Assembly (NCBI GenBank): GCA_963682005.1
Contig: OY820914.1
Span: forward strand, 3,908,145-3,972,144
Source: Bacteroidales bacterium
Lineage (GTDB): Bacteria > Bacteroidota > Bacteroidia > Bacteroidales > FEN-979
Reading direction: 5' to 3'
DNA length: 64,000 nt
Shown here: positions 1 through 64,000 of the stretch, piece after piece
How positions within the stretch are numbered: the stretch's first letter is position 1
How the letters are laid out: each line of letters opens with the position of its first letter
Translations under genes and position numbers: made by a program
Notes under the pieces: generated by a model
The model's input: the letters and a program-made list of their open reading frames with translations, nothing else
Told to the model about the DNA's origin: nothing
Database searches by the model: none

Positions 1-489
1 GGCATACATATATGCATAGTCGGGCATGGTCTGATGAAATGCGGTATCGAACACACCAACCTGCGGAACATCCGGCAGGAGGTGCTGCATGGCAAGCACA
101 CCTTTCAGGTTGGCCGGGTTGTGCAGCGGTGCGAGCTGGATACACCATTTGATATCTTTTATGGTATCATCATTGATCAGGGTGCTTTCCTTGAAATGCT
201 CCCCGCCGTGAGCGATGCGGTGTCCTACTGCATTGATCTCTGAAAGGCTTGTAATGCAGCCGTGCTCCTTACTGATCAGGACTCCAAGGATATATTCGAT
301 CCCGATCTGGTGGTCGATCACTTCACCTTCCAGCCTCACCTTGTCACCATTTTGGTTTTCGTTTCTGAGGAATGAACCTTTAAGTCCGACCTTTTCAACG
401 ATGCCTTTGGCAAGCACCAGTTGCTTTTCAATATTAAACAGTTGATATTTTATGGATGAGCTTCCGCAATTCAAAACGAGTATATTCAT
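1..489 (-). CDS. ackA: acetate kinase, N-terminal part (gene runs off the left window edge)
   Basis: Absent from the ORF track because it is open at the edge. My minus-strand translation from the ATG at 489-487 gives MNILVLNCGSSSIKYQLF...HRIAHGGE...LAPLHNPANL...VFDTAFHQTMP, the classic acetate/propionate kinase N-terminus. Confidence 0.85.
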   Translation of the reverse strand, partial: MNILVLNCGSSSIKYQLFNIEKQLVLAKGIVEKVGLKGSFLRNENQNGDKVRLEGEVIDHQIGIEYILGVLISKEHGCITSLSEINAVGHRIAHGGEHFKESTLINDDTIKDIKWCIQLAPLHNPANLKGVLAMQHLLPDVPQVGVFDTAFHQTMPDYAYMYA

Positions 490-534
490 ATGGACATTTT
501 TTTTCGACTATTAATAAACTTGTAAACCGGATGA

Positions 535-1500
535 TTAGCAACAGGTGTCTTCAACGATCTTATTGCCTTCCTTGTCATATTCATAGAATCCGGCACCGGT
601 AAGCCTGCCAAGTTTGTTGGCACGGACCATTTTCTTGATCATGGGAGAAGCGATATACCTTGAAAGGCCAAATTCTCCGTAGAGATTTTCCATCCAGCGA
701 AGGATCTTGTCGAGACCCACTTTATCGGCAAACTCAAAGGGACCTAATGGCATGTTGAAACATGCACGCATGGTCAGGTCGATGTTTTCCATCGAACTGA
801 CACCTTCCATCAGGGTTTCGCAGGCTTCATTGAGCAATACAACGAAAAGCCGGACACTGATCAGTCCTGGTGACTCGATAACCGGAATTGCAATTTTATC
901 AAGCAATTTCACAAATTTCATCACTTTCTCATAGGCATCATCGCTGGTATAAAGACCTTTGGCGATTTCTACAACGCTAGCACCGGGTGCTGTTGTTGAG
1001 ATATGCAAACTGACGCAACGTTCATTGTGTTCAAGTTCTGAGGACATCTCAGTGACAACGAGGGTCGAAGAATTTGTTGCAATGATGCAATTCAGGCTTA
1101 CGTGTTTTTCGATCTTTTTAAATACGTCTTTGCGAATCTCGAGACTCGGCTCACGCTGCTTTGATTTTATTGCTTCGATCACGAGTTCACAGTCGTGGAA
1201 ATCTTTGTAATCGACGGTGCCTTTTATCCTGGAAAGGATGGCAGTCTTCTCACTGGGAGTAAGCCCCCAATGGTTTATCTCATTATCCAGCCCTTTTGAA
1301 ATTTCATCCAGTGAATGAAGGATCAGCTCTTCGGACAGTTCAAGAAAAATAATTTCAATTCCGTGTTTTGAAGCAGTAATCGCTAATTCCTGTCCTACGG
1401 TGCCACAACCGACGATCCCGACTTTTGAGAACAGGACTGTCGGACGCGCTTGTTTGCTCAGCCCATATTTTTCAATGGGTTCAATAATAATTTCTGCCAT
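535..1500 (-). CDS. 3-hydroxyacyl-CoA (3-hydroxybutyryl-CoA) dehydrogenase family protein
   Basis: 321-aa ORF. It has an N-terminal Rossmann motif (VGIVGCGTVGQELA) and a C-terminal 3HCDH-like segment (GPFEFADKVGLD, GRLTGAGFYEY). Confidence 0.8.
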   Translation of the reverse strand: MAEIIIEPIEKYGLSKQARPTVLFSKVGIVGCGTVGQELAITASKHGIEIIFLELSEELILHSLDEISKGLDNEINHWGLTPSEKTAILSRIKGTVDYKDFHDCELVIEAIKSKQREPSLEIRKDVFKKIEKHVSLNCIIATNSSTLVVTEMSSELEHNERCVSLHISTTAPGASVVEIAKGLYTSDDAYEKVMKFVKLLDKIAIPVIESPGLISVRLFVVLLNEACETLMEGVSSMENIDLTMRACFNMPLGPFEFADKVGLDKILRWMENLYGEFGLSRYIASPMIKKMVRANKLGRLTGAGFYEYDKEGNKIVEDTCC

Positions 1501-1604
1501 TTTTTCAGATTTATGTTGGAGTAAGTTTCAGATTGATCTTTGAGGCGGCAAAATTACTGGATTTAATTCATTGTTCAAAGAATAACAATAGAAAAAAAAC
1601 CGGT

Positions 1605-1991
1605 TTACATTTCCATCATTGCATCCACCTCTTCACGGGAGATCCTCGTCCAGTCGGGATCACTGAATTGGTTACCATCCCAGGAAAATGTAACCAGGTC
1701 AAAGGTTTCTCCATAGAAGGTGAGCTTGCTTCTCAGATCGGGGGAATGCTCAATAAAAAGGAGGTCTTCAGGTGATGCATTGATCTGGGTCAGGAGTTGG
1801 GTTGCCAGTGAGGCGATGCAATCTGTTATCGCTGTTCCGGGGTTCTGACGATAGATCTCGGTAATGATCACAAGGGTTTTTCCATCCTTACGGTGGATCG
1901 TCCGCAAACCGCATTTCGAGGGACTATCCCATAAACCCTTGAAATCGAAATAGGAATTCATGTAGTTTGTGAATTCGGGATTTATTTCCAT
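1605..1991 (-). CDS. hypothetical protein
   Basis: 128-aa ORF in line with its neighbours. I recognise no motif. Confidence 0.45.
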   Translation of the reverse strand: MEINPEFTNYMNSYFDFKGLWDSPSKCGLRTIHRKDGKTLVIITEIYRQNPGTAITDCIASLATQLLTQINASPEDLLFIEHSPDLRSKLTFYGETFDLVTFSWDGNQFSDPDWTRISREEVDAMMEM

Positions 1992-2044
1992 AATTAGTTG
2001 ATGAACTGATGAGTTGATGAGCTGACGAACTCAAAAATACTTCT

Positions 2045-3319
2045 TTATTCTTTTTCGTTGTTTACTTTTTTTCCGAAACTTTCGTTGACGAGGTCGCGGC
2101 GACGGGGGGCATAGGTGCCATCTTCAAGTTCCCGCTGCATCACTGTGCTTAACATATTGAACATCTTCTGGGTCTGCGGTTCATCTTTATAAAAGGTATC
2201 CCAGGCATAATGAAAGAGTTCTTCCAGCTTTTCCGCGGTCATGTGTTTTGGATGATACACGACTTTCCCGGCATTGTAATGATCCCAGTCATGGTCAAAG
2301 ATCCTGTTTTGCTTCCGCAGGTCTGCATAGGCCTTAGTATGAGGGAAAGGTGCAAGAACCGTGAATTCGGCGAGATCGAGGTCGATTTCAAGCAGGAAAT
2401 CGATCAGGCGGCGGATATCATCTTCTGTCTGGTTATCAAGCCCGAGAAGTATTGTTCCTTCCACGGCGATTCCGTAGTCATGGTATTGTTTGATGCGGTT
2501 CCGTATAAAATCCGACGTATCGAATACTGCCTGGTAAACATACCATGCACCTGCTTGAGCAGCGAGATCCAGCACTTCAGGCTTGTCTTCAATGGTATGG
2601 CTGACCCATTTCTTCTTCAGCGGGATCATCGCCCGGAAAAGTTCTTTCTCCCACTCCGTATCCAGGGCCAGGGAGTTGTCAACGATGAACAGCCGGTTAT
2701 TATCCATCTGTGACAGTTCCTCAACGACCCTGTCGATGGGTCTTGGACGGAATCCGCGTCCTCCAAGATAACGTACAGCACACGGATAGCAATCGTATAT
2801 GCAGCCACGGGAAGCATGGAACAGGTCGACCATCCTGAATCCCTTGTGGTAATAAAGATCTTTCTTCAGGATATCCCTTCTGGCAGGGCCGATCAGTGAC
2901 ATTTCCGGAGGATTGTTCAGGAAGTTATAGATTTTCTGAAGGTTTCCCGCCTGAAAATCTTTAAAAACCTTGTCGAGCCGTCCTTCCACTTCTCCAAGGA
3001 ATACGGAGTCAGCATGAAGAAGCGTCTCCTCAGCATGAAGCATCGTAGAAATCCCTCCGAATATCACTTTTTTCCCAAGGTTCCTGTACATATCAGCAAT
3101 CGCCCAACCGCGTTTCACCTGGGTGGTAAGCATCATGGAAATCCCCACGAGATCCGGTGAATCGTCAACAATAAGCTCTTCTACATTTTCGTCCGTAAAA
3201 TCGACTTCCACATTTTCAGGCAGAGCAGCTGCCATTACCACCGGTCCATGAGGTGGAAGATTAAAGATGGTTTGTCCTTCCAGTTTTTCCCAACGCGGGT
3301 ATATCAGTTTAAATTTCAT
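2045..3319 (-). CDS. B12-binding domain-containing radical SAM protein (rSAM-1)
   Basis: CxxxCxxC motif in SRGCIYDCYPC, preceded by a B12-binding-like Rossmann segment (PDLVGISMM...VIFGG). The probable start is MKFKLIYPRW at 3319, giving a TAATG 1-nt overlap with the upstream stop; the track ORF extends to 3352. Confidence 0.8.
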   Translation of the reverse strand: MKFKLIYPRWEKLEGQTIFNLPPHGPVVMAAALPENVEVDFTDENVEELIVDDSPDLVGISMMLTTQVKRGWAIADMYRNLGKKVIFGGISTMLHAEETLLHADSVFLGEVEGRLDKVFKDFQAGNLQKIYNFLNNPPEMSLIGPARRDILKKDLYYHKGFRMVDLFHASRGCIYDCYPCAVRYLGGRGFRPRPIDRVVEELSQMDNNRLFIVDNSLALDTEWEKELFRAMIPLKKKWVSHTIEDKPEVLDLAAQAGAWYVYQAVFDTSDFIRNRIKQYHDYGIAVEGTILLGLDNQTEDDIRRLIDFLLEIDLDLAEFTVLAPFPHTKAYADLRKQNRIFDHDWDHYNAGKVVYHPKHMTAEKLEELFHYAWDTFYKDEPQTQKMFNMLSTVMQRELEDGTYAPRRRDLVNESFGKKVNNEKE

Positions 3320-5031
3320 TAATGCTGTTTTCGTTTTACCTTGATGATGCAATCGCTGAGTTCTGAGATGATCCTGTTTTTTTCGCTCTGCCGCGGAACA
3401 TTCTTTTCCAGTGCTTTCCGGTAGTAACGAATGCTGCTGTCAGGCATATCCCTTGACTGGTAATATTCTCCGGTGAGGGAATAAACTTCAAAATACCCAG
3501 GATTGGTATCAATGAATTCATGAATAAAAGAACTGGTCAATGGCCCGCTGCTTTTTGACATGGCAGCAGATGATACTATTTTCCTCATTTCCCTGAATCT
3601 CCGGAAATGCTTGTAATTTGCAGAAGTAAGAAATGAATCTCCGGGAATGGAAAGCTCCCGTTCAGTGATTTCCATCTTATGTTCCAACCCTGCAAAGGTA
3701 TGAATAATTTTTTTCAGGTCATAACAGAGGTATGGCCCCAGTTGCCATGGGTCAGTGGAAACCCAGACAAGGAGCTTTTCAGGCTGGAAGATCACCGAAT
3801 GATGACAGATCAGCTGGTTGATGGCCTTTTCATTGCCCATTCCAAGGTCTTCATGATTCAGCCCCGACTGATCCCGAAGGATCTCTGCCATTTCAGGAAT
3901 TCCCAGCACTTTTTTACCGGAGATATCCTGAATAACTTTTTTGAACCGGTAGCCGGATGCATTCTCCCGCAGATCCTTGATATTTGCCGGAAGTGAGGAA
4001 TATTTCCCGGACTGGAAATGGTTTGTACAAACGATGTGATCCGAATGCGGGTCGACAATTTCCATGCCCCTGGTGGTTTTCTCAATGATAACGGCTTTGT
4101 TGTCAGAAGCTGAACCGATAAGAATGGATTCGGAGACGAATGTTTCCCGTTTCCCTGCAATGGCAGATGCTTCGCCGATGTTTTTTGCGTATTGCAATAT
4201 TTCACGGGCAAGGATCGAAATGGGTGTCCTGGCAGAGAAAGGAATATCAGACCTGGCTGCGTTTATCGTGACAGTGAGGCCCTTTTCATTCATTCCCGAA
4301 ACAGCACCGATCATTGCAGGCCAGGTGATCATTATAAACGGGTACCCTTCCTCCGGTTTTTCAAAGCAAATGATCTTTGTTTCTGCGAATTGATCGCCAA
4401 CATAGAAATCAAAATTCCGGCCGATCAGAAGGGAAGAATCGACAGTTTTCCCAGACCAGACCCCGAATGATGTACAGCCAACAAGGCCGAGGTTCTGCAC
4501 CATATGACCGATATCATGGGCAGAATGGTAATTCAGCATGCGCTGGTAATTTGTTCCAAGGGATGAAAATTTCCCCGATGCCGATAATGAGATCCCATAG
4601 ATCTCCTGCCTGTATTCTTCTGTGAAATACTTGTCAAGGTCCCTGTTGAACCAATAAACAAACTGTTTAAGGAATCCAAGGTAAACACCGGAAGGAACGA
4701 GTTCCCGGATCCTGGCAAGAAAAGCGATCTCCTGTTTTTCGATCAGCGGCTTGCACAATTTTCCGTTAATGACGCCTCTTTCAAAAGGTTTTCCTTCAAG
4801 ATACATTTCCCACAGGCCATTTGAATTTTTCTTCAGCCAGTTTTCTTCACAACGATAAAAATCCGGCTCGGGGTTTTCCGTTTTAAGGCGAATGGAAGAC
4901 AAATCACTTATCTCTGGCGGATTTACACGGATGGCAAAATGGAACCATACCATGAACAGAATGATCAGACATGCCAGAATACCAAGCAAACCAGGCAGCC
5001 TTCTCCGTCTTCTTTTGCCTTTGTCAGTCAT
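3319..5031 (-). CDS. C45-family / Ntn-hydrolase-fold acyltransferase-hydrolase-like protein with N-terminal membrane anchor and TPR-like tail
   Basis: 570 aa. It has an N-terminal basic plus hydrophobic segment (KRRRRLPGLLGILACLIILFMVWF). The Ntn-type block GLVGCTSFGVW...LIGRNFDF...ITWPAMIGAVSGMNEKGLTVTINA resembles the C45 / acyl-CoA:6-APA acyltransferase family. The C-terminus (YYQSRDMPDSSIRYYRKALE) is TPR-like. Confidence 0.55.
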   Translation of the reverse strand: MTDKGKRRRRRLPGLLGILACLIILFMVWFHFAIRVNPPEISDLSSIRLKTENPEPDFYRCEENWLKKNSNGLWEMYLEGKPFERGVINGKLCKPLIEKQEIAFLARIRELVPSGVYLGFLKQFVYWFNRDLDKYFTEEYRQEIYGISLSASGKFSSLGTNYQRMLNYHSAHDIGHMVQNLGLVGCTSFGVWSGKTVDSSLLIGRNFDFYVGDQFAETKIICFEKPEEGYPFIMITWPAMIGAVSGMNEKGLTVTINAARSDIPFSARTPISILAREILQYAKNIGEASAIAGKRETFVSESILIGSASDNKAVIIEKTTRGMEIVDPHSDHIVCTNHFQSGKYSSLPANIKDLRENASGYRFKKVIQDISGKKVLGIPEMAEILRDQSGLNHEDLGMGNEKAINQLICHHSVIFQPEKLLVWVSTDPWQLGPYLCYDLKKIIHTFAGLEHKMEITERELSIPGDSFLTSANYKHFRRFREMRKIVSSAAMSKSSGPLTSSFIHEFIDTNPGYFEVYSLTGEYYQSRDMPDSSIRYYRKALEKNVPRQSEKNRIISELSDCIIKVKRKQH

Positions 5032-6532
5032 TCTTTATCTTTTTAAGAAGATACTCTAACCCGATCAATTCACTGCATGTCTGAACTGCACCGATCGTAA
5101 CGCCAAGTACCCCGTGAAGATTGGTGTTCTGCCCCGTAAAAAAGAGTCCCGGGATCTTTGTTCTCGGAAGAACGATTGTTTCCAACGGATGATTGAAATC
5201 CTTCTGAATGCCATACATCGAACCTTCAGGGGTTCCTGTATAATCGCGCCAGGTAAGGGGAGAGGCTGCATCAATGCTTTTTAAGCATGCCCTGATACCT
5301 GGGAATTTATGTTCAACAAGATCCAGGAGTAGTTCCGTTTTCTTTTCCTTCCATTCATTATAGGACCGGCCCCTGCTTCCAACAATCGTTTTATCCCATG
5401 TCCTGACCTCGTTGAAGTCCATGTATGTCATTATTATGGCTGACTTTGCATATTCATTCATTCCTGAGTATGCTGGAGTATGAAGCATATAAAAGGAAGG
5501 CCAGATCCGGGCTGACCGGGCTGACCAGACATCATAACTTGTATGAAAATAGAAATTGTGATCAAGGTTTTTAAAACTGTTCTCTTTAAAAACAAGATAT
5601 AATGAGAAGGATGAGATGGTGTTCCCGAAATTTATCATTCTCCCTGACCAGGACTTTCTTACAGGGATCCCGTCGAACATGCTGATGGTGGCCGAAGGAT
5701 GGATATCCGAGATCAGGCGTTCTGCCTGGAAATTCAGACCGTCTCTGGTTATGGCTGTGAAAGTATCGTTCCCGAACCTGATCTTTGAAACTTCTTGTTT
5801 TGTAAGAAGCTGTCCGCCGTTTGATAAGATCTGATTTACCAATATCGTGGCCATCCTGTTACTTCCATCAACAGGACGCCATGCACCGGAGATAAATGAA
5901 TGATTGACCAGAGCGGCGATGTAGAGGGGTGTTTTATCACGTTCTCCTGCGTAAAGGAAATTGTTGCCGGCAAGGACGGATGAAAGGTGGCCCCTCTCCC
6001 CGGCCCCCTCCCCAAAAAGGGAGGGGGAATTAAGGTTCTGGTAGTATTTGAGGGCGGATTGATCTTTATATTGATTTTCTGAGTGGTTTCCAGGGATCTC
6101 AAGGTTATACAGCGGAAATGATCTGCTTATCTCCTGCAATTTATTTGTATAGGATCGCAATGATCCTTCCTGGTCAGGAAAGAAGGGGAGAAGTTGCTCT
6201 GTGAAGTTGTCAAATCCCATTGCAATGGGGTATTCAATATCATTGAATGAGATGACGTCAAATCCGTCAGGGTTCATTCGCCTGAACAATTCTTTGCCGG
6301 TAAGGCCAAAATAGCTGAAATACCTGTGAAGTACCTCGCCTTCATCCAATCCGCCAATATAGTGGACACCGGTATCGAACTCAACACCGTTTCGAATGAA
6401 CGTCTGCAGACACCCGCCTGGTTGGTGATGTTTCTCAAGGATGCAAACACTCATTCCTTCCCTGCTCAGGATGGCACCGCATAGCAATCCTCCCAATCCG
6501 CTACCGATTATGATAACATCGGATTTCATCAT
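5024..6532 (-). CDS. FAD-dependent oxidoreductase, phytoene desaturase (CrtI)-like
   Basis: 502 aa with an N-terminal dinucleotide-binding motif (VIIIGSGLGGLLCGAILS...EKHHQPGG). It has an ATGA overlap with the upstream gene and an 8-nt overlap with the downstream gene. Confidence 0.75.
   Translation of the reverse strand: MMKSDVIIIGSGLGGLLCGAILSREGMSVCILEKHHQPGGCLQTFIRNGVEFDTGVHYIGGLDEGEVLHRYFSYFGLTGKELFRRMNPDGFDVISFNDIEYPIAMGFDNFTEQLLPFFPDQEGSLRSYTNKLQEISRSFPLYNLEIPGNHSENQYKDQSALKYYQNLNSPSLFGEGAGERGHLSSVLAGNNFLYAGERDKTPLYIAALVNHSFISGAWRPVDGSNRMATILVNQILSNGGQLLTKQEVSKIRFGNDTFTAITRDGLNFQAERLISDIHPSATISMFDGIPVRKSWSGRMINFGNTISSFSLYLVFKENSFKNLDHNFYFHTSYDVWSARSARIWPSFYMLHTPAYSGMNEYAKSAIIMTYMDFNEVRTWDKTIVGSRGRSYNEWKEKKTELLLDLVEHKFPGIRACLKSIDAASPLTWRDYTGTPEGSMYGIQKDFNHPLETIVLPRTKIPGLFFTGQNTNLHGVLGVTIGAVQTCSELIGLEYLLKKIKND
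5991..6032. repeat. REP-like G/C hairpin element lying in frame inside the CrtI-like CDS
   Basis: Reads cccctctccccggccccctccccaaaaagggagggggaatt. There is a 9-bp stem (6004-6012 pairs with 6019-6027) and a 6-nt loop. It encodes SPSLFGEGAGERGH on the minus strand and resembles the inner hairpin of the 19181-19243 element. Confidence 0.65.
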
Positions 6533-9500
6533 GGACGGATAATTATAAGAATGTTGGACGTCAGTTTATTGTCGTCGATCACTTCAATATTCAGGTTAAA
6601 TTCATCAACAACCCTCCTGATCATTTCCTGGGAAGTGAAATAGAGTGACCCGGAATCCTCAATTGTTTTGTTGAATCCCGACCTGGTAGAAAAGAATTCG
6701 GTCAGCCGGGTACCTGCATGGCGTTCCTTCTTTGACTGATCTGCATCACGGATGATGATCACCCCATTCTTCTTCAGATTGGTCATACAGGATCGCAACA
6801 GCTTTTCCTGTTCCGGTTCAGGAAGGTAATGCAGAATATCAGACATCAGGAAAGCGTCTTGTGAAATGACAGGATATTTGGTGATATCACAGGAAATAAA
6901 CGTGATCCGGTCATTCTTCGCATAACAATTATTTGCAACAGCAATTTTCTCCGGATCATAGTCAATTGCGGTGATCATACGGTCTTTGGAGGTAAAAGCC
7001 AGGATGTATGAGATGTAACCGTAACCACATCCGATATCGAGAATATCACCTTTTCGCGGCATGAGTGAATCAATGACACGATAATTCTTTTCCAGCCTCA
7101 TCTTGATCTTTACGTACCATTCAAGAACCGGCCCTTTAAAGATGTAATTCAGAGCGATCATTCTTCTGTAATAATCCGGTGTTCCCATCTCTGATCTGAA
7201 TTCATCATAGAGATGTATATAATGTTGCCGCCAGCCTCTTGTTTTCTCAGATACAGTGGTTCCAAAACGGGTATCATCCCAGGCCACCCTCGGTTGTATC
7301 TTCATGTACAACCCATTGGGCTTTCCCCAGAAAACCCCCCGGGGAAGGAAATCGCCTGAGCCAAAGACCACGATAGGTAATATATCCACCTTCAGTTTTT
7401 CCGAAAGATAGAAGGCGCCACGATGAAACCTCCTGATATTATGGTCATCCGAACGATGTCCTTCAGGAAAGATCAGGATCGAATAACCATCCGCCACAAT
7501 GTCCTTCAGTTTATCCATAATTGCATCGATCCCTTCATCAGCATTGAAATAACTTGCCATCCTTGCGATCGGACCAAATACAGGTGACTTATAGACCCAT
7601 GCCGTGGTCAGGATGATGATCTTCGGATACAACCTGAGGAATGCAGGAGTTTCGATAAGAGACTGGTGATTGCTGATAATGATAGCCGGTTTTACAAAGT
7701 CTTCACCCAGTGGATTCAGGAGCTTTCGTTCTATCGGGAAAGTAAATGCTATGTATGCTCTACAGAGCATTGAAAAGGTCTTGTGGAAAATGTATTGCTT
7801 GCGTTTCTTCGGGACAGGTAACAAAATGAAGATCAGCGAACCGAAGATAACCATGATGACAGAGATCAAAACGATATTTCCCCATGTGACAAAGGTTTTA
7901 ACGACGATCCGGGCGGTGATGGGAAAGATGCCCTGGCGTTGCCTGTCAAGAAGGAAAAGATTCATCAGCCATGGTTGGATCGTAAATGAAATGACCACAA
8001 CAGAAGTTATTCCTACAACGGAAATCAGCGCGATTGAATTCAGTGCGGGATGACGCGCAAAAAACAAGGCTCCAACCCCGATTAGCGTTGTAATGGCGGA
8101 GAGGAAGATGGATGTTTTATAGGTTGTGAGCTCAGAAAGGCCATATTTTGAATTATGGAGAAGTCCGCGCATCATGAGGATGCTGTAATCCACCCCAAGG
8201 CCAAAAATGAAGGAGGAGATAATGATGTTGATGATATTGAAACGGATATCAAATGCTCCCATAAAACCCAGCGTGATCACCCAGCTGAGGAACATTGGCA
8301 GAGCTGCGATAAGGCCTAACTCAATCCTTCCGAAGGACAAAATGAGCAGCAACGATACAAAGATCATGGAAAGCCTCACCAGGAGATCAAAATCATGCCT
8401 GACATTTTCAACAAGACGATCGGAGATGAGTTGCCTGTCGAACACAACAAGGTTCGGATGACCGGAAAATGCGCTGCTGACCAGTTCCTTTTTTTCCCCG
8501 GGGACTTTGATAATCGTGGAGATCATGGTCATTTCGGGGGTTTCATTGATCCACTCGGCCAGGAATCTTATTTTAACCCTGTTAGTCTCCTGAACATTCA
8601 TGGGACTGAATTTCCTGTAAAGAAGATCCATCACCGGGTTGAATGCGGATTCCCTGAATTTGTATTTTTTTCCCGTTTCAATCAGCCGCTTCCGGAGGTT
8701 GTCTTTTCGCTCAGGAGTCCAGAATTGCTCCCAACGGTTCAATCGTTTAGCTTGAACAGAATCCGATGGAAGCATGAGGCCAACGGCGGATTGTTGAACC
8801 AGGAATTTCCCGTCATTGACCGATCGGACATAAAACTCATTCTTTTCATGGTTTTTCAAAACGGAGGCCAAATCTTTCCCTGTGGAAACAAGGTAAACAT
8901 TTTTCATCGAGGCATTGTTGAGCCTGTCGAGGTTTCTCTCTCCCTTTCGCAATTCATCCGTCATGTAATTGATGGACATCATATTTTTCTCAAATCCGGT
9001 TTTCCGTATCAGGAATAATCCACCTGCAGTGAGAAGAAGAATAATCGTGATCAGGCCATACTTTTTTTCAAAGTGAACAGACACAATACTATTAATGATC
9101 TCTGTCCTCCCGGGATTGTCTGAGAAATCCCTTTTGTCAAGGAAGTGAGGGAGAAGCACAAGGGCAAAGAATGCGGCCCCTGCAACGCTTAAGCTGGCAA
9201 ACCATCCCAGGTCATGCAGAACGCCGGATTTCAGAAAGACAAGACAAATGAATGCTGCAGCAGATGTCAGGAAACAGAGGAAAATCGTAAGCGACATTTC
9301 TTCGAGGGTGGCTTCAATATCATGCGTCTTCCTGAAATGATTAATAATATAAAGTGCATAATCCACGATCAGACCCAGGATCACCGTGCCGATCCCGAGA
9401 GCGATGGCGGATATTGTTCCTTTGGTGATATACATAATTGACAAGGCAAATGCACCGCCGAAAAGAGCCGGCAGGAATCCCAGCAAAGGGTATTTAATGC

Positions 9501-10380
9501 TCTTGAAATACCAGGCAAGGAGCAGGATGATAAGCCCGATGGAAATTGAAAACGTGATGGTAATATCCTTTTTTAACCGGTCCGCATTCGCTGATGCAAC
9601 GGCAATGCTTCCAAAATATTCACCTTTGACCTGCCCGTTCGACTCTTCGGACATCGTGCTGAGGATTGAACCGACACCTTTGATCAATTTCCCGTTCCGT
9701 TTCGACTCGCTTGCGGGATTTGCTGAGGTGATGAATATCAGCAGGTTTTTCCGGTCACTGGTCATGATGTATCCGTCTTCGATCACGAAATTATCACCCG
9801 ATGCAAGAGTTCTCATTTTCTGCAATGGGATCATCGTAAATCCAAGCGGATCCTTAACAAGGACATTTTTTAGTGCAAAACTCGCCGGAGAAACAAGCAT
9901 CCTGTAATTGTTACGCATCGTTTTCTCAATGGAATCGGGCAAGAGCGATTTTTCAATCTGCCGATAATCTTCATCGGTTAAATAAATGGGAAGATGATCA
10001 TAAAAAAAGTTGAAATAATAAGCCATCAATGTATCAGGGATGGCGCCGGTCACAGATTTAATGGTCGAGGAATCAAACGCGGAGGATAATTTACCGGTAA
10101 AACTGGCTGCAGCATCTATCAAACGGCGGGGGTCGGCAGGTGCATTGGTATCAGCCTGGTAGAGGCGAACGACAAGCTTATCAAAAAATTTAAAATGATG
10201 CACGACATATTCAAAGTGATCATGATTACCATTACTGATCCTCTCCCCTGAAATATTCTCCTCAAACGTGATCCGTGATGCAAGAATGATCATTCCGGCC
10301 AGAAGCGAGATGCAAAAGACAAGGAATGTAATCCTGTGCCTTTTGAAAAACCTGTATACCCGGATGAAAAAATTTGACAT
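6529..10380 (-). CDS. three-domain fusion: MMPL/RND-type membrane exporter + PlsC-type acyltransferase + SAM-dependent methyltransferase
   Basis: 1283 aa. Residues ~1-810 contain two multi-TM bundles typical of MMPL. Residues ~860-1060 carry acyltransferase motifs (SNHQSLIETP and FPEGHRS). Residues ~1090-1283 carry methyltransferase motif I (ILDIGCGYGYISYILA). Confidence 0.75.
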   Translation of the reverse strand: MSNFFIRVYRFFKRHRITFLVFCISLLAGMIILASRITFEENISGERISNGNHDHFEYVVHHFKFFDKLVVRLYQADTNAPADPRRLIDAAASFTGKLSSAFDSSTIKSVTGAIPDTLMAYYFNFFYDHLPIYLTDEDYRQIEKSLLPDSIEKTMRNNYRMLVSPASFALKNVLVKDPLGFTMIPLQKMRTLASGDNFVIEDGYIMTSDRKNLLIFITSANPASESKRNGKLIKGVGSILSTMSEESNGQVKGEYFGSIAVASANADRLKKDITITFSISIGLIILLLAWYFKSIKYPLLGFLPALFGGAFALSIMYITKGTISAIALGIGTVILGLIVDYALYIINHFRKTHDIEATLEEMSLTIFLCFLTSAAAFICLVFLKSGVLHDLGWFASLSVAGAAFFALVLLPHFLDKRDFSDNPGRTEIINSIVSVHFEKKYGLITIILLLTAGGLFLIRKTGFEKNMMSINYMTDELRKGERNLDRLNNASMKNVYLVSTGKDLASVLKNHEKNEFYVRSVNDGKFLVQQSAVGLMLPSDSVQAKRLNRWEQFWTPERKDNLRKRLIETGKKYKFRESAFNPVMDLLYRKFSPMNVQETNRVKIRFLAEWINETPEMTMISTIIKVPGEKKELVSSAFSGHPNLVVFDRQLISDRLVENVRHDFDLLVRLSMIFVSLLLILSFGRIELGLIAALPMFLSWVITLGFMGAFDIRFNIINIIISSFIFGLGVDYSILMMRGLLHNSKYGLSELTTYKTSIFLSAITTLIGVGALFFARHPALNSIALISVVGITSVVVISFTIQPWLMNLFLLDRQRQGIFPITARIVVKTFVTWGNIVLISVIMVIFGSLIFILLPVPKKRKQYIFHKTFSMLCRAYIAFTFPIERKLLNPLGEDFVKPAIIISNHQSLIETPAFLRLYPKIIILTTAWVYKSPVFGPIARMASYFNADEGIDAIMDKLKDIVADGYSILIFPEGHRSDDHNIRRFHRGAFYLSEKLKVDILPIVVFGSGDFLPRGVFWGKPNGLYMKIQPRVAWDDTRFGTTVSEKTRGWRQHYIHLYDEFRSEMGTPDYYRRMIALNYIFKGPVLEWYVKIKMRLEKNYRVIDSLMPRKGDILDIGCGYGYISYILAFTSKDRMITAIDYDPEKIAVANNCYAKNDRITFISCDITKYPVISQDAFLMSDILHYLPEPEQEKLLRSCMTNLKKNGVIIIRDADQSKKERHAGTRLTEFFSTRSGFNKTIEDSGSLYFTSQEMIRRVVDEFNLNIEVIDDNKLTSNILIIIRP

Positions 10381-10390
10381 GCAGATCTGT

Positions 10391-11608
10391 TTACTTTATG
10401 GATCCTGATTGTTCCTGAGCCGTGACGTTATGTTTTTTCCTGAAAATTGTGAGTAAAATGTATGAAGCCGTTCCGCCTGCAGTTGCAAGGCAGATACCGA
10501 AAAAAGCACTGCCGATAAGGTATTGCAGAAGATTTTCCTTCACCCAGTGCATTGAAAAGCCGGGGTTATACTGAACCTCCGGGCCATGGGACCCAAGTAA
10601 AAATCCGCCAAAAATATAACTCAGAAAAAGAATCACCGGCAACAAAGGAGGAATGCTTATGTTCGATGCAGCAATCGTCACGAATTTATTTAATTTGAAG
10701 AGATGAGCTGTGCCAAATGCAATCATCATCTGCCATCCCCAGACAGGTGTGACCCCGATAAACAATCCGATGGCCACTGAAAAAGCAAGCCGCATATTCG
10801 AATCTTTGCTCTCGAGGACATGATCCCGGATGAATTGCCTGATCGATTTCTTCCGGATCTCTTTTAAGAATTGGACAGGTCTTACCCATAGAAGCGCTAT
10901 AAAAACCAGAAGTGTGTTCAGGATGCTTATCCTTGTGAAATCCCGGAATTTCCGGAAATGGGAGACCCGTTCATCTTTTGGTGCATAGTAGACATTGACA
11001 GGCAAGGCCAGTATTCTGATCCCTTTCCAGGCAGCCCTGACAAGCACTTCCACCTCGAACTCGAATTTCCTGGTATAAAATTTAACGTCTTTCAACAGGG
11101 CTATCGGGTATAAACGGTAACCTGACTGAACATCCGGGATCTTCAATCCTGTTTCAACCTTGTACCAGAAGATGGAGAACTTGTGCCCGAAACTGCTGGT
11201 TCCCGGAACATCGGACTGATCCATATTCCTTGCACCCACGATAAGAGAATCGGGGTCCTTTTCAATCCAGTCGATGAATGCAGGAAGATCAGCCGGAAAA
11301 TGCTGGCCATCCGAATCGATGGTGATCGCATAGCGAAATCCTTTTTTTACCGCAAAGCTGAATGCATTGCGAAGGGCCATTCCCTTTCCCATGTTTTCAG
11401 GATGTGTGAGGATATGGAGGCGCCTGAATTTTTCGAGAATTACGGGCGTATTGTCGGTGGAGCCGTCATTGACAATGATGATATCGTTCGTATAGTTTTC
11501 CACATCCCGAATGACCATTTCCAGCGTTTTGTCATTATTATAGGTTGGAATGATGACACAACACTTCTGTTCCGAGAATTTTTTTCTGATCCCTGTAAAA
11601 TCGTGCAT
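10391..11608 (-). CDS. family 2 glycosyltransferase fused to a C-terminal membrane (DUF2062-like) domain
   Basis: GT2 signature CCVIIPTYNNDKTL...IIIVNDGSTDNT...ITIDSDGQH, followed by hydrophobic C-terminal helices. I trimmed the start to MHDFTG (ATG at 11608); the 542-aa track ORF reads through an intergenic tandem repeat. Confidence 0.75.
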   Translation of the reverse strand: MHDFTGIRKKFSEQKCCVIIPTYNNDKTLEMVIRDVENYTNDIIIVNDGSTDNTPVILEKFRRLHILTHPENMGKGMALRNAFSFAVKKGFRYAITIDSDGQHFPADLPAFIDWIEKDPDSLIVGARNMDQSDVPGTSSFGHKFSIFWYKVETGLKIPDVQSGYRLYPIALLKDVKFYTRKFEFEVEVLVRAAWKGIRILALPVNVYYAPKDERVSHFRKFRDFTRISILNTLLVFIALLWVRPVQFLKEIRKKSIRQFIRDHVLESKDSNMRLAFSVAIGLFIGVTPVWGWQMMIAFGTAHLFKLNKFVTIAASNISIPPLLPVILFLSYIFGGFLLGSHGPEVQYNPGFSMHWVKENLLQYLIGSAFFGICLATAGGTASYILLTIFRKKHNVTAQEQSGSIK

Positions 11609-11639
11609 TTCAGAAGTTGGAGGATGATATGAATGAAGA

Positions 11640-11647
11640 CAAAAGTA
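11640..11647 (-). promoter_or_regulatory. candidate Bacteroidetes -7 box (TActTTTG) for the GT2 operon
   Basis: The minus strand reads TACTTTTG, matching TAnnTTTG. It lies 32 nt upstream of the ATG at 11608, and only a near-match -33 (TTTC) lies 17 nt further upstream. Confidence 0.3.
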
Positions 11648-11678
11648 CGAATTTTCTGCTAATGGAAAGTGAAGAGAA

Positions 11679-11712
11679 GCTGGATGCTGGATGCTGGATG
11701 CTGGATGCTGGA
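11679..11712. repeat. tandem heptamer array GCTGGAT x ~4.9
   Basis: Direct reading: gctggatgctggatgctggatgctggatgctgga. The reverse complement CCAGCATCCAGC occurs at 11786-11797. Confidence 0.9.
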
Positions 11713-11830
11713 GTATAATATTTTGGCAAGTTAACGATATTTGTTTTTGGACACACACAAATCCCAATACCCGAAACACACACAACCAGCATCCAGCTTC
11801 GCCAATTAAGATTATTAGTATTTTTGCCGG

Positions 11831-13171
11831 GTGAAGATCCTCCTGATAAACCCGCCGCGTTCGCCGGAAAACAATATCCTGAAATTCGCCCCGGAGGCGG
11901 CAAAACAATTTATCCATAAGAAACTGATCGGTCCCCCGCTGGGATTGCTCACCATTGCTGCTGCTGTAAAAGATCATGATGTAACAGTCTTTGATTCGAA
12001 AGGGGAGTATGATCTTCATCCGGATGGACCTTCCCTGGAATTACTGGTGAAAGGACTTCTGGAAAAGCACAAACCAGATATCGTCGGAGTGACGATCATC
12101 ACCTCTGAGTTTGATCTTTCGCTTGAGATTTTTCGTGTTGTAAAAGAATATGACCCGGGGATTCTCACGGTAGCCGGGGGATTGCATGCCACACTCTGCC
12201 CGAAGGATTTTGCGGAGACACCCGTGGATGTGACAATCCCCGGCCAGTGCGCCCACATTTTCAGAGAGGTTGTCATTACGGCTGAAAGCAAAAAGGATCT
12301 TGCAATGGTGCCGGGGATTCTTCTTAATACAGATAATGGCTTTACAAAAACAAATGGAACTGCAAGGCCGTTTGATCATTCCGATGCCGGCTTCCTGAAA
12401 ATTGACAGGCGTTTCCTGGATAAGTGGATCGGCACATACAAAGTCGGGAACAGCCCTTTTCCTTCCACGTATGTTTACACTTCCCTGGGTTGTCCTTATA
12501 AATGTACATTCTGCTCGATCTGGACACAGTTTAAAGGAAAATATTATCAGCGTGATGTGGAGAGTCTCATCGAAGAGCTGAAATCGATCGATGAATACCC
12601 GGTTGTGCGGTTTGCAGATGCCAATACAGTGGTTGACTTTGATTTCATGAACCTCCTGTTCGACCGGATCGTTGAGGAAGGGATCAAAAAGACTTTTATC
12701 ATGGATATCCGTGCCGATGTGGTGGTTCAGCAACCTGCGCTCATCGAGAAATTCGCAAAGGCCGGATTGAAAGTCGTGATCTGCGGGTTTGAATCGTTCC
12801 GGGACAGTGAACTGAAAAAATACAATAAGTCATCACCGGCAAGGTATAACCAGGAAGCCATCGGCATCTTTGAGAAGAATGGCATCTTGGTCCGGGGAAA
12901 TTATGTGATACCGAATGATTACACCGCGGATGACTTTAAGGCACTGGCTGACTATTCCGCTGCGAACCCCGTGGTATATGCAGGATATACAATTTTAACA
13001 CCCATGCCGGGAACGGTCTATTATAACCAGGTCAGGCACCAGATCGTGGATCACGATTACCGGAAATACAATTTTTTTAATTCCGTGATGAAGACCGTAA
13101 TCCCGCATGATGAGTTTCATGAAATGGTCGGGGGACTTTGGCTGATCAAGAAAGGGAAAGACGTTATATAA
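11831..13171 (+). CDS. B12-binding domain-containing radical SAM protein (rSAM-2)
   Basis: 446 aa with a GTG start (MKILLINPP). It has a B12-binding-like N-terminus (PDIVGVTII) and CxxxCxxC in SLGCPYKCTFCSIW. Confidence 0.8.
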   Translation: MKILLINPPRSPENNILKFAPEAAKQFIHKKLIGPPLGLLTIAAAVKDHDVTVFDSKGEYDLHPDGPSLELLVKGLLEKHKPDIVGVTIITSEFDLSLEIFRVVKEYDPGILTVAGGLHATLCPKDFAETPVDVTIPGQCAHIFREVVITAESKKDLAMVPGILLNTDNGFTKTNGTARPFDHSDAGFLKIDRRFLDKWIGTYKVGNSPFPSTYVYTSLGCPYKCTFCSIWTQFKGKYYQRDVESLIEELKSIDEYPVVRFADANTVVDFDFMNLLFDRIVEEGIKKTFIMDIRADVVVQQPALIEKFAKAGLKVVICGFESFRDSELKKYNKSSPARYNQEAIGIFEKNGILVRGNYVIPNDYTADDFKALADYSAANPVVYAGYTILTPMPGTVYYNQVRHQIVDHDYRKYNFFNSVMKTVIPHDEFHEMVGGLWLIKKGKDVI

Positions 13172-13172
13172 T

Positions 13173-13205
13173 GAATATTGAACATTGAATATTGAACATT
13201 GAATA
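13173..13205. repeat. tandem array GAATATT/GAACATT (14-nt unit x ~2.3)
   Basis: Direct reading immediately after the TAA stop at 13169-13171. A related ggaatattgaatcttga precedes the next start codon. Confidence 0.85.
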
Positions 13206-13382
13206 GAGAAAATAAAGTCCAATCTGAAAAGCTCTGTTTACCACAAAGGCGCAAACCTGCCTGCTGGCGGGCAGGAACGCTAAAAATGAACTCATTGTAT
13301 CAAATTATTTGCGTCTTGGCGTCTTAGCGGTAAAGTTTTAAAAATCACTTTTCGGAGTAAACGCAACATGGAATATTGAATC

Positions 13383-14810
13383 TTGAAAAGAATTCTCCTG
13401 GTAAATACGAACATTGAAAAGATGCCGTACCCGGTGCCGCCGCTGGGATTGTGTTTACTGGCGTCGAGCCTTGAAAGTGACTATGAGGTAAAGATCTATG
13501 ACGGGGTGTTTGATGAAGGAAGGTCCTTGGTTGATGTTGTTAAAGAATTCAATCCCGATTATATCGGGTTCAGCATCCGGAATGTCGATGATATTGTTGC
13601 AGACCGAAAGGTGTTCTACATCGACAGGATCATCTCTGATTTTATAAACCCTGTAAGGAACTGCACAAATGTCCCGCTGATCATTGGCGGAAGCGGATTC
13701 AGCATGTTCCCGGAGGAGCTGATGGAAATGACGGGAGTAGATTATGGGATAGCGGGAGAGGGGGAGAAACTAATGATGGCTCTGATCTACTCACTCAACC
13801 AGGGGGTGCAGCCTCCAACTAGCCCGCAGATCCTGGTGAAAGGGCAGAAGAATCCGGGAATATCGACAAGTGTTTCCTTCCTCGAACTTTCCGGGATGAA
13901 ATTATCCGAGATCGACCGGCATATCGATTTTACGCCATACAAACAGCGCGGTGCCTATTCAATCCAGACAAAGCGCGGGTGTTCCCACGGGTGCATTTAC
14001 TGCACATACCCTGTTGTTGAAGGTTCCTGCTTCCGGATGCGTGATCCGTATGAGATCGCGTGTGAAATTGAGGCAGCAGCCAAAAGGCTGGGCGATGTGA
14101 TGTTTGAATTCGTGGATTCGACGTTCAACGATCCGAAAGGACATGCGGAAGCGATTTGCAGGGAGATCATAAAAATGAAGCTGAAGGTGAGGCTGCGCAC
14201 CATGGGAATAAACCCGGGGCACAGCAGCAGGGAGCTTTTTCAGTTGATGATCGATGCAGGATTTACCCAGATCGATGCAACCCCCGACAGCGCTTCGCCG
14301 AAAGTGATGAAAAACCTGGGCAAAGGATTCAACCTGGAAGAGACCCGGCGCATGGCTGACCTGATCAGGGAATTCAACCTCCCGACGATGTGGTTCTTTC
14401 TATTCGGCGGGCCGGGAGAGGATGAGGTCACTTTTGCTGAAACACTTGATTTCATTGACCAATTTGTCAACCCGGATGACCTGGTTTATATGACAGCCGG
14501 CCTCCGGATCTATCCACAGACACCCTTATACAATATCGCCTTAAAGGAAGGAAAGATCACTGCAGCGCAGTCGATCCTGAATCCGCCGGCTTATTATTTC
14601 CCCGACCGGTTGCCAAAAGAAAAGCTTGATTCCCTGATTGAAATTGCGGCCCGGACACGGCCAAACTGCCTTCCGGCAAATTCGACCACCCCGCCGGAGG
14701 AGATGAGGAAAGAGGCATTTATCCTGCGCCAGCAGGAAAACCTCACGGAACCTATGTTCAGAACGCTCCTCAGGATCAGGAAACGGTGGATTGCAGAAGG
14801 AAGATTGTGA
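13383..14810 (+). CDS. B12-binding domain-containing radical SAM protein (rSAM-3), paralog of rSAM-5
   Basis: 475 aa with a TTG start. It carries PDYIGFSIRNVDD and QTKRGCSHGCIYCTYP (CxxxCxxC). Its signature is very similar to that of the 40659-42026 product. Confidence 0.8.
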   Translation: MKRILLVNTNIEKMPYPVPPLGLCLLASSLESDYEVKIYDGVFDEGRSLVDVVKEFNPDYIGFSIRNVDDIVADRKVFYIDRIISDFINPVRNCTNVPLIIGGSGFSMFPEELMEMTGVDYGIAGEGEKLMMALIYSLNQGVQPPTSPQILVKGQKNPGISTSVSFLELSGMKLSEIDRHIDFTPYKQRGAYSIQTKRGCSHGCIYCTYPVVEGSCFRMRDPYEIACEIEAAAKRLGDVMFEFVDSTFNDPKGHAEAICREIIKMKLKVRLRTMGINPGHSSRELFQLMIDAGFTQIDATPDSASPKVMKNLGKGFNLEETRRMADLIREFNLPTMWFFLFGGPGEDEVTFAETLDFIDQFVNPDDLVYMTAGLRIYPQTPLYNIALKEGKITAAQSILNPPAYYFPDRLPKEKLDSLIEIAARTRPNCLPANSTTPPEEMRKEAFILRQQENLTEPMFRTLLRIRKRWIAEGRL

Positions 14811-14820
14811 ATAAAAGCTG

Positions 14821-14870
14821 GCTGTGCCTGAACTCTGTGTCCTCTGTGCCTTCCCTGTGACCTCTGTGGT
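14821..14870. repeat. CTCTGTG-family repeat block containing a dispersed 18-mer
   Basis: Reads gctgtgcctgaactctgtgtcctctgtgccttccctgtgacctctgtgg, between convergent gene ends. The 18-mer at 14842-14859 is the reverse complement of 17359-17376. Confidence 0.8.
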
Positions 14871-14880
14871 AAAGATAAAT

Positions 14881-15294
14881 TTACAGTTGAACGGTATTCT
14901 TAGGTTGCATGTCGGTCTCAAGACTCCAGATCGTTGCATTGCCATGTACCAGGCGGAAAACCGCCATCAGCTTGAACCCGGTTTGTTCGATCCAGCTCTT
15001 CAGAAATGGCCTTGCCTCAAGGATCTCTTTCTTCAGATCGATGTCTTTATCCAGGTTTTCCACAGTCCCTGATATTCTTACCTGGAAATCATCCTTGTGA
15101 AAACAAAGCTCTACCAAAGGATTCAATGATAACTGCCGGTAAAGGTCCTTGGATTTCGCGGTCATGAAATAGATGCCGGTATCGTCGGCCTTGTGCAGCA
15201 TGAGTGTCCGCACATGAGGGATGTTCCCGTCGGTCGTTGCCAACTGGAAGGAGGGGTTTTCTGTCAGGAATTTTAGTATCTCTTTTTTTGTCAT
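14881..15294 (-). CDS. pyridoxamine 5'-phosphate oxidase-like FMN-binding family protein
   Basis: About 137 aa from MTKKEILKFL. The pattern ...ATTDGNIPHVRTLML...YFMTAKSKDLYRQL..NP.VELCF is typical of the PNPOx-like/general-stress-26 fold. The start is trimmed from the track's 15309. Confidence 0.55.
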   Translation of the reverse strand: MTKKEILKFLTENPSFQLATTDGNIPHVRTLMLHKADDTGIYFMTAKSKDLYRQLSLNPLVELCFHKDDFQVRISGTVENLDKDIDLKKEILEARPFLKSWIEQTGFKLMAVFRLVHGNATIWSLETDMQPKNTVQL

Positions 15295-15373
15295 TTTTCT
15301 ATAGCACACGGATTACGCGGATCAGGCGGATTTACACGGATAAGCTTATAAGCGATAATCCGCAAAATCCGCG

Positions 15374-16288
15374 TTATCCGCGTTCCAATAAGTTAATAAC
15401 CGGGAAGAAGTCGGAATTTCCTTCCACGAATTTAGCATTTTTTGCAAGGTTTCGACAGGGACCGCATTCAATAAATGTTTTTACCCCCGATTCCTGCAGC
15501 TTTAGTTGTGTTTTATACCAGTTCAGCCGGGTATAAAGATTCCTTACGAATTCATGAGCCAGGGCTTCCTTTGTAATGATCATAACCTGGTCAACCAGCG
15601 AAATGATCCTCACGGATGGTTCTTTGATGGCAATGTTTCCTGCGATGAACTTTTCGAATCGTGCGGCCGTTCCGGCTAACAACCGTGAATGGTACGGAAC
15701 CGAAACCCTTAGCATCACCGTATTCAGCGCTCCTTCGTTTTTTGCCGTTTCCATCAGCTCAGAAATCTCCTTATGGTTTCCTGATAGTACGAATGAATAG
15801 GCGCTGTTCTGATTCGTGATCTCAATGGAAGGGAAACTTTTGGAGATCATTTCTTCAAGGTCTGACTGGCTTAATCCAAGGATGGCGGCCATCCCGAACT
15901 TCGTTTCACCGATAATTTCCAGGATTGACGAATAGGCTTCCCTGATAAGCAATAATCCGTCTTCAAAGGAGATCGCACCAGCCTGGAAGGCAGCAGCATA
16001 GATTCCCATGCTGTAACCGGCGCTGTATGCGGGAAAGATGTTCTTTTCCTTCAGTAATTGTGAATAACTGCATCCGAGGATATCGGAAATATACTGGGTT
16101 CGGAGTTCTTCCTCCAGAAAATCATTTGAAGCAGGGTGGAACGATGTCAGTGCCGGATCAACGGTCTTTGCGGCAATGGTAAGAAAGTTACGGAATATCG
16201 CGCCGAAATCCTTGTCACGGCCGAGAAGATCATCCGGATAATCGTTGACGAAGGCAGGAAATATAAAGGCTATGGGTTGTGTAAGCAC
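15374..16288 (-). CDS. ACP S-malonyltransferase (FabD)-like acyltransferase
   Basis: 304 aa with a GxSxG nucleophile elbow (AGYSMGIYAA). It starts with AFIFPAFVN-type residues and has VSVPYHS, as in malonyl-CoA:ACP transacylases. Confidence 0.7.
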   Translation of the reverse strand: MLTQPIAFIFPAFVNDYPDDLLGRDKDFGAIFRNFLTIAAKTVDPALTSFHPASNDFLEEELRTQYISDILGCSYSQLLKEKNIFPAYSAGYSMGIYAAAFQAGAISFEDGLLLIREAYSSILEIIGETKFGMAAILGLSQSDLEEMISKSFPSIEITNQNSAYSFVLSGNHKEISELMETAKNEGALNTVMLRVSVPYHSRLLAGTAARFEKFIAGNIAIKEPSVRIISLVDQVMIITKEALAHEFVRNLYTRLNWYKTQLKLQESGVKTFIECGPCRNLAKNAKFVEGNSDFFPVINLLERG

Positions 16289-16302
16289 CGAACCGTTTAT
16301 GT

Positions 16303-16605
16303 TCAGAGTTCCAGTAATTTATTTTCGTGTTCAATAATGAGCATCTGCATGTCGATCAGTTCGCCGATGGTTTGAACAGGATGCTTGATGGCATACTTGC
16401 CGATCGTTTTCAGTTCAATATCGAGGGTGTATTTTTTCTTGAAGATCTCGATCAGTTCCAGGAACATCAGCGAATCCCCGTCAAGATCCTTGATTATATT
16501 GGACTGATCATTCAATGATGAGAGTTCAACTTCACATTCATCTGCAAAAAATTTATATACGATCTCTTTGACTTCCTGCCGTGTGTTTTCCGTAATTGTA
16601 GCCAT
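16303..16605 (-). CDS. acyl carrier protein
   Basis: 100 aa with the phosphopantetheine attachment motif DLDGDSLMFLELI. Confidence 0.75.
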   Translation of the reverse strand: MATITENTRQEVKEIVYKFFADECEVELSSLNDQSNIIKDLDGDSLMFLELIEIFKKKYTLDIELKTIGKYAIKHPVQTIGELIDMQMLIIEHENKLLEL

Positions 16606-16656
16606 TCCTGATATTTATTTTGGGGTTATCTGATCTGCAAAAATACACTATTTTAT

Positions 16657-16700
16657 TTTTCACTCTTAACTTTTCACTCTTCACTTTTCACTCTTCACTT
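16657..16700. repeat. tandem 14-nt unit TTTTCACTCTTCAC x ~3
   Basis: Direct reading: ttttcactcttaacttttcactcttcacttttcactcttcactt. Confidence 0.85.
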
Positions 16701-16856
16701 GTAATTGGCTTTCAAATCTAAAATCCAAAATGGCAATATCTAAAAATATTCAGGATTTTGGATTTTACCATTTTACCATTTAAAACGGGTCAGCCAAAAA
16801 ATCAACCGCAAAGGCGCCCGAAGGTCGTCACTAAGGCGCTCAAAGGCGCATCTTCT

Positions 16857-16896
16857 CATTTTACATTTTGCATTTTGCATTTTGCATTTTGCATTT
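16857..16896. repeat. tandem heptamer array GCATTTT x ~5.5
   Basis: Direct reading: cattttacattttgcattttgcattttgcattttgcattt. Confidence 0.9.
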
Positions 16897-17407
16897 GATA
16901 TGCCTGTATCCTTCCTGTATGCTTCCTGTATGCAAATTCTGAACAAATCATTCTGAAGGTGCTCAATAGATGATTCTGAAAACCCTAATACTGACTTCAT
17001 TGGCAAACAATTTTCAATCAAATATTTGGGAAAACTAAATGTTAAGCATATGCCTTCGGGCTTACACCTGGAGTTTTTCATTATACATTGGAGGTCAATG
17101 GTAAGTTAAGCGGTGTTAAAAAGATGATTGTGATGGAATGATTTGAATTTACCCTGTTGGATTTTCCCACCCTTTCATCGGGGAATTCATCAGGAAGAAA
17201 ATATAATTACACGCGGAAGAAAATTAATTTCATGCGGGTGTAATTTTCAAAGTAAGTATTGAATAGAATTCCTGCATTTTGCATTATGCACTCCTGCATT
17301 GAAAAGGCCGCCAGCCAGGCTCCGTGACTCTGTGGTAAAAAAAACTCAACACGGAGAACACAGGGAAGGCACAGAGTTCACAGAGGTATTGTACCCAATG
17401 TGTTCTT

Positions 17408-18625
17408 CTAATGATATTTCCTGAAAACCAGCGTGGCATTGTGCCCGCCGAAACCGAAGGAGTTTGACAGGGCAACATTGATTTCTTTGGACCTGGATTG
17501 GTTCGGCACATAATCGAGGTCGAGATCGGGATCGGGATGATCCAGGTTGATGGTGGGCGTGAGGATGCTGTTTTTCATGCTCATGATGGTGATGATGCTT
17601 TCGATCGCCCCTGCAGCGCCGATCGTATGGCCGATCATCGATTTTGATGATGAAACCGGGATGTGGTACGCTTTTTCACCAAATACCCTCTTGATGGCGA
17701 GGGTTTCATAACGGTCGTTGAGTTCTGTGGAGGTGCCGTGCGCATTGATGTAATCGACATCATCGGTCGTGATTCCTGCATTTTTCAGGGCTTTCTCCAT
17801 CGTGAAAGCCATTCCTTCGCCGTCCTTCAGCGGGGCCATGATATTGTATCCCTCGCTGCTGAAGGCATAGCCGGCAATTTCAGCATGGATCTCTGCATTT
17901 CTCCTCTTTGCGGATTCTTCCGATTCCAGGATCAGGATCCCGGCTCCTTCACCGATCACAAAACCGTCGCGGTCGGCGGAGAAGGGCCTGCTTGCTTTTT
18001 CGGGATGATCATTCTGAACGGAAAGGGCATAAAGGGCATTGAACCCGGCGATTTCCTCGGCATTGATGATGGAGTCGGCGCCGCCAACGATTACAATATC
18101 CAGCATACCTGAACGGATCATTTCATAGCCAAGTCCGATCGCATAGGCGGAAGAGGCGCAGGCGGTGTTGACCACGAAATTCGGCCCGAACAGCTGGTAT
18201 TCCAGTGATATCCAGGCCGACATCGAATTGGTCATGCTCTTAAAGATCGTATTCTGAATGGTGGTATCCTTTTCTGAGGTTGAGTTGCCTGTATTGACAA
18301 CCCCAAGGATTACGCCACAACGGGTTTTATCCACTGTTTCAAAATCCAGTCCGCTGTATTTTATTGCATCCCGCGTGCAGGTAAAGCACATTTTCGTGAC
18401 CCTGGTCATCTGGCTTCCGGCGCGTTTCTTAATGTACTGTTTCGAATAGGCCTCGAAATCCGGCGATACTTCACCTGCAATGCGGGTAATGCTGTTTGAA
18501 GCATCAAACAGAGAGATCTGCTTAATTCCGCTTTTCCCCATGACCAGACCTTCCCAATTTGTGGTTAAATCAAGTCCGAGGGAAGAGATGATATTCATTC
18601 CCGTTACTACAACTTTTTGCTGCAT
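17408..18625 (-). CDS. beta-ketoacyl-ACP synthase II-like ketosynthase (KS-E)
   Basis: 405 aa with a full Cys-His-His set: NTACASSAYAIG, NAHGTSTELND, SMIGHTIGAAG. The C-terminus NSFGFGGHNATLVF is typical. Confidence 0.9.
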   Translation of the reverse strand: MQQKVVVTGMNIISSLGLDLTTNWEGLVMGKSGIKQISLFDASNSITRIAGEVSPDFEAYSKQYIKKRAGSQMTRVTKMCFTCTRDAIKYSGLDFETVDKTRCGVILGVVNTGNSTSEKDTTIQNTIFKSMTNSMSAWISLEYQLFGPNFVVNTACASSAYAIGLGYEMIRSGMLDIVIVGGADSIINAEEIAGFNALYALSVQNDHPEKASRPFSADRDGFVIGEGAGILILESEESAKRRNAEIHAEIAGYAFSSEGYNIMAPLKDGEGMAFTMEKALKNAGITTDDVDYINAHGTSTELNDRYETLAIKRVFGEKAYHIPVSSSKSMIGHTIGAAGAIESIITIMSMKNSILTPTINLDHPDPDLDLDYVPNQSRSKEINVALSNSFGFGGHNATLVFRKYH

Positions 18626-18656
18626 AGGTTTTGGGACAGATAAAGGTTTGCGCTCT

Positions 18657-19049
18657 CTATTTCTTTTTCAGGGAATTTGCCCAGTTGCCGATGGTGACAA
18701 CCTGTGCCGGTGTCAATACGGCATCCGGATGGCTTTCCTTGAACTTCTTAGGCGGCATTTTACCACCGTTGACCATTTTAAACATGGAAGCAGCCTTGGA
18801 AGCCTGCTTAGCCGCATCATACGTTTCCCACTTCGTGAAATTAACATGGGATGCTGCCATTCCGTTCCCGCCTGTTGAATGACAGGTAAAGCATGAATTC
18901 TGAACGATCTTGTTTATACTATCAGGTAAAGCAATCCCTTTGGCGGGATCATTTTTTGTCTGACTGATTGCTTTCCCTGGCATCAACACCAACACCACAG
19001 CCATTGAGATCAACGCAACAACTGCAACTAATGCGTACTTCTTTTTCAT
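18657..19049 (-). CDS. secreted heme-binding (c-type, CxxCH) domain protein
   Basis: 130 aa with a signal peptide (MKKKYALVAVVALISMAVVLV) and a single CFTCH motif followed by ...MPPKKF, as in small haem-binding domain proteins. Confidence 0.6.
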   Translation of the reverse strand: MKKKYALVAVVALISMAVVLVLMPGKAISQTKNDPAKGIALPDSINKIVQNSCFTCHSTGGNGMAASHVNFTKWETYDAAKQASKAASMFKMVNGGKMPPKKFKESHPDAVLTPAQVVTIGNWANSLKKK

Positions 19050-19180
19050 ACTTTTTCTGATGATTAGTCTTCCTAAAAAATTATAGATTGCAAAAATACA
19101 AAATCTGGTAGGAAAGAAAAAGTCTATTCCTACTTTGATGTGCTTGAAAAAGAAAGAACTTTATAATGATCTGCTTAGCA

Positions 19181-19243
19181 TACCCACCCCTCAAATCCCC
19201 TCCCTACCATTAGGGAGGGGAAGACCGAAGGTCGGGGTGGGTA
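19181..19243. repeat. compound REP-like palindromic element
   Basis: The outer stem TACCCACCCC/GGGGTGGGTA encloses the hairpins CCCCTCCC-N8-GGGAGGGG and GACC-gaa-GGTC. The motif GAAGGTCGGGGT is shared with the RAYT right flank at 48028-48039. Confidence 0.7.
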
Positions 19244-19266
19244 CGATGGGGCCAAGGCATGCCTTT

Positions 19267-20313
19267 TCAGGAAACAATATCCAGCGGACCATTGTCAATG
19301 CCAAAATACTCCCTGATCGCATCGTTTAGGTCCTGGATGTTGCATTTGGATTGGGCTGCGAACCTTTTTACGGCGGAGATGTAGGTAAAGGAAAGCCGTT
19401 TCCTGATCTCTTCATCGACCGGGTCATTATCAAGGACGCGACCCCGTTCGGATGTCCCCTGCTCGGGCGGATAAGAAAAAAATCCTTCTGAAGCTTTCAT
19501 CCCTGTTTTTCCTTCCGAGACCATCTTTTCGAGATGATGGATCAGCGGCAGATAATAATCCTTGTGCGGATAGGTGCGGACATAGTTTTTAACCGAAGCG
19601 AGCATGATATCGATACCGACGCTGTCCATGAATTCAAATGCGCCGGTCGGGAAAAAATACTTCCTCACAATACGGTCCATCTCCCGGAACGAATGGTTTT
19701 CCTGTGTTGCGATGAGGAAGGCTTCATTCTGGAAATCCAGGAAGATCCGGTTCAGGATGTGCCCGTCCTTTTCGTTTAAGATCATGTATTTCCGGTTTAT
19801 CGCCTGAAGGAATTTCTCAACTGTCTCCTGTGTTTGCCAGGAGGTATCATCGGTAACGATGAATTCGACGATATTTTTCAGCGCGACCGGATAGAAAAAA
19901 TGAAGGCCGATAAAACTCCGTTTCCGGATACAGGCAGGAAGCAGTTCACAGGGATTTACCGATGAAGAGCTGGTGGCGAGGATGGTACTGACCGGTACGA
20001 TGGGATCGATCGCCTTGAAAAGCCTGCGTTTCAGACTTGCGTTTTCGAATATTGTCTCGATGATTAGTTCACAAGTAGCCAGTTCAGCAATGTCTTTTGT
20101 AATTGTGACCTCTTTCTGAAGCGTTTCAAACCTCGACTGGCTGACCAGGTTATTGTCCAGTGAACGTTTGATCTTTTTCAGAAAAGTTTTACGGATCTTG
20201 TCAATATCAGCCTCCTGGCTGCAGATCCATACCAGGGTGAAATCAAAATCCAAAAGGTAATAAAACAGGTTGGTACCCATTTTGCCTTCGCCGATTATTC
20301 CTATGTTCTTCAT
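19267..20313 (-). CDS. 3-hydroxyacyl-CoA dehydrogenase family protein
   Basis: Rossmann motif IGIIGEGKMGTNLF with a 3HCDH-like core (HFFYPVALKNIVE). The start is trimmed to MKNIGIIG (20313) because the track's first 7 codons lie in a heptamer repeat. Confidence 0.65.
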   Translation of the reverse strand: MKNIGIIGEGKMGTNLFYYLLDFDFTLVWICSQEADIDKIRKTFLKKIKRSLDNNLVSQSRFETLQKEVTITKDIAELATCELIIETIFENASLKRRLFKAIDPIVPVSTILATSSSSVNPCELLPACIRKRSFIGLHFFYPVALKNIVEFIVTDDTSWQTQETVEKFLQAINRKYMILNEKDGHILNRIFLDFQNEAFLIATQENHSFREMDRIVRKYFFPTGAFEFMDSVGIDIMLASVKNYVRTYPHKDYYLPLIHHLEKMVSEGKTGMKASEGFFSYPPEQGTSERGRVLDNDPVDEEIRKRLSFTYISAVKRFAAQSKCNIQDLNDAIREYFGIDNGPLDIVS

Positions 20314-20319
20314 GTTATC

Positions 20320-20389
20320 AAATCCAAAATCCAAAATCTAAAGTCTAAAATCTAAAGTCAAAAGTCAAAAGTCAAAAGTTAAAAGTCAA
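20320..20389. repeat. tandem heptamer array AAAATCC/AAAGTCA family x ~10
   Basis: Direct reading: aaatccaaaatccaaaatctaaagtctaaaatctaaagtcaaaagtcaaaagtcaaaagttaaaagtcaa. Confidence 0.9.
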
Positions 20390-20400
20390 CTAAACTTATT

Positions 20401-20430
20401 ATCCCGCATCCCGCATCGCGCATCCCGCAT
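20401..20430. repeat. tandem heptamer array CCCGCAT x ~4
   Basis: Reads atcccgcatcccgcatcgcgcatcccgcat and abuts the stop codon of rSAM-4 (20431). The same unit occurs at 51665-51699. Confidence 0.9.
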
Positions 20431-21975
20431 CTAGGTTCCAGCATCCCTCAACGGTCCCTCATCATGTTCTTTTACGATCTCGCGGTATTTCTCCATATTC
20501 TTTTTATGGTCGAGAATATGACGGTGATAGCCGAGCATGGAGAGCATGAAACCAAGTCCTTTGTCGATGGCGATCTTCTTTTCACGGATCAGTCCGAAGA
20601 TGAACCGGAACAATTTTCTTCGTTCGGGATCGGATGATATTACAAACTCTTTGAACGTGATCCACGATAATCTCGCTTTAAGAAATAGAGAAATATCTCC
20701 TCCTTTGCGTGTGAAAGCCCCGCTGCTGAAAAGTTGTTCGGCTTTAGGCCTTATGTTTTTGAAATCATAGAAACGTGCGATCGTTTCCATGTATTTTTCA
20801 AAGATATCAACCTGTGAAAGATTCTTGTAATGAACCGTCGGGAAATGGCCGACACCCAATTCGGGGTCACAATGCAGCAACCTGCCTTCGTCCTTCAGTC
20901 TTTTATGAAGTTCTGTCCCCGGCGGGGCGGCAAGCAGATGCAGGTTGACATTCGACAGGTCCATTTTCATTGTGAAGTCGAAGATATCGTCAAAAGCCTG
21001 GAGTTTATCATGATCAAAACCAACAACGAATGAGGCATTGATATGGATCCCGGCTGCGTGGATCTTCCGGATGGCGGGTTCGTAGATCGTCGCTTCCTTG
21101 TTATGAAGCTTATTGCTTTCACCAAGGCTTTCGGGGTTCAGCGATTCAAAACCGATGAGGATGTTGAAGCAGCCGGCATCGGCCATGAGTTCCAGCAATT
21201 CCTCATCATTGGCCACATCCAGGCTGCTCATGCAACCCCAGGAAATATTGAGGGGCTTGATGGCCTTCATAAGTTCCTTCGCGTATTTCTTGTTGATGGT
21301 CAGGTTATCATCGACAAAGAAAAAATAGGAGGATGGTGCTGCTTTTATCTCTTCCACCACATTTTCAATGGTGCGGTAGCGCATTTTTCTTCCGAAGATC
21401 TTTGAAACAAGGCAGAAATCGCAGTTGAACGGGCATCCCCTCGAAACCTGGATACCAACCTGGAAGATTTTTTTCATGCTGACAAGGTCCCAGCGGGGCG
21501 GTTTCTGGCTTTTGTACGGTACAGCAATATCAGACCTGTAAACGGGCTTCATATTTCCCTGTTCAAAATCCGAAAGGCATTCTTCCCACAATCCTTCCGC
21601 TTCTCCAACCACCACTGCATCGGCGTGCTTAAGTGATTCTTCCGTTGTGAACGAAGCGTATGGTCCGCCCAGGACGACTTTGACACCTTTTGACCGGTAA
21701 TGATCCGAAAGCTCGTAGGCCCGCGTTATCGTCGCAGCGAGGGTTGTGATCCCGATGATATCCGGTATTTCATTGGCAGGAAGATCCTCAATTTCTTCGT
21801 CAAAGATCTTGATATCGTAATGATCAGGCGTAAGGGAAGCGATGGTTGGGAGCGCCAAAGGGATCATCAGCCGCTTCTTCCCGAACATCTTCGCCAGCTC
21901 ATTGTGGGCCGGGTAGTTGATGTACTTCTGTTTCGGACTGATCAGGAACAGGCTGTATCTCTTTCTGTTAATCAC
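20431..21975 (-). CDS. B12-binding domain-containing radical SAM protein (rSAM-4)
   Basis: 514 aa. It has a B12-binding-like N-terminus (PDIIGITTL...VVLGGPY) and CxxxCxxC in SRGCPFNCDFCLVS. Confidence 0.8.
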   Translation of the reverse strand: MINRKRYSLFLISPKQKYINYPAHNELAKMFGKKRLMIPLALPTIASLTPDHYDIKIFDEEIEDLPANEIPDIIGITTLAATITRAYELSDHYRSKGVKVVLGGPYASFTTEESLKHADAVVVGEAEGLWEECLSDFEQGNMKPVYRSDIAVPYKSQKPPRWDLVSMKKIFQVGIQVSRGCPFNCDFCLVSKIFGRKMRYRTIENVVEEIKAAPSSYFFFVDDNLTINKKYAKELMKAIKPLNISWGCMSSLDVANDEELLELMADAGCFNILIGFESLNPESLGESNKLHNKEATIYEPAIRKIHAAGIHINASFVVGFDHDKLQAFDDIFDFTMKMDLSNVNLHLLAAPPGTELHKRLKDEGRLLHCDPELGVGHFPTVHYKNLSQVDIFEKYMETIARFYDFKNIRPKAEQLFSSGAFTRKGGDISLFLKARLSWITFKEFVISSDPERRKLFRFIFGLIREKKIAIDKGLGFMLSMLGYHRHILDHKKNMEKYREIVKEHDEGPLRDAGT

Positions 21976-21982
21976 CTTCTTT

Positions 21983-22010
21983 AATTACGAATTACGGATT
22001 ACGAATTACG
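21983..22010. repeat. tandem heptamer array AATTACG x 4
   Basis: Reads aattacgaattacggattacgaattacg, 8 nt upstream of the rSAM-4 start. A TTYTCAT x5 array follows at 22021-22055. Confidence 0.9.
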
Positions 22011-22044
22011 AAAGTTTAATTTTTCATTTTTCATTCTTCATTCC

Positions 22045-23196
22045 TCATTCTTCATTGTAAATTATCGAATAGCCTGCCTGCATGAACTTGCTGACTTCAG
22101 TCACAAAACTCAGTATAAGGTCACCATTGTTGAGTTTTTCTTCCTTCCTGATCTTATCTAAGCACAGGAAAGCCATTGGCGGACCGATGTAGCCCATCGT
22201 CGACATTTTTGTATAGAGCGTATTCCTTGAGATGCCAAGTGTTTCGCACTCATCCATCACAAGTTCAGTGATATGCTTTGAGGGAAAGTTAACCTGGAAG
22301 AAGCGGAGCGATGAAAGATCGATCTGGTATTTCGCGATCATCCGCTGTAATCCTTTCAGAAATACAGATCCGTCCGGTTCGTGAAAATTAGCACGAAGTT
22401 CCTCCTGGAACATCTGGGCAAGGTGATGATAGCCTTTCTCAAATTCCTCTTTCGGGTTCATCCAGTAGGAGGGCCGCCTGTTTCCCATGGCTGAGGGCTT
22501 TTTCCCCCCGATGGATTCGGTATAGACATGGTCAATAAAAAGACCGGTCCTGTCATTGTCTTCTGCTTTCAATACCAGCGCAGCGGCCCCGTCGCTTAAA
22601 AAATAGCGAAGGAAAAGTTCTTCTTTCTTTATTAAAGGCTGGTTGTAATATTCCGCCACAAGTTCAGACGAAGACATATTGGAGGAAATGACAAGTGCAT
22701 TTTTATACCGGCCGTTCCTGACCAGGTCATGGGCGAGAAGAAGCGCTTTGTAAGCTGAGGTGCAATTGGCATGAATGGAAAACTCCCCACATTGTTCAAT
22801 CCCAAGTTTCTCCTGGATCCGTACGGAAGCTGTAGGCATCTGGTCCTGGTGGGCGCTGCCGTAAACGATAAGCTCGACTTCATCCGGCTTCATTTGTGCA
22901 TCATCCAGCGCTTTCAGTGCTGCCTTTACCGACATACTCACATTGTCTTCGGTGAACTGCCTTGTAACAGGATCGATTGCAAAATGATAATATTCCACAT
23001 CCAGCATTTCTTTCATCAAAGGCCGTATGCGCTGTTCCCAGTTCCTGATCTTCAATGGCGCATCCTTCACCTCGCCTAAGTAATCATAGAGGTTTTCCAA
23101 CGGAATGGCCGACCCGGGAAGGTAGGTTCCGGTACCCGCCAGCCTGATGAATATCCTGTTATCAATTGTGTTTTTCGTGTTCACCTTATCCCGCAA
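22045..23196 (-). CDS. thiolase-fold KAS III (FabH)-like condensing enzyme
   Basis: 383 aa. It has a FabH-like N-terminus (LAGTGTYLPGSAIPLENL) and a candidate nucleophile in HANCTSAYKALLLA. Assignment within the thiolase superfamily (FabH, DarB or type III PKS-like) cannot be made by eye. Confidence 0.6.
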   Translation of the reverse strand: MRDKVNTKNTIDNRIFIRLAGTGTYLPGSAIPLENLYDYLGEVKDAPLKIRNWEQRIRPLMKEMLDVEYYHFAIDPVTRQFTEDNVSMSVKAALKALDDAQMKPDEVELIVYGSAHQDQMPTASVRIQEKLGIEQCGEFSIHANCTSAYKALLLAHDLVRNGRYKNALVISSNMSSSELVAEYYNQPLIKKEELFLRYFLSDGAAALVLKAEDNDRTGLFIDHVYTESIGGKKPSAMGNRRPSYWMNPKEEFEKGYHHLAQMFQEELRANFHEPDGSVFLKGLQRMIAKYQIDLSSLRFFQVNFPSKHITELVMDECETLGISRNTLYTKMSTMGYIGPPMAFLCLDKIRKEEKLNNGDLILSFVTEVSKFMQAGYSIIYNEE

Positions 23197-23863
23197 GTTG
23201 TTTCAGATACAATTTTGATTTTTCCTTTATATATCCGGATGAGATCTTCTGTATAAATCCAACGGCGGATTCCACTATTTGTTTCTTTGGAACAATTCGG
23301 TCAACCAGTCCGTATTCAAATGCATCTGATGCAGGAAAAGCATTTCCTCTCAATACCATCTCCATTGCCCGGGCTTTTCCGCAGGTTTTTGATGCCCTGG
23401 AGATCCCGCCGATCCCTGGTATCAGGTTATAGGTTGTTTCAGGGAGGGCAAAAACGGAATCTTCCCCGCAAAACCTGAAATGACTGAAAAGTGCCAGTTC
23501 CAGGGCCGATCCGAGGCAAACCCCGCGGATAGCCGAAATGACCGGTATTTCAAGTGCTTCCATGGAAAGAAAGGTATGATAATTTTTATCCAGGAATGCG
23601 GCAAGTTCCACCTGTTTTCCCGATGAATCAACCTGGGATTCATTTTTTACCAGGGATAGCAGTTGCGACAAATCAGCCCCGGCTGAAAAATGCCTTCCCT
23701 GGCCGCTGATCACAAGCCCCCTGAGATCCTTCATCTTTTGGATCTTCTCCATTATCTGGCCAAACTCGGAAAAGAACTCAAGTGTCATCTTATTCGATGG
23801 CGGTTGATCAAGGACAAGACTTCCTATATTGTTTGTTATAGAGAAAGAGATCGTGTTATACAA
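23186..23863 (-). CDS. enoyl-CoA hydratase/isomerase (crotonase) family protein
   Basis: 225 aa with the crotonase oxyanion motif ISGQGRHFSAGADL and AIRGVCLGSALELAL. Confidence 0.75.
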   Translation of the reverse strand: MYNTISFSITNNIGSLVLDQPPSNKMTLEFFSEFGQIMEKIQKMKDLRGLVISGQGRHFSAGADLSQLLSLVKNESQVDSSGKQVELAAFLDKNYHTFLSMEALEIPVISAIRGVCLGSALELALFSHFRFCGEDSVFALPETTYNLIPGIGGISRASKTCGKARAMEMVLRGNAFPASDAFEYGLVDRIVPKKQIVESAVGFIQKISSGYIKEKSKLYLKQLAG

Positions 23864-23871
23864 TGAACTTT

Positions 23872-23899
23872 AATTATGAATTATGAGTTTGAATTATGA
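23872..23899. repeat. AATTATG-family tandem repeat
   Basis: Reads aattatgaattatgagtttgaattatga. A near-identical string occurs at 51607-51641 and a shorter copy near 43403. Confidence 0.85.
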
Positions 23900-23956
23900 T
23901 TCCAATGGTTTTATTACTCTGTCACACCATTACCCTTATCGCCTTGTAACCCCTGA

Positions 23957-24712
23957 CTAATGTACCCCCCTGGATTTCGCTTCAATTGACGCAAGCTCGC
24001 AAAACATCCGGGTTTCTTCCTTCATCGATTCTGAGAACGAGATTTTACGGGCGTTTGAGAAAGCCTGCATGACACAGTGTATCACTTTATGCAATTTCCC
24101 ATCGGTCATTTTATTCAGCAGAGAGGTGGAGTATTCCATTAAACCATCACTTGCGACAATGTGGTCAATGATCTTCATTTCCAGCGCTTCTTTTGCATCG
24201 ATCATATCACCTTCCATCACCATCTTCATTGAATTCAAAAGGGATGTTCTTTCCATGATCCTGACCGTACCTCCCAGCCCCGGGATCAGTCCCCAGTTTG
24301 ACTCTGGAAAGGCAAACAATGCATTGTGGCTGCAGATCCTGATGTGACAGGCGAGGGCGATCTCAAGTCCGGCGCCGAAACAAATTCCTTTAATAACTGC
24401 AAAAACGGGAATGTCGATATTTTCAAGATAATCGAGTAGTTCTTTCCCCCGGCTCATCATCCTGAACATCTCCTCATGATCAAGTGCCATAGAAAAAAGC
24501 CCGTCCAGGTTTGCACCTCCTGAAAAATGGCGCCCGGTTCCTGTTATGATCAACCCTTTCAATTCTTCCTTTTCCTTCCAGTTCCTGAGGACGTCAACAG
24601 AAATAAATTCGGGACCTGTGAGGTAATTTTCCGGAGGATTGTCGAGTATAACAGTTCCGATCGAGTTGTTTACCTCCAGCTTTATATTCTTTAATGGTTC
24701 AGTCATGGACAT
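23957..24712 (-). CDS. enoyl-CoA hydratase/isomerase (crotonase) family protein
   Basis: 251 aa with ITGTGRHFSGGANL and VIKGICFGAGLEIALACH. Confidence 0.75.
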   Translation of the reverse strand: MSMTEPLKNIKLEVNNSIGTVILDNPPENYLTGPEFISVDVLRNWKEKEELKGLIITGTGRHFSGGANLDGLFSMALDHEEMFRMMSRGKELLDYLENIDIPVFAVIKGICFGAGLEIALACHIRICSHNALFAFPESNWGLIPGLGGTVRIMERTSLLNSMKMVMEGDMIDAKEALEMKIIDHIVASDGLMEYSTSLLNKMTDGKLHKVIHCVMQAFSNARKISFSESMKEETRMFCELASIEAKSRGVH

Positions 24713-24715
24713 GTT

Positions 24716-25102
24716 TTATTCTGAAGGAAAAAGAAACCCGGGTAGATCCATTGGTGATTTATTTCTGTCGATCAGCAGGGTTTTTATGGTCGCCCTTGCA
24801 TTTGCAAGGCCAGTTGCTGTATTTCTGATCTTGTGATGGAAGACCAGGAAGGGTTCTTTCTTTTCATAACTTGTTTCTACCACCAGTTCTTCCAGAAGGC
24901 AGGACTCACGCATATACCGGATGGTTGTCTCAATCACAACAAGCATCCAGCCATTCTCCCTGAAATGATCAAGGATGCCGAGGTTCTGCATCACTTCCCA
25001 TCTTGCCTGTTCAAGATACTGAAGGTAAACGGCGTTATTGACATGCCCGTATGAATCGAGCTCATAGCCCCTGACTTGCAACCTGGTCTCAAATTTTCTC
25101 AT
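24716..25102 (-). CDS. 4HBT/YbgC-type acyl-CoA (acyl-ACP) thioesterase
   Basis: 128 aa with a hotdog thioesterase signature: VRGYELDSYGHVNNAVYLQYLEQAR. Confidence 0.7.
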   Translation of the reverse strand: MRKFETRLQVRGYELDSYGHVNNAVYLQYLEQARWEVMQNLGILDHFRENGWMLVVIETTIRYMRESCLLEELVVETSYEKKEPFLVFHHKIRNTATGLANARATIKTLLIDRNKSPMDLPGFLFPSE

Positions 25103-25533
25103 CGGAAAATACCTTTGAATTTGATAAACACCAGGTCACCTTTGGAGATCGTAGCTGAAACGTCCCATTGGTCCACAGTTTTCATTTTTATGGTCAGCTT
25201 CACATTAACATCAGGATTTGCCTTCGGGCTGATCATGTTCAGGAACTTGATGTTGTCCGAGGATGCCAGGGTGATATCTTTTTCCACGATACCGCTGACA
25301 AGCTCCTTAATGATCTCAACCTGGCAAACGCCTGGAACAACAGGGTTTCCCGGGAAATGGCCTTCAAATACAGGATGATCACGGTTCAGCCCGATCGAAA
25401 ATGAATATTCCGATATAGGAGGAAATCCAATTCCCCCAGTTTCCCTTACAGGTGAAGCAAAACGTATCTTATAAAAGTTATCCTTTAGCAATAGGTTCCT
25501 GATGAAAAAGAGAATGAAAAAGTCAGGGTGCAA
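25099..25533 (-). CDS. FabZ/FabA-like hotdog 3-hydroxyacyl-ACP dehydratase
   Basis: Catalytic-region motif HPVFEGHFPGNPVVPGVCQVE. The true start may be the TTG at 25491 (LKDNFYKI). Confidence 0.7.
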   Translation of the reverse strand: MHPDFFILFFIRNLLLKDNFYKIRFASPVRETGGIGFPPISEYSFSIGLNRDHPVFEGHFPGNPVVPGVCQVEIIKELVSGIVEKDITLASSDNIKFLNMISPKANPDVNVKLTIKMKTVDQWDVSATISKGDLVFIKFKGIFR

Positions 25534-25563
25534 AATTAAGAAAAAAAGAGGTGCCCTGAACGC

Positions 25564-26220
25564 TTAATCAACCAGGTAGGTCATAAGGATGCTGAGCTTG
25601 ATCTTTGGATTGAGAATGCTGATCTTTGCCGGGATCCGGCTGTTGTTCCTGTAATCCGGGTGGATGACCGTCTTCGACATGAACCCGCCTGATGATTTAA
25701 TTTCCCTGATCATTCGTGAATCATTTATCACAAGGTAATAAAAGGTACCCATGGTTGATTTTACTTTGTATTCAAAGGTTGTAGCGTCCGTGTTCTTGAT
25801 AAAGGTTATCTTCCGGATCAGTTTTTCATGCCCGAGGATCAGCGCAAAATCTTTCCTGAGTAACGACAGCAGCATTTTCTTGTTCATGGAAGGGAATATG
25901 TAATGGACAATGAAATTACCTTTCAGAAATTCAAAATCAAAAAAGCGCATCCCCATTTCATTGGCATAAATGATCCTCGTCGAGGTATCGCCCATGTGTT
26001 TTATCATCAGGACGCCGCTTAGACGGTGCTTTCCGATATCCAGGTTCATCCTGAACAACCCCTTCTGAAAAGTATCGGGAAAAACGGGATTCCAGTATCC
26101 TGAAGAACCTTTATTGACAGGAGGTTCGGCAATGGGTGTGGTCTGACCTTTTACATTCGTCCAGAGCAGGAAAAGGAAAAGGCTATTTAAAATTAAATTT
26201 CTCATCCGGAATGGGTTCAT
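25564..26220 (-). CDS. hypothetical secreted protein
   Basis: 218 aa with a signal peptide (LILNSLFLFLLWTNVKGQ). I recognise no catalytic motif. It sits between the LolA-like and dehydratase genes. Confidence 0.45.
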   Translation of the reverse strand: MNPFRMRNLILNSLFLFLLWTNVKGQTTPIAEPPVNKGSSGYWNPVFPDTFQKGLFRMNLDIGKHRLSGVLMIKHMGDTSTRIIYANEMGMRFFDFEFLKGNFIVHYIFPSMNKKMLLSLLRKDFALILGHEKLIRKITFIKNTDATTFEYKVKSTMGTFYYLVINDSRMIREIKSSGGFMSKTVIHPDYRNNSRIPAKISILNPKIKLSILMTYLVD

Positions 26221-26833
26221 TCAATTTCTTTTCCAAAAAGTCAATTTTTGTATAGTCGCCTGAAGATTCACGCATTTCAAGTCGCGATACTGTATAATCC
26301 AGCTTGTCGAAATAGATCCAGATTTCATCAAGAAACTGCTTCAAGCCTGGTAAAACGGGCTTCAGCTTAACCAGGAAATTCCGGCTGCTTTCAAAATAGG
26401 CCGGCTTGAAATTTTTATCATCGGACAATAGCGTTCCTTGTATGGATCCGATCATGATCCTGTTGATCTCAGCGAAAAGTTTGTTGGAATGGACATCAAA
26501 CTGGTTTGCTTTTGTCTCATCCTTGATAAAGATCTTGTCATCCCTGAAAATGATCAGGTAGGTGAACGGATCTGTGTATTCCCACCTGAGTTTTTTCTCT
26601 TTTTTGAACAGGAAATTCCCTTTGGAAATGATCTTTTCAGAGATAACGCTCAGGTTCTTTTCCTGGATGAAATTACTGGTAACTGATGAAACCTGCTTCG
26701 TGGCCTGCCCCAGCTGATGCCTGAACTCATCGGTTTTTTTCATCTCGATGAACTTTTCCTGCGAAATGCAGAGTGCCGGGACCAGGAGTGCCAGTGAAAG
26801 CAATCCAAATCGGATCCTGTGAAAGTTTTTCAT
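26183..26833 (-). CDS. LolA-like outer-membrane lipoprotein carrier family protein
   Basis: Signal/lipobox-like N-terminus (LALLVPALCISQ) and a LolA-type pattern (FIQEKNLSVISEKIISKGNFLFKKEKKLRWEY..P....IIF.DDKIFI.D). The start is trimmed to MKNFHRIRF at 26833. Confidence 0.6.
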   Translation of the reverse strand: MKNFHRIRFGLLSLALLVPALCISQEKFIEMKKTDEFRHQLGQATKQVSSVTSNFIQEKNLSVISEKIISKGNFLFKKEKKLRWEYTDPFTYLIIFRDDKIFIKDETKANQFDVHSNKLFAEINRIMIGSIQGTLLSDDKNFKPAYFESSRNFLVKLKPVLPGLKQFLDEIWIYFDKLDYTVSRLEMRESSGDYTKIDFLEKKLNEPIPDEKFNFK

Positions 26834-26834
26834 G

Positions 26835-27626
26835 TCAATTCGGTTCATTAGTTGCCAGGTAAGGATTGATAAAAGGTATCTCATCAAGACCTATCACGGA
26901 ATAACCAGTTTCTTCAAGGTAAACAAGAAATTTTGATAAAACGGCGGGCGTTGATTCCAAACAATCATGAAGCAAGATAATATCGCCAGGTTTCAAATTT
27001 CTTTTCAGCCGGGACAATGTTTTCTCCGGGTTCCTGGTAACCGTATCCAGACTTCGGTTGCTGAATCCGATGACCTGGTAATCCATATTCTTAAGGGTCT
27101 TTTTCAACAGGGGATTGATTACACCAAAAGGCGGTCTGAACAGGTTGGGCTTCTTCCCGATAATTTCTGAAATTCGCCGGTCCGTCTCTTCAAGCTCATT
27201 TTTCATTCTTTCAACGGGAAAAAAATCAAACCAGTTGGAATGCGAGAAACTGTGATTTCCGGTAAGTTGTCCCTCGGCATCCATCCGCCGGATAAGTTCT
27301 TCGTTCCCGCTTATCTTATTCCCGATTAAGAAAAATGAAGCTTTGCCGTGCCCTTTGAGAATGTCGAGTATCTGTGGTGTGATCACTGGATCAGGACCAT
27401 CATCAAACGTAAGAAAGACCTTCTTTTCCGTGGTTTTAAGGTTGCAGAAAACATTCATATAATAACCACTCCGGATTAAAAATGAGAAAGCTACGGAAAC
27501 AAAAAAATAGAGGGAACCCAGGATGATGTAAAAGGCGGGGTGAACAGGATAGCCTGAAACCCGGGCCAGTACCAGGATTAACAGAAGAAAGAAAAATGTA
27601 ACCGTAACTGTTCGTGAGTTGATCAT
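26835..27626 (-). CDS. polysaccharide deacetylase (NodB homology) family protein with N-terminal TM helices
   Basis: NodB motifs (LTFDDGPDP, NHSFSHSNW, ILLHD) plus two N-terminal hydrophobic helices. Confidence 0.75.
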   Translation of the reverse strand: MINSRTVTVTFFFLLLILVLARVSGYPVHPAFYIILGSLYFFVSVAFSFLIRSGYYMNVFCNLKTTEKKVFLTFDDGPDPVITPQILDILKGHGKASFFLIGNKISGNEELIRRMDAEGQLTGNHSFSHSNWFDFFPVERMKNELEETDRRISEIIGKKPNLFRPPFGVINPLLKKTLKNMDYQVIGFSNRSLDTVTRNPEKTLSRLKRNLKPGDIILLHDCLESTPAVLSKFLVYLEETGYSVIGLDEIPFINPYLATNEPN

Positions 27627-28700
27627 TTAAGCCTGGCTGATGAGCATTAAGGAATGATCCAATTTCTGATAGTGATTATACAAAAGAATATTTTTTAACT
27701 TTCCGGGCTTTTGCTCGTTCAATAAAACAACCGGAGGAATTTCCCGTGACTTCATGATCCTGGCGGCAAGCCACATTGAAAATGCGGATGCTGTCATGTA
27801 ATCTCCGCAAAGATGTTTGTAATACGCTATTGCGGTTTCGGGGAACATGGACCCGCTAATGCGATGATAGATCCGGTCACCTGAGGGATCCCCGTTCAAT
27901 CCGAGAATGACCAGGTCAATATCCCCTGATGCAATGCCTGAACGGTCGATAAATTCTTGTACCCGTGACAGTATCTCATCATCACCTGAAGGATTGAAGA
28001 AGGTTTCAACAGATATCACTTTGGCATATGTATTTTCGCCCTGACGATCAGCAAGAAGAAAAAATACCGAGCCTTGTCCTGCAATTGACCCCCTGGTTTT
28101 ATCATCAAGAAGACTCAGTTGTGGTGTCGGCTTTCGTTTCCAGTGGCCAAGCCGTTCCATAATGCCGAAGGAGTTTTTTGTCATTTCATCAATCCCTCCG
28201 AGCAGAACTGTCGAAGACTGGTCCATCCTGATCCGGATCATTGCATCGGTCAGGGCGCCTTCAAACGATATCCCCCGGTTGACAAAAGTGAAATTGTAAT
28301 TATGACATTTGAGCAGGAGTGCGATCTGTGCACTGACTGTGTTATGGGTAGACTGAATGAATGATGTAGGAGTGAGGAATTCCTCGTTGTTCTGGATCAT
28401 TGCGCTGAGGAATTTTTCCGTATCCTCGATGCAACCAAGCCCTGTTCCTGTGATGATGGCATCCGGCATCAGGCAGGCTGCATCGGTAAGACAGATCTTT
28501 GATGACGCAATCCCCATCTTGATGATCCTGCTCATTCTCCTCACCAGGTCACCGCTGATGTAATCCTTGTAATTCGGGTCCTGGCATTTCAACTGGTTCG
28601 ACGGCTCATTGACCAGTTCATCAAGGAACTTTAGGTTGTCGAAGGTTTTTTGTGGTGTAATGGCACCCAGGCCATTGATGTATATGTTTTTCTGATTCAC
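27627..28700 (-). CDS. ketosynthase-like chain-length-factor-type protein lacking the active-site Cys (CLF-D)
   Basis: 357 aa with a thiolase-fold layout but IQSTHNTVSAQIAL where a KS has the xACxS Cys. It is a paralog of the 30103-31161 product. Confidence 0.65.
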   Translation of the reverse strand: MNQKNIYINGLGAITPQKTFDNLKFLDELVNEPSNQLKCQDPNYKDYISGDLVRRMSRIIKMGIASSKICLTDAACLMPDAIITGTGLGCIEDTEKFLSAMIQNNEEFLTPTSFIQSTHNTVSAQIALLLKCHNYNFTFVNRGISFEGALTDAMIRIRMDQSSTVLLGGIDEMTKNSFGIMERLGHWKRKPTPQLSLLDDKTRGSIAGQGSVFFLLADRQGENTYAKVISVETFFNPSGDDEILSRVQEFIDRSGIASGDIDLVILGLNGDPSGDRIYHRISGSMFPETAIAYYKHLCGDYMTASAFSMWLAARIMKSREIPPVVLLNEQKPGKLKNILLYNHYQKLDHSLMLISQA

Positions 28701-28810
28701 TTTCGGGAAAATAATGGTCAGGTTTGCTTTGTTCGTTTCTTATATTTTTCTTAACCGCCGAGGCGCGGAGGTGCAAAAGGTAGCCTGAATTGGTCTTACG
28801 GCTTTGCACC

Positions 28811-30031
28811 TCAAAGGTACTGTTCATATTTTGAAAAAATGAGCGTAGAATTATTTCCCCCGAATCCGAACGAATTCGACAGGACATTCCTGACTTCCAC
28901 TTCCCTCCGGAGTTTTATTTCCGGCTGAATATGCAATTCCTTCATCGGTGTGGTGAAATTCAGGTTGGGGAAGATCAGTCCATGTTTAATGGCCAGAACA
29001 GAAAGCACCGCTTCAATACCACCGGCAGCCCCGAGCGTATGACCGGTATATCCTTTGGTAGAACTGAAAGGTGGCACATGTTGCCCAAACAGTCGTTCGA
29101 TGGCAATGCCTTCAGAAAGATCGTTATTCTGTGTCCCCGTACCATGAACGTTGATGTAATCAATCATCCCGGGCTCAAATCCGCTCATTTCAAGGGCTCC
29201 TTTCATGGCCAGGAAGGCCCCTTCACCATCTGGCGAGGATGCGGTCTGGTGATAGGCATCGTTAGCATTGGCATAGCCGGTGAGTTCGCACAGAATGGTT
29301 TTGTTCTCCCTCAAAACGATCTCTTCCGGTTCAAGAACGACAAATGCTGCACCTTCTCCCAGGGTCAGCCCGGCACGGGTATCATCAAACGGCCGGCAAT
29401 GGTTCCTGTCGAGGATCATCAGTGTATTGAATCCGTTCATGGTGAATTTGGTGACTGCATCAGTGCCTCCTGCAACCACGCGGTCAAGCATGCCTGCCCT
29501 GATCAGCTGCGCACCGTACATGATCGAATTGGCCGATGATGAACAGGCAGTACTAATTGTCGTGATGAAGTCCTTCAGGCCCGTGTATTCAGCAATGCGG
29601 GTTGTGCTGTCACCGCAGTCATGGTTCACGATATCGATCAGCCTCCCTTTCTTCTGATCCCTGAGAAATTCCTGGTAAAATCCTTCACTGCGGTCCATTC
29701 CCCCGACCGTGGTAGCAGAGACGAGGCCTGTCCTGTAAGTCCTGGTGTCGTTGATTCCTGCAGACTTCAGTGCTTCTGCGGCTGCGATCATACCGAGAAG
29801 AGATGTCCGGGTGAGGTTTCTTTTCCCGGTCATTCCTGTCATTGCCAATAATTCCGGGTTGCTTTTTTTTACTTCTGCAAGCGGAAATTTACCCCGATGG
29901 ATCGTATCGAACAATGTGATCTGGCCAATCCCTGTTTTCTCTCTTGCCAGAGAATCCAGTGTTTCCCTGGTATCATTTCCTATGGAAGAGATCATCCCGA
30001 TCCCTGTAATAAAGATCCTTTTTGTCATCAA
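28811..30031 (-). CDS. beta-ketoacyl-ACP synthase (KS-D)
   Basis: 406 aa with STACSSSANSIMYGA, NVHGTGTQNND, GYTGHTLGAAG and NSFGFGGNNSTLIF. Confidence 0.9.
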   Translation of the reverse strand: MMTKRIFITGIGMISSIGNDTRETLDSLAREKTGIGQITLFDTIHRGKFPLAEVKKSNPELLAMTGMTGKRNLTRTSLLGMIAAAEALKSAGINDTRTYRTGLVSATTVGGMDRSEGFYQEFLRDQKKGRLIDIVNHDCGDSTTRIAEYTGLKDFITTISTACSSSANSIMYGAQLIRAGMLDRVVAGGTDAVTKFTMNGFNTLMILDRNHCRPFDDTRAGLTLGEGAAFVVLEPEEIVLRENKTILCELTGYANANDAYHQTASSPDGEGAFLAMKGALEMSGFEPGMIDYINVHGTGTQNNDLSEGIAIERLFGQHVPPFSSTKGYTGHTLGAAGGIEAVLSVLAIKHGLIFPNLNFTTPMKELHIQPEIKLRREVEVRNVLSNSFGFGGNNSTLIFSKYEQYL

Positions 30032-30102
30032 TTAATATTTGTTGTCACATACAGACTCAGGTGACTTTTGCAAAGGTAGAGGAAAATTTCAAAGGAAAAT
30101 TG

Positions 30103-31161
30103 TCAGGCAGAAACCAGGATCAGGGAATGGTTGATGTTCCGGTAGTGATTGTATATAAGGATGTTCCTCACAGGTTTAACAGTGTTGTTCCTGAGGACCA
30201 GGGACTGAGGAACTTTCTGCCTCCGGAGAATATTGGCTGCAAGCCAGAGGGCAAATGATGTTGATGTATGATATTCGCCGCATAAATGTTTGAAGTAACC
30301 AAGTGTTTTATTCCCGAAAAGCTCCTTTGAGATGACAGAATAGATTGGATCGAATTCATCGTCCCCGTTAATCCCAGCAAGGAGGATGTCCACATCACCG
30401 GGTTCAAGTCGGGCCCGTGAAAGAAAATCAATGATTGTATCTTTAATTTCTGCCGTATTTTCGGGCTTATAAAAAGTAGTAAGCGATGAGACCCTGGCAT
30501 ACGTTTGAGCATTCCTGGTATCCGAAAGGATGAAATAACCGGCACCTTCACCGGCTAATGCGCCTTTCGACGGGTGATCCAGCAGGTGCAGATTGTTAAA
30601 TGGCTTTATTTTCCAGTGGCCAAGCCGGCGGATCAGCGTCAGGTGATTCAGCGACATTTCATCGATCCCCCCGACCAGGACATTATGGGCTATTTGTTCC
30701 TCCAGCTGCATCAGCGCATCCAGGAGACCGCTTTCGAAGGAGATGGAACGGTGCGTGTATGTCGAGTTGTAACCGTGGCATTTCAGGTTGATGGCGATCT
30801 GGGAGCTGATCGTGTTGTATGTTGACTGCATGAAAGGGGTAGGGTTGAAAAGAACCGCGTCATCGTGGATGTGCGAAAGGATCTGTTCTGTATCTTCAAC
30901 ACTTCCCAGCCCTGTTCCTGTGATGATCGCATCCGGCATCTCAATTCCTGCATCATTGAGGCAGAGTTTTGCCGATGTAATTCCCATTTTGATCAGCCGG
31001 CTGAGCCTTCGTGCAAGCAACGGGTTGATATATTCCTTGTAATTCGGTTCAACGCAACGCAGGTAATCTGCATCATACTCCATGATCTTTTCAAGGAAAA
31101 CCTTCGGATCCAGTGTTTCCTGGGGAGAGATCATGCCGATGCCGTTGATGTATGCGTTCAT
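30103..31161 (-). CDS. ketosynthase-like chain-length-factor-type protein lacking the active-site Cys (CLF-C)
   Basis: 352 aa with MQSTYNTISSQIAI at the position of the KS Cys. It is collinear with the 27627-28700 product. Confidence 0.65.
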   Translation of the reverse strand: MNAYINGIGMISPQETLDPKVFLEKIMEYDADYLRCVEPNYKEYINPLLARRLSRLIKMGITSAKLCLNDAGIEMPDAIITGTGLGSVEDTEQILSHIHDDAVLFNPTPFMQSTYNTISSQIAINLKCHGYNSTYTHRSISFESGLLDALMQLEEQIAHNVLVGGIDEMSLNHLTLIRRLGHWKIKPFNNLHLLDHPSKGALAGEGAGYFILSDTRNAQTYARVSSLTTFYKPENTAEIKDTIIDFLSRARLEPGDVDILLAGINGDDEFDPIYSVISKELFGNKTLGYFKHLCGEYHTSTSFALWLAANILRRQKVPQSLVLRNNTVKPVRNILIYNHYRNINHSLILVSA

Positions 31162-31186
31162 ATAATTGATCTGCCTGGCTGATGAA

Positions 31187-32392
31187 TTATCGTTCTGCTT
31201 TTTTAAAAATGAGACTTGTATCGTTCCCGCCGAAACCGAATGAATTCGTCATCACATGTGTCAGATGAACATTGGTCTGCAGTTCAGTTACAGGACGGAA
31301 ACTAAGTTCCTTCATGGGTTCATGGTAGTTCAGGTTAGGAAGTACCATCTCCTCCAAGAGGCAAAGGATGGTCAGGATCGATTCAATAGATCCTGCAGCA
31401 CTTGTGGTGTGTCCGGTAAACGGTTTCGTGGAACTGATCAGGGGAACTGCCGGTAAAAAAAGTTTTTCAATCGCGTTTCCCTCTGCAATATCATTATTGT
31501 CGGTACCTGTGCCGTGGGCATTGATGTAATCAATGTCGCCGGGCTCCAGTCCGCACATGTCAAGCGCTTTTTTCATTGCAATATAAGCACCGATGCCGTC
31601 AGGGGAGGATGCCGTCTGGTGATAGGCTTCGCAAGCATTACCCCATCCGATCAGTTCGCAGAGAACGGGCTTGTTTGCCGATTTCACACTTTCTTCGGAT
31701 TCCAGGATAAGATAGCCGGCACCTTCACCAAGTGTGATTCCATTCCTGTTGGCGTCGAACGGTCTGCAAGGTTCCTTGTCCAGTATCTTCAGCGAATTGA
31801 ATCCTTTCAGATGGAATTTTGTCAATGATTCGGTACCTCCGGCTACAACGCGGTCAAGCATTCCCAGCCTGATCATCCGGGCAGCCATGAGAATGGAATT
31901 GGCGGAAGAGGAGCAGGCAGTGCTGATCGTGGTCATGAAATCCCTGATGCCAAGGATATCAGCTATCTTCTGGGTGCTGTCCGCGCAATCATAAGTGTCA
32001 ATGTATAGATTCCTGCTGTCGTTCGTGAGAAAATCCTGGTAATAGAGTTCGCATTTATCCATGCCACCCACCGTTGTTGCAGAGACCAGTCCTGTCCGAA
32101 TCCCCGGAATGTGTTTCATTCCTGCATTTTTCCAGGCCTCCTGTGCCGCAATGATTCCGAGCAGGGCATTTCGCGAAAAGCCTTCCCGGAATGGAATACC
32201 TGCAAGCCTGAAAAGCTCGGTTTCCGTGCATTTAACCTCGCAAACCGGGATATTTTCCTTTAACTGGTGCAGCCGGATCGAAATGGCTCCGATGCCCGAC
32301 CTGGATTGTAAAAGAGAGGTTTTTGTTTCCAGGAGGTTAGTACCGATCCCTGAGATGATCCCAATGCCTGTAACAAAAATCCGACGGGGCAT
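31187..32392 (-). CDS. beta-ketoacyl-ACP synthase (KS-C)
   Basis: 401 aa with STACSSSANSILMAA, NAHGTGTDNND, FTGHTTSAAG and NSFGFGGNDTSLIF. Confidence 0.9.
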   Translation of the reverse strand: MPRRIFVTGIGIISGIGTNLLETKTSLLQSRSGIGAISIRLHQLKENIPVCEVKCTETELFRLAGIPFREGFSRNALLGIIAAQEAWKNAGMKHIPGIRTGLVSATTVGGMDKCELYYQDFLTNDSRNLYIDTYDCADSTQKIADILGIRDFMTTISTACSSSANSILMAARMIRLGMLDRVVAGGTESLTKFHLKGFNSLKILDKEPCRPFDANRNGITLGEGAGYLILESEESVKSANKPVLCELIGWGNACEAYHQTASSPDGIGAYIAMKKALDMCGLEPGDIDYINAHGTGTDNNDIAEGNAIEKLFLPAVPLISSTKPFTGHTTSAAGSIESILTILCLLEEMVLPNLNYHEPMKELSFRPVTELQTNVHLTHVMTNSFGFGGNDTSLIFKKAER

Positions 32393-32395
32393 TCA

Positions 32396-32653
32396 TTAAG
32401 ATTTTTTGTGCTCAGTGATGTATTCCGCCATCGTCCTGATGGAGAAAAAGATCTTCTTGCCATCTTTCGGATCCTCGATCTTGATCCCGTAATTCTTTTC
32501 CAGGAGTACGATCAGTTCAAGTGCATCGATGGAATCGAGGCCCAAACCTTCCCCGAATAGGGGAGAATCAGGGTTTATATCATCAACAGAGATATCTTCA
32601 AGGTTGAGTTGTTCAATTACCTCTTTCTTTAGTTTGTTAATCAGTTCATCCAT
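32396..32653 (-). CDS. acyl carrier protein
   Basis: 85 aa with the motif GLGLDSIDALELIV. Confidence 0.8.
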   Translation of the reverse strand: MDELINKLKKEVIEQLNLEDISVDDINPDSPLFGEGLGLDSIDALELIVLLEKNYGIKIEDPKDGKKIFFSIRTMAEYITEHKKS

Positions 32654-32656
32654 ATG

Positions 32657-33346
32657 TTAATTTCCTTTATTTAATGAGTAGAGCTGAGACAGCGTTTGTA
32701 TTGTAAATTCCTGATATTGATCAGGGTTTTCATTCCTGTTCTCCAACTGGCTTCTTTTTTCAGCCAGGACCAGAAATGACTCAAAAGATTCATTCATTAG
32801 TTCGATCCTCCCGCAAAGACAAGCATCCGCCCGGTCATTCCTGAATAAAAAGTCTGCATGATCAAAGAGCAGACCGGGTTCAAACTTTTCGCTTACAAAG
32901 AACGCATTTTCACCTTTGATCCTGTTCCTGATGCAGATCTCACCGATCAGGATGTTCGGTAATGTATAAACAAATACAGAAGGGCTTGGATAATAATTAC
33001 TTTTATCCCTGATGGTTTCGAAATATTCTGTATCCGTATCCAGACTCGAACTCGAATTACTTATGATGACGCTCACTCTTTCATTCGGGTACAAGTCTGA
33101 CACCCTTCTCTCCCTAAAAACCATTTCTGCAGTAAGGAATCCAAGTTTGCTCAGGTTATCCATTTTATAAAATTTCGGATAACTGATCTGTTCCTGTTTG
33201 AAGAGTGCTTTTATTCGGGCTGCAAAATTAATAAAATTTTCTGTAAGAACCTTTTTATCACCGTTTATGATGAGAAGGTTTTCTGTAAGGGAGCACCAGC
33301 CTGTAATACAGGAATCTGCCATCCTGTTTTCATTCTGAATTGTCAT
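32657..33346 (-). CDS. short KS-N-terminal-like protein, no catalytic Cys evident (possible partner of KS-B)
   Basis: About 230 aa from MTIQNENRM (the track ORF overlaps the upstream KS). The segment FYKMDNLSKLGFLTAEMVF is analogous to the ARRLSRLIKMGI segment of the CLF-like proteins. The assignment is weak. Confidence 0.4.
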   Translation of the reverse strand: MTIQNENRMADSCITGWCSLTENLLIINGDKKVLTENFINFAARIKALFKQEQISYPKFYKMDNLSKLGFLTAEMVFRERRVSDLYPNERVSVIISNSSSSLDTDTEYFETIRDKSNYYPSPSVFVYTLPNILIGEICIRNRIKGENAFFVSEKFEPGLLFDHADFLFRNDRADACLCGRIELMNESFESFLVLAEKRSQLENRNENPDQYQEFTIQTLSQLYSLNKGN

Positions 33347-33353
33347 GTCTGCA

Positions 33354-34532
33354 TTACATTTTTTGAAACACGAGTGCGGCATTGCAACCTCCGAATCCTG
33401 AAGCGGTCTTGACCACATTTCTGACTGGGGTCTTTCTGTTTTCATTTAGGACATTCAGTGGATCTTCTGCCATTGGATCACTGAATCCTGCGGAGGCGAT
33501 CAGCAAGTCATTTGCCATGGAGCGCACAGATGCAATCGATTCGAGCATTCCGGCGGCACCAAGTGTGTGCCCCCAATACCCCTTGAAACTGTTGACCGGC
33601 GTCTGGCCGAAACCTGACCGTACCAATGCCTTTGTTTCCATTTCGTCATTATAAACAGTTGCCGTACCATGTGCGGATATAAAATCAATCTGGGATGGCA
33701 ACAAGCCTGATTCGGTTAAGGCATTCCTGATGGCAATGGAAAGTTCTTCACCGGTCCGTGAAGGCCCGGAGATGTGATTGGCATCATTGCTTGTCGCAAA
33801 ACCCTCAATGGTAAGCGGATGGGTGACATACGAAGGTTCCCGGGTTGTAAGGATCATGGTGCCGCACCCTTCACCGAGGGACAACCCATTGTGGGAAATG
33901 TCGAAAGGCCTGCATGGTTCCGGGCTCAGTGCCTGAAACGACTGGAATCCTGAAATGACGAATCTCGAAAGAATATCTCCGCCGGTCACAATTGCATTCT
34001 CGTATTTTCCCGAACGAAGGTAACGGAAAGCCGTACCGATTGCGACCGATCCTGAGATGCATGCGTTGGAAATGATCACCGGCGGATGGTGGAGGTTAAA
34101 AAAATTGCTGATCACATCGCCTGACTTCCAGAGGTAAAGCCTGTCGCGGCTGAAAAGATCTTTATTTTCAGCTTCAAGAAGATCGATATTCCCCTTTGTT
34201 GTCGAAATGATAAGGATAGTTCGGGGGTCGGAAAATGAAAAATCCGTTTGCCCGATTGCATCACAAATAGAAAGGATGAAAAGCTTCTCCATCCGGGTAT
34301 AGGCTTCACCAATAAGATCCGGACGGGTAGCATTAACGAGTGTGACGAAATTCTCCTCGAGCAAGGTTGAATTGACAATGGAAAGCGGTAATGGGAGAGG
34401 CGTAAATCCAGGATTATCTGACACCTTCAACCCTGATCTGTTTTCCGAAAGGCTGACCATGTTCTCGTCAGTAGAAAAGCCCAGGGAGGTGATCATGTTA
34501 TCGGATGCTACAAAAACCTTTTTCATGCTCAA
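33354..34532 (-). CDS. beta-ketoacyl-ACP synthase (KS-B)
   Basis: 392 aa with SNACISGSVAIGTA, SAHGTATVYND, GYWGHTLGAAG and ASGFGGCNAALVF. Confidence 0.85.
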   Translation of the reverse strand: MSMKKVFVASDNMITSLGFSTDENMVSLSENRSGLKVSDNPGFTPLPLPLSIVNSTLLEENFVTLVNATRPDLIGEAYTRMEKLFILSICDAIGQTDFSFSDPRTILIISTTKGNIDLLEAENKDLFSRDRLYLWKSGDVISNFFNLHHPPVIISNACISGSVAIGTAFRYLRSGKYENAIVTGGDILSRFVISGFQSFQALSPEPCRPFDISHNGLSLGEGCGTMILTTREPSYVTHPLTIEGFATSNDANHISGPSRTGEELSIAIRNALTESGLLPSQIDFISAHGTATVYNDEMETKALVRSGFGQTPVNSFKGYWGHTLGAAGMLESIASVRSMANDLLIASAGFSDPMAEDPLNVLNENRKTPVRNVVKTASGFGGCNAALVFQKM

Positions 34533-34539
34533 TGTCCCT

Positions 34540-34956
34540 TCATATGATCCCCCATTTCTTCTTCCAGCCTATGTAAAATTCAGGAGAAGTAAGCAAAAGC
34601 TCACCCTCAGGTGTCAGAAAAACCTGGGTTGAACTGCCGGTAGCCATAAGCTCATGGTCCGATTTGCGGAAAATCCTGTATTCAAAAACGATCTTCGCGG
34701 CATCCGTATTGATGTATGTTGTTTCAACAACAGCTTCATCACCATAAACAAGGGGCCTCTTATAATCACAATTGACTTTAACGATCGGGATCATTATTTT
34801 GTGTTTATAAACATCAAGGTATCCGAGGTTATACTTCAAACCGAATGCTTCACGGCCGTCTTCAAAGTACTTAATGTAATTCCCGTGCCAGACGATCTTC
34901 ATGGAGTCAACTTCGCCGAACCTCACTTTGATCCCGATGGTGTCAGTCAATAACAT
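34540..34956 (-). CDS. 4HBT-type acyl-CoA/acyl-ACP thioesterase
   Basis: 138 aa with VRFGEVDSMKIVWHGNYIKYFEDGREAF. Confidence 0.7.
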   Translation of the reverse strand: MLLTDTIGIKVRFGEVDSMKIVWHGNYIKYFEDGREAFGLKYNLGYLDVYKHKIMIPIVKVNCDYKRPLVYGDEAVVETTYINTDAAKIVFEYRIFRKSDHELMATGSSTQVFLTPEGELLLTSPEFYIGWKKKWGII

Positions 34957-34957
34957 A

Positions 34958-36259
34958 TTACTTTTTTAATGGACTTTTAAACTGCCTGTAAATCGCTGTG
35001 ATGATGACGGTCACAAGGAAGAATAAAAGGAGTTTGAATATTTCCGGAAATATATTGACAATGCTTCCACCGCGGAGGAATATGCTATAATAGCCGTTTA
35101 TAGCCCAGTTCAGGGGGCTTAATGTAGCTACATGCCTCATAAACTCAGGCATCAGGTAGATCGGAACCCACAATCCGCCCATGGCAGCCAGAATTATGAT
35201 CGACACCGAACCGAAGGCCGCCGCCTGCTGGTGGGTACTTGCCACAGTTCCGACGAGCATTCCGTAACCCAGAGCGGCAAGAGCGGTAACAATGGAAACA
35301 ATGGTCAGCGAGAAAAGCTGGCCGCCGATATCCAGCATGGGGATATGGAACAGCGGGAGGATGAAGATACCGGAAAGAATCATCAGTGCAGACTGGATCA
35401 TGCACACGATAAAGTACACTCCCGCTTTGGCAAGCAGAAGATTCATATAGGATACGGGCATAACCAGCAACCGGAAAAGGCTGCCTTCCTCGCGTTCTTT
35501 GATCATGCTGCTCGTAAGCGGAATGACAATAAAAAACATGGCAAAGATGGTCCATGCCGGAACGTTGTGCTGAACCGTATTCGGGGCTTCAGAGATTTCC
35601 TGGTACCTAGGATAGACCTCTTTAAAGGCGAGGGCGTCCTTATACTCCAGAACCGGGGGTTTGAACGTTGGGAACTGGTTCGCAATCTCCTGGTTAAAGC
35701 TTTTAAAGATCATTTCAGTTTCAACCTTATAATGATATTCACGAATAGAACTGATCACTGCATTCTTGAAAGAGGAACGGATGGCCGGATCAAAATAGAA
35801 GGTAATGGAATCAGCTTGTTTTAATGGAATATCCTTGAGCAGCCCTGCATTGAACAACCCGAAGCCGGCCAGAGTTTTTGCAACCATGAGTCTTACATTT
35901 GACCGGATCGTTTGTGTCACACCCGCAGGAATAACGATACCGATCACAAACTGACCGCGTTTGACGGCTTCCCTGACCGATTCTTCTGTAGCAGGTTTTG
36001 ATTCAATACTATCATAAATGGTAAAGAAATTAGAGTCGCGAAGGCCGTTCCTGATTTTTAGTCCAAGACTGTCGTTGTCTGTATTAACAAATACTATCGG
36101 CACCTTTGATTCATGAACAAGCGAATTCCATCCGTTTTCCTGGAGCAGCGACATGAGTACGACCAGGAACATCGGCATGGCAAATAAAACGATCATCCCT
36201 GCCCGGTCGCGCAACAGCAACAACCATTCTTTTTTTACTGCTGAGAAATATTTGAACAT
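34958..36259 (-). CDS. ABC-2 type transporter permease
   Basis: 433 aa. It has an N-terminal TM helix, a large extracytoplasmic loop and a C-terminal bundle of ~5 TM helices, which is the typical ABC-2 layout. Its cognate ATPase lies upstream. Confidence 0.7.
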   Translation of the reverse strand: MFKYFSAVKKEWLLLLRDRAGMIVLFAMPMFLVVLMSLLQENGWNSLVHESKVPIVFVNTDNDSLGLKIRNGLRDSNFFTIYDSIESKPATEESVREAVKRGQFVIGIVIPAGVTQTIRSNVRLMVAKTLAGFGLFNAGLLKDIPLKQADSITFYFDPAIRSSFKNAVISSIREYHYKVETEMIFKSFNQEIANQFPTFKPPVLEYKDALAFKEVYPRYQEISEAPNTVQHNVPAWTIFAMFFIVIPLTSSMIKEREEGSLFRLLVMPVSYMNLLLAKAGVYFIVCMIQSALMILSGIFILPLFHIPMLDIGGQLFSLTIVSIVTALAALGYGMLVGTVASTHQQAAAFGSVSIIILAAMGGLWVPIYLMPEFMRHVATLSPLNWAINGYYSIFLRGGSIVNIFPEIFKLLLFFLVTVIITAIYRQFKSPLKK

Positions 36260-36319
36260 TTATCCGGAGTATATTTTCAACGTTTATTTTTTACTTCAGG
36301 TTCTGGCTTTCCGTTAACC

Positions 36320-36380
36320 GTCATTCCCGCGAAAGCGGGAACAGGCTGCAGGCTGCAGGCTACAGGCTACAGGCTACAGG
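36320..36380. repeat. composite element: 23-nt hairpin GTCATTCCCGCGAAAGCGGGAAC followed by CAGGCTR x ~5.5
   Basis: Direct reading. An identical 23-mer occurs at 47228-47250 next to a second CAGGCTR array. Confidence 0.9.
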
Positions 36381-36422
36381 ATTGTATGTTCATAATTTTG
36401 GTTAGGAATCATTTCCATTAAA

Positions 36423-36453
36423 ATTCGCAATTCGTAATTCGTCATTCGTAATT
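36423..36453. repeat. tandem heptamer array ATTCGTA x ~4.4 (reverse complement of the AATTACG family)
   Basis: Reads attcgcaattcgtaattcgtcattcgtaatt, ending 3 nt from the ABC ATPase stop codon. Confidence 0.9.
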
Positions 36454-36456
36454 AAT

Positions 36457-37209
36457 TTAATCTCTCAGTTCTTTTCCCGTCAAATGAAGGAACAGGTTTT
36501 CAAGATTCTTGAACTCAGGCCGTTCTGCAACAAGTTCTTTTGGATTACCAATGGAAATGATCGTTCCCCGGTCGATGATCGCAACCCGTGAACACAGGTT
36601 TTCTGCTTCTTCCATATAATGGGATGTATAGATGATCGTTGTTCCCACTTTGTTGATCTCGTGAAGAAAATTGAGGATCACGATCCTTGACTGGACATCA
36701 ATGCCCACGGTCGGTTCATCGAGGAAAAGCACTTTGGGGTCATGGAGCAACCCTGCGATCAGGTTGACTCTCCGTTTCATTCCCCCCGAAAAAGTTCCCA
36801 CCTTTTTATTGGCATAGCGCTCAAGACCAAAGGTTCTGAGCCTTTCCATGATCTTATCGCGCAGGGACTTTCCGCGGAGATTGTACATGTTCCCGAAGAA
36901 CGTAAGGTTCTCCATTGCAGTCAGGGAAGGGTAGAGCGCAACATCCTGCGGAACTGTCCCGATAATCTTCTTGATCGAGTGAAGATCTGCCCTGATATCC
37001 AGGCCATCGATGGTTACAGACCCTTCGCCTGGTGGAAATAAACCGCACAGGATGGAAATGGTGGTGGTTTTTCCGGCTCCGTTGGGGCCCAGAAGTCCGA
37101 AAATCTCGTTTGGGAAAATATCAAGCGAAATAGATCTTAAAGCGGGTTCATCGGCACCCTGGTATGTTTTTGAAAGATCCTTGATCCGGATAAGGGGTGA
37201 ATTCTCCAT
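36457..37209 (-). CDS. ABC transporter ATP-binding protein
   Basis: Walker A (GLLGPNGAGKTTT), ABC signature (FSGGMKRRV) and Walker B (LFLDEPT). Confidence 0.9.
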   Translation of the reverse strand: MENSPLIRIKDLSKTYQGADEPALRSISLDIFPNEIFGLLGPNGAGKTTTISILCGLFPPGEGSVTIDGLDIRADLHSIKKIIGTVPQDVALYPSLTAMENLTFFGNMYNLRGKSLRDKIMERLRTFGLERYANKKVGTFSGGMKRRVNLIAGLLHDPKVLFLDEPTVGIDVQSRIVILNFLHEINKVGTTIIYTSHYMEEAENLCSRVAIIDRGTIISIGNPKELVAERPEFKNLENLFLHLTGKELRD

Positions 37210-37211
37210 GA

Positions 37212-38228
37212 TCAGAATTGAACGGTTTTTAGTTTCTTGTAAACGGCCTCTTCCATATCGGCGATCTCAAGCATCAGATTGCCCAGTTTACCATAATCTT
37301 CCTCGGGTTTCGAGCGGTTTTTGCAATTTCTTGCTCCGACATAGGTGAATTCCCTCCATTTATTCGCTGTCTTTCCCATCATATCTGAAGCCGCAAGGAG
37401 GTCACTGCTGTTGTACTTTTCCCCGACTTCTTTCAGGAATGCACCGTAGATATAGCGAAATCCGGCTCCGCCAGTACCAAAATCCTCAGCCATCCTGATG
37501 ACCTGGCCCACATAGAATGCTGCTTTATCGTTTCCGTGCTTTTTCGGCCATTTTTTCATATCCCGGGCCATCCATCGGATTCCTTTTACACCGATCAGCG
37601 GAAAAGGTACGCCGATCATATCGTACACCGTCCTTTTAATTCCTTTTATAATGGCGGGTTTAAAGTCGACTTCTTTATTGACCTTGGTGATCCAGTACAT
37701 TTTTCCCTTCGGGGCAAACGCACCTTTAGCATAACGGACACGCAAAAGATCGTCGTAGCTTATCAACTGGGGATGTTCCATGACCGTATCGCTGACATGA
37801 TACATGTTTCCTTCCTTGCCAAATGCGACAAGGTTATGCATATTATAATGCTGACGGTATTCGGGGGGAAAAAATGTAAGCTGGAATACACCAACCTGCA
37901 TGCCTGTCGGGATCCCGTTCATGAGGTTCCTGTCAAGCATTTCCATGGCTTCCTTCGGATCTTTAAAGCTTTTCACAACCGTGGCTTCCGCCCCGAGATT
38001 GGTGGTAGAGCGCTTGAATACCATGTTCGGGAAATTCCGGAACGACATCATCGGGGCGAACATTATTTTCAGGAATGGAATATAGCTGAAAAATAACCCG
38101 TTGCCGATCCCGAATGCCATCGGTTCAGACATTTCAAGACCATGAAATTTGAAAAGGTTTGAAGTGGCCCCGCTTTCGCAATGGCCTGCCTGGCGATGCG
38201 TATAATTAATCAGATATTTATCATTCAT
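37212..38228 (-). CDS. BtrH N-terminal domain-like (papain-fold Cys/His) protein, copy 1
   Basis: 338 aa. The N-terminal HRQAGHCESGATSNL matches my memory of the BtrH_N/DUF4872 family. The blocks FFPPEYRQHYNMHN and PFPLIGVKGIRW are conserved, and it is ~55% identical by eye to the 38788-39789 product. Confidence 0.55.
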   Translation of the reverse strand: MNDKYLINYTHRQAGHCESGATSNLFKFHGLEMSEPMAFGIGNGLFFSYIPFLKIMFAPMMSFRNFPNMVFKRSTTNLGAEATVVKSFKDPKEAMEMLDRNLMNGIPTGMQVGVFQLTFFPPEYRQHYNMHNLVAFGKEGNMYHVSDTVMEHPQLISYDDLLRVRYAKGAFAPKGKMYWITKVNKEVDFKPAIIKGIKRTVYDMIGVPFPLIGVKGIRWMARDMKKWPKKHGNDKAAFYVGQVIRMAEDFGTGGAGFRYIYGAFLKEVGEKYNSSDLLAASDMMGKTANKWREFTYVGARNCKNRSKPEEDYGKLGNLMLEIADMEEAVYKKLKTVQF

Positions 38229-38243
38229 TCGTTATACATTTTA

Positions 38244-38645
38244 TTAATCTACAATTTTTAACTGGTCAACAGTAATATTAAAAGCTTCGGCATATTTCTG
38301 GAGGGTCTTCTCATTCAACCGGTTGAAGACACCAGGTTTAAAATGTCGTTTCACCCTCCAAAGTCCAATCCCGGAAATAATGGAAAGGTTCAATGGGTCC
38401 AGCAGGTTCTTTTCCATGTAATAAACGATCGGGCTGGCCGTTCCGCTCTTGACTTTTTGCCGGGCTTCTTCCGCGCGTTCCTTAAAATGGTCCCATGCCT
38501 GTTGCAGGACGACTCTGTCAGCTTCACCGTGAAAACCTACGCTTTGTTCATAATCGCCCTTTTCAGCGTATGAATAGAACAATTCACGGTACTGTCCGAA
38601 GTTTTGGTCTTTATAAACAGGGTTATCTTTGTTATCCATAGACAT
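38244..38645 (-). CDS. small conserved protein with possible C-terminal HTH, copy 1
   Basis: 133 aa. It is a paralog of the 39812-40225 product, sharing RELFYS...SP..YYMEK.L....L....G...WRVKRH.KP.VF..L. Confidence 0.5.
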   Translation of the reverse strand: MSMDNKDNPVYKDQNFGQYRELFYSYAEKGDYEQSVGFHGEADRVVLQQAWDHFKERAEEARQKVKSGTASPIVYYMEKNLLDPLNLSIISGIGLWRVKRHFKPGVFNRLNEKTLQKYAEAFNITVDQLKIVD

Positions 38646-38787
38646 TCCTATATAATTAGATTTATGATATTATTGAAATCTTTTGCGAAAGTAATGAAAA
38701 AAGTGTTAGGGTTTGCAGAAGCTTTCTGGTTCCGGAATACCAGGAAGAGCAACATTCTCCAGCTGTCATTATCATACATTGCAATAA

Positions 38788-39789
38788 TTATTTGATCTTC
38801 CCGAGCTTTTTAAAGATCACCTCTTCTTTATCAGCGCAATCAAGCAGGATATCCGCAAGAAAGTCATAGGATTCTTCAGGCTTTCCCCTTTTCTTGCAAT
38901 TCCTTGACCCAAGATACGAAAAATCACGCCACCTGTTTGCATTTTTTCCCATTTCAATGGCCATTTCTTTCAACCAGTCCTGCTGCAAAACACCCGCTGC
39001 TTCATCGAGGAATGCCCCATAGATAAAGCGAAATCCTGCGCCTGCTGTACCAACCTCTTCCTCCATGCGTAGTACCTGTCCCAGGTAATAAGAGGCTTTT
39101 TCATCTCCGTATTTTTTTTGCCAGTTCCTCATCTGCCTGGACAAATACCTGATTCCTTTCACCCCGATCAATGGGAACGGTACTTCTGTCATATTATAAG
39201 CGGTCTTTTTGATCCCTTTTATGATGGCAGTCCTGATATCCGGGTTTTCAGGAAAAGAATAAGGGAAGTACATGCGTCCTTTCGGGGCGAATGGTCCTTT
39301 TGCGAACCTGACGCGCATCAGGTCCTGGTAACTGATCGTCACCGGTTTCTCGACCACCGTATCGCTGATGTAATAATGCCCGTTCTCCTTTCCGTAAACG
39401 ACCATGTTATGCATGTTGTAATGCATCCTGTATTCTGGCGGAAAGAAAGGAAGATGGAATGTTCCCACCTGCAGTCCGACGGGAAATCCTTTTCCAAGGG
39501 TCTGGTCAAGCAGATCCATCGCCTTCTCAGGATCACGGAAATGATGGATCTGGCTCTTAACGCCTAATTGCCTTGTCGCCCTGCTGAACACCATCCCCGG
39601 CCATACCCTGAATGAGGTGACAGGGGCATGCTGCATTTTGAGGAACGGGAGATAACTGAAGAACAAACCGGCACCGATCCCAAAAACCAGTGGTTCGCTG
39701 ATGCTGATTTTATGATAGTGCAACAAGTTTGAAGTTACACCGCTTTCACAGTGCCCGGCCTGCCGGTGCTCGAAGTCCATTTTTATCAT
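38788..39789 (-). CDS. BtrH N-terminal domain-like (papain-fold Cys/His) protein, copy 2
   Basis: 333 aa with HRQAGHCESGVTSNL, FFPPEYRMHYNMHN and PFPLIGVKGIRY. Confidence 0.55.
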   Translation of the reverse strand: MIKMDFEHRQAGHCESGVTSNLLHYHKISISEPLVFGIGAGLFFSYLPFLKMQHAPVTSFRVWPGMVFSRATRQLGVKSQIHHFRDPEKAMDLLDQTLGKGFPVGLQVGTFHLPFFPPEYRMHYNMHNMVVYGKENGHYYISDTVVEKPVTISYQDLMRVRFAKGPFAPKGRMYFPYSFPENPDIRTAIIKGIKKTAYNMTEVPFPLIGVKGIRYLSRQMRNWQKKYGDEKASYYLGQVLRMEEEVGTAGAGFRFIYGAFLDEAAGVLQQDWLKEMAIEMGKNANRWRDFSYLGSRNCKKRGKPEESYDFLADILLDCADKEEVIFKKLGKIK

Positions 39790-39811
39790 TTATGCCTTTC
39801 TTTTTCCAGAG

Positions 39812-40225
39812 TTATTTTACCAAAAATCCCGGTGTTACGAGTTCTTCCGGGGTAACATCAAAGATTGATGCATAATTCAGGATCACGTTGGGCTTAAGCT
39901 TCGAAAACACCTTTGGTTTCAGGTGCCGCTTTACCCTCCATTTCATGAATCCCGAATAATCAGCCAGGGTAGGCAGTTCCATCAGGTGTTTTTCCATATA
40001 ATAGGCGAGGGGACTCAATTCGCCCTCCTTTATCTTTTGTATCACATTGTTGATCCTCTCCTCGGCAACTTCCCAGCTTTGCTTTATGATCACCTGGTTG
40101 GCGCTGTACTGGTAACCCACACGCTTTGTGTAATTCCCATTCTCATCAAACGAATAAAAAAGTTCCCTGTTGTTCCTGTAAATGAGATCTTCATCAGAAG
40201 TACCCGAGCCGTTTTGTTCCTTCAT
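39812..40225 (-). CDS. small conserved protein with possible C-terminal HTH, copy 2
   Basis: 137 aa; a paralog of the 38244-38645 product. Confidence 0.5.
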   Translation of the reverse strand: MKEQNGSGTSDEDLIYRNNRELFYSFDENGNYTKRVGYQYSANQVIIKQSWEVAEERINNVIQKIKEGELSPLAYYMEKHLMELPTLADYSGFMKWRVKRHLKPKVFSKLKPNVILNYASIFDVTPEELVTPGFLVK

Positions 40226-40239
40226 ACTTGTTTCCGGTG

Positions 40240-40680
40240 CTAATTCTTGATTAAAAATATTCTTAATTCACATTCCGCAAGGATGCGATCTTCTGAAGTA
40301 ACCTTTGCGGAAACAATGGTGGCGTCAAAAACCTCGTTTGTGACAACTGTTTCTGTCAGCAATTTGTCCCCGGATTTGGGCAGTTCATGGATCCGGAGAT
40401 TTTTGATCCCTCCGATAAAACCTAGCTGTGGCTCCCTTTTTTCCAGGTCGGCAGCATAACCTGCTCCGGCAGCTGCTGTCTGGGCCATATTCTCGATCAG
40501 CCCGGGTTCGCGTAATCTGCCTTTTTCAAAGAAAATATTGTTTTCTCTGACAGTCATGGAAGTCACCGTCAGCTTGCCTTCGACCCGTACAAGCTCATCA
40601 ATCATAACCATCGGATCCCGTTGGGGAATAAAACGGTCCATATCACTTCTTTCAGCGATTACCTTTTCAAATGATGCCAT
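40240..40680 (-). CDS. hotdog-fold dehydratase-like protein
   Basis: 146 aa with IPQRDPMVMIDELV...EPGLIENMAQTAAAG...GFIGGIKNLRI, as in the FabZ-like dehydratases of aryl-polyene clusters. Confidence 0.6.
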   Translation of the reverse strand: MASFEKVIAERSDMDRFIPQRDPMVMIDELVRVEGKLTVTSMTVRENNIFFEKGRLREPGLIENMAQTAAAGAGYAADLEKREPQLGFIGGIKNLRIHELPKSGDKLLTETVVTNEVFDATIVSAKVTSEDRILAECELRIFLIKN

Positions 40681-42026
40681 AATGATCCTTTTCTGTTTCG
40701 TTTTCGCATCCTGTTCATGGCTGTAACAACATCCTCGTCAGGGAATACCCATCTGCGACCAGTCGCATCTGCCCGTTCCTTAAGGGTTTTGTAATCAATT
40801 CCTTTGGCAAGGTAATAGGCAGGCTCAAGTAAGTCATCACCAGGAGTGATAACCCCTTCTTCCGAAGCCAGGTCAAAAAGTCTTGTCCCGGGATAGATCC
40901 TCATCCCGATGTATGGAAAAAATACCGTGTTCTCAAACTTTTTGGAGTTCTCAAATCCTTCATTGACCGAATCTTCTGTCTCACCATATCCGCCAAGGAT
41001 AAGGAAATGAGAGTAATAGATCCCAACTTTGTTGCACAGATCGGAGACTTCCAGAACTTCTTCCATGGTAAAATGCTTCCCGTAATGCTTTAACGTTGAA
41101 TCGGAAAGGGATTCCGTGCCGAATTCAATATGTGTCAGTCCAGCAGCGAAGAACAGCCGGAGTGTCTCTTCATCCAGGTCATGCGGTGAAAAATAGGCGC
41201 CCCATTTGATCTGCAGGCCTCTTGAAATCATCTTCTCTGCAAGCTCCTGGTTGAATTTCTTGTTGATGTTGAAAACCGAGTCCGTGAAAAATACATGGTC
41301 GATATTTTTCTTAAAATAGAGTTCAGCCAGCGTATCAATGATTTTATCCGGATCAAGCGTTCTCACTTTTGTTCCTTCGATCACAGGATAGGTGCAGTAA
41401 ATGCATTTATGCGGACATCCCCGTTTGGTCTGAACATTCATCATTCCGCTCTTATTCCAGTAAAAGTCGATGAGACTTTTCTCAAAGTTAAGATCAAGTT
41501 GTTTCAGGAATGTTTTTCTGGGATTCAGGATGATCTCCTGGCCGTTGCTGTAAACAAGGCCCTGAATGTGCGTATAGTCTTCCTTTCTGATCAGGCAGGT
41601 AATTAGCTTTGACAGGCTTTCCTCGCCCTCTCCATAGATTCCGAAATCGGGCTGAAGGTACCCGAACAGTTTTTTCGGAAAAATGGAGAATGCCGAACCA
41701 CCTATAATGAGCGTTGTTTGAACAGTGCTCCTGACGGTATCCATGATCTTCTTATAATCATGGATGAATATGTTCCTGGACATGGAATCCACATCATCAA
41801 TATTCCGGAAGGAGATCCCCGTAAAATCAGGGGACCATGAGGTAAGCACGTCCCTGAATGAAGCGTTGGATTCAAGATTAAAGTCAAAGATCCTGATCTC
41901 AAGATCCGGCATCGAGGAAGAAAGATAGGAGTGAAGATAGGAAATACCTAACGGGTAAACCGGGTATGGAACAGCAAATTTGTTAGCTGAGACAAGCAGA
42001 AGTTTATATTTCCTATCTGATTTCAC
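40659..42026 (-). CDS. B12-binding domain-containing radical SAM protein (rSAM-5), paralog of rSAM-3
   Basis: 455 aa with PDFTGISFRNIDD and QTKRGCPHKCIYCTYP (CxxxCxxC). Confidence 0.8.
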   Translation of the reverse strand: MKSDRKYKLLLVSANKFAVPYPVYPLGISYLHSYLSSSMPDLEIRIFDFNLESNASFRDVLTSWSPDFTGISFRNIDDVDSMSRNIFIHDYKKIMDTVRSTVQTTLIIGGSAFSIFPKKLFGYLQPDFGIYGEGEESLSKLITCLIRKEDYTHIQGLVYSNGQEIILNPRKTFLKQLDLNFEKSLIDFYWNKSGMMNVQTKRGCPHKCIYCTYPVIEGTKVRTLDPDKIIDTLAELYFKKNIDHVFFTDSVFNINKKFNQELAEKMISRGLQIKWGAYFSPHDLDEETLRLFFAAGLTHIEFGTESLSDSTLKHYGKHFTMEEVLEVSDLCNKVGIYYSHFLILGGYGETEDSVNEGFENSKKFENTVFFPYIGMRIYPGTRLFDLASEEGVITPGDDLLEPAYYLAKGIDYKTLKERADATGRRWVFPDEDVVTAMNRMRKRNRKGSLWHHLKR

Positions 42027-42934
42027 TTGGTTTGATTTTGAGTTGATGCAGGTTTCTGCCAGAAATCATAATAGTTATACCACTGAAGCGGATATTTCTT
42101 TACGATCCTTTCAAATGCTTTTGCATATTCGGTGACCGCTTCCCTCAGATATAATTCGCGTTTTTTCAGGTTCCCTGAAAACGGGACGGTCATTAACGGA
42201 GTCGCATAAAAATGATAGTGCGTCCGGGTGTCCTTAACAGCAAAAACATATGAGACCGGTACGTTGAAATGTGCAGCCATGTTAACAGGACCAACCGGGA
42301 ACGGAGCTGATTTCCCAAGGAAATCAACCATGATTGTTTTGTTCCCTTCGATGAACCTGTCGCCATGCATGGCAATGATCTCCCCCTTTTCCAATGCGTT
42401 CCTGATATCATTCAGATGAGAGAAATCTTCACGTATGATGATGAAATTGACGCTTCTCTTGACCAGTACATCTGACAGAAATCCTTTGATCTGCTGGTGC
42501 TCTGCATCAAAAAGGATGATGTTGATCCGTTTCTCAAGCCGGTTGAGCAGTTGCCCGGCGATTTCCCAGTTCCCGATATGGCCGCTGATCAGGAATCCAC
42601 CCTTGTCGATCTGCCTTAAGTATTCCTCGCCTTCAAAATCAAATGTAAACTTATTCTGAAACCCGGCGAGCATCGCGATCTTGTCAATCAGTACCTGGCC
42701 AAAGTTGAAGTAATTCCGATAAACGCTGGCAAATGAAGCAATAGGACTCCTTTTAATCATCCTCCGGTAAAACTGATATGAACTATTAAATGATTTCGGG
42801 GAAGAAACCATGAAATATGCAACTACGAAATAAAGGAGGAAATAAGCGAAAGGGATACCTGGATACCGGATTATCCAGATAAAGATTTTATATCCAATGA
42901 CACCGCCGCGGGTTTTTCCTTTCCATGAGGACAT
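42023..42934 (-). CDS. LpxL/HtrB-type lysophospholipid (lipid A late) acyltransferase family protein
   Basis: 303 aa with an N-terminal TM helix and the HxxxxE-type motif ISGHIGNWEIAG, typical of LpxL-like acyltransferases. Confidence 0.7.
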   Translation of the reverse strand: MSSWKGKTRGGVIGYKIFIWIIRYPGIPFAYFLLYFVVAYFMVSSPKSFNSSYQFYRRMIKRSPIASFASVYRNYFNFGQVLIDKIAMLAGFQNKFTFDFEGEEYLRQIDKGGFLISGHIGNWEIAGQLLNRLEKRINIILFDAEHQQIKGFLSDVLVKRSVNFIIIREDFSHLNDIRNALEKGEIIAMHGDRFIEGNKTIMVDFLGKSAPFPVGPVNMAAHFNVPVSYVFAVKDTRTHYHFYATPLMTVPFSGNLKKRELYLREAVTEYAKAFERIVKKYPLQWYNYYDFWQKPASTQNQTK

Positions 42935-42940
42935 CCTGGT

Positions 42941-43213
42941 TTAGCTTGGATAGATTTTGTGAATGATAAACTGGTGAAAATCCCCCAGGGTCCTGATCTC
43001 ACCCATCTCTTCGGCCTTCATTTTGAAACCGAAATTCTTTTCAATGATCACAAACAGGTCGACAAAATCAAGACTGTCAATCCCGAGGTCTTTTTTCAAT
43101 TCGGCAGCAGGAAGTAATTCATTTTCCTCGATCTCGATCTCGTCGATCAGGAGTTGATTGATTTTCCTGATTATTTCGTCATTTTGCATAAATGCTGTCG
43201 TTTGAATGAGCAA
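42941..43213 (-). CDS. acyl carrier protein
   Basis: Motif DLGIDSLDFVDLFV. The true start may be the internal ATG at 43189 (MQNDEIIRK). Confidence 0.75.
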   Translation of the reverse strand: MLIQTTAFMQNDEIIRKINQLLIDEIEIEENELLPAAELKKDLGIDSLDFVDLFVIIEKNFGFKMKAEEMGEIRTLGDFHQFIIHKIYPS

Positions 43214-43263
43214 AAATACTAATTTTTTTTGAGATAATACGCAGGGAAAAACACTTGCTTTCT

Positions 43264-43295
43264 AATTACGGATTACGAATTACGGATTACGAATT
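43264..43295. repeat. tandem heptamer array AATTACG/GATTACG x ~4.5
   Basis: Direct reading: aattacggattacgaattacggattacgaatt. Confidence 0.9.
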
Positions 43296-43446
43296 TACTG
43301 GAAATCAGTGCAGATAAAGGTTCCCGTTTTTACAACAGCGACCACCGGGAAGGCACAGAGATCACAGGTATCGGATGATATTATGCATTCCTTCAATTTG
43401 CATTATGAATTATGAAGTGCTGCAAAAGGGGAGGTGGAAGGAGGTT

Positions 43447-44664
43447 TCAGACTTTCCGGATGATCAGCGATGAGTTCGTTCCGCCGAAACCGAAGGAATT
43501 GGAAAGGAAAGCCCTGATATCGAAAAGAGTTGTTTCACGCGCGATATTAAGTTTTCCGGTGATCTCATCCGTATTTTCAAGGTTGATGTTCGGGGCGATA
43601 AATGAATTGTTCATCATCAGGGTGGAATAGACCACTTCGCTGGCGCCTCCCATCCACATTTCATGACCTGTCATCGATTTTGTGCTGCTGACCAGAGGTT
43701 TGGTCTGTCCGAAGACCTGGTAGATCGCCTGGGCTTCGTTACTGTCGCCGGAAGGGGTGGATGTGGCATGTGCATTCACATAATCGATCAGTGAAGGGTC
43801 AATGCCGGCATCTTTCAGCGACATGATCATGGCCCGTGCAGGACCGTCAACATTTGGAAGAGAAATATGTTCCCCATTTGAAGAGAATCCATAACCGATG
43901 ACTTCCCCATAAATATGAGCACCGCGTTTCATGGCTGATTCATAGCTTTCAAGAATCACTGTTGCAGCTCCGCCGCTGGGAACAAGGCCGTCGCGGTCGC
44001 GGTCGAATGGCCGTGATGCTTTTGTCGGTTCTGATTCACGGATGGAAAATGCATTCAGGGCATCAAAGCTGGCAGTCGCTTCCGGGTTGATCTCCTGCGC
44101 ACCGCCGCAGATGATCGTTTCCTGCAAGCCCTGGCGGATTAACAGGTAGCCAAGTCCGATGGCATGTGAACCGCTGGCACAGGCACCGCTGACAGTGAAA
44201 TTGACACCCTTCAGCTTGAATATGACAGACAAATTCATGGAAACAGTTGAATTCATCGACTGGAAAATATATCCCGACCCGATCATCATGCTGTCCTTTT
44301 TTGCACGAAGGATATCAACGGATTCAACAACCGGTAATGCAGAACTATCATTGCCGTAAATGATCCCTACTTCCCTGTTTTCAAGAAAGGACTCATCAAT
44401 AAAGGCAGTTTTCAGGGCTTCAACAGTGGAAACATAGGCATATTCACCCTGGACGGGCAGCCCGATCCGCATCCGGCGGTCGAGGATCCCTTTCAATACA
44501 GGTTTTTCCACCATTCCGGTAAGTGCCGAGCGAAATCCCATCTCTTTCCTCACCGGGTCAAAAATTATCCCCGATCTTCCTTCGTACAATGATTTTTTAA
44601 CATCCTCAAGATTTTTTCCAAGGACAGAATAGATACCCATTCCTGTGATAACGACGCGATTCAT
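43447..44664 (-). CDS. beta-ketoacyl-ACP synthase (KS-A, FabB/F-like)
   Basis: 405 aa with SGACASGSHAIGLG, NAHATSTPSGD, MTGHEMWMGG and NSFGFGGTNSSLII. Confidence 0.9.
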   Translation of the reverse strand: MNRVVITGMGIYSVLGKNLEDVKKSLYEGRSGIIFDPVRKEMGFRSALTGMVEKPVLKGILDRRMRIGLPVQGEYAYVSTVEALKTAFIDESFLENREVGIIYGNDSSALPVVESVDILRAKKDSMMIGSGYIFQSMNSTVSMNLSVIFKLKGVNFTVSGACASGSHAIGLGYLLIRQGLQETIICGGAQEINPEATASFDALNAFSIRESEPTKASRPFDRDRDGLVPSGGAATVILESYESAMKRGAHIYGEVIGYGFSSNGEHISLPNVDGPARAMIMSLKDAGIDPSLIDYVNAHATSTPSGDSNEAQAIYQVFGQTKPLVSSTKSMTGHEMWMGGASEVVYSTLMMNNSFIAPNINLENTDEITGKLNIARETTLFDIRAFLSNSFGFGGTNSSLIIRKV

Positions 44665-44707
44665 CTTCCCGTGTGCGCAGTTGGTTAGTAATTCATTGGT
44701 TTATGAT

Positions 44708-44728
44708 GCTGGTTGCTGGATGCTGGAT
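44708..44728. repeat. tandem heptamer array GCTGGWT x 3
   Basis: Reads gctggttgctggatgctggat; the same unit as 11679-11712. Confidence 0.85.
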
Positions 44729-44736
44729 ATATACCC

Positions 44737-44767
44737 ATTCGTAATTCGTAATTCGTAATTCGTAATT
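44737..44767. repeat. tandem heptamer array ATTCGTA x ~4.4
   Basis: Reads attcgtaattcgtaattcgtaattcgtaatt and runs into the FabG stop codon at 44766-44768. Confidence 0.9.
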
Positions 44768-45494
44768 AAGTGTAGAGCCCTCCATTAACACTTATGACAG
44801 TCCCGGTGATATAAGACGCTTTTTCCGATGCCAGAAATCCGACAACTTCGGCAACTTCTGCCGGTTCACCGAACCTGTTCATAGGTATCATGGCTTTAAG
44901 TTCTTTCTCATTCAATCCTTCTGTCATATCGGTCCTGATAAAACCTGGTGCAACGGCATTTACAGTGACATTCTTTTTTGCCACTTCCTGGGCCATTGCT
45001 TTGGTGGCCCCGATCACCCCTGCCTTAGCGGCAGAATAATTGGCCTGACCCGGCAATCCCTTCAATCCCGATAACGAAACCACATTGATGATCCTTCCGA
45101 ACCTGGCAAGCAGCATATCTTTGATCAGCAAGCGGGTTGTGTAAAGAAAACTGTTGAGGTTCGTATTGATCACATCAAACCATTCCTCATCTTTCATCCA
45201 CATGACCAGTGCATCCTTCCGGATCCCTGCATTGTTCACGAGTATGGAGATCGATTTTCCTTCATTCCGTGCAATCCAGCCATTGATGGCGGTTTCCACT
45301 TCATCCTTCTTTGAAACATCGAACATGAGCAATTCCCCATCACTTCCAAGTTCACGGACCATTTCAAGCGTTTTCATTGCTTCATCCTGTCCTGAACGGA
45401 AATTGATCAGGATGTGATACCCCATTTCTGCAAGCTTTATACTGATGGCCCGGCCAATCCCCCTTGAACCTCCTGTCACAAGTGCGTATTTCAT
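44766..45494 (-). CDS. fabG: 3-oxoacyl-ACP reductase (SDR, FabG-type)
   Basis: 242 aa with TGGSRGIGRAI, NNAG, catalytic YSAAKAG and PGFIRTDM. Confidence 0.9.
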   Translation of the reverse strand: MKYALVTGGSRGIGRAISIKLAEMGYHILINFRSGQDEAMKTLEMVRELGSDGELLMFDVSKKDEVETAINGWIARNEGKSISILVNNAGIRKDALVMWMKDEEWFDVINTNLNSFLYTTRLLIKDMLLARFGRIINVVSLSGLKGLPGQANYSAAKAGVIGATKAMAQEVAKKNVTVNAVAPGFIRTDMTEGLNEKELKAMIPMNRFGEPAEVAEVVGFLASEKASYITGTVISVNGGLYT

Positions 45495-45536
45495 CTGGTA
45501 ATAGTTGATTATAGTAGTGGTTGCATTGAACGTTTC

Positions 45537-47090
45537 TTACTCTTCGATCGAGAATTGCGGCTTATTCTCCATAATATATAGCTCGATATTCCGGATATCC
45601 TTGTATTTGATCGAATCTTCGGTGAATTTGGGTACGATCTTCCTGAGATCATCGTATTTGCTCAGCGAATAGGTTGAAAGACGATCCTTGATATTAAGGT
45701 AGTCGATAGCCTGAAGGATCGAGATCATTTCGATGGCAAGCACCTGGTAGGTATTGTCGATGATCTTCTTCGCCAGCAGGGCCGCGTTGGTCCCCATGCT
45801 GACAATATCCTGGTTATCGTTATTGTTTGTGATACTATGGATATACATCGGGAAAGAAAGGGTCTGATTCTCAGCCACAGTTGAAACGGCCGTGAACTGA
45901 ACTCCCTGCATTCCGAGGTTAAGTCCGAGTTTGCCCAGGTTTACGAACGGGGGCAGCTTCTCATTCAGCTTCGGGTTCATCAGGTAATTGAGCTGCCTTT
46001 CTGCAAGCATTGACAGCTTGGTTATCGCGATCTTGAGTTTATCCATTTCCAGCGCAACATAATCCCCGTGGAAATTGCCCCCGTGATATACATTGTGATG
46101 TTCACCATCGATGATCGGGTTGTCGCTGGTAGAATTCACTTCATTCATCAGCACATGGGTGGTGTAGAAGATCGTGTCGAGCACCGGACCGAGAACTTGT
46201 GGAACACAGCGGAGTGAGTAATATTCTTGCACTTTATGCTTGAACACTTCCACATCCACTGTATTATCGTTGTTGTAAAGGTGATCAGCTCTCCGGCGGA
46301 TCAGATGACTGTCTTTCAGGATAAATTTCATCGTCCTTGCCACCTGCCGCTGACCATGATGTGACTTGGCCCTGTTTAGCCCGTCGGAGAAATGGTCGTC
46401 GTAAGATTCAACGATCTCTGTGATCATCGAAGATGCAAGCGTAGACCAGTCAAGAAGGTTACGGGCATGAATGGTATTGATCATCCCGATGCCTGTCATG
46501 GCCGAGGTTCCGTTGATCAGCCCAAGCCCTTCACGGATATGCATTTTGATCGGGACAAGGCCCGTTTCTGCAAATACTTCATTGGTTGGCCGGAGCTCTC
46601 CGTTGTATGTCACTTCTCCCTCCCCGATAAGATTTAAAGCCAGGTGTGCAAGCTGCACCAGATCACCACTTGCACCTACACCGCCATGTTCGGGGATGTA
46701 AGGATAGATGTCGCGGTTGATCATCTCTTTAAGCAGTTCAACCACTTCCGGGTGGATCCCGGATTTGGCCTGCACAAGTGTGTTCAGCCGGGCAAGCATG
46801 GTAGCTTTGGCATAAATATCCGGAAGGGGGCTGCCGCATCCGGCTGCATGACTGCGGATCAGGTTGTATTGTAATTCAAGCTCCTTGTTATTGTTGATCT
46901 TGAACTGGGCCATAGGTCCCAGTCCGGTATTGATCCCATAGATAACTTTCCCTTTTGCAAATTCTTTCAGGAATTCAAAATCCTCTGAAACTTTCCTACG
47001 GGCTTCTATATCGATATCAACTTTCTCGCCTTCAAATAATATCTTAAAAAAATCTCCTACAGTTAGTTTTCTGTTTCCAATAAGTATCAT
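45537..47090 (-). CDS. aromatic amino acid ammonia-lyase (MIO-dependent; HAL/TAL family, flexirubin-type TAL-like)
   Basis: 517 aa with the MIO-forming ASG in GGVGASGDLVQLAHL. Also present are YGINTGLGPMA, QEYYSLRCVPQVLGP and NQDIVSMG. From memory the overall sequence resembles the Flavobacterium tyrosine ammonia-lyase. Confidence 0.9.
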   Translation of the reverse strand: MILIGNRKLTVGDFFKILFEGEKVDIDIEARRKVSEDFEFLKEFAKGKVIYGINTGLGPMAQFKINNNKELELQYNLIRSHAAGCGSPLPDIYAKATMLARLNTLVQAKSGIHPEVVELLKEMINRDIYPYIPEHGGVGASGDLVQLAHLALNLIGEGEVTYNGELRPTNEVFAETGLVPIKMHIREGLGLINGTSAMTGIGMINTIHARNLLDWSTLASSMITEIVESYDDHFSDGLNRAKSHHGQRQVARTMKFILKDSHLIRRRADHLYNNDNTVDVEVFKHKVQEYYSLRCVPQVLGPVLDTIFYTTHVLMNEVNSTSDNPIIDGEHHNVYHGGNFHGDYVALEMDKLKIAITKLSMLAERQLNYLMNPKLNEKLPPFVNLGKLGLNLGMQGVQFTAVSTVAENQTLSFPMYIHSITNNNDNQDIVSMGTNAALLAKKIIDNTYQVLAIEMISILQAIDYLNIKDRLSTYSLSKYDDLRKIVPKFTEDSIKYKDIRNIELYIMENKPQFSIEE

Positions 47091-47155
47091 TCTATGTTCA
47101 GTTAAATTGCCGGAGGAATCTGCCTTATCATTCCGGTCCGGTTCGCTCCAATCAG

Positions 47156-47185
47156 CAAAGGTACATTTTTTTTGTGAAATGCAAA
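47156..47185 (-). promoter_or_regulatory. candidate Bacteroidetes promoter (TTTG-N18-TAccTTTG) for the ammonia-lyase-led operon
   Basis: The minus strand reads gcataTTTGcatttcacaaaaaaaatgTACCTTTGctg. This matches the -33 TTTG / -7 TAnnTTTG consensus described for Bacteroides promoters. The -7 box ends 66 nt upstream of the ATG at 47090. Confidence 0.4.
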
Positions 47186-47188
47186 TAT

Positions 47189-47250
47189 GCAGGCTGCAGG
47201 CTACAAGCTACAGGCTTTCGCCGTGCCGTCATTCCCGCGAAAGCGGGAAC
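47189..47250. repeat. composite element: CAGGCTR-type array x4 followed by the 23-nt hairpin GTCATTCCCGCGAAAGCGGGAAC
   Basis: Reads gcaggctgcaggctacaagctacaggct ... gtcattcccgcgaaagcgggaac. The order is opposite to the 36320-36380 copy. Confidence 0.9.
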
Positions 47251-47332
47251 GGGCTTCGGGCTTTATTAAGAAATAAATATAAAGTTAGTGTATTACCTTT
47301 TACAATCCCGGAAGATTAATGAGAAAAGAATT

Positions 47333-47467
47333 ATGAGTTACAAATCACTTGAAATCTGGAAAATTGCGGATGACCTGGTTATTAAGATCCATGAGATGAC
47401 GATTCAAAATCTGCCAAAATTTGAAATGAATGAAACAGGAAGCCTGATAAGAAGATCTATCAAATAA
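47333..47467 (+). pseudogene. N-terminal fragment of a four-helix-bundle (23S rRNA-IVS-type) protein gene
   Basis: MSYKSLEIWKIADDLVIKIHEMTIQNLPKFEMNETGSLIRRSIK* matches the usual start of this family (M.YK.LEVWK.A..L...IY..T..FPK.E...L..QLRR...S). It stops 14 nt before the RAYT left inverted repeat. Confidence 0.5.
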
Positions 47468-47480
47468 GAAAGACAATATG

Positions 47481-48042
47481 AATTACCCCGGCCTTCAGGC
47501 CGGGGGTTGACGAAGGTAAAAGCACCGGGCTTTAGCCCAAAAAAGAAGATCATGGGATATATAAAAATCTGGGTACATCTGGTCTGGACAACTAAAAACA
47601 GAGAACCCATTTTAACGTCTGAAATCAGAAAACAGATTTTCAATCATATAAGGGAAAATGCTGTTAATAAAGGTATTTATATTGATTTTCTAAATGGTTA
47701 TCTTGAGCATGTTCATTGCCTTGTCTCCCTTGGTTCTGGCCAGAATATCGATAAAATCCTGATGCTGTTAAAAGGCAAATCTTCATTCTGGATAAATAAA
47801 GCCAGAATCTTTCCGCAAAAGTTTGAATGACAGGATGAATACTTTGCAGTATCCGTAAGTCAATCTGCAGTTAGCAATGTCAGAGAATACATAAGAAAAC
47901 AAGAAGAACATCATCGGAAGTATTCCTTTGAGAAAGAGTATGAAGAGTTTATCAAAAAGTACGGCTTTGACAAACTGATTTCGGGCTAAAGCCCTTATTA
48001 AGCACGTCTATCTGAACCCCCGGCCTGAAGGTCGGGGTAATT
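47481..48042 (+). mobile_element. REP-flanked RAYT unit (IS200/IS605-like Y1 transposase between inverted REP hairpins)
   Basis: The left end AATTACCCCGGCCTTCAGGCCGGGGGTTGA (47481-47510) is the near-perfect reverse complement of the right end TGAACCCCCGGCCTGAAGGTCGGGGTAATT (48013-48042). There is an inner inverted pair GGGCTTTAGCCC (47527-47538) / GGGCTAAAGCCC (47983-47994). Confidence 0.65.
47552..47989 (+). pseudogene. REP-associated tyrosine transposase (IS200-like Y1 transposase) with in-frame TGA
   Basis: MGYIKIWVHLVWTTKNREPIL...LEHVHCLVSL (HUH motif) ...FPQKFE*QDEYFAVSVS...VREYIRKQEEHH (catalytic Tyr helix). The TGA at 47828-47830 sits where the family has a conserved Trp (FEW.DEY). 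The frame continues for 52 codons to the TAA at 47987-47989. Confidence 0.7.
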
Positions 48043-48312
48043 CAGAACTGGCATTAATTTCTGGTACGCATTATTGTGATAAGCCGAAAACTCTATCACT
48101 TCCTTCTGAAAATAAAGGAAGATTGTTGAAGAGAAAATATACTTGTATATCTCCGGTGATGTATATCCGCAGACGATAACTTTAGGGAAAGTAAATTCAT
48201 GGATGTTAACGAATCTTGTGAACAAGTGGCTCGCAGCATTTGATTTACCGGAAATTTCCTCGCTCCTCGTTTTGCGGATTATTAAAATTGCCTTACCTTT
48301 GCCCGCAGAATT

Positions 48313-48386
48313 GGCTCCGTGGCGTAACTGAATAGCGCATCTGACTACGGATCAGAAGGTTACAGGTTTGAATCCTGTCGGAGTCA
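48313..48386 (+). tRNA. tRNA-Arg(ACG): tRNA-Arg (anticodon ACG)
   Basis: Hand-folded cloverleaf. Acceptor stem GGCTCCG/CGGAGTC (one G-T pair), D stem GCGT/GCGC, anticodon stem TCTGA/TCAGA with loop CTACGGA, 5-nt variable loop, T stem ACAGG/CCTGT with loop TTTGAAT, discriminator A. No CCA is encoded. Confidence 0.85.
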
Positions 48387-48398
48387 CAAGACAAATGT

Positions 48399-48442
48399 AA
48401 AGTGCAAGGTGCAAAGTGTAACTAATTTGCACTTTGCACTTT
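48399..48442 (+). terminator. hairpin downstream of tRNA-Arg (possible intrinsic terminator)
   Basis: AAAGTGCAAGGTGCA pairs with TGCACTTTGCACTTT (one mismatch) across a 14-nt loop, followed by the T-rich ttcgtttta. Confidence 0.4.
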
Positions 48443-48941
48443 TCGTTTTACACGTTAGACTTCGAACTTTTCAATTTGCACCTTCCAAGGAATCTTTTGA
48501 CTGTCGTTTCAATGACTGATCACGAGTTTCCTGGTTTCTATGCCAGTCGTCGTTTCCATGCTCACATATAGATACCGCTGTGCAAAGAATACATTCATAA
48601 TCCATGGCAGCATCACCAGCAAGACTACATGATTTTTCATATTAATGTGAGTTTATCTTGTTTTCGATATACCATATATGTCTTTCAAATAACATAAGTG
48701 CGATCCATGCAAATACGTTACAGTGAGAAAAAATGAGAACTCCGTATTGTTGAGGAAGCGGAAGAATTGTCAGCTTTTAATCGCCCTATCTGGTCCCGTT
48801 GTAGACCCATGGTGAACCCATTCATCACCCGTCCAGGTTTTTCGTTTCATTCACAGGAATGATATGACAGGTTGGCAGTAGAAATTGTCAATGCTGCCTG
48901 TTGTTAAATTACATATTTATACGTTAATACTGATTTATTTG

Positions 48942-48949
48942 TATTTTTG
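48942..48949 (+). promoter_or_regulatory. candidate -7 box (TAttTTTG) upstream of the repeat-protein gene
   Basis: Exact TAnnTTTG match 36 nt upstream of the ATG at 48985. There is no good -33 TTTG at the expected spacing. Confidence 0.3.
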
Positions 48950-48984
48950 ATCTTGAATTCATTCGTAATAATAATCTTGATATC

Positions 48985-50241
48985 ATGAAAAGCAGAATTT
49001 TTTTCTTTTTGGTACTGGCGATGAGCATGTTTACTATTCCAGTCTTTTCTCAGACAGAAAGTAAAACAGCGAAAGATACCACATTATTGGGTCTGCCCGG
49101 AGACAATCTGGACCTTTATGCAGTATTGGAACTTTTTCAAAAGTCAAAGACCATTGAAGACTTTGAGAAATCGTTAAATGAAGAAAAGACAGGGATCAAT
49201 AACCTGGATCTTAATTTGGATGGGAAAGTTGATTTCATCAAGGTTGTAACAAAGAAAAATGGGGACGATTTTACATTTATTCTTCAGGTAGATGTGAGTA
49301 AGACGGAAAAGCAGGATGTCGCTGTTATCTTAGTTACAAAAGATAAGAATAAGAAAGTTTCGATACAGATTGTCGGCGACAAGGCATTGTACGGTAAGGA
49401 TTATATTGTCGAGCCAAAGCCGACTGCAACTCCGGCTGTTACTGCAAATCCAGGGTACACCGGTTCAGAACCGGTGACGGTGAATGTTCCGTCTTCAACC
49501 ACAGTTGTAGTTGTGGAATCGGCACCTATTGTGCAGTATGTTTATTCACCTGCGTATGTGCCCTACGTTCCGCCCTATTATTATGGATTCTATCCGCCTT
49601 ATTTTGCAGCATTTACTGTAATGGCTGTAAGTGTTTACCGTCACAATAATTATTATTACCATGGCGGCGGATATGGGTATGGTTATCATGGGAATACCAC
49701 AGTAATTCATAATACCAACAATTACAATAATTACAATAATTCGAGGAGCTCTTCCAATACTGTGAATCATAATAATGCGAATGGAAATTACAATCGGAAT
49801 AATGGATCAGCAGGTAATCGGCCTTCGACACAACCGGCGAACCGTCAGTCAGGAGGCGCTTCCCCCTCGACCCAGCCTGCAAACCGTCAGTCAGGAGGTG
49901 CTTCACCCTCAACCCAGCCTGCAAACCGTCAATCAGGAGGTGCTTCACCCTCAACCCAGCCTGCGAAACGTCAGTCAGGAGGTGCTTCACCCTCAACACA
50001 ACCCACAAACCGTCAATCAGGAGGCGTTTCACCTTCGACCCAGCAATCAAATCGTCAATCAAGTCCGTCATCAAATTCATATAACGGCCGTAATTCTAAT
50101 AGCGGAAGTCAAATGGGAGGCGGCAGTTCCAGAGGAGGAAGCAGTTATAGCGGAGGTAGTTCAAGAGGCGGAGGTGGTTATAGCGGAGGCGGCGGTTCAA
50201 GAGGTGGTGGAGGTTCCAGAGGCGGCGGAGGCAGACGATAA
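48985..50241 (+). CDS. secreted low-complexity protein with EF-hand-like loop, Tyr/Pro-rich segment, 14-aa tandem repeats and Gly/Arg/Ser tail
   Basis: 418 aa. It has a signal peptide (MKSRIFFFLVLAMSMFTIPVFSQ) and a DLNLDGKVDF Ca-loop-like motif. It also has YVPYVPPYYYGFYPPYF, five or more copies of PSTQPANRQSGGAS, and a GGSSRGGGGYSGGGGSRGGGGSRGGGGRR tail. Confidence 0.7.
   Translation: MKSRIFFFLVLAMSMFTIPVFSQTESKTAKDTTLLGLPGDNLDLYAVLELFQKSKTIEDFEKSLNEEKTGINNLDLNLDGKVDFIKVVTKKNGDDFTFILQVDVSKTEKQDVAVILVTKDKNKKVSIQIVGDKALYGKDYIVEPKPTATPAVTANPGYTGSEPVTVNVPSSTTVVVVESAPIVQYVYSPAYVPYVPPYYYGFYPPYFAAFTVMAVSVYRHNNYYYHGGGYGYGYHGNTTVIHNTNNYNNYNNSRSSSNTVNHNNANGNYNRNNGSAGNRPSTQPANRQSGGASPSTQPANRQSGGASPSTQPANRQSGGASPSTQPAKRQSGGASPSTQPTNRQSGGVSPSTQQSNRQSSPSSNSYNGRNSNSGSQMGGGSSRGGSSYSGGSSRGGGGYSGGGGSRGGGGSRGGGGRR
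49822..50070 (+). repeat. 42-bp in-frame tandem repeat, ~5.9 copies
   Basis: Unit ccctcaacccagcctgcaaaccgtcagtcaggaggtgcttca. The central copies differ by 2-3 nt and the edge copies are more diverged. Confidence 0.9.
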
Positions 50242-50276
50242 TAACCGTTGCCAACGGTAAATTGATCGCAAAAAAA

Positions 50277-50304
50277 AGAAGCTACCCTGTGAAGTATAGC
50301 TTCT
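50277..50304. terminator. bidirectional intrinsic terminator between convergent genes
   Basis: 8-bp stem AGAAGCTA/TAGCTTCT with a 12-nt loop, flanked by an A-run upstream and a T-run downstream. Confidence 0.55.
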
Positions 50305-50327
50305 TTTTTATTTATACGATATCAATT

Positions 50328-50813
50328 TTATTCCAGCGGCCTGTCAGAGGTACTCATATCTCTTAGACAGACATATTTCCCATCTCTTTTTACAAAAAGA
50401 CTCATATAGTTTCCTGAATTAATGATCGTGTTGGTAGAGTCAGCTACCTTATAATAGCCAACTTCAACGACTTGATTTCCTTCATCTGTTACAAAAACCT
50501 CATTGGTTGTAAACGAAAGTATATTGGATTTGGGAGAGGAACCAATGTTGGCTTTTAAATATTCAACAATTGCTGCTTTGCCTACCAATGGAGCCCTGTT
50601 TTGCGAGAAGGATGTTGCATCATCAGCATAATAGCCTATGTTTTTCATCTCACGGGCATTATACGTCGCAGCAAACTCATCTTCCTTGGCCTGAATTTCC
50701 TTTTTAATCTGGTCCGTGTCAACAGCCACGGTTTCTGCTTTCTTTGGACTACAGGCGATTAGTAATGAAACAGCATAAATCAATAATGCTCCGGTTATAA
50801 CCTTGTTTTTCAT
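50328..50813 (-). CDS. SnoaL-like / DUF4440 (NTF2-fold) lipoprotein
   Basis: 161 aa with a lipobox (LLIACS). The pattern IKKEIQAKEDEFAATYNAREMKNIGYYADDATSF...APLVGKAAIVEYL is typical of the DUF4440 / ketosteroid-isomerase-like fold. Confidence 0.5.
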   Translation of the reverse strand: MKNKVITGALLIYAVSLLIACSPKKAETVAVDTDQIKKEIQAKEDEFAATYNAREMKNIGYYADDATSFSQNRAPLVGKAAIVEYLKANIGSSPKSNILSFTTNEVFVTDEGNQVVEVGYYKVADSTNTIINSGNYMSLFVKRDGKYVCLRDMSTSDRPLE

Positions 50814-50920
50814 ATTTTTTTGTTTTTAAATTATGTATTCGGGATTTAACCTGAAAAATAAAATTAAAATAAAAAACGACTGTTATCCTGAAATTATTCA
50901 AAAATATTTTACCGGCTCCT

Positions 50921-51547
50921 TCAATTTACTTTACCCAATCTGAATATCAGACCACCAGTAAAACCGAACTGGACCATGGATGAATACACGGTTGCACCGC
51001 CTCCGCCGCCACCCGTTCCCGCAAACATCGAGAAGCCTGCACCCTGGACCGGCAGATACATCTGGGCCTGCAACCGGATGCCGAAATTCTTTGCGAAATA
51101 GACTTTTGCACCACCGTTCATTCCGATTGAAAAGAACCATGTAGCTGTATAATCTTCCTTCGGGTCCATCAGGCATGCGCCAAGATTAAAGCCTACAAAG
51201 GGTGATACTGTTGGATTTACCCTGAAATTCTTGGTGAAACCAACCTGCATATAATTAATGCTCAAAGGAATCGACTGTGTAAACGGATTTCCATAATAGT
51301 AATATGCATTAACATCAGCTTTTGTATCGATCCTGTTGTAGATAAGATCAACGTCCATAACCCGGCTTACCCCGATACTGATCATCCCTCCGTACTGGGC
51401 ATTATCATGAAAATAGATATCCCCGCCATCAGCATTCATCCTGCTGGCGAAAACATAACCCCCGAAAGGTACGATTTCTACCGTCTGGGCTTTAACGAAT
51501 AACGTTGTAAAAAGTGCTGCAATAACAATGAGTAAAATCTTTTTCAT
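50921..51547 (-). CDS. outer-membrane beta-barrel protein (porin-family-like)
   Basis: Signal peptide (MKKILLIVIAALFTTLFVKAQ), alternating beta-strand pattern, Gly-rich loops. The start is trimmed from 51568. Confidence 0.5.
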   Translation of the reverse strand: MKKILLIVIAALFTTLFVKAQTVEIVPFGGYVFASRMNADGGDIYFHDNAQYGGMISIGVSRVMDVDLIYNRIDTKADVNAYYYYGNPFTQSIPLSINYMQVGFTKNFRVNPTVSPFVGFNLGACLMDPKEDYTATWFFSIGMNGGAKVYFAKNFGIRLQAQMYLPVQGAGFSMFAGTGGGGGGATVYSSMVQFGFTGGLIFRLGKVN

Positions 51548-51606
51548 AGTCTTCAGTTTTTTCGGCAAACATAAAAATAAAAACCAGAGAAATCAAATCT
51601 TTCAGG

Positions 51607-51641
51607 AATTATGAATTATGAGTTTGAGTTATGAATTATGA
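51607..51641. repeat. AATTATG-family tandem repeat
   Basis: Reads aattatgaattatgagtttgagttatgaattatga; compare 23872-23899. Confidence 0.85.
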
Positions 51642-51664
51642 TACAAATTGTTTCCTTAATCTCA

Positions 51665-51699
51665 CGCATCCCGCATCCCGTATCCCGCATCCCGCATCA
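51665..51699. repeat. tandem heptamer array CGCATCC (=CCCGCAT family) x 5
   Basis: Reads cgcatcccgcatcccgtatcccgcatcccgcatca and overlaps the TGA stop (51697-51699) of the M6 protease gene. Confidence 0.9.
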
Positions 51700-54318
51700 C
51701 TTATTAATGATCAGATCCCCATTTGTTACCACCGTTACGCCCGGAATCGTTGAAAATGTCGCCGACGGCTGGATCGTAACTGACTTTGCATTTACGGTCG
51801 ATGTTAATGTGCAGGTTCCGGAATTAATAATGATGTTGTCAAAGGAACCAGGAAGATATTGCGGCGTCCAGTTGGAAGTGGAAGTCCAATCCCCTGTTCC
51901 GTTCCAGGTCATTGTATTTTCAGTGATCGCAACATCGTCGAGGCATACGCCAAAGCTGAAGTTAGCCATTCCTTCAAAAGCAAGAAAATAGGTGGAAGAT
52001 GGATTCGGTATAAGAATCGATTCGGATTTCCACCCGATTACGTTCGATGTGTATGAAGCCAGGAGGGTCCAGTCATCATGGGGGGAAGACCGGTAATATA
52101 CCTTCATCTGGTCCTGGTAGGGAGCCCAGAATTCCTGCGAATGCCAGAACCGCAGGACAGGTGTATTCATACCCGACAAGTTCAGCGTCGGGCTGATCAT
52201 TCTCGTTACCGGATGTGTGTAATCGCCGATGAAAAGGATCGCATTGTACGAACCGGAATGGGCTGCAGACGGATGAGCTCCGCCGGTATATCCGCCATTC
52301 TGGAATTGCCAGTCAAGCGTTCCGGATTCATGCGATTGAGTCCAGCAATAGGGCATCGATCCTGTATGCTCAAAATCCTCGATCCATGGAAAAGTATTGA
52401 TAACGGTACAAAATGTGGTCGCTTGAGCAGTTACGCCGGGAGAATATGTAACCCCGGTCAGGATGGACCATATTTTATAGTAGCAAGTGGTATTCGGACT
52501 TAATGATGTATGGCTGTAAAGCGTATTTCCGCCATTATACATCACGGTTCCGCCTCCCGGAATGGAATTTCCGGCCGGATAGTTTGTCCCGTTGACCGGA
52601 GTCCCGAAAACACCGGTGGGACTGTATGCAAGGACCACAGGGTTATTGTATATGTTCTTCCCCCACGACACGTCGATCTGGCTTGTGTTTACGGCAGATG
52701 CCGTGAAATTTGAAGGATCAGTAGGAGGGGCGCAAGCGATGAAGCAAAAGGTGATTTCTTTTGTTGTATTATTCTCCGTTACGTTCGTAATCGGGTAATT
52801 TGTATTTGCTCCTGCCCATGAATGGGAATTCGGAGTGGTGGCATCGGTAAACGATGTAATAGAAGAAGTCCCGGGAAAAGGACAGGTGCTGCTGTTTATC
52901 GAACCGTATACAGAAGGCGGGTTTCCTGTCGCATTGGCACAAACAGGATACAAACCCTGGTGACTCCCGGCATTGATATCATTCGCATTCATGTGAGATG
53001 AAATGTAGTTCCCGTCAACATGATAGATCATCAGCCCGTGTCCCGGAATGGAAAGGTTAAAGCCCGTCTGCTGCCGGTTTTCACATAGGAAATATTCATT
53101 TGCTGTTGTCGTGTTGTACCGGAAAACATCTGTATAGGTCTGGATATTCCTTACAGTGGCAATCTGCTGGTAGGTCATCACGGTCGGATTGGTCCAGGTA
53201 AAGAATGTTTTGATCCAGGGATTCGGATGAGGAGGCTTGGAGCCGGATGGACTTCCGTTCCATGAGCCGCTGGCCATGACATCCCAGCTGCCGGTGCCAT
53301 TGTATTGCCCGTTGGTACTGTAATCCGTATCATAGAAATCAGGGGATCCCAGGTTATGCCCGAATTCATGACACATCACACCGATGTTTGTCATCGATGA
53401 AGTCCCTGATTTTTCAGGGATGGTCGTGTATTCTGTTACCTGGACTCCGTCGAAGGTACGTTGAGAAAGCGTGAAGCCTGCTGAAGCAAGATCCCAGCTG
53501 TGAGACCAGACATCAAGGGTGCTTCCTGATTCTTCCTGACCGCGGCCCTGGTGGGTGAGGCAAACTCCGTCTACAATCCCGTTCCCGTTGTTATCATAAA
53601 GGGCATAATTGACGCCTGCCTGCTGATCGGCGGCAACCACCGCATCATAAGCAAACTGTCCCCACATGGATTCAGGACCATAATAATCATGGGGATGCGA
53701 GAGCGTTACCCAAACGGTTACCGTCGTATTTACCGTGAGTAAGCCATACGATACCTCCAGGTAAAAATCCCTGAAACTCCCGCTGCTGTTATAATTCACC
53801 TGGTTCATCAGGTTATTGAAGTTCGTTTGTGTATACGTGGTTGACGTGTTTGAGAAATTTGCCATGATCATCAGGTGGGTGCGCACTCCGGTGGTTGGGA
53901 AGCCTCCCATCATCGTTGCATCGGAATTAGAATCCCTGTGAAGCAATTTTTTCATTTCCGTGATCTGCGGGTCACTGAATCTTAACCCTTTTGCGATTGT
54001 GGCAAGGAACTGAAGTTCTTCCTGGGTACGTAGTCCTTCAGCATGAACTCTTACGCCTGAGAAAATCAGTTGACCGTCATGTGAATGCTTTGCATACTCA
54101 TAAAACCCCTGCTTGTTGGAGAGGATGGTATATCCGTCAGGTGTTGCTGCCCAATGGACGAATTCGTCTCCCTGGTTGATGATGGTGATTACAGATCCGT
54201 CAGGTTGATGGTATTGTACAGGGTCAGGGTAGGCAATTACGGCTTCCGCTTTTTGCGTGAATACAATGTTTTGCAAGATCATCACGCAGGCAACTGCAAT
54301 CAGGAAAAGCTTTTTCAT
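51697..54318 (-). CDS. secreted M6-family (immune inhibitor A-like) zinc metalloprotease with FN3-like and lectin/MAM-like C-terminal module
   Basis: 873 aa with a signal peptide and the zinc motif VMCHEFGHNLGSPDFYD. The C-terminal ~335 aa are homologous to the C-terminus of the adjacent BNR protein. Confidence 0.75.
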   Translation of the reverse strand: MKKLFLIAVACVMILQNIVFTQKAEAVIAYPDPVQYHQPDGSVITIINQGDEFVHWAATPDGYTILSNKQGFYEYAKHSHDGQLIFSGVRVHAEGLRTQEELQFLATIAKGLRFSDPQITEMKKLLHRDSNSDATMMGGFPTTGVRTHLMIMANFSNTSTTYTQTNFNNLMNQVNYNSSGSFRDFYLEVSYGLLTVNTTVTVWVTLSHPHDYYGPESMWGQFAYDAVVAADQQAGVNYALYDNNGNGIVDGVCLTHQGRGQEESGSTLDVWSHSWDLASAGFTLSQRTFDGVQVTEYTTIPEKSGTSSMTNIGVMCHEFGHNLGSPDFYDTDYSTNGQYNGTGSWDVMASGSWNGSPSGSKPPHPNPWIKTFFTWTNPTVMTYQQIATVRNIQTYTDVFRYNTTTANEYFLCENRQQTGFNLSIPGHGLMIYHVDGNYISSHMNANDINAGSHQGLYPVCANATGNPPSVYGSINSSTCPFPGTSSITSFTDATTPNSHSWAGANTNYPITNVTENNTTKEITFCFIACAPPTDPSNFTASAVNTSQIDVSWGKNIYNNPVVLAYSPTGVFGTPVNGTNYPAGNSIPGGGTVMYNGGNTLYSHTSLSPNTTCYYKIWSILTGVTYSPGVTAQATTFCTVINTFPWIEDFEHTGSMPYCWTQSHESGTLDWQFQNGGYTGGAHPSAAHSGSYNAILFIGDYTHPVTRMISPTLNLSGMNTPVLRFWHSQEFWAPYQDQMKVYYRSSPHDDWTLLASYTSNVIGWKSESILIPNPSSTYFLAFEGMANFSFGVCLDDVAITENTMTWNGTGDWTSTSNWTPQYLPGSFDNIIINSGTCTLTSTVNAKSVTIQPSATFSTIPGVTVVTNGDLIINK

Positions 54319-54424
54319 AGGGTTATCAGTTAGATTTGGAGATCATTTCTGATCGTGTTTCAAATATGGTGTTCAGTAATTCGTTGCAAAATGTTGTTTG
54401 GATCTTCCTATAAAATCTTTTATG

Positions 54425-57400
54425 CTATTTATAAATGATGAAATCACCCTCCGTGGTGATTATGGTGGACGGGCTTGTTGTTAGTATTGCCCCCGGCTTG
54501 ATCGAGATCGATTTCGTTGTCAGGGTAGTGGATGATGTACAGTTTCCTGAATTAATGACGACATTATCGAATGAACCCGGAATGAACGGAGGTGTCCAGT
54601 TATTGTAAGTAGTCCAGTCGCCTGTACCGTTCCAGGTCAGGGTATTTGAAGTGACTGCAATATCATCGATGCTTATTCCATAACCATAATTGGCCGCGCC
54701 TTCAAAAGCAATGTAATACACAGGTGACGGATTCGGCAGCAGGAGCGATTCACATTTCCAGGAAGAAATACTTGAAGTGTAACTGGCCAGGAGATTCCAT
54801 GAGCCAGTGGCAGAAGTCCTGTAATAGACCGACAGGTTGTCCTGATCGCCAGACCATACCTCCTGTGCATGCCAGAAGCGGAGGACAGGGCTTGTTAGCC
54901 CCGACAGGTTGATCGGCGGGCTGACCAGTTTTGTGACCGGGTGGGTATAATTTCCGATATAAAGCGTTGCATTGTAAGATCCCGTATGGGCAGTGGATGG
55001 ATGAGAACCGCCCGTATAGCCACCGTTCTGGCAGATCCAGCTTGTTGTTCCGGATTCATAGACCTGGGACCAGCAGGCAGGAGCAGCCCCGCTGTTCTCA
55101 AACCCTTCAAACCATGGGAATGTGCTGACAATGCTGCAGAATGTTGTTGCACTGGATGAAGATCCCATTGAGTACTGGATGGAAGAGTTATAAGACCATA
55201 TCTTATAATAATAGGTGGAATTGACATTCAACCCGGTGTGGTTGAACGATGTACTTGATCCGTTAACAAGAATTGTTCCTCCGCCGGGCAAAGAAGAACC
55301 AACATTATAGGATGTTCCGTTTACAGGTGTTCCGAAGGTGTTTGTGGTATTGTATGCAAGGATGACATTATTGTTGGAGGGATTTTTTGTCCAGGCGAGG
55401 TCTATCTCGGAGGAACTTACCGGTGCTGCCGCAAAATTTGAGGGATTGATCACACCCATTTCAATAAGGTCGCTCGACCATAAACCTCGACCGTATGTTG
55501 CAGCCTTCAGCTTTGAAGTGGCATAACTGCTGCCATAATAGATCTCGAGTTCCCTGACATCGACTACGGGCATTCCGGTATTGAACGGAATCCAGTCGGA
55601 CAGGGATGCATCCTTGTAAAAAATACCCGTCTCATTGGAGACATACAAGCCTTCATTGCTGTTCTTGTCATAAACCAGGCTGTTTGTATAAATGGACGGT
55701 AATGTTCCGGAGATGTTTGTCCAGGTGATTCCTTTGTCGGTAGATTTGAAGACATAATAGCCAGCTGTGGCATAAACTATATTTGCATTTGTCGGATGGG
55801 CTTCCAGATCAGTTGGGGTCGATCCGCCCGGAAGGGTGCAGGTTGTCCATGCGGGAGTTGCTGCCGTGCTATTATCGCTTCGTTTCAGTGATCCGCTCCT
55901 TACCACATAAAGGATTTCCGTATTGGCGGGAGAGTTCTCGAGAACTGAACAGTTGGCGGTCTCACCGGTTGAAATTGCGGTCCATGAAGGCGTGGCTTTC
56001 ACAGTGGTGCATCGCCAGACATTTTTATACCCGATGAACATTGTATTGGGATTTGTTTCATGGAGAATGTAAGGAGTGACCCATCCGCCTGACTCCGTAA
56101 TACCGTTAGCGCCATTCGCCGCGATCGTGCTGTAATAACCTCCTGTTGATCTTCGGATATCGCCATAGTAAAGAGCTCCGTAACGATAATTGGCATCGGT
56201 ATAATCAATGATGCATTCCATTCCGTCGCCGCCGATCACCGTGGTAAATGCTGAACCGTTGTTGGAGGCGGTCCCGTTATCCTGGTAACCATTGATCACA
56301 ACAGCCTCGTTGGTTGCGCTCTGACCGATCTTATATACCTGGGCGATGGCGAGACCGCTTGATTTGTTTGTCCAGGTTGTTCCGCCGTTTGCGGTATAGT
56401 AAAGTCCTCCGTCGCATCCTGTATATAGACGGCCGTCGGCAGGATTCCAGTCCAGGCTGTGAATATCTGCATGAACAGCCGGTACGCTGCAGGAACCTAC
56501 CCAATGTGTGTTTATGCTGAAACTTGTGCCTCCGTTTGTTGATTTCCAGATATTGATCCCGCCAATAAAGATGTTGTTCACGTTCGCAGGATCAACTGCA
56601 ATACACAGGTCGTACCAGGCCTGGGTGCTGGTCCCGCTTCCGTCACATGCGTAATCCATCATGTTTGGGGATGTACATTGCGTGGTAAAGGTTAGCCCGC
56701 TGTCAGCCGATCGCAGGAGCCCCGAAAATGATCCGTTGGTCTGGCACAGATAGACATACGCAGCATTGTTCGCACTGACTCCGATAACCATGCGTGTTCC
56801 GGTTATGACCCCCGATGTGATCTGTGTCCACGAATCCCCGGTATTGGCTGATCTGTAGAAGCGGCCTCCTTCAGTGGAATAGACGATGGTTGGGTCGCCG
56901 GGTTTGAATTTAAGATCTTTATAATGACTGGTATTGGATGATTTCCGGGCCCATGTGGCGCCGCCATCCGAAGATTTGTAGATGCCGCTGCTGGTAGCAG
57001 CCAGCAAAATACTTGGATTTGAGGGATGGATCAGCATCATTCCGACGGTTACATTTCCCATGCCGGTATTTGATACACTCCAGGTGGCTCCGCCGTCTGT
57101 ACTTTTATAAATACCCATTCCGGGGGCATCTCCTGCATCCCGGTCGCCGGTACCTATCCATATCGTATTGGGATTTGAAGGATGGACAATGACCGCCGAA
57201 ACGCCAAGCGTCGGCATGGATGCGGAGAGGTTAGTCCAGCTTGTTCCTCCGTTGCTTGTTTTCCAGAAACCTCCTGAAGGCGAACCGATATAAAATGTAT
57301 TTGCATCTGTCGGATGAAACCCGACCGCGTTGATGCGTCCAAGCCCGTTTGGCTGACTTGTTGAATTCGATGGCAGGGCGACAGGTCCGATGATCGTCCA

Positions 57401-57751
57401 GTTCCCGCTGGCCGATTTCGGCTCATGGGTCTTCATATAGCTTTCATACTGGTCGCTGACAAAACCGGGTGCGGGAAGTTTCCCGTCAGCCTGAACCCTT
57501 GGACTATTGATGTACTCCCAGCGCTTGAATACTTTCCACCCGTCACCTTTCGAAGGAGTGCGGTTCTGCCAGTATTTTTCAAACGCACTTTTTGTTGAAC
57601 TAAATTTTGCATTCGGATCCTGCATCATCTGGATCCAATAAGGATAGGTTGCGGTGTCAACCGCTGCGGACTGGGATCTTGACTGGGACTTTATCTGGAT
57701 GAAAGATAATAGTAAAATAATAGTGAAGAGTAATGGTTTTATTCCATTCAT
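54425..57751 (-). CDS. secreted BNR/Asp-box repeat (sortilin/Ycf48-like beta-propeller) protein with shared C-terminal module
   Basis: 1108 aa with a signal peptide and at least 8 Asp-box motifs (SxDxGxTW: TSNGGTSWTN, STDGGATWSV, SSDGGATWAR, SANTGDSWTQ, STNGGTSFS, TANGGTTWTN, STDKGITWTN). Confidence 0.7.
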   Translation of the reverse strand: MNGIKPLLFTIILLLSFIQIKSQSRSQSAAVDTATYPYWIQMMQDPNAKFSSTKSAFEKYWQNRTPSKGDGWKVFKRWEYINSPRVQADGKLPAPGFVSDQYESYMKTHEPKSASGNWTIIGPVALPSNSTSQPNGLGRINAVGFHPTDANTFYIGSPSGGFWKTSNGGTSWTNLSASMPTLGVSAVIVHPSNPNTIWIGTGDRDAGDAPGMGIYKSTDGGATWSVSNTGMGNVTVGMMLIHPSNPSILLAATSSGIYKSSDGGATWARKSSNTSHYKDLKFKPGDPTIVYSTEGGRFYRSANTGDSWTQITSGVITGTRMVIGVSANNAAYVYLCQTNGSFSGLLRSADSGLTFTTQCTSPNMMDYACDGSGTSTQAWYDLCIAVDPANVNNIFIGGINIWKSTNGGTSFSINTHWVGSCSVPAVHADIHSLDWNPADGRLYTGCDGGLYYTANGGTTWTNKSSGLAIAQVYKIGQSATNEAVVINGYQDNGTASNNGSAFTTVIGGDGMECIIDYTDANYRYGALYYGDIRRSTGGYYSTIAANGANGITESGGWVTPYILHETNPNTMFIGYKNVWRCTTVKATPSWTAISTGETANCSVLENSPANTEILYVVRSGSLKRSDNSTAATPAWTTCTLPGGSTPTDLEAHPTNANIVYATAGYYVFKSTDKGITWTNISGTLPSIYTNSLVYDKNSNEGLYVSNETGIFYKDASLSDWIPFNTGMPVVDVRELEIYYGSSYATSKLKAATYGRGLWSSDLIEMGVINPSNFAAAPVSSSEIDLAWTKNPSNNNVILAYNTTNTFGTPVNGTSYNVGSSLPGGGTILVNGSSTSFNHTGLNVNSTYYYKIWSYNSSIQYSMGSSSSATTFCSIVSTFPWFEGFENSGAAPACWSQVYESGTTSWICQNGGYTGGSHPSTAHTGSYNATLYIGNYTHPVTKLVSPPINLSGLTSPVLRFWHAQEVWSGDQDNLSVYYRTSATGSWNLLASYTSSISSWKCESLLLPNPSPVYYIAFEGAANYGYGISIDDIAVTSNTLTWNGTGDWTTYNNWTPPFIPGSFDNVVINSGNCTSSTTLTTKSISIKPGAILTTSPSTIITTEGDFIIYK

Positions 57752-57906
57752 ATCGATTTGGTTTAGAATGAATCAGTAAGTCCATGATAAGGGTTGATCC
57801 ATGTATACATCAGAATATCAGGATGTAAATTTATAAAAAATTACGATAGAAAAGGCAAATGGTCCGGGAAAAATAACCCGTGCATTTAATTTTTACCTTT
57901 GCGGAC

Positions 57907-58188
57907 ATGGAGAATGATACGGGGAAAAAAGGAAAAAGTAAGTGGGTCAGGTATCTCGGTTTCGGTCTGATATTCCTGACATGGATCATCTGGGGTGTGA
58001 TCTTCCTGATCCCTTTCCTTCATCTTGGATTGAAAAAAGCGGCGATCGCAACAACGGTCCTCTTAATCGCCACAAATATTTTTTACCTTGGACTTTTTCT
58101 TGTCGGGAAAGAACTTGCAGAGAAGTTCAATATCCGGGGAAAGATAAAGGCCTGGATGATGAGGAGGAAATCAAAAGGCGGAGGATAG
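57907..58188 (+). CDS. small two-TM membrane protein (transporter-suffix-domain-like)
   Basis: About 93 aa from MENDTGKK with two hydrophobic helices (LGFGLIFLTWIIWGVIFLIPFL and AAIATTVLLIATNIFYLGLFLVG). The family name is from memory only. Confidence 0.4.
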   Translation: MENDTGKKGKSKWVRYLGFGLIFLTWIIWGVIFLIPFLHLGLKKAAIATTVLLIATNIFYLGLFLVGKELAEKFNIRGKIKAWMMRRKSKGGG

Positions 58189-58213
58189 TGAATAGTGAAT
58201 AGTGAATAGTGAA
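58186..58213. repeat. tandem heptamer array TAGTGAA x 4
   Basis: Reads tagtgaatagtgaatagtgaatagtgaa, starting at the TAG stop of the upstream gene. Confidence 0.9.
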
Positions 58214-58243
58214 CAGCGATTTAGGATTAAGGTCAATTAGAAA

Positions 58244-58681
58244 TTAGTCTTTTAATCCGCGTTTAATTGCGGGAAAAAATGAATTGATAATGTTTTTCGC
58301 CTCTTCAAGAGATTGATATTCCTTTACAAGGATACCGGGGCAGCCGGAGATCATGGCTGAAAGTTTCTTTCCTTCCTGATTTCGGTACAGACAAATGATC
58401 TTCTTTCCAAGGTCAAGTGCTTTGGCGATCTCAAAACCGACGCCGAGGCTTGGCGTTGAAACTTCGGCAACAACAAACTCAGAGGATGAGAGCCACTCAA
58501 GGTCACGTTCGAAGATTTCCCGGTCTGTCATGTTCTCCTCGCCGGAAGGGGTAAGCGCTGAACTACCTACATGTTCTGTGAGCACTTCACCGATTGTCTG
58601 AAGGTACCCGATGATCTGCCGGTAAATTTCCTTGTCATTCCGTCCGCCCCGGATCGAGCCTGCAAAATAGATCTTCTTCAT
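58244..58681 (-). CDS. nucleoside 2-deoxyribosyltransferase-fold protein, DNPH1 (2'-deoxynucleoside 5'-phosphate N-hydrolase)-like
   Basis: 145 aa. MKKIYFAGSIRGGRNDKEIYRQIIGYLQTIGEVLTEHVG closely parallels the DNPH1/Rcl N-terminus (IYFCGSIRGGR.D...Y..I...L...G.VLTEHV). Confidence 0.6.
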   Translation of the reverse strand: MKKIYFAGSIRGGRNDKEIYRQIIGYLQTIGEVLTEHVGSSALTPSGEENMTDREIFERDLEWLSSSEFVVAEVSTPSLGVGFEIAKALDLGKKIICLYRNQEGKKLSAMISGCPGILVKEYQSLEEAKNIINSFFPAIKRGLKD

Positions 58682-59430
58682 CTTTTCTTATTTTTTCCGT
58701 CAGAACGGGGGCCAGGCGCGGCATTTCTGCCAACCCGGCAAACTGCCACACAAATCCCGCAGATCCGCCTGTCGATCTTTAAATGGGTTCGCCCGAATTC
58801 AATGCATTGTTCCCTGCACCGGTAAGCGTTAAAAAAGACATCACGGTCAGTATGAATGTCCCATAACTGACCGGTTGCCGCGCCTGCCGGGCATTTTTCG
58901 ACACAAATAATACATTTGCCGCACCTGCTTTTTTCAATCGGTTCATCACCGAGCTTAATTTCGTGATTGATCAGGATGCTGGCAAGTCTTAATCTTGCCC
59001 CAAATTTTGTTGAAATAAAAAGATCCGTTTTGCCTATCCATCCAAGCCCGGCACGTGTTGCCACCATTTTATGGGAAACTTCGTACCTGAGATTGGGGAG
59101 AAGACGGTCAAAGGTTTCAGGATCCGTTGAGATGGTCGGTTTGACTGCCATCGCAAGGATCCCGCAATCTTTTAGTTCCGCTACGACATCTTCACAAACT
59201 GCCTGCAGCTTAAGGTTTATCTCCGTGAAATGGTCGAGGTATTCAAGGGTCGGAGCTTCCGTGATTTTGTCGATGATCTCATCATCCAGTTTGCATCCGA
59301 TCGAAATTCCATAGGGATATTCGCTGAATTTTTCATCCAAAAGCCCCCTGAGATCGGCAAAACCGAATATATACCTTTCTTCAGGGATTAAATGGCTTCT
59401 GAGAATTTTGCTCAAACCGGAATTTGTCAT
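58678..59430 (-). CDS. QueG/reductive-dehalogenase-superfamily 4Fe-4S protein (short, epoxyqueuosine-reductase-like)
   Basis: 250 aa with HKMVATRAGLGWIGKTDLFIS (QueG-like core) and two ferredoxin-type Cys clusters (CGKCIICVEKCP and CGICVAVC). It has an ATGA overlap with the downstream gene. Confidence 0.55.
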   Translation of the reverse strand: MTNSGLSKILRSHLIPEERYIFGFADLRGLLDEKFSEYPYGISIGCKLDDEIIDKITEAPTLEYLDHFTEINLKLQAVCEDVVAELKDCGILAMAVKPTISTDPETFDRLLPNLRYEVSHKMVATRAGLGWIGKTDLFISTKFGARLRLASILINHEIKLGDEPIEKSRCGKCIICVEKCPAGAATGQLWDIHTDRDVFFNAYRCREQCIEFGRTHLKIDRRICGICVAVCRVGRNAAPGPRSDGKNKKR

Positions 59431-59487
59431 GGGTCTTGATTCTACGTGAACATTAGGGTATTATGTTTCCATCACTCCATCACTTTA

Positions 59488-60162
59488 TCACTTTACCACC
59501 TTCTTTTTAAGCGAAGTGATCTTAAAGCTCAACCCGATATGTGTGCTCAGGTTGTTCCAGATATACTTTGTATTCCAATATGGATTGGAGATTCCCGGAT
59601 ACATGCCTGAAGTATGATAGCCTGCCTGAGAGATGACATAGTCCAGCGTATAATACAATCCAAATCGCCCTTCCGTATCAAAGAACAGGTTATAACCGAG
59701 TCCGATCACATTGTTGATATACATATCATTTTCTGTAAATGAGTTAAATAAAGTAGCCACCTGGGGATATCGGTCTCCTTTAAAACGCAGGTACTCGAAG
59801 GCATAATGAATGACCAGGTTTTCCCTCCCATAAACATCAAATACGTAAAACTTATAACCGGCGATAGCCCCGACACAGGAATTGAGCTTCTCTTCAGGAT
59901 ACGTACCATTATAGAACAAAGCATCGGTCTTTAACGGGTAAACAATTCCGGCAGAAAACTCATGCTTGCCTGTCCTGATGTATGGCGCAACATAAATTGC
60001 GCTCATGTATTTCTTGAGGTAATCCTTATTGGCAGGGAAGTTGGTAAAACCACCCGCCGTGATCCCAAACTCCTTCATCTCCTGGTCAGACTGGGAAAAA
60101 AGGTTTTTAGTGAGCCCGGTAATAACCAGGACTGAACAAAATACTGCAATGATTGTTTTCAT
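59488..60162 (-). CDS. hypothetical secreted / outer-membrane protein
   Basis: 224 aa with a signal peptide (MKTIIAVFCSVLVITGL) and a Tyr/Gly-rich alternating pattern suggestive of a beta-barrel. Confidence 0.45.
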   Translation of the reverse strand: MKTIIAVFCSVLVITGLTKNLFSQSDQEMKEFGITAGGFTNFPANKDYLKKYMSAIYVAPYIRTGKHEFSAGIVYPLKTDALFYNGTYPEEKLNSCVGAIAGYKFYVFDVYGRENLVIHYAFEYLRFKGDRYPQVATLFNSFTENDMYINNVIGLGYNLFFDTEGRFGLYYTLDYVISQAGYHTSGMYPGISNPYWNTKYIWNNLSTHIGLSFKITSLKKKVVK

Positions 60163-60346
60163 GGATCGGTTCTTTTATTATGTCTCTATATTGATTTATA
60201 CGATAATCAGCATAAACCATCCTTTCTGTGTGATAAAATTATTAAACATATCCGGATTTTCGATCTTTCTTCCTATATTTAATGCACTTTTTAACCACAA
60301 CCTTACCATTATCAGGACAACCCATAATATTCAAATACCAACGATC

Positions 60347-62563
60347 ATGAAAAGGAAAACATTACTCATTGCATTTCTGATCTGCATGATGGTTTCATTA
60401 ATAGCCATTTCAAACATGCAGGCGCAGACATTCCAGCTGAACGGCGATACCATAGACCTTATGCCGGGTATACCCGCAACGTATAACTTGTTGGCAAATG
60501 ATGTTATCCCACAGGGGGATTCCATTATTGCACAGGGAGGGAACAGTACGTTGGGATCCGTTACCGCTACCCATTCGGGAGGCAATTTTACTTTTACAGC
60601 CAACGCATCAGGCAATAATGTTGGAGCACCTGCATTACAACATGGAACTTACCGGGTCATTGATTTTACCCTGGATTCGATGGCAGTCGGCCAGCTGGTA
60701 TTCCGGATCCGGGACAGATCGTATGATTCTTTATACATGAACAACATCAATGCAAGGTTCAATGCCTGCGGAAATCATTTTGTGGGAATGAATTCGCCGC
60801 CAAAATTCGAGGTTCCAAAATTTTCCGGAAAGGCCACGATATTTTCAAATGCCCTTTGGATCGGCGGCCTGGATAATAATTCAACACTGCACCTGGCAGC
60901 TGAAAGGTACAGGCAAGGGCCGAATACTGCACCTGCATGGACAAAAGCAGACTACTGGCCGGGGCCGGTCATGGATTCGGCCGCCTATTCCATTAACCAG
61001 GATACCCTATGGAGCAGGATCTGGAACCTGAAAAAATCTGACATTGAATACCACAAAACCCACTATAATCAAACCGGGTATGTGCCCATTCCGGATATCC
61101 TCCAGTGGCCCGGTAACGGGAATGTTTCTCTCGGCCAGGCAACACAGCTGGCTCCGTATTTCGACCTGAACAATGACGGGCATTATAATGCGATGGATGG
61201 GGATTATCCACTGATCAGGGGTGACCAGGCACTATTTTTCATCTTCAACGACGACCGGAACTATCATTCGGAAAGCCAGGGTAACAAGCTGAAAGCCGAG
61301 ATCCACGGGATGGCCTATGTCTTCGACATACCCTCGGATTCAGCATTTTTCAATACCGTATTCCTGAATTACAAGATCTACAACAGGTCATCCTCGACCT
61401 ACTCAAATACGTATTTCGGACTGTTTACCGACCTTGATATCGGTTACTCAACCGATGATTATATCGGCTGTGATGTAAACCGGGGTTTTTATTATGGCTA
61501 TAACGGCACTCCCGTGGATGGAAACGGGCAGCCCGAAGCATATGGCGAACATCCTCCTGCGCAGGCCGTGACGATCCTGGGCGGCCCCCTCCTTGATCCT
61601 GATTCCAATGACAATCCTTCCTATAACGGGGACGGTATTTCTGGACCATCGTTTCATGGTAGCTGCGACATTGTTCCGTTGAACGGAACTTTTCTGGAAA
61701 TGAGTTACGGCATCGATACGAGCCAGACAGGCAATTTCCTCGTACGTTCCGAGGCCATCAATGGCGTGGGATTCGGAGACGGGATCGTGGATAATGAAAG
61801 AGCGGGAATGCAGCGATTTATTAAAACAAATAATGCAAACAGCGGTGTACCTGCTTATATGCAGGATCCGGCCTATGCCCTGGATTATTACCTGTGCCTG
61901 CAGGGACGCTGGAATGACAGCACAAGAATGTTTTACGGCGGAAATGGACATGCCGGCTTTGGTGGCTATGGGCCGGAATGTAATTTTATGTTCCCCGGAC
62001 TTTCTGACCTGTGTGACTGGGGAACTGCAGGGCAGATTCCGAATGGTCCAAAAGAATGGACGGAAAAAACGGCCGCCAACCCTCCCGGCGACAGGCGTGG
62101 TGTTTGCTCGATGGGGCCGGTGACATTCACCCCGGGGGCTGTCCAGGAGCTTGACATTGCTTTCACATTTGCAAGAGAGAATTCCGGCAGAGATACCGTA
62201 AGTTCATTGGCAAAACTTCTGAACATGACCGATGTGATAAAACATGCCTATGTCACGAATACCTTACCAAACGGGGAATCTTTCAATGACGTTTCAGGAA
62301 GGAATGAAATTTCCTCGCTGATTGTTTCTGTTTATCCGAACCCCGCAACAAACATGGTGACGATTGAAGCAGGGAAGACGTCGAAAGAAACAGCAACGGT
62401 CAGCCTGATAAGTACGGAAGGAGTAACGATGATGTCGAAAGTGATTCAGCCGGGCATGAAAAGCACCAAGATCGATGTCTCAGGTGTCCCACAGGGGATT
62501 TATATTATCAGCGTAAGGACGGATAAGGGAGCAGTGACGAAGAAGGTCTCGATAATCAGGTAG
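60347..62563 (+). CDS. T9SS-secreted protein with canonical type-A C-terminal sorting domain
   Basis: The start is trimmed to MKRKTLLIAFLICMMVSLIAISNMQAQ (signal peptide). The last ~80 aa (VYPNPATNMVTIEAG...GIYIISVRTDKGAVTKKVSIIR) match the Por/T9SS CTD pattern. An N-terminal YNLLANDVIPQGD motif is cadherin-like. Confidence 0.7.
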   Translation: MKRKTLLIAFLICMMVSLIAISNMQAQTFQLNGDTIDLMPGIPATYNLLANDVIPQGDSIIAQGGNSTLGSVTATHSGGNFTFTANASGNNVGAPALQHGTYRVIDFTLDSMAVGQLVFRIRDRSYDSLYMNNINARFNACGNHFVGMNSPPKFEVPKFSGKATIFSNALWIGGLDNNSTLHLAAERYRQGPNTAPAWTKADYWPGPVMDSAAYSINQDTLWSRIWNLKKSDIEYHKTHYNQTGYVPIPDILQWPGNGNVSLGQATQLAPYFDLNNDGHYNAMDGDYPLIRGDQALFFIFNDDRNYHSESQGNKLKAEIHGMAYVFDIPSDSAFFNTVFLNYKIYNRSSSTYSNTYFGLFTDLDIGYSTDDYIGCDVNRGFYYGYNGTPVDGNGQPEAYGEHPPAQAVTILGGPLLDPDSNDNPSYNGDGISGPSFHGSCDIVPLNGTFLEMSYGIDTSQTGNFLVRSEAINGVGFGDGIVDNERAGMQRFIKTNNANSGVPAYMQDPAYALDYYLCLQGRWNDSTRMFYGGNGHAGFGGYGPECNFMFPGLSDLCDWGTAGQIPNGPKEWTEKTAANPPGDRRGVCSMGPVTFTPGAVQELDIAFTFARENSGRDTVSSLAKLLNMTDVIKHAYVTNTLPNGESFNDVSGRNEISSLIVSVYPNPATNMVTIEAGKTSKETATVSLISTEGVTMMSKVIQPGMKSTKIDVSGVPQGIYIISVRTDKGAVTKKVSIIR

Positions 62564-62617
62564 ATTGGATAGTTGTAATCGTGCACGAGCCGTGATTGGT
62601 CTTTTCCGGAGAAAAGG

Positions 62618-63412
62618 TCAGTAATAACTGAATATGATGTTGTAATTGCCCGCCACCAATCCGGCTCCCCTGATCATCTCAGTGGTGACCCTGTTCATGG
62701 AATCATAGGTATAGGAAAAATTCGCGTATACCGGAATTGTGCTGTACATCGTCGATTTCCTGATCAGGTTGACGCTGGATAACCCGAAAAAAAGTTTCCC
62801 CATGTTCCTGTTCCCGATGGTATTGACCGAATTCGGGTAATATTCATAGGTCTCCGGAACCGAGGTTCCACCCGAAATGGAGATTCCAAGGGTTGCAAGG
62901 GTAATATTCCCGTCAGCGATCTGCCATGTCCACATCAACCATGATGTTGTATCTCCATGGAGATAGGATTTCTTTTCAGTCATAAACTTATCCACATTAT
63001 ATTTAAAGTTGGTTATCTGAGACATGGAGGAATCCCCGTTCTGACTGAACCCCCAATCCGTTTCTGTAACTGCAAGCCCTTGTGAATTCAGATCATAGAA
63101 ACTGATCCCATACTTTGTATTATCATGATTAAAAATCCGCTCGATAACCCTTCCCGGTGCGTATTCAAAGGTGTGTAAAATGGAATCCTGATCTGGGGGA
63201 TTATCGGCAATCATCCGTACCAGTCTGCCCTGGGCATCGTATTTATAGGATATCATTCCATGGTAGACTCCGGTCGTATCCGTGAATACCATGCTTTTAA
63301 CCAGGGATGAGGTTGGAGATACAGGAGAAGGGTCCTGATCTTCTTTGTTTTTTTTGCAACCTAAGTTGAATACGAGTGCTGTGATGAAGATCGCAAGGGT
63401 TAGTTTTTTCAT
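62618..63412 (-). CDS. lipoprotein, function unknown (YD-repeat-like segments)
   Basis: 264 aa with a lipobox (VFNLGC) and repeated YxYDxxGRL-type strings (YKYDAQGRLVRM, YTYDSMNRVTTE). Confidence 0.5.
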   Translation of the reverse strand: MKKLTLAIFITALVFNLGCKKNKEDQDPSPVSPTSSLVKSMVFTDTTGVYHGMISYKYDAQGRLVRMIADNPPDQDSILHTFEYAPGRVIERIFNHDNTKYGISFYDLNSQGLAVTETDWGFSQNGDSSMSQITNFKYNVDKFMTEKKSYLHGDTTSWLMWTWQIADGNITLATLGISISGGTSVPETYEYYPNSVNTIGNRNMGKLFFGLSSVNLIRKSTMYSTIPVYANFSYTYDSMNRVTTEMIRGAGLVAGNYNIIFSYY

Positions 63413-63428
63413 GGTTGACTGATCGCTA

Positions 63429-63962
63429 TTATCGTGTTTTCATTTTACCTGCCCCTGAATCGGGTTTATAGAACGAAGCCAGGTAAATACTGAAAATGAT
63501 TGAAGTTGCAAGCTGCATCAATAAGGGGGTTGTCACTAATCCCGAATCAATAATGAGGAGCTGAATAAGGAAGAACTTCAGGAGGTAATAAACCGCCTTG
63601 CTCAGGATAATGCTGGCAAATATGGCAGGGAAAAGATGTTTCATTCTTTTTGAAAGAAGGAAGAACAGAAATACGTTCAAGGTAAGTTCAACTGCAATCA
63701 GCATCATTTTTGGAACGACAGGGTGACCGGAAACAAGGAACGAAAAAACCGGCATCGATAAAGCAAGGAAATAAGCATTTGTCTTGCTTGAATGGACCAG
63801 CGAAATGATCAGGATAACCCGCATCGGTTCGACCAGGTAGAGCGGCAGGCTCAGCAGGTGAGTGATGGCCGGAACCAGGTAGATGAAGACCAATGCGAAA
63901 ATATCAATGATCGCTCCTTTTACTGTGTCTCTTTGAAATAGGGAATGAGAAATTGTATTCAT
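63429..63962 (-). CDS. integral membrane protein, function unknown
   Basis: 177 aa with ~5 predicted hydrophobic helices and no recognisable motif. Confidence 0.5.
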   Translation of the reverse strand: MNTISHSLFQRDTVKGAIIDIFALVFIYLVPAITHLLSLPLYLVEPMRVILIISLVHSSKTNAYFLALSMPVFSFLVSGHPVVPKMMLIAVELTLNVFLFFLLSKRMKHLFPAIFASIILSKAVYYLLKFFLIQLLIIDSGLVTTPLLMQLATSIIFSIYLASFYKPDSGAGKMKTR

Positions 63963-64000
63963 CCTTTTTATTGTTTAATGATTTTTATATCCTGTTTTCC

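Follow-up and report, generated by a model that had tools for sequence, protein, structure and literature searches.

A flexirubin-type cluster of a Bacteroidales bacterium with five B12-binding radical SAM genes, probably for a modified polyene lipid

What might five B12-binding radical SAM (rSAM) genes be doing in what otherwise looks like a gene cluster for a flexirubin? The locus lies in a window of 64,000 nt from a Bacteroidales bacterium (GCA_963682005.1 OY820914.1:3908145-3972144), in which all positions are counted from the window start. A sequence-only reading had proposed a flexirubin/aryl-polyene-type cluster here, and Pfam and NCBIfam searches recovered every gene class that it listed, at or near the coordinates it gave. 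Six NCBIfam flexirubin models scored above their cut-offs (FlxA, FlxB, LolA2, LolB2, DarH twice, and DarG twice), which supports this identity. On the basis of its gene content, the segment 1605-47090 is a flexirubin-type aryl-polyene cluster. It has the form that occurs in Bacteroidales/Prolixibacteraceae-like bacteria, mostly from habitats presumed to be low in oxygen, a lifestyle read only from the names of metagenome-assembled genomes (MAGs) and from sampling sites.

The cluster's first gene, like all of the core genes on the minus strand, encodes FlxA, an MIO-type tyrosine ammonia-lyase (TAL; 45537-47090; FlxA_rubin_TAL 836.6 bits, cut-off 700; Lyase_aromatic E 5e-163), with the predicted ASG motif at residue 140. 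It is followed by the SDR ketoreductase FlxB (44766-45494; FlxB_rubin_SDR 389 bits, cut-off 340), a ketosynthase with Cys-His-His at the FlxC position (KS_e; 43447-44664; Pfam ketoacyl-synt N and C domains), an acyl carrier protein at the FlxD position (ACP_c; 42941-43213; Pfam PP-binding, DSL motif), an LpxL-type (LPLAT) acyltransferase at the FlxE position (42023-42934; Pfam Lip_A_acyltrans), and, beyond one of the rSAM genes, an ApeP-like/FabZ-like dehydratase at the FlxF position (40240-40680; Pfam ApeP-like, weak NCBIfam FabZ match). In the DarG-DarH-DarG-DarH block (37212-40225), two DarG genes (39812-40225 and 38244-38645; DarG_fam 119.1 and 126.9 bits, cut-off 70) alternate with two DarH genes (38788-39789 and 37212-38228; DarH_acyl 418.4 and 399.7 bits, cut-off 300). 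A DarI/DarJ-like ABC exporter pair (34958-37209; Pfam ABC_tran and ABC2_membrane_3) comprises an ATPase (36457-37209) and an ABC-2 permease (34958-36259). Pfam and NCBIfam matches then identify the 4HBT thioesterase FlxH (34540-34956), KS_d (FlxI; 33354-34532), the short KS-N-like FlxL (32657-33445), and ACP_b (FlxM; 32396-32653). Two KS/CLF pairs (27627-32392; Pfam ketoacyl-synt and Ketoacyl-synt_2, Cys-His-His in the KS) are made up of KS_c (31187-32392), CLF_b (30103-31161), KS_b (28811-30031), and CLF_a (27627-28700). There follow a NodB-type polysaccharide deacetylase (FlxP; 26835-27626; Pfam), LolA2 (FlxQ; 26183-26887; LolA2_flexi 216.7 bits, cut-off 125), LolB2 (FlxR; 25564-26220; LolB2_flexi 102.5 bits, cut-off 60), and a FabA/ApeI-like dehydratase (FlxS; 25099-25533; Pfam). 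The remaining core genes encode a GT2 glycosyltransferase with DUF2062 (FlxT; 10391-11608; Pfam), a fusion of MMPL exporter, PlsC-type acyltransferase, and class I methyltransferase (FlxU; 6529-10380; Pfam MMPL, Acyltransferase, and Methyltransf_25), a CrtI-like flavoenzyme (FlxV; 5024-6532; Pfam Amino_oxidase), and a C45/Ntn acyltransferase (FlxW; 3319-5031; Pfam AAT; C45_proenzyme 207.9 bits, cut-off 85).

The inventory proposed earlier thus stands. All five ketosynthases retain Cys-His-His upon inspection of their sequences, the two CLF-like partners and the short KS-N-like protein are present, each of three ACPs has a DS(L/I) motif, and the two dehydratases are one FabA/ApeI-like and one ApeP-like protein. 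Two 4HBT thioesterases, LpxL- and PlsC-type acyltransferases, the GT2, the NodB-type deacetylase, LolA, MMPL, the ABC pair, a haem protein, two crotonases, and two BtrH-like proteins are likewise there, and no enoyl reductase was found in the cluster, as had been said. Other points had to be changed. The CrtI-like, C45/Ntn, and BtrH-like proteins, which had been counted as unusual, belong to the canonical set (FlxV, FlxW, and DarH, respectively), and their genes stand in the usual order. The GT2 start was moved from 12019 to 11608, giving a protein of 405 aa, equal in length to the orthologue in locus L164. The near-unbroken minus-strand run is interrupted by two rSAM genes on the plus strand, which form a divergent unit separated from the GT2 gene by a 222-nt promoter region. 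Rather than 0-30 nt throughout, gaps are ≤30 nt at only 25 of the 44 junctions, the rest being 31-233 nt apart from one spacer of 802 nt. The left end belongs at 1605 instead of 2045, adding an ORF of 128 aa (1605-1991), because this ORF follows rSAM1 in 67 of the 69 related loci with room for it. A 102-aa ORF at 16773-17081 is probably no gene. At the right border lie a tRNA gene and an IS200-like fragment.

Each of the five rSAM genes is intact, as claimed, with exactly one CxxxCxxC in a full-length ORF (first Cys at C184, C221, C200, C181, and C204 in rSAM1 to rSAM5, respectively), and their products fall into three families. The divergent rSAM1 (2045-3319, minus strand; Pfam B12-binding 36.1 bits, Radical_SAM 28.9 bits; motif CIYDCYPC at residue 184) and rSAM4 (20431-21975, minus strand; Pfam B12-binding radical SAM with DUF4070; HpnJ 113 bits; best PDB match AprD4, 6fd2, 65.6 bits) belong to one paralogue family, with 27% identity (E 4e-47). 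Paralogues of each other, with 33% identity (pairwise E 1e-64), are rSAM3 (13383-14810, plus strand; TIGR04072 319.3 bits, below the cut-off of 360; BzaD 187 bits) and rSAM5 (40659-42026, minus strand; TIGR04072 423.8 bits, same cut-off; BzaD 192 bits; best PDB match TsrM, 6wte, 94.9 bits; motif CPHKCIYC at residue 204). The NCBI product name given earlier for such a family, "lipid biosynthesis B12-binding/radical SAM protein", was correct, and rSAM5 passes the corresponding model. The nearest relatives of rSAM2 (11831-13171, plus strand, divergent from GT2) are HpnR (136.6 bits), BchE (125.4 bits), and TokK (36 bits). Since all matches to named families other than TIGR04072 are far below cut-off, the reaction types suggested below are analogies. 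The rSAM5 gene overlaps that of the LpxL-type acyltransferase by 4 nt, and in six homologues the two form one fusion protein of ~758 aa. In a single locus (L139), a FlxJ-family methyltransferase gene (619.7 bits, cut-off 560) directly follows the LpxL-type gene, at the position held by rSAM5 in the window.

Three of the rSAM genes lie in a 13-gene insert (11831-25102) that is additional to the studied flexirubin clusters. Besides rSAM2, rSAM3, and rSAM4, it carries, on the minus strand, a 4HBT thioesterase (24716-25102; Pfam 4HBT_2), two crotonases (23957-24712 and 23186-23863; Pfam ECH_1), a KAS III-like protein (22045-23196), a 3-hydroxyacyl-CoA dehydrogenase (19267-20334; Pfam; two such enzymes were counted in the cluster), a secreted CxxCH haem protein (18657-19049; Pfam), the FabF-like KS_a (17408-18625; fabF 467.6 bits), ACP_a (16303-16605; Pfam), a FabD-like acyltransferase (15374-16288; FabD 132.9 bits), and a PNPOx-like flavoprotein (14881-15309; Pfam), as well as the 802-nt spacer. 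The KAS III-like enzyme is present as proposed and is related to StlD (best PDB match 5gk0, full-length, E 2e-16), but it keeps only the Cys of the condensing-enzyme triad, with His replaced by Asn and Asn by Tyr in all of the orthologues checked by alignment. It scored 115.6 bits with the StlD/DarB subfamily model, below the cut-off of 450, and no other StlD/DarB relative was present in the window or the fetched loci.

How firmly are these genes tied to the flexirubin-type core? Their co-conservation was borne out in ~40 species-level MAGs and 80 metagenome contigs, with 57-90% identity for the rSAM genes and synteny over ~120 loci, although the order is sometimes shuffled among the same partners (L036, L041, L125, and L135); L166 and L167 have the same gene order at 64% identity. 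Best conserved is rSAM1, with 70-90% identity across 80 metagenome loci, while rSAM4 shows 57-77% in 40 Bacteroidota loci. Where there was room, rSAM2 was found in 28 of 31 loci and the KAS III-like gene (orthologues 70-84% identical in corresponding loci) adjoins rSAM4 in 32 of 34; rSAM3 was found in 25 of 40 loci and is missing from some orthologous ones. The insert's thioesterase and crotonases adjoin the KAS III-like gene in 32 loci, the gene order of 14881-20334 is kept in 32-35 loci, and one contig of MAG GCA_026391805.1 has all five rSAM genes together. In more distant, simpler relatives, the dehydratase gene is directly followed by GT2 and the insert is absent, while rSAM1 and its 128-aa partner are kept. 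This orphan partner (1605-1991, minus strand) had no family match in Pfam or NCBIfam, yet it has 257 homologues, nearly all of 128 aa among those listed, with 33 invariant columns; its AF2 model (pLDDT 86) gave no fold match in the PDB. Since the same neighbours recur in ~40 genome and ~80 metagenome loci, the association exceeds chance. These comparisons of gene neighbourhoods show that the five rSAM genes, the rSAM1 partner, and the insert are integral, co-inherited parts of the cluster.

The cluster probably makes a novel modified polyene lipid without using oxygen. The role to which the sequences most readily point is oxygen-independent tailoring, mainly C-methylation, together with a substitute pathway for the second lipid moiety; by analogy, we give about even chances to an aryl-polyene lipid that combines rSAM tailoring with a second moiety built by the insert. 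FlxA would convert tyrosine into 4-coumarate; chain extension on ACPs, by the KS/CLF pairs together with FlxB and both ApeI/ApeP-like dehydratases and without enoyl reduction, would turn this into an aryl polyene. Of the coumarate-primed product proposed earlier, the TAL remains as the sole basis, while a FlxY-type CoA ligase is absent from the window; such a gene adjoins rSAM1 in 33 of 80 related loci. The lack of a ligase for coumarate activation is a point against our preferred explanation. The LpxL-type, PlsC-type, DarH, and C45 acyltransferases and the GT2 may join the polyene to a lipid anchor, and transport to the outer membrane may fall to the ABC pair, the MMPL fusion protein, and LolA2/LolB2. 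BzaD and TsrM, to which rSAM5 and rSAM3 come closest, methylate aromatic sp2 carbons, and rSAM5 and rSAM3 might accordingly C-methylate the aryl or polyene part; rSAM5 could modify what the coupled or fused LpxL-type acyltransferase consumes or produces and stand in for the missing FlxJ. Likewise, rSAM2 may methylate an unactivated carbon, because it is nearest to HpnR, TokK, and BchE, and rSAM1 and rSAM4 may carry out non-methylating radical chemistry (dehydration, dehydrogenation, or rearrangement), because they are nearest to AprD4 and HpnJ. Non-methylating B12-rSAM enzymes exist, such as BchE, OxsB, and AprD4. A second moiety of alkyl, phenolic, or cyclohexanedione type, which DarA/DarB supply in aerobes, would be built by KS_a and ACP_a with the FabD-like and Cys-only StlD-like proteins, both crotonases, and the 3-hydroxyacyl-CoA dehydrogenase. 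The idea of a DarAB replacement is weakened by the KAS III-like protein, which, unlike StlD, has neither the His nor the Asn of the triad and, instead of forming a ring, may act as an acyltransferase.

Might the insert instead make a separate fatty-acid-derived lipid, sharing export and attachment genes or merely lodging in the cluster? It carries its own KS, ACP, and acyltransferase, relocates block-wise in L036 and L041, and is lacking in the distant clusters that have rSAM1 and its partner; nine loci (e.g., L006 and L011-L013) have no core-gene match within the ~3.8-6.8 kb upstream of the dehydratase. We consider this unlikely, since in the loci compared the insert was never seen apart from flexirubin-type genes: its place is invariably either the interval from the FlxS-type dehydratase to GT2-MMPL or a site beside rSAM1 or the ABC/LolA genes. 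In L135, moreover, ACP_a, the FabD-like gene, and rSAM2 are directly beside rSAM1 and the TAL operon.

Similarly doubtful is an ordinary flexirubin, an aryl polyene esterified to a dialkylresorcinol, with rSAM enzymes replacing the oxygen-dependent or special-enzyme steps of aerobes, such as cyclohexanedione aromatisation (DarA) or ring methylation; the product would then involve no new chemistry. The absent genes are exactly those for DarA/DarB, FlxJ, and the O2-dependent flavin halogenase FlxK, while DarG, DarH, and the DarI/DarJ-like ABC pair are kept. The relatives' habitats are presumed from record titles to be low in oxygen, and BchE is a precedent for a B12-rSAM enzyme in place of an O2-dependent one. 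However, five rSAM genes and a 13-gene insert far exceed three or four replaceable steps, the StlD-like protein has lost two residues that StlD keeps, and rSAM1 and its partner occur without the insert in simpler relatives.

Less probable still is that one or more rSAM enzymes form C–C bonds within or between polyene chains to give a cyclised or cross-linked lipid, as proposed for the ladderane cluster of anammox bacteria, in which a B12-rSAM likewise occurs with a phytoene-dehydrogenase-like enzyme, a KS/CLF pair, an ACP, and a dehydratase (PMC10139942, PMC2649909). Besides this agreement in components, rSAM5 scores above the cut-off of a model that NCBI names rSAM_ladder_B12, and rSAM2 matches the ring-forming BchE (125 bits). 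The TIGR04072 family is nevertheless widespread (3681 homologues with E ≤ 1e-20 among 8000 candidates scored; Bacteroidota wherever the source is named among the 120 matches listed), whereas ladderanes are known only from anammox bacteria, and rSAM5 and rSAM3 have methylases as their closest characterised relatives; the sequence evidence leans towards methylation over ladderane-type cyclisation. A reading of the rSAM genes as pseudogenes or as passengers unrelated to the cluster, at which the IS200-like fragment and tRNA gene at the border and the 802-nt spacer might hint, is highly improbable and refuted by the synteny counts across related loci, all five ORFs being full-length with intact motifs and rSAM5 being tied to a core enzyme by the fusion protein.

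Although no comparable system has been characterised, parts of this one have known counterparts. BzaD and TsrM, which C-methylate aromatic sp2 carbons, are the best characterised relatives of rSAM5/rSAM3, but the scores fall well short of their families' cut-offs (450 and 500 bits), and the genomic context is a different one. The KAS III-like protein aligns over its full length to StlD and keeps the catalytic Cys of the StlD/DarB cyclohexanedione-forming ketosynthases, but it has 21-25% identity to them, falls below both NCBIfam cut-offs, and has Asn and Tyr in place of the triad's His and Asn. Gram-negative bacteria have aryl polyene (APE) clusters, reportedly described by Cimermancic and colleagues in 2014, that share the type II KS/CLF, ApeI-/ApeP-like dehydratases, LPLAT acyltransferase, GT2, LolA-like carrier, MMPL exporter, and absence of an enoyl reductase; the starter is TAL-derived here and 4-hydroxybenzoate there. 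Our literature search found no characterised APE cluster with rSAM tailoring.

The proposed ladderane clusters of anammox bacteria and their look-alikes in Desulfotalea, Geobacter, and Pelobacter share the B12-binding rSAM, the phytoene-dehydrogenase-like flavoenzyme, and the polysaccharide deacetylase, as well as FabF pairs of divergent sequence and an ACP and a dehydratase of their own (Rattray et al. 2009, PMC2649909; Dietl et al. 2023, PMC10139942). Our cluster, in contrast, belongs to a Bacteroidota genome and combines a TAL-derived starter with the complete Flx/Dar set, and for the anammox and deltaproteobacterial clusters, too, the function is only a proposed one. In a Desulfobacterales MAG, an LpxL-type acyltransferase gene overlaps a B12-rSAM gene and is followed by LolA, FabD, and FabA genes. 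As ketoacyl lipids with proposed rSAM modification, a 2026 review names only ladderanes and the Jaw5 product.

A close likeness exists to the flexirubin clusters that have been studied in Flavobacterium johnsoniae UW101 (Fjoh_1074-1110) and in Chitinophaga pinensis (flxA-flxY and a dar cluster) (Schoner et al. 2014, PMC3992019). In agreement with the earlier claim that no characterised flexirubin or APE pathway uses rSAM tailoring, the gene tables of both list zero radical SAM genes, and no paper in the literature collection searched mentions flexirubin together with radical SAM. The genes are collinear with C. pinensis flxA-flxW and Fjoh_1076-1109, running from TAL, SDR, KS, ACP, LpxL-type acyltransferase, dehydratase, and DarG/DarH/ABC through thioesterase, KS, short KS-like protein, ACP, KS/CLF, deacetylase, LolA2, and LolB2 to dehydratase, GT2, MMPL-acyltransferase-methyltransferase fusion (matching Cpin_1873 in architecture), CrtI-like, and C45. 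While canonical DarA/DarB, the FlxJ methyltransferase, the FlxK halogenase, FlxX, and the FlxY ligase were not found in the window, it adds to this shared plan rSAM5, an extra gene in the C. pinensis flxE-flxF interval, the insert that carries rSAM2, rSAM3, and rSAM4, and the rSAM1 gene together with that of its 128-aa partner.

The gene array that runs unbroken from 47090 down to 1605, as seen in the ORF listing and in Pfam/NCBIfam scans of the window, is a flexirubin-type cluster. Its genes exceed the cut-offs of the NCBIfam models for the tyrosine ammonia-lyase (TAL) FlxA (NF053541; 836.6 bits, cut-off 700), the reductase FlxB (389 bits, cut-off 340), LolA2 (216.7 bits, cut-off 125), LolB2 (102.5 bits, cut-off 60), DarH (two genes with 418.4 and 399.7 bits, cut-off 300) and DarG_fam (two genes with 126.9 and 119.1 bits, cut-off 70), while the narrower flexirubin_DarG model is not reached (~123 bits, cut-off 170). 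The window shares the flxA to flxW order of Chitinophaga pinensis, and the dar genes lie inside it just like those of Flavobacterium johnsoniae (Fjoh_1076-1109), going by Tables S4 and S5 of PMC3992019. The cluster described in the sequence-only reading thus stands after ORF listing, family scans and motif checks, with small corrections: the radical SAM genes rSAM2 and rSAM3 are on the plus strand, the cluster starts at 1605, one presumed gene is not a gene, and the KAS III-like protein is of a different nature. Three items listed there as unusual, the CrtI-like enzyme, the C45 protein and the BtrH-like proteins, are in fact the canonical FlxV, FlxW and DarH.

From its right end, the array encodes on the minus strand TAL (with ASG at residue 140), SDR, KS, ACP, an LpxL-type acyltransferase, rSAM5 (40659-42026) and an ApeP-like dehydratase, followed by DarG, DarH, DarG, DarH, an ABC ATPase, an ABC-2 permease and a 4HBT thioesterase. 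Next on the same strand are KS, a short KS-N-like protein, ACP, KS, CLF, KS and CLF, and then a polysaccharide deacetylase, LolA, a LolB-like protein and a FabA/ApeI-like dehydratase. The 13-gene insert (11831-25102) opens with a 4HBT thioesterase, two crotonases, the KAS III-like protein (22045-23196, minus strand), rSAM4 (20431-21975, minus strand), a 3-hydroxyacyl-CoA dehydrogenase and a secreted CxxCH haem protein; it continues with a FabF-like KS, an ACP, a FabD-like acyltransferase and a PNPOx-like flavoprotein, and ends with rSAM3 (13383-14810) and rSAM2 (11831-13171) on the opposite (plus) strand. After the insert come GT2, an MMPL-acyltransferase-methyltransferase fusion, the CrtI-like flavoenzyme, a C45/Ntn acyltransferase, rSAM1 (2045-3319, minus strand) and an orphan ORF of 128 aa (1605-1991, minus strand). 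Cys-His-His is kept in all five ketosynthases. A GT2 start at 11608 gives a protein of 405 aa, equal in length to one orthologue, and puts a divergent promoter region of 222 nt between GT2 and rSAM2. Junctions are tight (≤30 nt in 25 of 44), with one of 802 nt: a non-coding spacer (16606-17407) between the insert's FabF-like KS and ACP genes, which contains short direct repeats (aaatgc several times, together with gtgaagagtgaaaa-like units) and corresponds to 50-300 nt in the orthologous loci inspected. An ORF inside this spacer, at 16773-17081 (102 aa), was rejected as a gene, being of low complexity and having neither a family nor a counterpart in orthologous loci.

On the right, the array is bordered by an IS200-like (Y1 transposase) fragment of 107 aa (47507-47830) and a tRNA-Arg(ACG) gene (48313-48387), with unrelated genes beyond. 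These two elements outside the TAL end may mark a rearrangement or insertion point. A search of the window for RNA genes and elements, cobalamin riboswitches included, gave only the tRNA-Arg gene. Farther out in this flank (51697-62563) lie genes for an M6-type peptidase, for a 1108-aa protein with sortilin/Vps10 repeats, and for a protein of 844 aa whose C-terminus is a T9SS sorting domain, a set that fits a Bacteroidota genome. On the left, a second 3-hydroxyacyl-CoA dehydrogenase gene (535-1500) is followed by an acetate kinase gene on the minus strand, which starts at ~500 and runs off the window edge. Membership of this dehydrogenase in the cluster is doubtful, as it is not kept beside the 128-aa gene in relatives and has the acetate kinase gene next to it. 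Since the clusters of relatives go on beyond the 128-aa gene, encoding an O-methyltransferase, ABC-2, DarG, DarH, ACP, in some cases a sulfotransferase, and FlxY where the window has the dehydrogenase and acetate kinase, the window cluster looks cut short on this side.

Against the studied flexirubin clusters, the window shows both additions and losses. The gene tables of C. pinensis and F. johnsoniae (PMC3992019) are without any radical SAM gene, whereas the window has five. The additions are rSAM5 between the FlxE and FlxF positions, the whole insert between the FlxS and FlxT positions, and rSAM1 with the 128-aa ORF after FlxW. Conversely, DarB, the flavin halogenase FlxK and FlxX are missing from the 64-kb window, and tblastn detected in it neither the coumarate-CoA ligase FlxY (queries from loci L085 and L154), which 33 of 80 related loci carry, nor the methyltransferase FlxJ (query from locus L139). 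The Pfam/NCBIfam scans brought up no DarA candidate, all cluster ORFs of at least 200 aa being assigned in them to other families.

Each of the five B12-binding/radical SAM proteins has one intact CxxxCxxC motif, and the B12-binding and Radical_SAM Pfam domains were detected in all of them, two matches being slightly sub-threshold (the B12-binding domain of rSAM5 with 27.7 bits, cut-off 32.1, and Radical_SAM of rSAM1 with 28.9 bits, cut-off 29.5). By domains and motif, all five are therefore predicted to be cobalamin-dependent (class B) radical SAM enzymes. AprD4 has a B12-binding domain, yet reportedly does not need cobalamin. The five proteins fall into three families, with rSAM5 and rSAM3 33% identical (E 1e-64), rSAM1 and rSAM4 27% identical (E 4e-47), and rSAM2 alone. 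Almost the whole of the TIGR04072 model "lipid biosynthesis B12-binding/radical SAM protein" is matched by rSAM5 (423.8 bits, cut-off 360; model positions 1-441 of 443), and rSAM3 is just under its cut-off (319.3 bits). Their second-best families are BzaD (192 bits for rSAM5 and 187 bits for rSAM3) and TsrM (114.5 and 134.3 bits, respectively), and TsrM is also the best match among solved structures. The closest named families are HpnR, BchE and TokK for rSAM2, and HpnJ and AprD4 for both rSAM4 and rSAM1. Orthologues of rSAM1 form a tight group, with two full-length representatives in a library clustered at 50% identity and the next relatives at no more than 38% identity.

We determined how widely this arrangement is conserved by scanning one genome per species with rSAM4, which yielded 40 Bacteroidota loci (57-77% identity), most of them from MAGs that bear a Bacteroidales or Prolixibacteraceae label. 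The KAS III-like gene adjoins rSAM4 in 32 of the 34 loci with room for it, rSAM2 is found in 28 of 31 such loci and rSAM3 in 25 loci, and the order KS-CLF-deacetylase-LolA-LolB2-dehydratase-insert-GT2-MMPL is kept. A metagenome scan with rSAM1 gave 80 loci (70-90% identity), where rSAM1 is followed by the 128-aa ORF in 67 of 69 and preceded by a C45 or CrtI-like gene in 54 of 66. Shuffled loci retain the same partners: insert genes are present in changed order in L036 and L041, and in L125 and L135 a TAL-to-rSAM5 operon diverges from DarH-ACP-rSAM1, the 128-aa partner, and the insert's ACP and FabD, with rSAM2 further on. One MAG contig (JAPLDJ010000012.1 of GCA_026391805.1) carries the whole cluster with all five radical SAM genes. 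Beyond the 128-aa gene, it also encodes an O-methyltransferase, ABC-2, DarG, DarH, ACP, a sulfotransferase and an AMP-binding ligase. Given the sulfotransferase gene in this cluster extension (L164, 17129-18211), the product of some relatives may be sulfated. The cluster is thus kept in dozens of species-level Bacteroidales genomes and many metagenome contigs, which appear, judged by record and sample names, to come mostly from lakes, peat, sediments and digesters. A chance neighbourhood, which the sequence-only reading had kept in view, is refuted by neighbours that recur in about 40 genome and 80 metagenome loci, and the radical SAM genes belong to the pathway.

Conservation is not uniform. 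In more distant clusters (rSAM1 70-73% identity), the dehydratase gene leads directly to GT2 without the insert, so the rSAM1 pair is the widespread element and the insert a sub-lineage add-on. Four loci (L012, L015, L028 and L040) have no rSAM3, the FabD-like gene being directly followed by rSAM2, which indicates that rSAM3 is dispensable in some lineages. In nine loci (L006, L008, L011-L013, L024 and L028-L030), no window gene was matched over the ~3.8-6.8 kb that precede the FlxS-type dehydratase, with the insert and GT2-MMPL downstream of it; the KS/CLF core may lie elsewhere in those genomes. Finally, rSAM4 homologues with 58% identity in L033, L034 and L035 have no cluster neighbours within 10 kb, and may represent a related enzyme in another context.

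Several observations link radical SAM enzymes to an acyltransferase. The rSAM5 and LpxL-type acyltransferase genes overlap by 4 nt, and among the matches listed six homologues (P0026, P0029, P0033, P0056, P0088 and P0101) are fusions of ~758 aa between an LpxL-type acyltransferase and a TIGR04072-like B12-radical SAM protein; a fusion of this kind is encoded in locus L163 (10001-12280). A Desulfobacterales MAG (L044, 9048-13421) has a set of five genes encoding an LpxL-type acyltransferase, a B12-radical SAM protein, LolA, a FabD-like and a FabA-like protein. The radical SAM gene there, from the rSAM1/4 family (38% identity), again overlaps the LpxL-type gene by 4 nt, and the set may represent a pared-down form of this arrangement in another phylum. 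Overlap, fusions and the L044 set connect the radical SAM enzymes with acyl transfer in a pathway for an outer-membrane lipid. In a single case (L139), a FlxJ-family gene immediately follows the LpxL-type gene, the place of rSAM5 in the window; this swap is only a lead.

We infer both the product and the individual reactions of the cluster, and the reaction types proposed for the radical SAM enzymes are analogies since BzaD, TsrM, HpnR, BchE, TokK, HpnJ and AprD4 scores are far below family cut-offs. Classical flexirubin bears one methionine-derived ring methyl, for which FlxJ is the presumed methyltransferase. BzaD and TsrM methylate aromatic sp2 carbons. With FlxJ absent from the window, rSAM5 and rSAM3 would perform a C-methylation of the BzaD/TsrM kind. 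The insert, which has its own FabF, ACP and FabD as well as enzymes interconverting enoyl, 3-hydroxy and 3-keto thioesters, would supply the second moiety that is made by DarA/DarB in aerobes. Such a replacement of DarA/DarB is our best guess, loosely held. The KAS III-like protein, closest to StlD over its full length, is the sole StlD/DarB relative in these loci, and tblastn with StlD found no other homologue in the window. It keeps the catalytic Cys, while His and Asn, both kept in FabH and StlD, are replaced by Asn and Tyr, the same as in four orthologues. Since only the Cys of the triad is conserved, it is not a canonical condensing enzyme, and it may serve in acyl transfer. We rejected its identification as DarB, given scores under both cut-offs (115.6 bits for the StlD/DarB subfamily, cut-off 450; 89.3 bits for DarB, cut-off 550, as the best candidate in the window) and the non-conserved triad. 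Nor did we adopt an HMG-type beta-branching cassette made of the crotonase pair, KS and the KAS III-like protein, as HMG-CoA synthase models reach only 29-37 bits and the insert's KS is a normal Cys-His-His FabF (467.6 bits). Across the 128-aa family, 33 alignment columns are invariant, among them Cys27, the motif E45-x-Y-R-Q-N-P-G-T, and E81-H82. Its AF2 model is confident and has no significant fold match in the PDB; the protein may assist rSAM1 by binding a cofactor or substrate.

Taken together, these findings establish a genuine, intact and widely conserved cluster of the flexirubin/aryl-polyene kind, whose distinguishing genes are not seen in studied clusters and come from enzyme families that perform difficult chemistry. 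Hardly any case is known in which radical SAM enzymes modify fatty-acid or polyketide-type lipids. Our literature search found no paper pairing flexirubin with radical SAM and none naming TIGR04072, and queries for aryl polyene with radical SAM, for arylpolyene with ladderane and resorcinol, and for Prolixibacteraceae with flexirubin returned genome-mining surveys or taxonomy only. The sequence-only reading knew of no characterised flexirubin or aryl-polyene pathway with multiple radical SAM tailoring steps, and no paper connecting such tailoring with these pigments came up in this search. Here, a well-understood flexirubin scaffold comes with five radical SAM enzymes, one belonging to a family that NCBI names after ladderanes, and one that some genomes encode as a fusion with a core acyltransferase. 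The cluster is a defined place to learn the function of TIGR04072-type enzymes, probably specifies a new family of outer-membrane pigment-lipids in anaerobes, and offers a natural experiment in which an aerobic pathway is rebuilt without its oxygen-dependent steps.

The most exciting but less likely reading is radical C-C bond formation, in which TIGR04072-type and rSAM1/4-type enzymes would act as radical catalysts on ACP- or lipid-bound polyenoyl chains, creating new C-C bonds, so that a ketoacyl polyene would be closed into rings, cross-linked or repeatedly methyl-branched. We regard this as improbable; if true, a cultivable bacterium would serve as a model in which to study the chemistry of the ladderane-like lipid clusters of anammox bacteria and Deltaproteobacteria. 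Expression of the ladderane enzymes has so far failed, and anammox bacteria are without genetics (PMC10139942). Genome-mining surveys have reported "ladderane" clusters in many non-anammox phyla, unexplained there, and clusters such as ours account for some of the "ladderane" or "arylpolyene" calls outside anammox bacteria. The finding is solid and its bearing on the ladderane question plausible, but it is a gene-cluster prediction. Looked at for anammox members of TIGR04072, the one Brocadiaceae locus retrieved (L056) has an rSAM1/4-family gene without cluster neighbours. All the types of enzymes in the anammox ladderane candidate cluster, namely a B12-radical SAM protein, a phytoene-dehydrogenase-like enzyme, a FabF pair, a dedicated ACP and FabZ (PMC10139942), occur in the window, and the candidate "ladderane" clusters of anammox bacteria, Desulfotalea and Geobacter share their component logic with it: a B12-radical SAM protein, a phytoene-dehydrogenase-like enzyme, a KS/CLF pair, an ACP, a dehydratase and a deacetylase. 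However, the anammox producers are Planctomycetota making a cyclobutane-ring product, whereas the relatives of the window cluster are Bacteroidales/Prolixibacteraceae MAGs.

Follow-up and report, generated by a model that had tools for sequence, protein, structure and literature searches.

A trifunctional exporter-acyltransferase-methyltransferase protein in a Bacteroidales pigment-lipid cluster is very probably an ortholog of FlxU

One open reading frame of a 64,000-nucleotide stretch of Bacteroidales DNA (the whole of which is called here the window) appears to join a lipid exporter, an acyltransferase and a methyltransferase, raising the questions of whether this fusion is real, whether it is new and what it may do. 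The frame lies at 6529..10380 on the minus strand, as do all the features located below. It starts with ATG, contains no internal stop and encodes 1283 amino acids followed by a stop codon (6529-6531), which confirms the single unbroken frame described in a first-pass annotation of this DNA; its product is identical to that of a 1283-aa ORF present in NCBI (P0001). In agreement with the domain assignments of that annotation, Pfam searches gave all three domains above cut-off, corresponding to an RND/MMPL transporter (residues 1-810), a PlsC-type acyltransferase (881-1040) and a class I SAM methyltransferase (1106-1283). Three domains above threshold in an ORF of this length make a chance ORF impossible. 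The motifs NHQSLIETP, FPEGHRS and ILDIGCGYGYISYILA, on which the assignments had been based, were found at residues 904-912, 971-977 and 1113-1128, respectively, and the junctions proposed at 7800-7950 and 7110-7200 agree with the actual domain boundaries.

The transporter domain (7951..10380) was delimited using Pfam, NCBIfam, hydropathy, hhalign and AF2/Foldseek. MMPL (PF03176) matched residues 206-412 with 35.8 bits for a cut-off of 20.5. Hydropathy analysis identified 12 transmembrane (TM) helices, located at 17-37, 273-413 (five helices), 441-461 and 666-806 (five helices), a 1+5+1+5 layout that is the RND pattern and with which the AF2 secondary structure agrees, as well as two soluble, periplasmic loops of ~200 residues each (38-270 and 463-664). 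HAE3/HpnN models of NCBIfam matched both halves of the transporter; since the equivalog cut-offs for HpnN, BstA and HAE3 were not reached, the domain is a member of the superfamily that falls outside these named equivalogs. Comparison of the AF2 model (pLDDT 82.1) with solved structures by Foldseek gave HpnN (5khn, E 9e-21, TM-score 0.64) and MmpL3, MmpL4 and MmpL5 as best matches to residues 1-810, with TM-scores of about 0.6-0.65. These transporters share the 12 TM helices and the two periplasmic domains, but their identity to the window protein is only 10-14%, they carry no fused acyltransferase or methyltransferase domain and their cargos (hopanoids, trehalose monomycolate and siderophores) are unlike. 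Two putative proton-relay pairs were recognised from conservation among homologs: D340-Y341 in TM4 (9358..9363), invariant across sets of 27 and 64 homologs, and D731-Y732 in TM10 (8185..8190), in which D731 is invariant and Y732 at least 90% conserved in the same sets. We take them to be the counterparts of the Asp-Tyr pairs found in TM4 and TM10 of MmpL3-type transporters.

Beyond the 12 TM helices, hydropathy analysis detected a 13th hydrophobic segment at 824-857 (peak 3.17). Together with the AF2 model and the match to PlsC, it defines a membrane anchor of the acyltransferase (residues 824-880; 7741..7911), made of a very hydrophobic 31-residue helix (823-853) and a second helix (858-880) that AF2 places at model residues 23-53 and 58-80, with K/R on both flanks. 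PlsC is held in one membrane leaflet via a two-helix motif. The acyltransferase core (881-1040; 7261..7740) was assigned from Pfam, a PDB match and its motifs. Acyltransferase PF01553 matched residues 897-1005 (51.3 bits, cut-off 23), and the core contains block I, HQSLIE (H905-E910; 7651-7668), which is the HX4(D/E) motif, block III, FPEGHR (F971-R976; 7453-7470), which is the PEG motif, and block IV, DILPIVV (residues 999-1005), which is the hydrophobic-P motif; H905, E910, P972 and E973 are invariant among homologs. The best sequence match of solved structure was the 1-acyl-sn-glycerol-3-phosphate acyltransferase PlsC of T. maritima (5kym; residues 840-1032, E 6.5e-10). As the phmmer match starts from residue 840 in the window protein and from residue 18 in the PDB chain, it covers the N-terminal helical region of PlsC. 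Both proteins thus display the HX4(D/E) and PEG blocks and N-terminal helices ahead of the catalytic core, whereas the T. maritima enzyme is a stand-alone protein of 247 residues that serves bulk phospholipid synthesis and has an Asp in block I where the window protein has a Glu.

A helical linker (residues 1041-1105; 7066..7260) connects the acyltransferase to the methyltransferase. It is conserved, without a single gap across 27 homologs and with a mean pairwise identity of 52%, it carries an invariant KGP..EW (1082-1088) and it was modelled by AF2 as four confident helices. Regarding the methyltransferase domain (1106-1283; 6532..7065), identified by Pfam, motifs and AF2/Foldseek, the Methyltransf_25, 31 and 11 models matched residues 1112-1219 with 47-53 bits for cut-offs of 21-27. 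The SAM-binding motif I, ILDIGCGYG, is located at residues 1113-1121 (7018-7044), the acidic post-I residue is D1140 and a family-specific motif, TEFFSTRSGFNKT, is found at 1227-1239; D1115, G1117, C1118, G1119, G1121 and D1140 are invariant among homologs. The AF2 model of the domain is a Rossmann fold (pLDDT about 90) matching many small-molecule methyltransferases in Foldseek (E down to 5e-12), and acyltransferase and methyltransferase were modelled together as a well-defined two-domain unit (pTM 0.83).

To what extent is this architecture new? A survey of homologs revealed more than 120 full-length relatives, 47-60% identical and all with the same Pfam set, and relatives are encoded by 218 species-representative genomes. 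The acyltransferase-methyltransferase half matched 506 representatives (clustering at 50% identity, E<=1e-30); among the 150 best of these, 113 are full length (at least 1200 aa), and the GxGxG motif is intact in 109 of the 110 full-length representatives with a locatable acyltransferase motif. Proteins from Chitinophaga filiformis and another Chitinophaga sp. are each 37% identical over residues 1-1282, the former being collinear and identical in Pfam content. FlxU of Chitinophaga pinensis (Cpin_1873) and Fjoh_1078 of Flavobacterium johnsoniae carry these three domains in identical order and have a similar length (about 1283-1291 aa), although the identity of the window protein to these reference orthologs is only 34-37%. 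A reference list of flexirubin genes is available, and the RefSeq product name of FlxU begins with 'trifunctional' (PMC12968099).

The gene neighbourhood points in the same direction. Upstream of the fusion lies a gene for a GT2 glycosyltransferase fused to DUF2062, FlxT (10391..12019), whose stop codon is 10 nt ahead of the ATG of the fusion and whose true start is probably internal to the called ORF. Downstream are FlxV (5024..6532), a CrtI/phytoene-desaturase-like FAD oxidoreductase whose ATG overlaps the TGA of the fusion (ATGA), and FlxW (3319..5031), a C45/Ntn-hydrolase-type acyltransferase (NF040521, 207.9 bits, cut-off 85). The reference loci have the same flanks, with FlxT upstream and FlxV and FlxW downstream, and in C. 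filiformis the neighbours are deacetylase, LolA, GT2-DUF2062, FlxU, FlxV and FlxW. In the window the order FlxT-FlxU-FlxV-FlxW is retained within a flexirubin/aryl-polyene-type pigment-lipid cluster of about 47 kb (roughly 535-47090), which includes genes for TAL, KR, KS/CLF pairs, DH, TE, LolA (26183..26887, a LolA-like periplasmic carrier), a deacetylase and an LpxL-type acyltransferase (FlxE, 42023..42934), together with DarH-type acyltransferases and an ABC transporter. Its first gene encodes an aromatic amino-acid ammonia-lyase (FlxA-like, 45537..47090; PF00221, E 5e-163), with which the FlxU reference clusters likewise begin.

Taken together, these results indicate that the ORF is, with little doubt, the ortholog of Bacteroidota FlxU. 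The fusion is real but already known, as the standard annotated FlxU of flexirubin-type clusters. The layout is common and already annotated in flexirubin clusters, which is what the first-pass annotation itself had named as evidence against its reading. The statement in that annotation that the three functions are normally borne by separate proteins holds for proteobacterial aryl-polyene clusters, where ApeM, ApeD and ApeB are separate, and fails for flexirubin clusters, where they are fused in FlxU. The idea of coupling is not new either, and annotation of the architecture dates back to 2014, so the finding brings no system of a new kind. It should be noted that FlxU and Fjoh_1078 appeared in Schöner 2014 alone among the literature found, and that no biochemical or genetic experiment on FlxU or on the window protein was found there. 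According to McBride et al. 2009, as relayed by Schöner et al., a plasmid carrying Fjoh_1078-1089 complemented a spontaneous flexirubin-negative mutant of F. johnsoniae.

The aryl-polyene (Ape) system follows a common pathway logic, in which a type II PKS polyene is joined to a lipid anchor and exported by an RND protein and a LolA-like carrier. In E. coli CFT073, ApeM, ApeD and ApeB are encoded by separate genes (PMC8253772); the proteobacterial systems (E. coli CFT073 and Xenorhabdus doucetiae) use three polypeptides where the window has one. With the RND protein ApeM of E. coli, hhalign aligned the transporter part across 710 columns at a probability of 98.4%; identity between the acyltransferase part and the LPLAT protein ApeD is 28% (BLASTP E 8e-13). 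The two halves of E. coli ApeJ match two other proteins of the window: FlxT is 33% identical to the N-terminal half (E 2e-32) and the LpxL-type acyltransferase is homologous to the C-terminal half (E 5e-33). An orthology of the fused methyltransferase with ApeB was considered and rejected (BLASTP E 1.9; hhalign 53.6% over the generic core, ApeB 179-338): ApeB, a methyltransferase of 352 aa, has some 178 N-terminal residues that the match does not reach, and only a generic Rossmann core is in common. The substrate of the methyltransferase is therefore not transferable from the Ape system.

How might the three domains work together? The best overall explanation is probably that this FlxU ortholog acts as a single inner-membrane protein of the pigment-lipid cluster, and a general role in acyl transfer, methylation and export of the cluster's pigment lipid appears reasonably likely. 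Both enzymes would be located on the cytoplasmic face of the membrane, given that TM12 ends in the cytoplasm, that the anchor bears K/R on both sides and that acyl-ACP/CoA and SAM are cytoplasmic. The 31-residue anchor helix would be long enough to span the membrane, which would make both enzymes periplasmic; it is the pattern of charges and the presence of the cofactors in the cytoplasm that argue against this topology. The acyltransferase, like Xenorhabdus ApeD, would transfer an acyl or polyenoyl chain from ACP or CoA to an acceptor of the glycerolipid type, and methylation by the methyltransferase would target either the pigment or the lipid that carries it. With the proton-motive force as its energy source, the RND domain would then pull the completed lipid out of the inner membrane and hand it to the LolA-like carrier of the cluster, the likely acceptor of the exported lipid, for transfer to the outer membrane. 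The fusion would hold a 1:1:1 stoichiometry and keep acylation and methylation beside the exporter. A precedent for a lipid RND transporter touching biosynthetic machinery at its cytoplasmic face is provided by the MmpL5-AcpM complexes (9dp6, 9mw0, 9u51). FlxU could be read as a natural "Rosetta stone" arguing for physical cooperation between the ApeM-type exporter and ApeD-type acyltransferase of the very widespread aryl-polyene/flexirubin clusters, and it offers one polypeptide for studying synthesis-coupled lipid export.

The coupling of acylation and methylation to export by the fusion, as previously proposed, is a plausible inference, while the description of both steps as 'final' appears doubtful. 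In Xenorhabdus, ApeD-type acylation occurs early and produces the lipid anchor, ahead of glycosylation and final acylation by ApeJ, and ring methylation takes place during chromophore synthesis (bioRxiv 10.1101/2020.12.19.423268); the steps carried out by the fusion are accordingly not necessarily the last before export. The same order of events supports a reading in which the domains would act at different, non-consecutive stages and the fusion would fix only their stoichiometry and membrane location: for example, the acyltransferase could act early on the lipid anchor, the methyltransferase early on the ACP-bound chromophore and the RND domain after FlxT and the LpxL-type acyltransferase. 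Fusions moreover vary by phylum, GT2 and LpxL-type domains being joined in E. coli ApeJ and separate in the window, where ApeM-like and ApeD-like domains are joined; that one toolkit has been fused in different ways suggests an opportunistic origin of fusions within this pathway. By contrast, the fixed length of the junctions, the conservation of the acyltransferase-methyltransferase linker itself and the two-domain unit modelled by AF2 point beyond a loose tether, at least for these two domains. Such mere co-localisation seems to us possible, if on the unlikely side, and true substrate channelling between the domains of FlxU is also rather doubtful.

A different possibility, which we consider improbable, is that exporter and acyltransferase alone are catalytic and that the methyltransferase is a structural or regulatory pseudo-enzyme. 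In the Flavobacterium ortholog, motif I is found in the decayed form ILHIADDFG and the C-terminal end is shorter, and the domains that Schöner et al. give for Fjoh_1078 are those of the exporter and the acyltransferase alone, suggesting that this lineage tolerates the loss of methyltransferase chemistry. However, the window protein, Chitinophaga and nearly all full-length representatives (see above) retain both GxGxG and the acidic post-I residue, conservation of the methyltransferase core (mean pairwise identity 53%) is on a par with that of the remaining protein, and the window's cluster yielded no further class I methyltransferase gene.

Even less credible is a reversal of the direction of transport. 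LplT is a flippase that supplies lysolipid to the acyltransferase Aas, and transporter-LPLAT fusions of the LplT-Aas type exist; by analogy, the RND domain would take up a lysolipid acceptor in the periplasm or the outer leaflet and deliver it to the acyltransferase on the cytoplasmic side, whose weak match to the acyl-[ACP]--phospholipid O-acyltransferase model NF006386 (E 9.8e-5) is in line with this idea. Against this very unlikely scheme, the nearest structural relatives, HpnN and MmpL3/4/5, move lipids outward, the cluster encodes a LolA-like carrier and flexirubin resides in the outer membrane (PMC3992019). Finally, a sequencing error merging two or three neighbouring genes can be dismissed as an explanation of the fusion, since over 120 independent assemblies contain the same unbroken ORF of about 1285 aa, the homolog alignment shows no gap at either domain junction and the one relative that seems split at the first junction (L069) is interrupted by an 'nn' scaffold gap.

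The product of the window's cluster may be other than flexirubin. Unlike classical flexirubin clusters, it contains five B12-radical SAM genes, and neither the AMP-ligase FlxY nor a DarA-type gene beside the DarB-like KSIII was found in it. Both the window and its Bacteroidales relatives have FlxT-U-V-W inside a conserved module of B12-radical SAM, KS, ACP, MAT, 3-hydroxyacyl-CoA dehydrogenase and cytochrome c genes. It is conceivable, though we hold it unlikely, that Bacteroidales FlxU finishes and exports not flexirubin but an undescribed aryl-polyene lipid whose synthesis is probably oxygen-independent; the B12-radical SAM enzymes of the module, together with its dedicated KS/ACP/MAT set and cytochrome c, would build this lipid, and at the mouth of the RND domain its lipid carrier would be the target of the acyltransferase and of the non-ApeB methyltransferase. 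If so, FlxU would represent a natural single-polypeptide case of synthesis-coupled lipid export. The Chitinophaga and Flavobacterium loci examined (L059 and L080) contain none of the module genes within 10 kb on each side, and the position held by FlxY in Chitinophaga is occupied in the window by a radical SAM gene. The conserved B12-radical SAM module around Bacteroidales FlxU is a more unusual feature than the fusion.

The region between window positions 6529 and 10380 (minus strand) constitutes a single ORF of 1283 codons, which begins with ATG and contains no internal stop. When only Pfam domains above their gathering scores were counted, the encoded protein was found to carry an MMPL domain (residues 206-412), an acyltransferase domain (PF01553, residues 897-1005) and a class I methyltransferase domain matched by several models (residues 1112-1219). 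The three domains described in the first-pass annotation were borne out by the profile search it had proposed, MMPL, PF01553 and methyltransferase models all being matched; its uninterrupted frame is likewise confirmed, and the motifs it had quoted are all located where it had placed them: NHQSLIETP at residues 904-912, FPEGHRS at 971-977 and ILDIGCGYGYISYILA at 1113-1128. A hydropathy scan revealed a canonical RND layout in the N-terminal part, with TM1 (17-37), a first soluble loop (38-270), five helices (273-413), TM7 (441-461), a second loop (463-664) and again five helices (666-806), followed by a very hydrophobic 13th segment (824-857). No whole-protein NCBIfam model matched the fusion at its cut-off.

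The possibility that this architecture arose by misassembly was ruled out by independent assemblies and by junctions free of gaps. A search among 5.8 billion proteins retrieved an identical protein on a 5.27 Mb NCBI contig, together with over 120 relatives of full length (about 1280-1300 aa) at 47-60% identity, each of which has the identical Pfam set, and alignment of 27 homologs showed no gaps at the junctions (residues 809-823 and 1041-1105). Averaged over pairs of these 27 sequences, identity was 0.68-0.69 for the TM bundles, 0.67 for the acyltransferase core and 0.53 for the methyltransferase core. A genome scan detected a fusion relative in 218 species-representative genomes; the 80 loci listed belong mostly to Bacteroidales, Prolixibacteraceae and Draconibacterium MAGs, which include the nearest relatives, and also to Chitinophaga and Flavobacterium, whose proteins share 37% full-length identity and 34% identity, respectively, with the fusion. 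In one relative, L069, the fusion seemed to be naturally split, a reading that was discarded, as an 'nn' scaffold gap lies at exactly that position. Searching with the acyltransferase-methyltransferase half yielded 506 representatives of 50% identity clusters at E<=1e-30. Among the best 150 of these 506, 113 are at least 1200 aa long and match at about 810-1280, and GxGxG is intact in 109 of the 110 long representatives with a locatable acyltransferase motif.

Sequence comparisons indicate that the fusion very probably corresponds to FlxU of the flexirubin clusters. The order of the window genes is that of the reference flexirubin genes listed, under the gene letters introduced by Schöner et al., in a 2026 taxonomy paper (PMC12968099), and the Chitinophaga filiformis ortholog has the three identical Pfam domains and the same neighbour genes. 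Schöner et al. (PMC3992019) described Fjoh_1078 as a 'predicted exporter- and acyltransferase domain', assigned flxP-flxU to export 'by yet unknown mechanisms' and also noted that a pigment-negative mutant could be complemented with Fjoh_1078-1089 on a plasmid. The architecture is therefore already known and bears a curated product name: in view of the FlxU annotation, the description of Fjoh_1078 and the Chitinophaga ortholog, it is widespread and has an existing annotation in characterised clusters, the very outcome that the first-pass annotation had named as refuting its reading. Literature searches for FlxU, Fjoh_1078 or Cpin_1873 returned Schöner 2014 alone, those combining MMPL, acyltransferase, methyltransferase and aryl polyene returned nothing, and those for DarH or flexirubin retrieved no mechanistic work.

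The same annotation had stated that the three functions are normally encoded by separate proteins. This is correct for the aryl-polyene genes of E. coli CFT073, in which RND transporter, LPLAT and methyltransferase each have a gene of their own (PMC8253772), and incorrect for flexirubin clusters, where FlxU is fused. Conversely, the E. coli GT2/LpxL-type protein ApeJ resembles two window proteins, its N-terminal half being similar to the GT2 domain (E 2e-32) and its C-terminal half to the separate LpxL-type acyltransferase (E 5e-33). Because the halves of ApeJ correspond to separate genes in the window while the E. coli RND, LPLAT and methyltransferase proteins are unfused, both phyla use one toolkit, fused in different ways.

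Regarding the transporter part, the NCBIfam HAE3 and HpnN models match both halves under their equivalog cut-offs, and profile comparison with the E. coli RND protein ApeM gave 98.4% probability over 710 columns, both periplasmic domains included. AlphaFold2 was run on two pieces of the fusion, residues 1-810 and 801-1283. The closest folds to the first model (pLDDT 82.1, pTM 0.69) were those of HpnN, a hopanoid transporter (E 9e-21, TM-score 0.64), and of MmpL3/4/5. D340-Y341 in TM4 and D731-Y732 in TM10 are invariant or near-invariant among homologs; these positions correspond to the Asp-Tyr proton-relay pairs of MmpL3.

Among solved structures, the best relative of the acyltransferase part was T. 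maritima PlsC (5kym, E 6.5e-10), with a match that begins at residue 840 and therefore covers the helices preceding the catalytic core. H905, E910, P972 and E973 are invariant, and comparison with the E. coli LPLAT ApeD gave an E value of 8e-13.

No class I methyltransferase other than the methyltransferase domain of the fusion was found in the window cluster; the motif I and acidic post-I residue D1140 of this domain are invariant. Residues 801-1283 were modelled with good confidence (pLDDT 86.9, pTM 0.83). Foldseek comparison of the domain with the PDB retrieved solely generic small-molecule methyltransferases (MM_2633, Rv2258c, RedM, CysG, DnrK and phosphoethanolamine N-methyltransferase), none standing out as informative. 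Orthology with the ring C-methylase ApeB was ruled out, BLAST giving an E value of 1.9 and hhalign a probability of 53.6% confined to the Rossmann core. A family-specific stretch, TEFFSTRxGFNKT (residues 1227-1239, window 6664-6702, minus strand), with invariant E1228, S1231, T1232 and N1237, falls in the one part of the methyltransferase domain that was modelled with low confidence (pLDDT about 59-74), and may form a lid over the substrate or a loop that contacts the membrane. In the Flavobacterium ortholog (L080, 9998-13681, from a Flavobacterium sp. MAG), motif I is degenerate (ILHIADDFG) and the C-terminus is shortened, a decay that agrees with Fjoh_1078 being described as an exporter and acyltransferase domain. 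This decay may go together with the way in which flexirubin types differ in ring methylation.

TM12 of RND proteins terminates in the cytoplasm, where acyl-ACP/CoA and SAM are also found. Because of this topology and substrate location, and because the hydrophobic helix after TM12 is flanked by Arg/Lys residues (DRQRQ...AR upstream, KKRK downstream), the acyltransferase and methyltransferase domains would be placed at the cytoplasmic face with a PlsC-like anchoring. In Xenorhabdus, ApeD acylates lysophosphatidylglycerol, ApeJ then glycosylates it and adds the chromophore, and ApeM and LolA/LolB-like proteins are the proposed carriers of the lipid to the outer membrane (bioRxiv 10.1101/2020.12.19.423268). 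By analogy, the acyltransferase domain of the fusion would carry out an ApeD-like acyl transfer, the methyltransferase domain would have either the pigment or its carrier as substrate, and the RND domain would pass the product to the LolA-like protein. The suggestion that the fusion couples 'final' acylation and methylation to export finds no support in that system, in which the ApeD step is early and methylation takes place during chromophore synthesis (bioRxiv 10.1101/2020.12.19.423268).

The fusion gene lies within a co-directional run extending from about 47090 down to at least 535. The run comprises, in order, an aromatic ammonia-lyase, KR, KS, an LpxL-type acyltransferase and a TIGR04072-type B12-radical SAM protein; two BtrH/DarH-type acyltransferases, an ABC transporter and a thioesterase; KS and CLF-like ketosynthases, a deacetylase, LolA, an ApeI-like dehydratase and a second thioesterase; two enoyl-CoA hydratases, a DarB-like KSIII, a radical SAM protein, a 3-hydroxyacyl-CoA dehydrogenase, a cytochrome c, KS, ACP and MAT; two divergently oriented radical SAM genes; and finally GT2-DUF2062 (FlxT), the fusion, a CrtI-like oxidoreductase (FlxV), a C45 acyltransferase (FlxW), a radical SAM protein and a second dehydrogenase. 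Only 10 nt separate the stop codon of GT2-DUF2062 from the ATG of the fusion, whose TGA overlaps the ATG of the following gene. As called, the GT2-DUF2062 ORF (10391-12019, minus strand, 542 aa) shares 189 nt with the beginning of the radical SAM gene 11831-13171, which is divergent to it (plus strand). Since its orthologs cover only about 390-415 residues and its GT2 domain does not begin before residue 154, translation probably starts at an internal site, which would leave a divergent promoter region. A 230-aa ORF (12041-12733, minus strand) wholly inside this radical SAM gene, on the opposite strand, is probably spurious.

The radical SAM protein encoded at 40659-42026 (minus strand) matches TIGR04072, 'lipid biosynthesis B12-binding/radical SAM protein' (rSAM_ladder_B12), with 423.8 bits for an equivalog cut-off of 360; a second one (13383-14810, plus strand) scores 319 bits, just under it. 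One BtrH_N/DUF4872 protein (37212-38228, minus strand) matches the NCBIfam equivalog 'BtrH-related acyltransferase DarH' (399.7 bits, cut-off 300), and another is encoded at 38788-39789 (minus strand). As the KSIII (22045-23196) is only weakly DarB-like (115.6 bits compared to a cut-off of 450) and no DarA-type gene was found adjoining it, this cluster may build the resorcinol half of a classical flexirubin in another way, or omit it. At the upstream end, about 1.2 kb without any ORF of at least 110 aa separate the start of the ammonia-lyase gene from a tRNA gene at 48313-48386 (plus strand; region 47091-48386), and G+C falls to 0.41-0.42 in 48001-52000, marking the cluster edge.

Apart from the fusion, the less ordinary feature is that FlxT-U-V-W is embedded in a conserved B12-radical-SAM/KS/ACP module in Bacteroidales. 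Six Bacteroidales MAG loci (L002, L003, L005, L009, L013 and L049) carry this module as in window 535-3352 and 11831-21975: a radical SAM gene (514 aa), 3-hydroxyacyl-CoA dehydrogenase, cytochrome c, KS, ACP, MAT and two opposite-strand radical SAM genes, then FlxT, the fusion, FlxV, FlxW, a radical SAM gene (435 aa) and a 128-aa hypothetical protein. None of these radical SAM, KS, ACP or MAT genes was present within 10 kb on each side of the gene at the Chitinophaga and Flavobacterium loci examined. Among the titles and abstracts listed for aryl polyenes, radical SAM proteins, Bacteroidetes and ladderanes, none concerned the radical SAM module. The slot of the Chitinophaga AMP-ligase FlxY (L059, 17466-18752) is taken in the window by the B12-binding/radical SAM gene 2045-3352 (minus strand; CX3CX2C at 'CIYDCYPC'), and no AMP-ligase was found at any position of the window cluster. 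This radical SAM protein is 85-87% identical across MAGs whose fusion proteins are only about 50% identical.

The window contains one copy of the fusion. Some Bacteroidales MAGs encode a second paralog with about 46-48% identity to the window protein, the pairs lying on one contig (L005 and L043, L048 and L076, L042 and L046) or, for L013 and L040, on different contigs of one MAG. In the one case mapped, the L043 paralog is located in the classical polyene part, between KS and the LpxL-type acyltransferase, without adjoining FlxT, FlxV or FlxW.

Follow-up and report, generated by a model that had tools for sequence, protein, structure and literature searches.

The 64,000-nt window, from a Bacteroidales genome, contains a gene cluster in which only two genes, rSAM-2 and rSAM-3, are on the plus strand. 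This observation of the first-pass annotation was borne out, because within 535–47090 no further plus-strand open reading frame (ORF) has family support; the remaining plus ORFs of at least 100 aa overlap minus-strand genes, and those in gaps are short and repeat-derived. The features considered here are the following.

11609..11830, divergent (bidirectional) predicted promoter region, between the GT2-DUF2062 gene (ATG at 11608, minus strand) and rSAM-2
11640..11647, minus strand, predicted Bacteroidetes-type −7 box (TACTTTTG) for the GT2-DUF2062/MMPL-AT-MT operon
11676..11800, GCTGGAT array and inverted partner, lineage-specific, between the two −7 boxes
11819..11826, plus strand, predicted Bacteroidetes-type −7 box (TATTTTTG) of the rSAM-2/rSAM-3 operon, separated by 4 nt from the GTG
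11831..13171, plus strand, rSAM-2 (GTG start, 446 aa), leading gene of the probable divergently transcribed operon; B12-binding radical SAM protein of an uncharacterised subfamily
13172..13382, rSAM-2/rSAM-3 spacer, with a TGAATATTGAACAT ×2.4 array, a GC-rich hairpin (13255–13276) and a GCGTCTTA ×2.4 array
13383..14810, plus strand, rSAM-3 (TTG start, 475 aa), second operon gene; B12-binding radical SAM protein, TIGR04072-like
14811..14880, convergent junction of rSAM-3 and a PNPOx-like gene, holding a CTCTGTG-type block
40659..42026, minus strand, rSAM-5, TIGR04072 member and distant paralogue of rSAM-3, in a conserved FlxA-FlxB-KS-ACP-acyltransferase-rSAM-ApeP-like module

The rSAM pair and its host cluster

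Both products exceed the thresholds for PF02310 (B12-binding; 52.4 bits for rSAM-2 and 49.8 for rSAM-3, Pfam gathering score 32.1) and PF04055 (Radical_SAM; 66.4 and 70.4 bits, cut-off 29.5), and contain the CxxxCxxC cluster motif as GCPYKCTFC and GCSHGCIYC, respectively. By predicted domains and motif, they are class B (B12-binding) radical SAM enzymes. The GTG and TTG starts annotated earlier were also confirmed, with the N-termini of orthologues aligning from residue 1 (MKILLINPPRSPENNIL; MK[KR][VI]LLVNTN); the start codon is ATG in most relatives, and TTG was seen in L005 too. In the public annotation, rSAM-3 (P0001, 462 aa) begins 13 residues too late.

No curated NCBIfam family matched rSAM-2 above its cut-off, the best matches being HpnR (136.6, cut-off 650) and BchE (125.4, cut-off 481), and with 23.5 bits it is unrelated to the TIGR04072 family. 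The match of rSAM-3 to TIGR04072 is full-length and scores 319.3 bits, without reaching the cut-off of 360; its second-best NCBIfam match is BzaD (187 bits) and its closest solved-structure match is TsrM (6wte, E 2.9e-35).

The cluster contains NCBIfam equivalogs over cut-off for FlxA (836.6, cut-off 700), FlxB (389, cut-off 340), LolA2_flexi (216.7, cut-off 125) and LolB2_flexi (102.5, cut-off 60), together with DarH (418.4 and 399.7, cut-off 300) and DarG family proteins (119–127, cut-off 70). It also includes KS/CLF pairs, ACPs, MCAT, DH, TE, MMPL-AT-MT and GT2-DUF2062, and a class I SAM methyltransferase domain within 6529–10380; the KS, CLF, ACP, MCAT, DH and TE genes surround the rSAM block, a lipid/FASII-type setting. 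The flexirubin clusters of Chitinophaga pinensis and Flavobacterium johnsoniae (Schoener et al. 2014, PMC3992019) likewise have the FlxA tyrosine ammonia-lyase, the FlxB reductase, KS/CLF, ACP, DH, TE, LolA2/LolB2, an acyltransferase, a glycosyltransferase, an exporter, DarG and DarH. Unlike them, the window has five B12-rSAM genes, a beta-oxidation-like ECH/3HCDH set and a haem-binding protein, with neither DarA nor DarB detected. DarA was absent from the subset of cluster proteins scanned against NCBIfam, and the best DarB-like protein, KSIII 22045–23196, scored 89.3 against the DarB equivalog cut-off of 550; the product could therefore differ from classical flexirubins. In a literature search, no paper turned up that treats radical SAM enzymes in connection with flexirubin. 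Anaerobic Bacteroidales appear to carry flexirubin-type clusters rich in B12-rSAM genes.

TIGR04072, the 'lipid biosynthesis B12-binding/radical SAM protein' family (rSAM_ladder_B12), was first noted in candidate ladderane FASII clusters, those of anammox bacteria as well as similar ones from Deltaproteobacteria (Rattray et al. 2009, PMC2649909). These systems and the window share the domain architecture, the association of FASII-type KS/ACP genes with SAM-radical enzymes, and a context of phytoene-desaturase-like flavoprotein, glycosyltransferase, polysaccharide deacetylase and lipoprotein carrier. They differ in that the host here belongs to the Bacteroidales and the cluster has flexirubin markers, not anammox genes; moreover, rSAM-5 passes the family cut-off, whereas rSAM-3 falls below it with a clade of its own and rSAM-2 is unrelated. 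The five B12-radical-SAM enzymes, the phytoene-desaturase-like flavoprotein, GT2-DUF2062 and the MMPL exporter fusion are the 'ladderane-type' accessories of a ~47-kb flexirubin/aryl-polyene-type type II FAS/PKS cluster, in which rSAM-2 followed by rSAM-3 would form a fixed sub-operon.

Orientation of the block and its flanking repeats

The first-pass annotation had proposed that the block is an inversion or a later insertion bounded by repeats, and that the same orientation and position in all relatives, with no repeat-associated breakpoints, would refute inversion. We compared 12 loci from Bacteroidales/Prolixibacteraceae metagenome-assembled genomes, whose rSAM-3 products are 52–66% identical. 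Position and orientation were the same in all 12, with GT2-DUF2062 (−) followed by rSAM2 (+) and rSAM3 (+) and then MCAT-ACP-KS (−), and rSAM-2 orthologues (61–76% identical) were directly upstream of rSAM-3 in every case. Some relatives have repeat-free spacers of 0–30 bp, as in the compact locus L016, with spacers of 29, 6 and −4 bp and junctions without repeats. The rSAM-2/rSAM-3 spacer is 0–12 bp, or the genes overlap, in L002 (0 bp), L009, L016 and the P0120 contig (4-nt overlap). This is the outcome that had been named as refuting inversion, and the block very probably represents an ancestral, divergently transcribed two-gene operon fixed in a flexirubin/aryl-polyene plus 'ladderane-type' cluster, and not a recent inversion.

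The repeats described earlier on either side of the block are real. On the left, GCTGGAT is repeated 4.9 times at 11679–11712 (100%), with an inverted partner of 18 nt at 11783–11800 (94% complementary). Of 200 shuffles, 198 fold less well than the corresponding DNA hairpin (z = −2.6). Neither array nor partner is conserved at this site in any relative, and the unit recurs at 44705–44728 of the window and as a ×10 array in L004 (21139–21210). On the right, the CTCTGTG-type block holds the 18-mer CTCTGTGCCTTCCCTGTG (14842–14859), which has one other copy, inverted, at 17359–17376, and a 14-mer that recurs at 43347; it is a copy of a small element dispersed through intergenic DNA, with others at 17345–17395 (−) and 43340–43370 (−). 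Positions 14833–14868 form an imperfect period-9 array (×3.8, 68% matches). This junction measures 10–26 bp in relatives carrying PNPOx. A role of the right-hand block as a hairpin terminator was ruled out, since it does not fold (z = −0.7).

Period-7 arrays are widespread in the window: all 22 are intergenic, and they occupy 12 of the 26 spacers of at least 50 bp, so they do not mark the rSAM block. Some relatives also carry heptamer arrays, with different units. Long intergenic heptanucleotide arrays such as TAACTGA are known from Beggiatoaceae, Cyanobacteria and some Bacteroidetes (MacGregor 2015, PMC4679880; on long simple-sequence repeats of bacteria, see Mrazek 2007, as cited there). Those found here agree with them in being of period 7 and strictly intergenic, with several units per spacer and with close relatives having shorter, array-free spacers, but comprise many different units instead of one dominant heptamer. 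The repeats beside the block belong to the short tandem arrays general to the intergenic DNA of this genome, or to a small dispersed element, and have inflated three spacers.

That these repeats mediated or bounded a recent inversion or a later insertion of the block is extremely unlikely. Such an event would fit with the presence of repeats at both junctions, but arrays are found in about half of all spacers; and with the three spacers that are longer here than in relatives, but orientation and position are constant in the 12 relatives, down to 52% identity and including compact repeat-free loci. Both GCTGGAT arms are to the left of the block and could invert only the 89 bp between them. The 18-nt direct repeat at 11669 and 14807 (15 of 18 positions) is no better than background pairs, with about two expected by chance, and the sole spanning inverted pair, of 26 nt (13224–13249 and 14861–14886, 20 of 26), encloses rSAM-3 and compares with 0.93 expected; both were set aside as chance-level, and the block has no significant repeat shared by its two sides. 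Finally, rSAM-3 has the highest GC (0.502) and GC3 (0.607) among window genes (~+2 sd), but the GC of KS 17408 is similar (0.498) and the codon-usage distance is ordinary, the block showing no clear anomaly in composition or codon usage. The opposite orientation of the pair would thus be a conserved operon layout with generic flanking repeats, which makes the original finding, as posed, an ordinary one.

Predicted divergent promoter region and probable co-transcription

A scan of 11400–15400 for sigma-70 promoters and intrinsic terminators gave counts equal to those of shuffles and no useful sites, and the Bacteroidetes TAnnTTTG motif was used in place of the sigma-70 search. Boxes of this type occur at both ends of the GT2-DUF2062/rSAM-2 spacer in every relative whose spacer was read. 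Equivalents of the minus-strand box (CAAAAGTA, CAAAGATA, CAAAGGTA and similar) are present in L001–L006 and L008, and in L001–L008 a box lies 5–35 nt upstream of the rSAM-2 start. The rSAM pair and the GT2-DUF2062/MMPL operon would thus be served by one short bidirectional promoter region, with one conserved −7 box per direction. The position of the plus-strand box, 4 nt from the GTG, implies that the leader is very short or absent. Leaderless or near-leaderless GUG-start mRNAs are unusual, and this distance counts against the promoter reading.

The spacer measures 222 bp here as compared with 27–135 bp in relatives, being about 100 bp longer because of the array and hairpin. These could act as a functional switch, through slipped-strand copy number or as a cruciform or protein-binding site, that sets expression of the rSAM versus the export operon: they lie precisely between the −7 boxes of the two operons and extend over the expected −33 positions, the hairpin outfolds nearly all shuffles, and inverted partners are rare, an exact-9-mer test of the 34 short-period arrays of the window finding them for just three (GCTGGAT and two mutual partners beside the tRNA gene). 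Such a switch is nevertheless improbable, as the array is conserved in no relative, relatives manage with spacers of 27–135 bp, and similar arrays without a common unit are scattered over many spacers. The imperfect hairpin at 15305–15384 is a further case of an inverted partner, missed by the exact-9-mer test.

The plus strand of the rSAM-2/rSAM-3 spacer (0–208 bp in relatives) contains no TAnnTTTG box; co-transcription of both genes is therefore likely, and the abutting or overlapping genes of several relatives fit with it. An alignment of this spacer across seven genomes revealed no sequence conservation, and a conserved structured RNA between the genes was dropped as a candidate. An Rfam scan of the whole window returned one tRNA only; near the block it detected neither a cobalamin riboswitch nor any other RNA. 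As read from the sequence, the layout would set rSAM-2 and rSAM-3 apart as a stable tailoring unit with a promoter of its own, well suited to knock-out or heterologous expression.

Paralogy of rSAM-3 and rSAM-5 and predicted chemistry

The first-pass annotation had also taken rSAM-3 and rSAM-5 for products of a duplication within the cluster. They are indeed the closest pair among the five B12-rSAMs (33% identity over 435 aa, E 1e-64 to 1e-67) and belong to one subfamily; rSAM-5 scores 423.8 bits against TIGR04072, above the 360 cut-off, and aligns to it full-length although its PF02310 score (27.7 bits) is under the 32.1 cut-off. The shared motifs match their earlier description exactly (PDYIGFSIRNVDD/PDFTGISFRNIDD and QTKRGCSHGCIYCTYPVVEG/QTKRGCPHKCIYCTYPVIEG), but these 'near-identical signatures' are conserved family-wide and do not attest a duplication. 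A recent in-cluster origin was not supported either, at only 33% identity: in a 142-sequence tree the common ancestor of both proteins spans 137 taxa, and they were exclusive sisters in none of 200 bootstraps. rSAM-3 forms its own clade, which includes a Hydrogenedentota protein (200/200 bootstraps), and rSAM-5 has orthologues with the same neighbours (P0121 and P0125). The two are deep paralogues in a large TIGR04072-like subfamily, each with its own orthologous group and conserved position. A second related pair, 2045/20431 (27% over 398 aa, E 1e-46), had been overlooked. Distant proteins of the rSAM-3 clade include P0261 and P0266.

The TIGR04072-like 'ladderane' family thus appears to comprise two or more ancient orthologous groups, each with constant partners of its own: an LpxL-like acyltransferase for rSAM-5, including an acyltransferase-rSAM fusion (P0131), and rSAM-2 for rSAM-3, or DarG/DarH in another phylum. 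The latter case is Hydrogenedentota locus L010, where ABC, ABC-2, DarG and DarH genes run in the same direction as the rSAM-3-type gene (45% identical) and no rSAM-2 partner is present. It is possible, though somewhat doubtful, that the rSAM-2/rSAM-3 unit was recruited or inverted once in a Bacteroidales ancestor, unrelated to the present repeats, with rSAM-3-type genes originally in a DarG-DarH-ABC module. In the window this module adjoins rSAM-5 instead of rSAM-3, and the slot that follows rSAM-3 varies among relatives through gene gains and losses, both of which would suit such an event; the argument, however, depends on one out-group locus, which gives no direction of change. This scenario does not conflict with an ancestral operon and adds only a deeper history.

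Within that operon, we infer that rSAM-2 and rSAM-3 are cobalamin-dependent radical SAM tailoring enzymes, which would act on the ACP-bound or lipid product of the cluster. The likeliest chemistry may be B12-dependent C-methylation, a weak assignment since B12-rSAM enzymes also catalyse non-methylation reactions (BchE, AprD4, OxsB-type). HpnR, the best family match of rSAM-2, is a lipid C-methylase. TsrM and BzaD, which methylate aromatic carbons, are the nearest characterised relatives of rSAM-3, and an aromatic ring carbon is accordingly favoured as target. The class B (cobalamin-dependent) methylases TsrM, BzaD and HpnR have an N-terminal B12-binding domain and a radical SAM core in common with rSAM-2 and rSAM-3, but the scores are far under the family cut-offs (134/500, 187/450 and 137/650) and the substrates differ, so that only general chemistry can be borrowed from them. 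Methionine is the source of the flexirubin ring methyl, and derivatives vary in how the ring is methylated (PMC3992019); the class I SAM methyltransferase domain of the cluster could itself account for this methylation.

More speculatively, and rather unlikely as a whole, rSAM-1 to -5 may constitute an O2-independent, cobalamin-dependent tailoring set, with which anaerobic Bacteroidales would make a modified flexirubin-like aryl-polyene/resorcinol lipid through radical ring or chain C-methylation, or aromatisation replacing DarA, the TIGR04072-type enzymes acting with a DarG/DarH acyltransferase module. We know of no TIGR04072 family member with a demonstrated reaction, and such a set would provide the first function for this widespread 'ladderane-type' rSAM family outside anammox bacteria. 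The window contains two TIGR04072-type rSAMs and two DarG/DarH pairs, and the Hydrogenedentota locus a stand-alone DarG-DarH-rSAM-ABC module.

Gene content of the cluster

In the ORF map the minus-strand cluster spans ~535 to 47090 of the window, and its Pfam and NCBIfam matches mark it as a flexirubin/aryl-polyene-type type II FAS/PKS cluster.

Features of the cluster, from profile and domain matches
45537-47090, minus: FlxA tyrosine ammonia-lyase (NCBIfam, 836.6 bits vs cut-off 700)
44766-45494, minus: FlxB reductase (NCBIfam, 389 bits vs cut-off 340)
2045 (minus), 11831 (plus), 13383 (plus), 20431 (minus), 40659 (minus): five B12-binding radical SAM genes, rSAM-1 to rSAM-5
In cluster: LolA2_flexi and LolB2_flexi (Pfam/NCBIfam)
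In cluster: two DarH acyltransferases and two DarG-family proteins
In cluster: several KS/CLF pairs, ACPs, MCAT, dehydratases, thioesterases
In cluster: MMPL-acyltransferase-methyltransferase fusion and GT2-DUF2062 glycosyltransferase
In cluster: phytoene-desaturase-like flavoprotein, C45 acyltransferase, ECH/3HCDH enzymes

The 'ladderane-type' cluster, described from anammox bacteria and Deltaproteobacteria, combines FASII genes with SAM-radical enzymes, a phytoene-desaturase-like gene, a glycosyltransferase and a deacetylase (PMC2649909). Genome-mining tools widely report such clusters outside anammox bacteria, and their product is not known (PMC9902471).

Two further small ACP genes (42931-43190 and 32396-32653, both minus), with DSLD and DSID motifs, are too short for the ORF cut-off of 100 aa and bring the cluster to at least three ACPs. 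On the contig of collection protein P0120, the gene call joins rSAM-4 and the adjoining 3-hydroxyacyl-CoA dehydrogenase into a single protein of 858 aa (window counterpart 19267-21975), through a true fusion or an error of gene calling. Beyond FlxA, 1.9 kb (47091-48984) without an ORF of at least 100 aa holds, at 48313-48481, tRNA-Arg(ACG) with AAAGTGC and TTTGCAC arrays directly after it, the two arrays being mutual inverted complements.

The divergent rSAM-2/rSAM-3 pair and its position in relatives

Every descriptive element of the first-pass annotation was confirmed, including the pair of plus-strand genes at 11609-14880. Both ORFs carry B12-binding and Radical_SAM domains, and no further plus-strand ORF with homology support was found in the cluster. 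Their unusual starts, GTG at 11831 and TTG at 13383, are correct, as orthologues align from residue 1 (N-termini MKILLINPPRSPENNIL and MK[KR][VI]LLVNTN). The start codon is ATG in most of these; TTG recurs for rSAM-3 in one relative (L005). The deposited rSAM-3 call (P0001, 462 aa) begins at an internal ATG and lacks 13 conserved N-terminal residues (13383-13421), whereas the TTG agrees with all orthologues. Neither the GC content nor the codon usage of the block leaves the range of neighbouring genes; rSAM-3 is at the high end, as is the KS gene at 17408.

The block had been proposed to be a repeat-bounded inversion or later insertion, with synteny in related genomes as the check. Sampling one genome per species turned up rSAM-3 orthologues, 52-66% identical, at nine loci in MAGs of Bacteroidales/Prolixibacteraceae, and three extra contigs were taken from the protein collection. 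All 12 relatives keep the order and orientation GT2-DUF2062(-) / rSAM-2(+) rSAM-3(+) / [optional gene] MCAT(-) ACP(-) KS(-), some of them repeat-free. Locus L016 is compact, with spacers of 29, 6 and -4 bp, the rSAM-2/rSAM-3 spacer is absent in L002, and the two genes overlap by 4 nt on the P0120 contig, indicating that the arrangement occurs without any repeats. The check thus came out against an inversion or insertion, and on this comparison the idea is refuted. Moreover, the GCTGGAT inverted pair could not invert the block, because both its arms lie to the left of it. The sole inverted pair spanning a gene (13224-13249 / 14861-14886, 20 of 26) is one observed vs 0.93 expected by chance, and a direct repeat (11669 / 14807, 15/18) is no better than background pairs, with ~2 expected by chance. 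Instead, the block is most likely an operon of tailoring enzymes, conserved in layout and transcribed divergently, within a type of cluster already described.

At 222, 211 and 70 bp, the three window spacers exceed those of most relatives (27-135, 0-208 and 10-26 bp), and the excess length of the first and third roughly matches the arrays. The convergent slot 3' of rSAM-3 (window 14811-15373) is variable across loci. Six loci (the window, L003, L004, L005, L008 and L017) have a PNPOx-like gene there, and two (L002, 3279-5842; L006, 11497-14099) have a DUF1573-like lipoprotein with a histidine kinase and a response regulator. In L001 (11387-12880) the slot is taken by an ArnT-like membrane glycosyltransferase of 497 aa; it is empty in L007, L009, L016 and P0120.

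Intergenic repeats and predicted promoter boxes

The repeats described at both ends of the block are real. On the left, GCTGGAT is repeated 4.9 times at 11679-11712, with an 18-nt inverted partner at 11783-11800 (94% complementary); on the right, the repeated 18-mer CTCTGTGCCTTCCCTGTG has one other copy, inverted, at 17359-17376. The block on this side is an array of period 9 with imperfect units, and a 14-mer recurs at 43347. Of the period-7 arrays that Tandem Repeats Finder located in the window, all 22 are within the 10% of intergenic sequence, where they occupy 12 of the 26 spacers of at least 50 bp; period-8 to period-11 arrays are present in further spacers.

Examples of intergenic period-7 arrays, whose units are of many different sequences
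16657-16933
20320-20431
21983-22056
36341-36453
43264-43295
44705-44767
51606-51698

GCTGGAT itself recurs at 44705-44728 and as a ten-copy array elsewhere in L004. Loci L004, L006, L007 and L009 have heptamer arrays of their own with unrelated units, also in the rSAM-2/rSAM-3 spacer, and relatives of the window cluster carry arrays of other units, or none. The repeats at the block are a genome-wide property of intergenic DNA. Intergenic heptanucleotide arrays are documented in bacteria including Bacteroidetes, where close relatives show no arrays and shorter spacers (PMC4679880); the window arrays match this published 'long simple sequence repeat' phenomenon. The spacer between ACP and KS (16606-17407) reaches 802 bp vs ~45-85 bp in relatives; it is crowded with arrays of period 7, 8, 10, 11, 14 and 21, along with a 102-aa ORF (16773-17081, minus) that is without a family match and probably spurious.

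A small dispersed CTCTGTG/CACAGAG element, of which the right-hand block is one copy, occurs at 14821-14873(+), 17345-17395(-) and 43340-43370(-), all intergenic, with other sites at 13237, 13327, 14866, 17332 and 59492; its recurring motif GYGGTAAA has nine occurrences vs 2.5 expected, and L003 has similar CACAGAG-type units in its spacer between rSAM-2 and rSAM-3. Inverted CGCGGAT-type arrays (15300-15390), located between the PNPOx-like and MCAT genes, form a strong predicted hairpin (DNA fold -23.5 kcal/mol, z = -5.3; 0/200 shuffles as good).

The Bacteroidetes -7 promoter consensus is TAnnTTTG. One such box (11640-11647, minus strand) precedes the GT2-DUF2062 ATG at 11608 by 31 nt, and another (11819-11826, plus strand) precedes the rSAM-2 GTG by 4 nt; the lineage-specific GCTGGAT array and hairpin are located between them. 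In relatives whose spacer was read, the divergent spacer has an equivalent box at each end, the rSAM-2-side box being 5-35 nt from the start codon. The rSAM-2/rSAM-3 spacer has neither a TAnnTTTG box nor sequence conservation, and an Rfam scan of the block region found no riboswitch or other Rfam family. From this pattern we infer that a bidirectional promoter region may drive a two-gene rSAM-2/rSAM-3 operon; the 4-nt gap before the rSAM-2 GTG is awkward for this reading.

rSAM-3, rSAM-5 and possible chemistry

The first-pass annotation took near-identical signatures in rSAM-3 and rSAM-5 to indicate duplication within the cluster. Both motifs are present exactly as it quoted them, and the two proteins are the closest pair of the five (33% identity over 435 residues, E 1e-64 to 1e-67); a second pair, overlooked previously, is formed by the 2045 and 20431 proteins (27% over 398 residues, E 1e-46). 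For both rSAM-3 and rSAM-5 the best profile is TIGR04072, the 'ladderane-type' lipid biosynthesis B12-binding/radical SAM family, with no other family scoring as well; the match is full-length, at 423.8 bits for rSAM-5, above the cut-off of 360, and 319.3 for rSAM-3, below it. The other three cluster rSAMs are outside this common subfamily, which has 783 cluster representatives at E <=1e-30 to rSAM-5. For 134 of the best 150, the score against rSAM-5 exceeds that against rSAM-3.

The duplication is, however, not recent. In a neighbour-joining tree (142 sequences, 200 bootstraps), rSAM-5 ranks 98th among the neighbours of rSAM-3, and rSAM-3 120th among those of rSAM-5; their common ancestor spans 137 of the 142 taxa, and they were never exclusive sisters (0/200 bootstraps), while all 200 bootstraps contained the rSAM-3 clade, to which a Hydrogenedentota protein (45% identity) belongs. 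The signatures are conserved across the whole family: P88 D68 ..G82.S88.R98 N97.D93 for the first, and Q91 T81 K76 R95 G100 C100 ...C100.Y96 C100.Y89 P97 ..E86 G100 for the second. The median family member has 22 of 33 positions in common with rSAM-5, and rSAM-3 has 25. The paralogy is thus genuine but old, and the motifs are hallmarks of the family. The DarG-DarH pair is duplicated in tandem at 37212-40225(-) (39812/38788 and 38244/37212); with DarH copies 56% and DarG copies 44% identical, this is a true tandem duplication, far more recent than that of rSAM-3/rSAM-5.

Orthologues of rSAM-5 (46-52% identical) keep their own context, with the full FlxA-FlxB-KS-ACP-LpxL-like acyltransferase-rSAM-ApeP-like series around collection protein P0121 and the ACP-acyltransferase-rSAM core around P0125. 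In one representative, P0131 (754 aa), a Lip_A_acyltrans domain and a B12-rSAM of the rSAM-5 type form a single fused protein, and in the window the LpxL-like acyltransferase (42023-42934) and rSAM-5 (40659-42026) overlap by 4 nt. The fusion, a single metagenomic gene call, and the overlap suggest that the two are functionally coupled.

Sequence matches give leads to the chemistry of these B12-rSAM enzymes in anaerobic Bacteroidales. The nearest solved relative of rSAM-3 is the tryptophan C2-methyltransferase TsrM (E 2.9e-35), and its second family match is BzaD, far below cut-off; rSAM-2 best matches the hopanoid C-3 methylase HpnR, then BchE, both far below cut-offs. The flexirubin ring methyl derives from methionine, and ring methylation differs among flexirubins (PMC3992019). 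Because of these matches and the methionine-derived methyl, we favour, with low confidence, cobalamin-dependent C-methylation of an aryl/resorcinol ring or chain carbon by rSAM-2 and rSAM-3. Alternatively, the ring methyl might come from the class I methyltransferase domain of the exporter fusion, and B12-rSAM enzymes catalyse other chemistry besides methylation.

In a Hydrogenedentota MAG (L010, 5886-11407), an rSAM-3-type B12-rSAM is part of a stand-alone five-gene module with an ABC ATPase, an ABC-2 permease, a DarG-family protein and DarH. Unrelated genes flank this module, and neither a KS nor an ACP lies within 10 kb. This module hints that TIGR04072-type enzymes may act with the DarG/DarH acyltransferase step.
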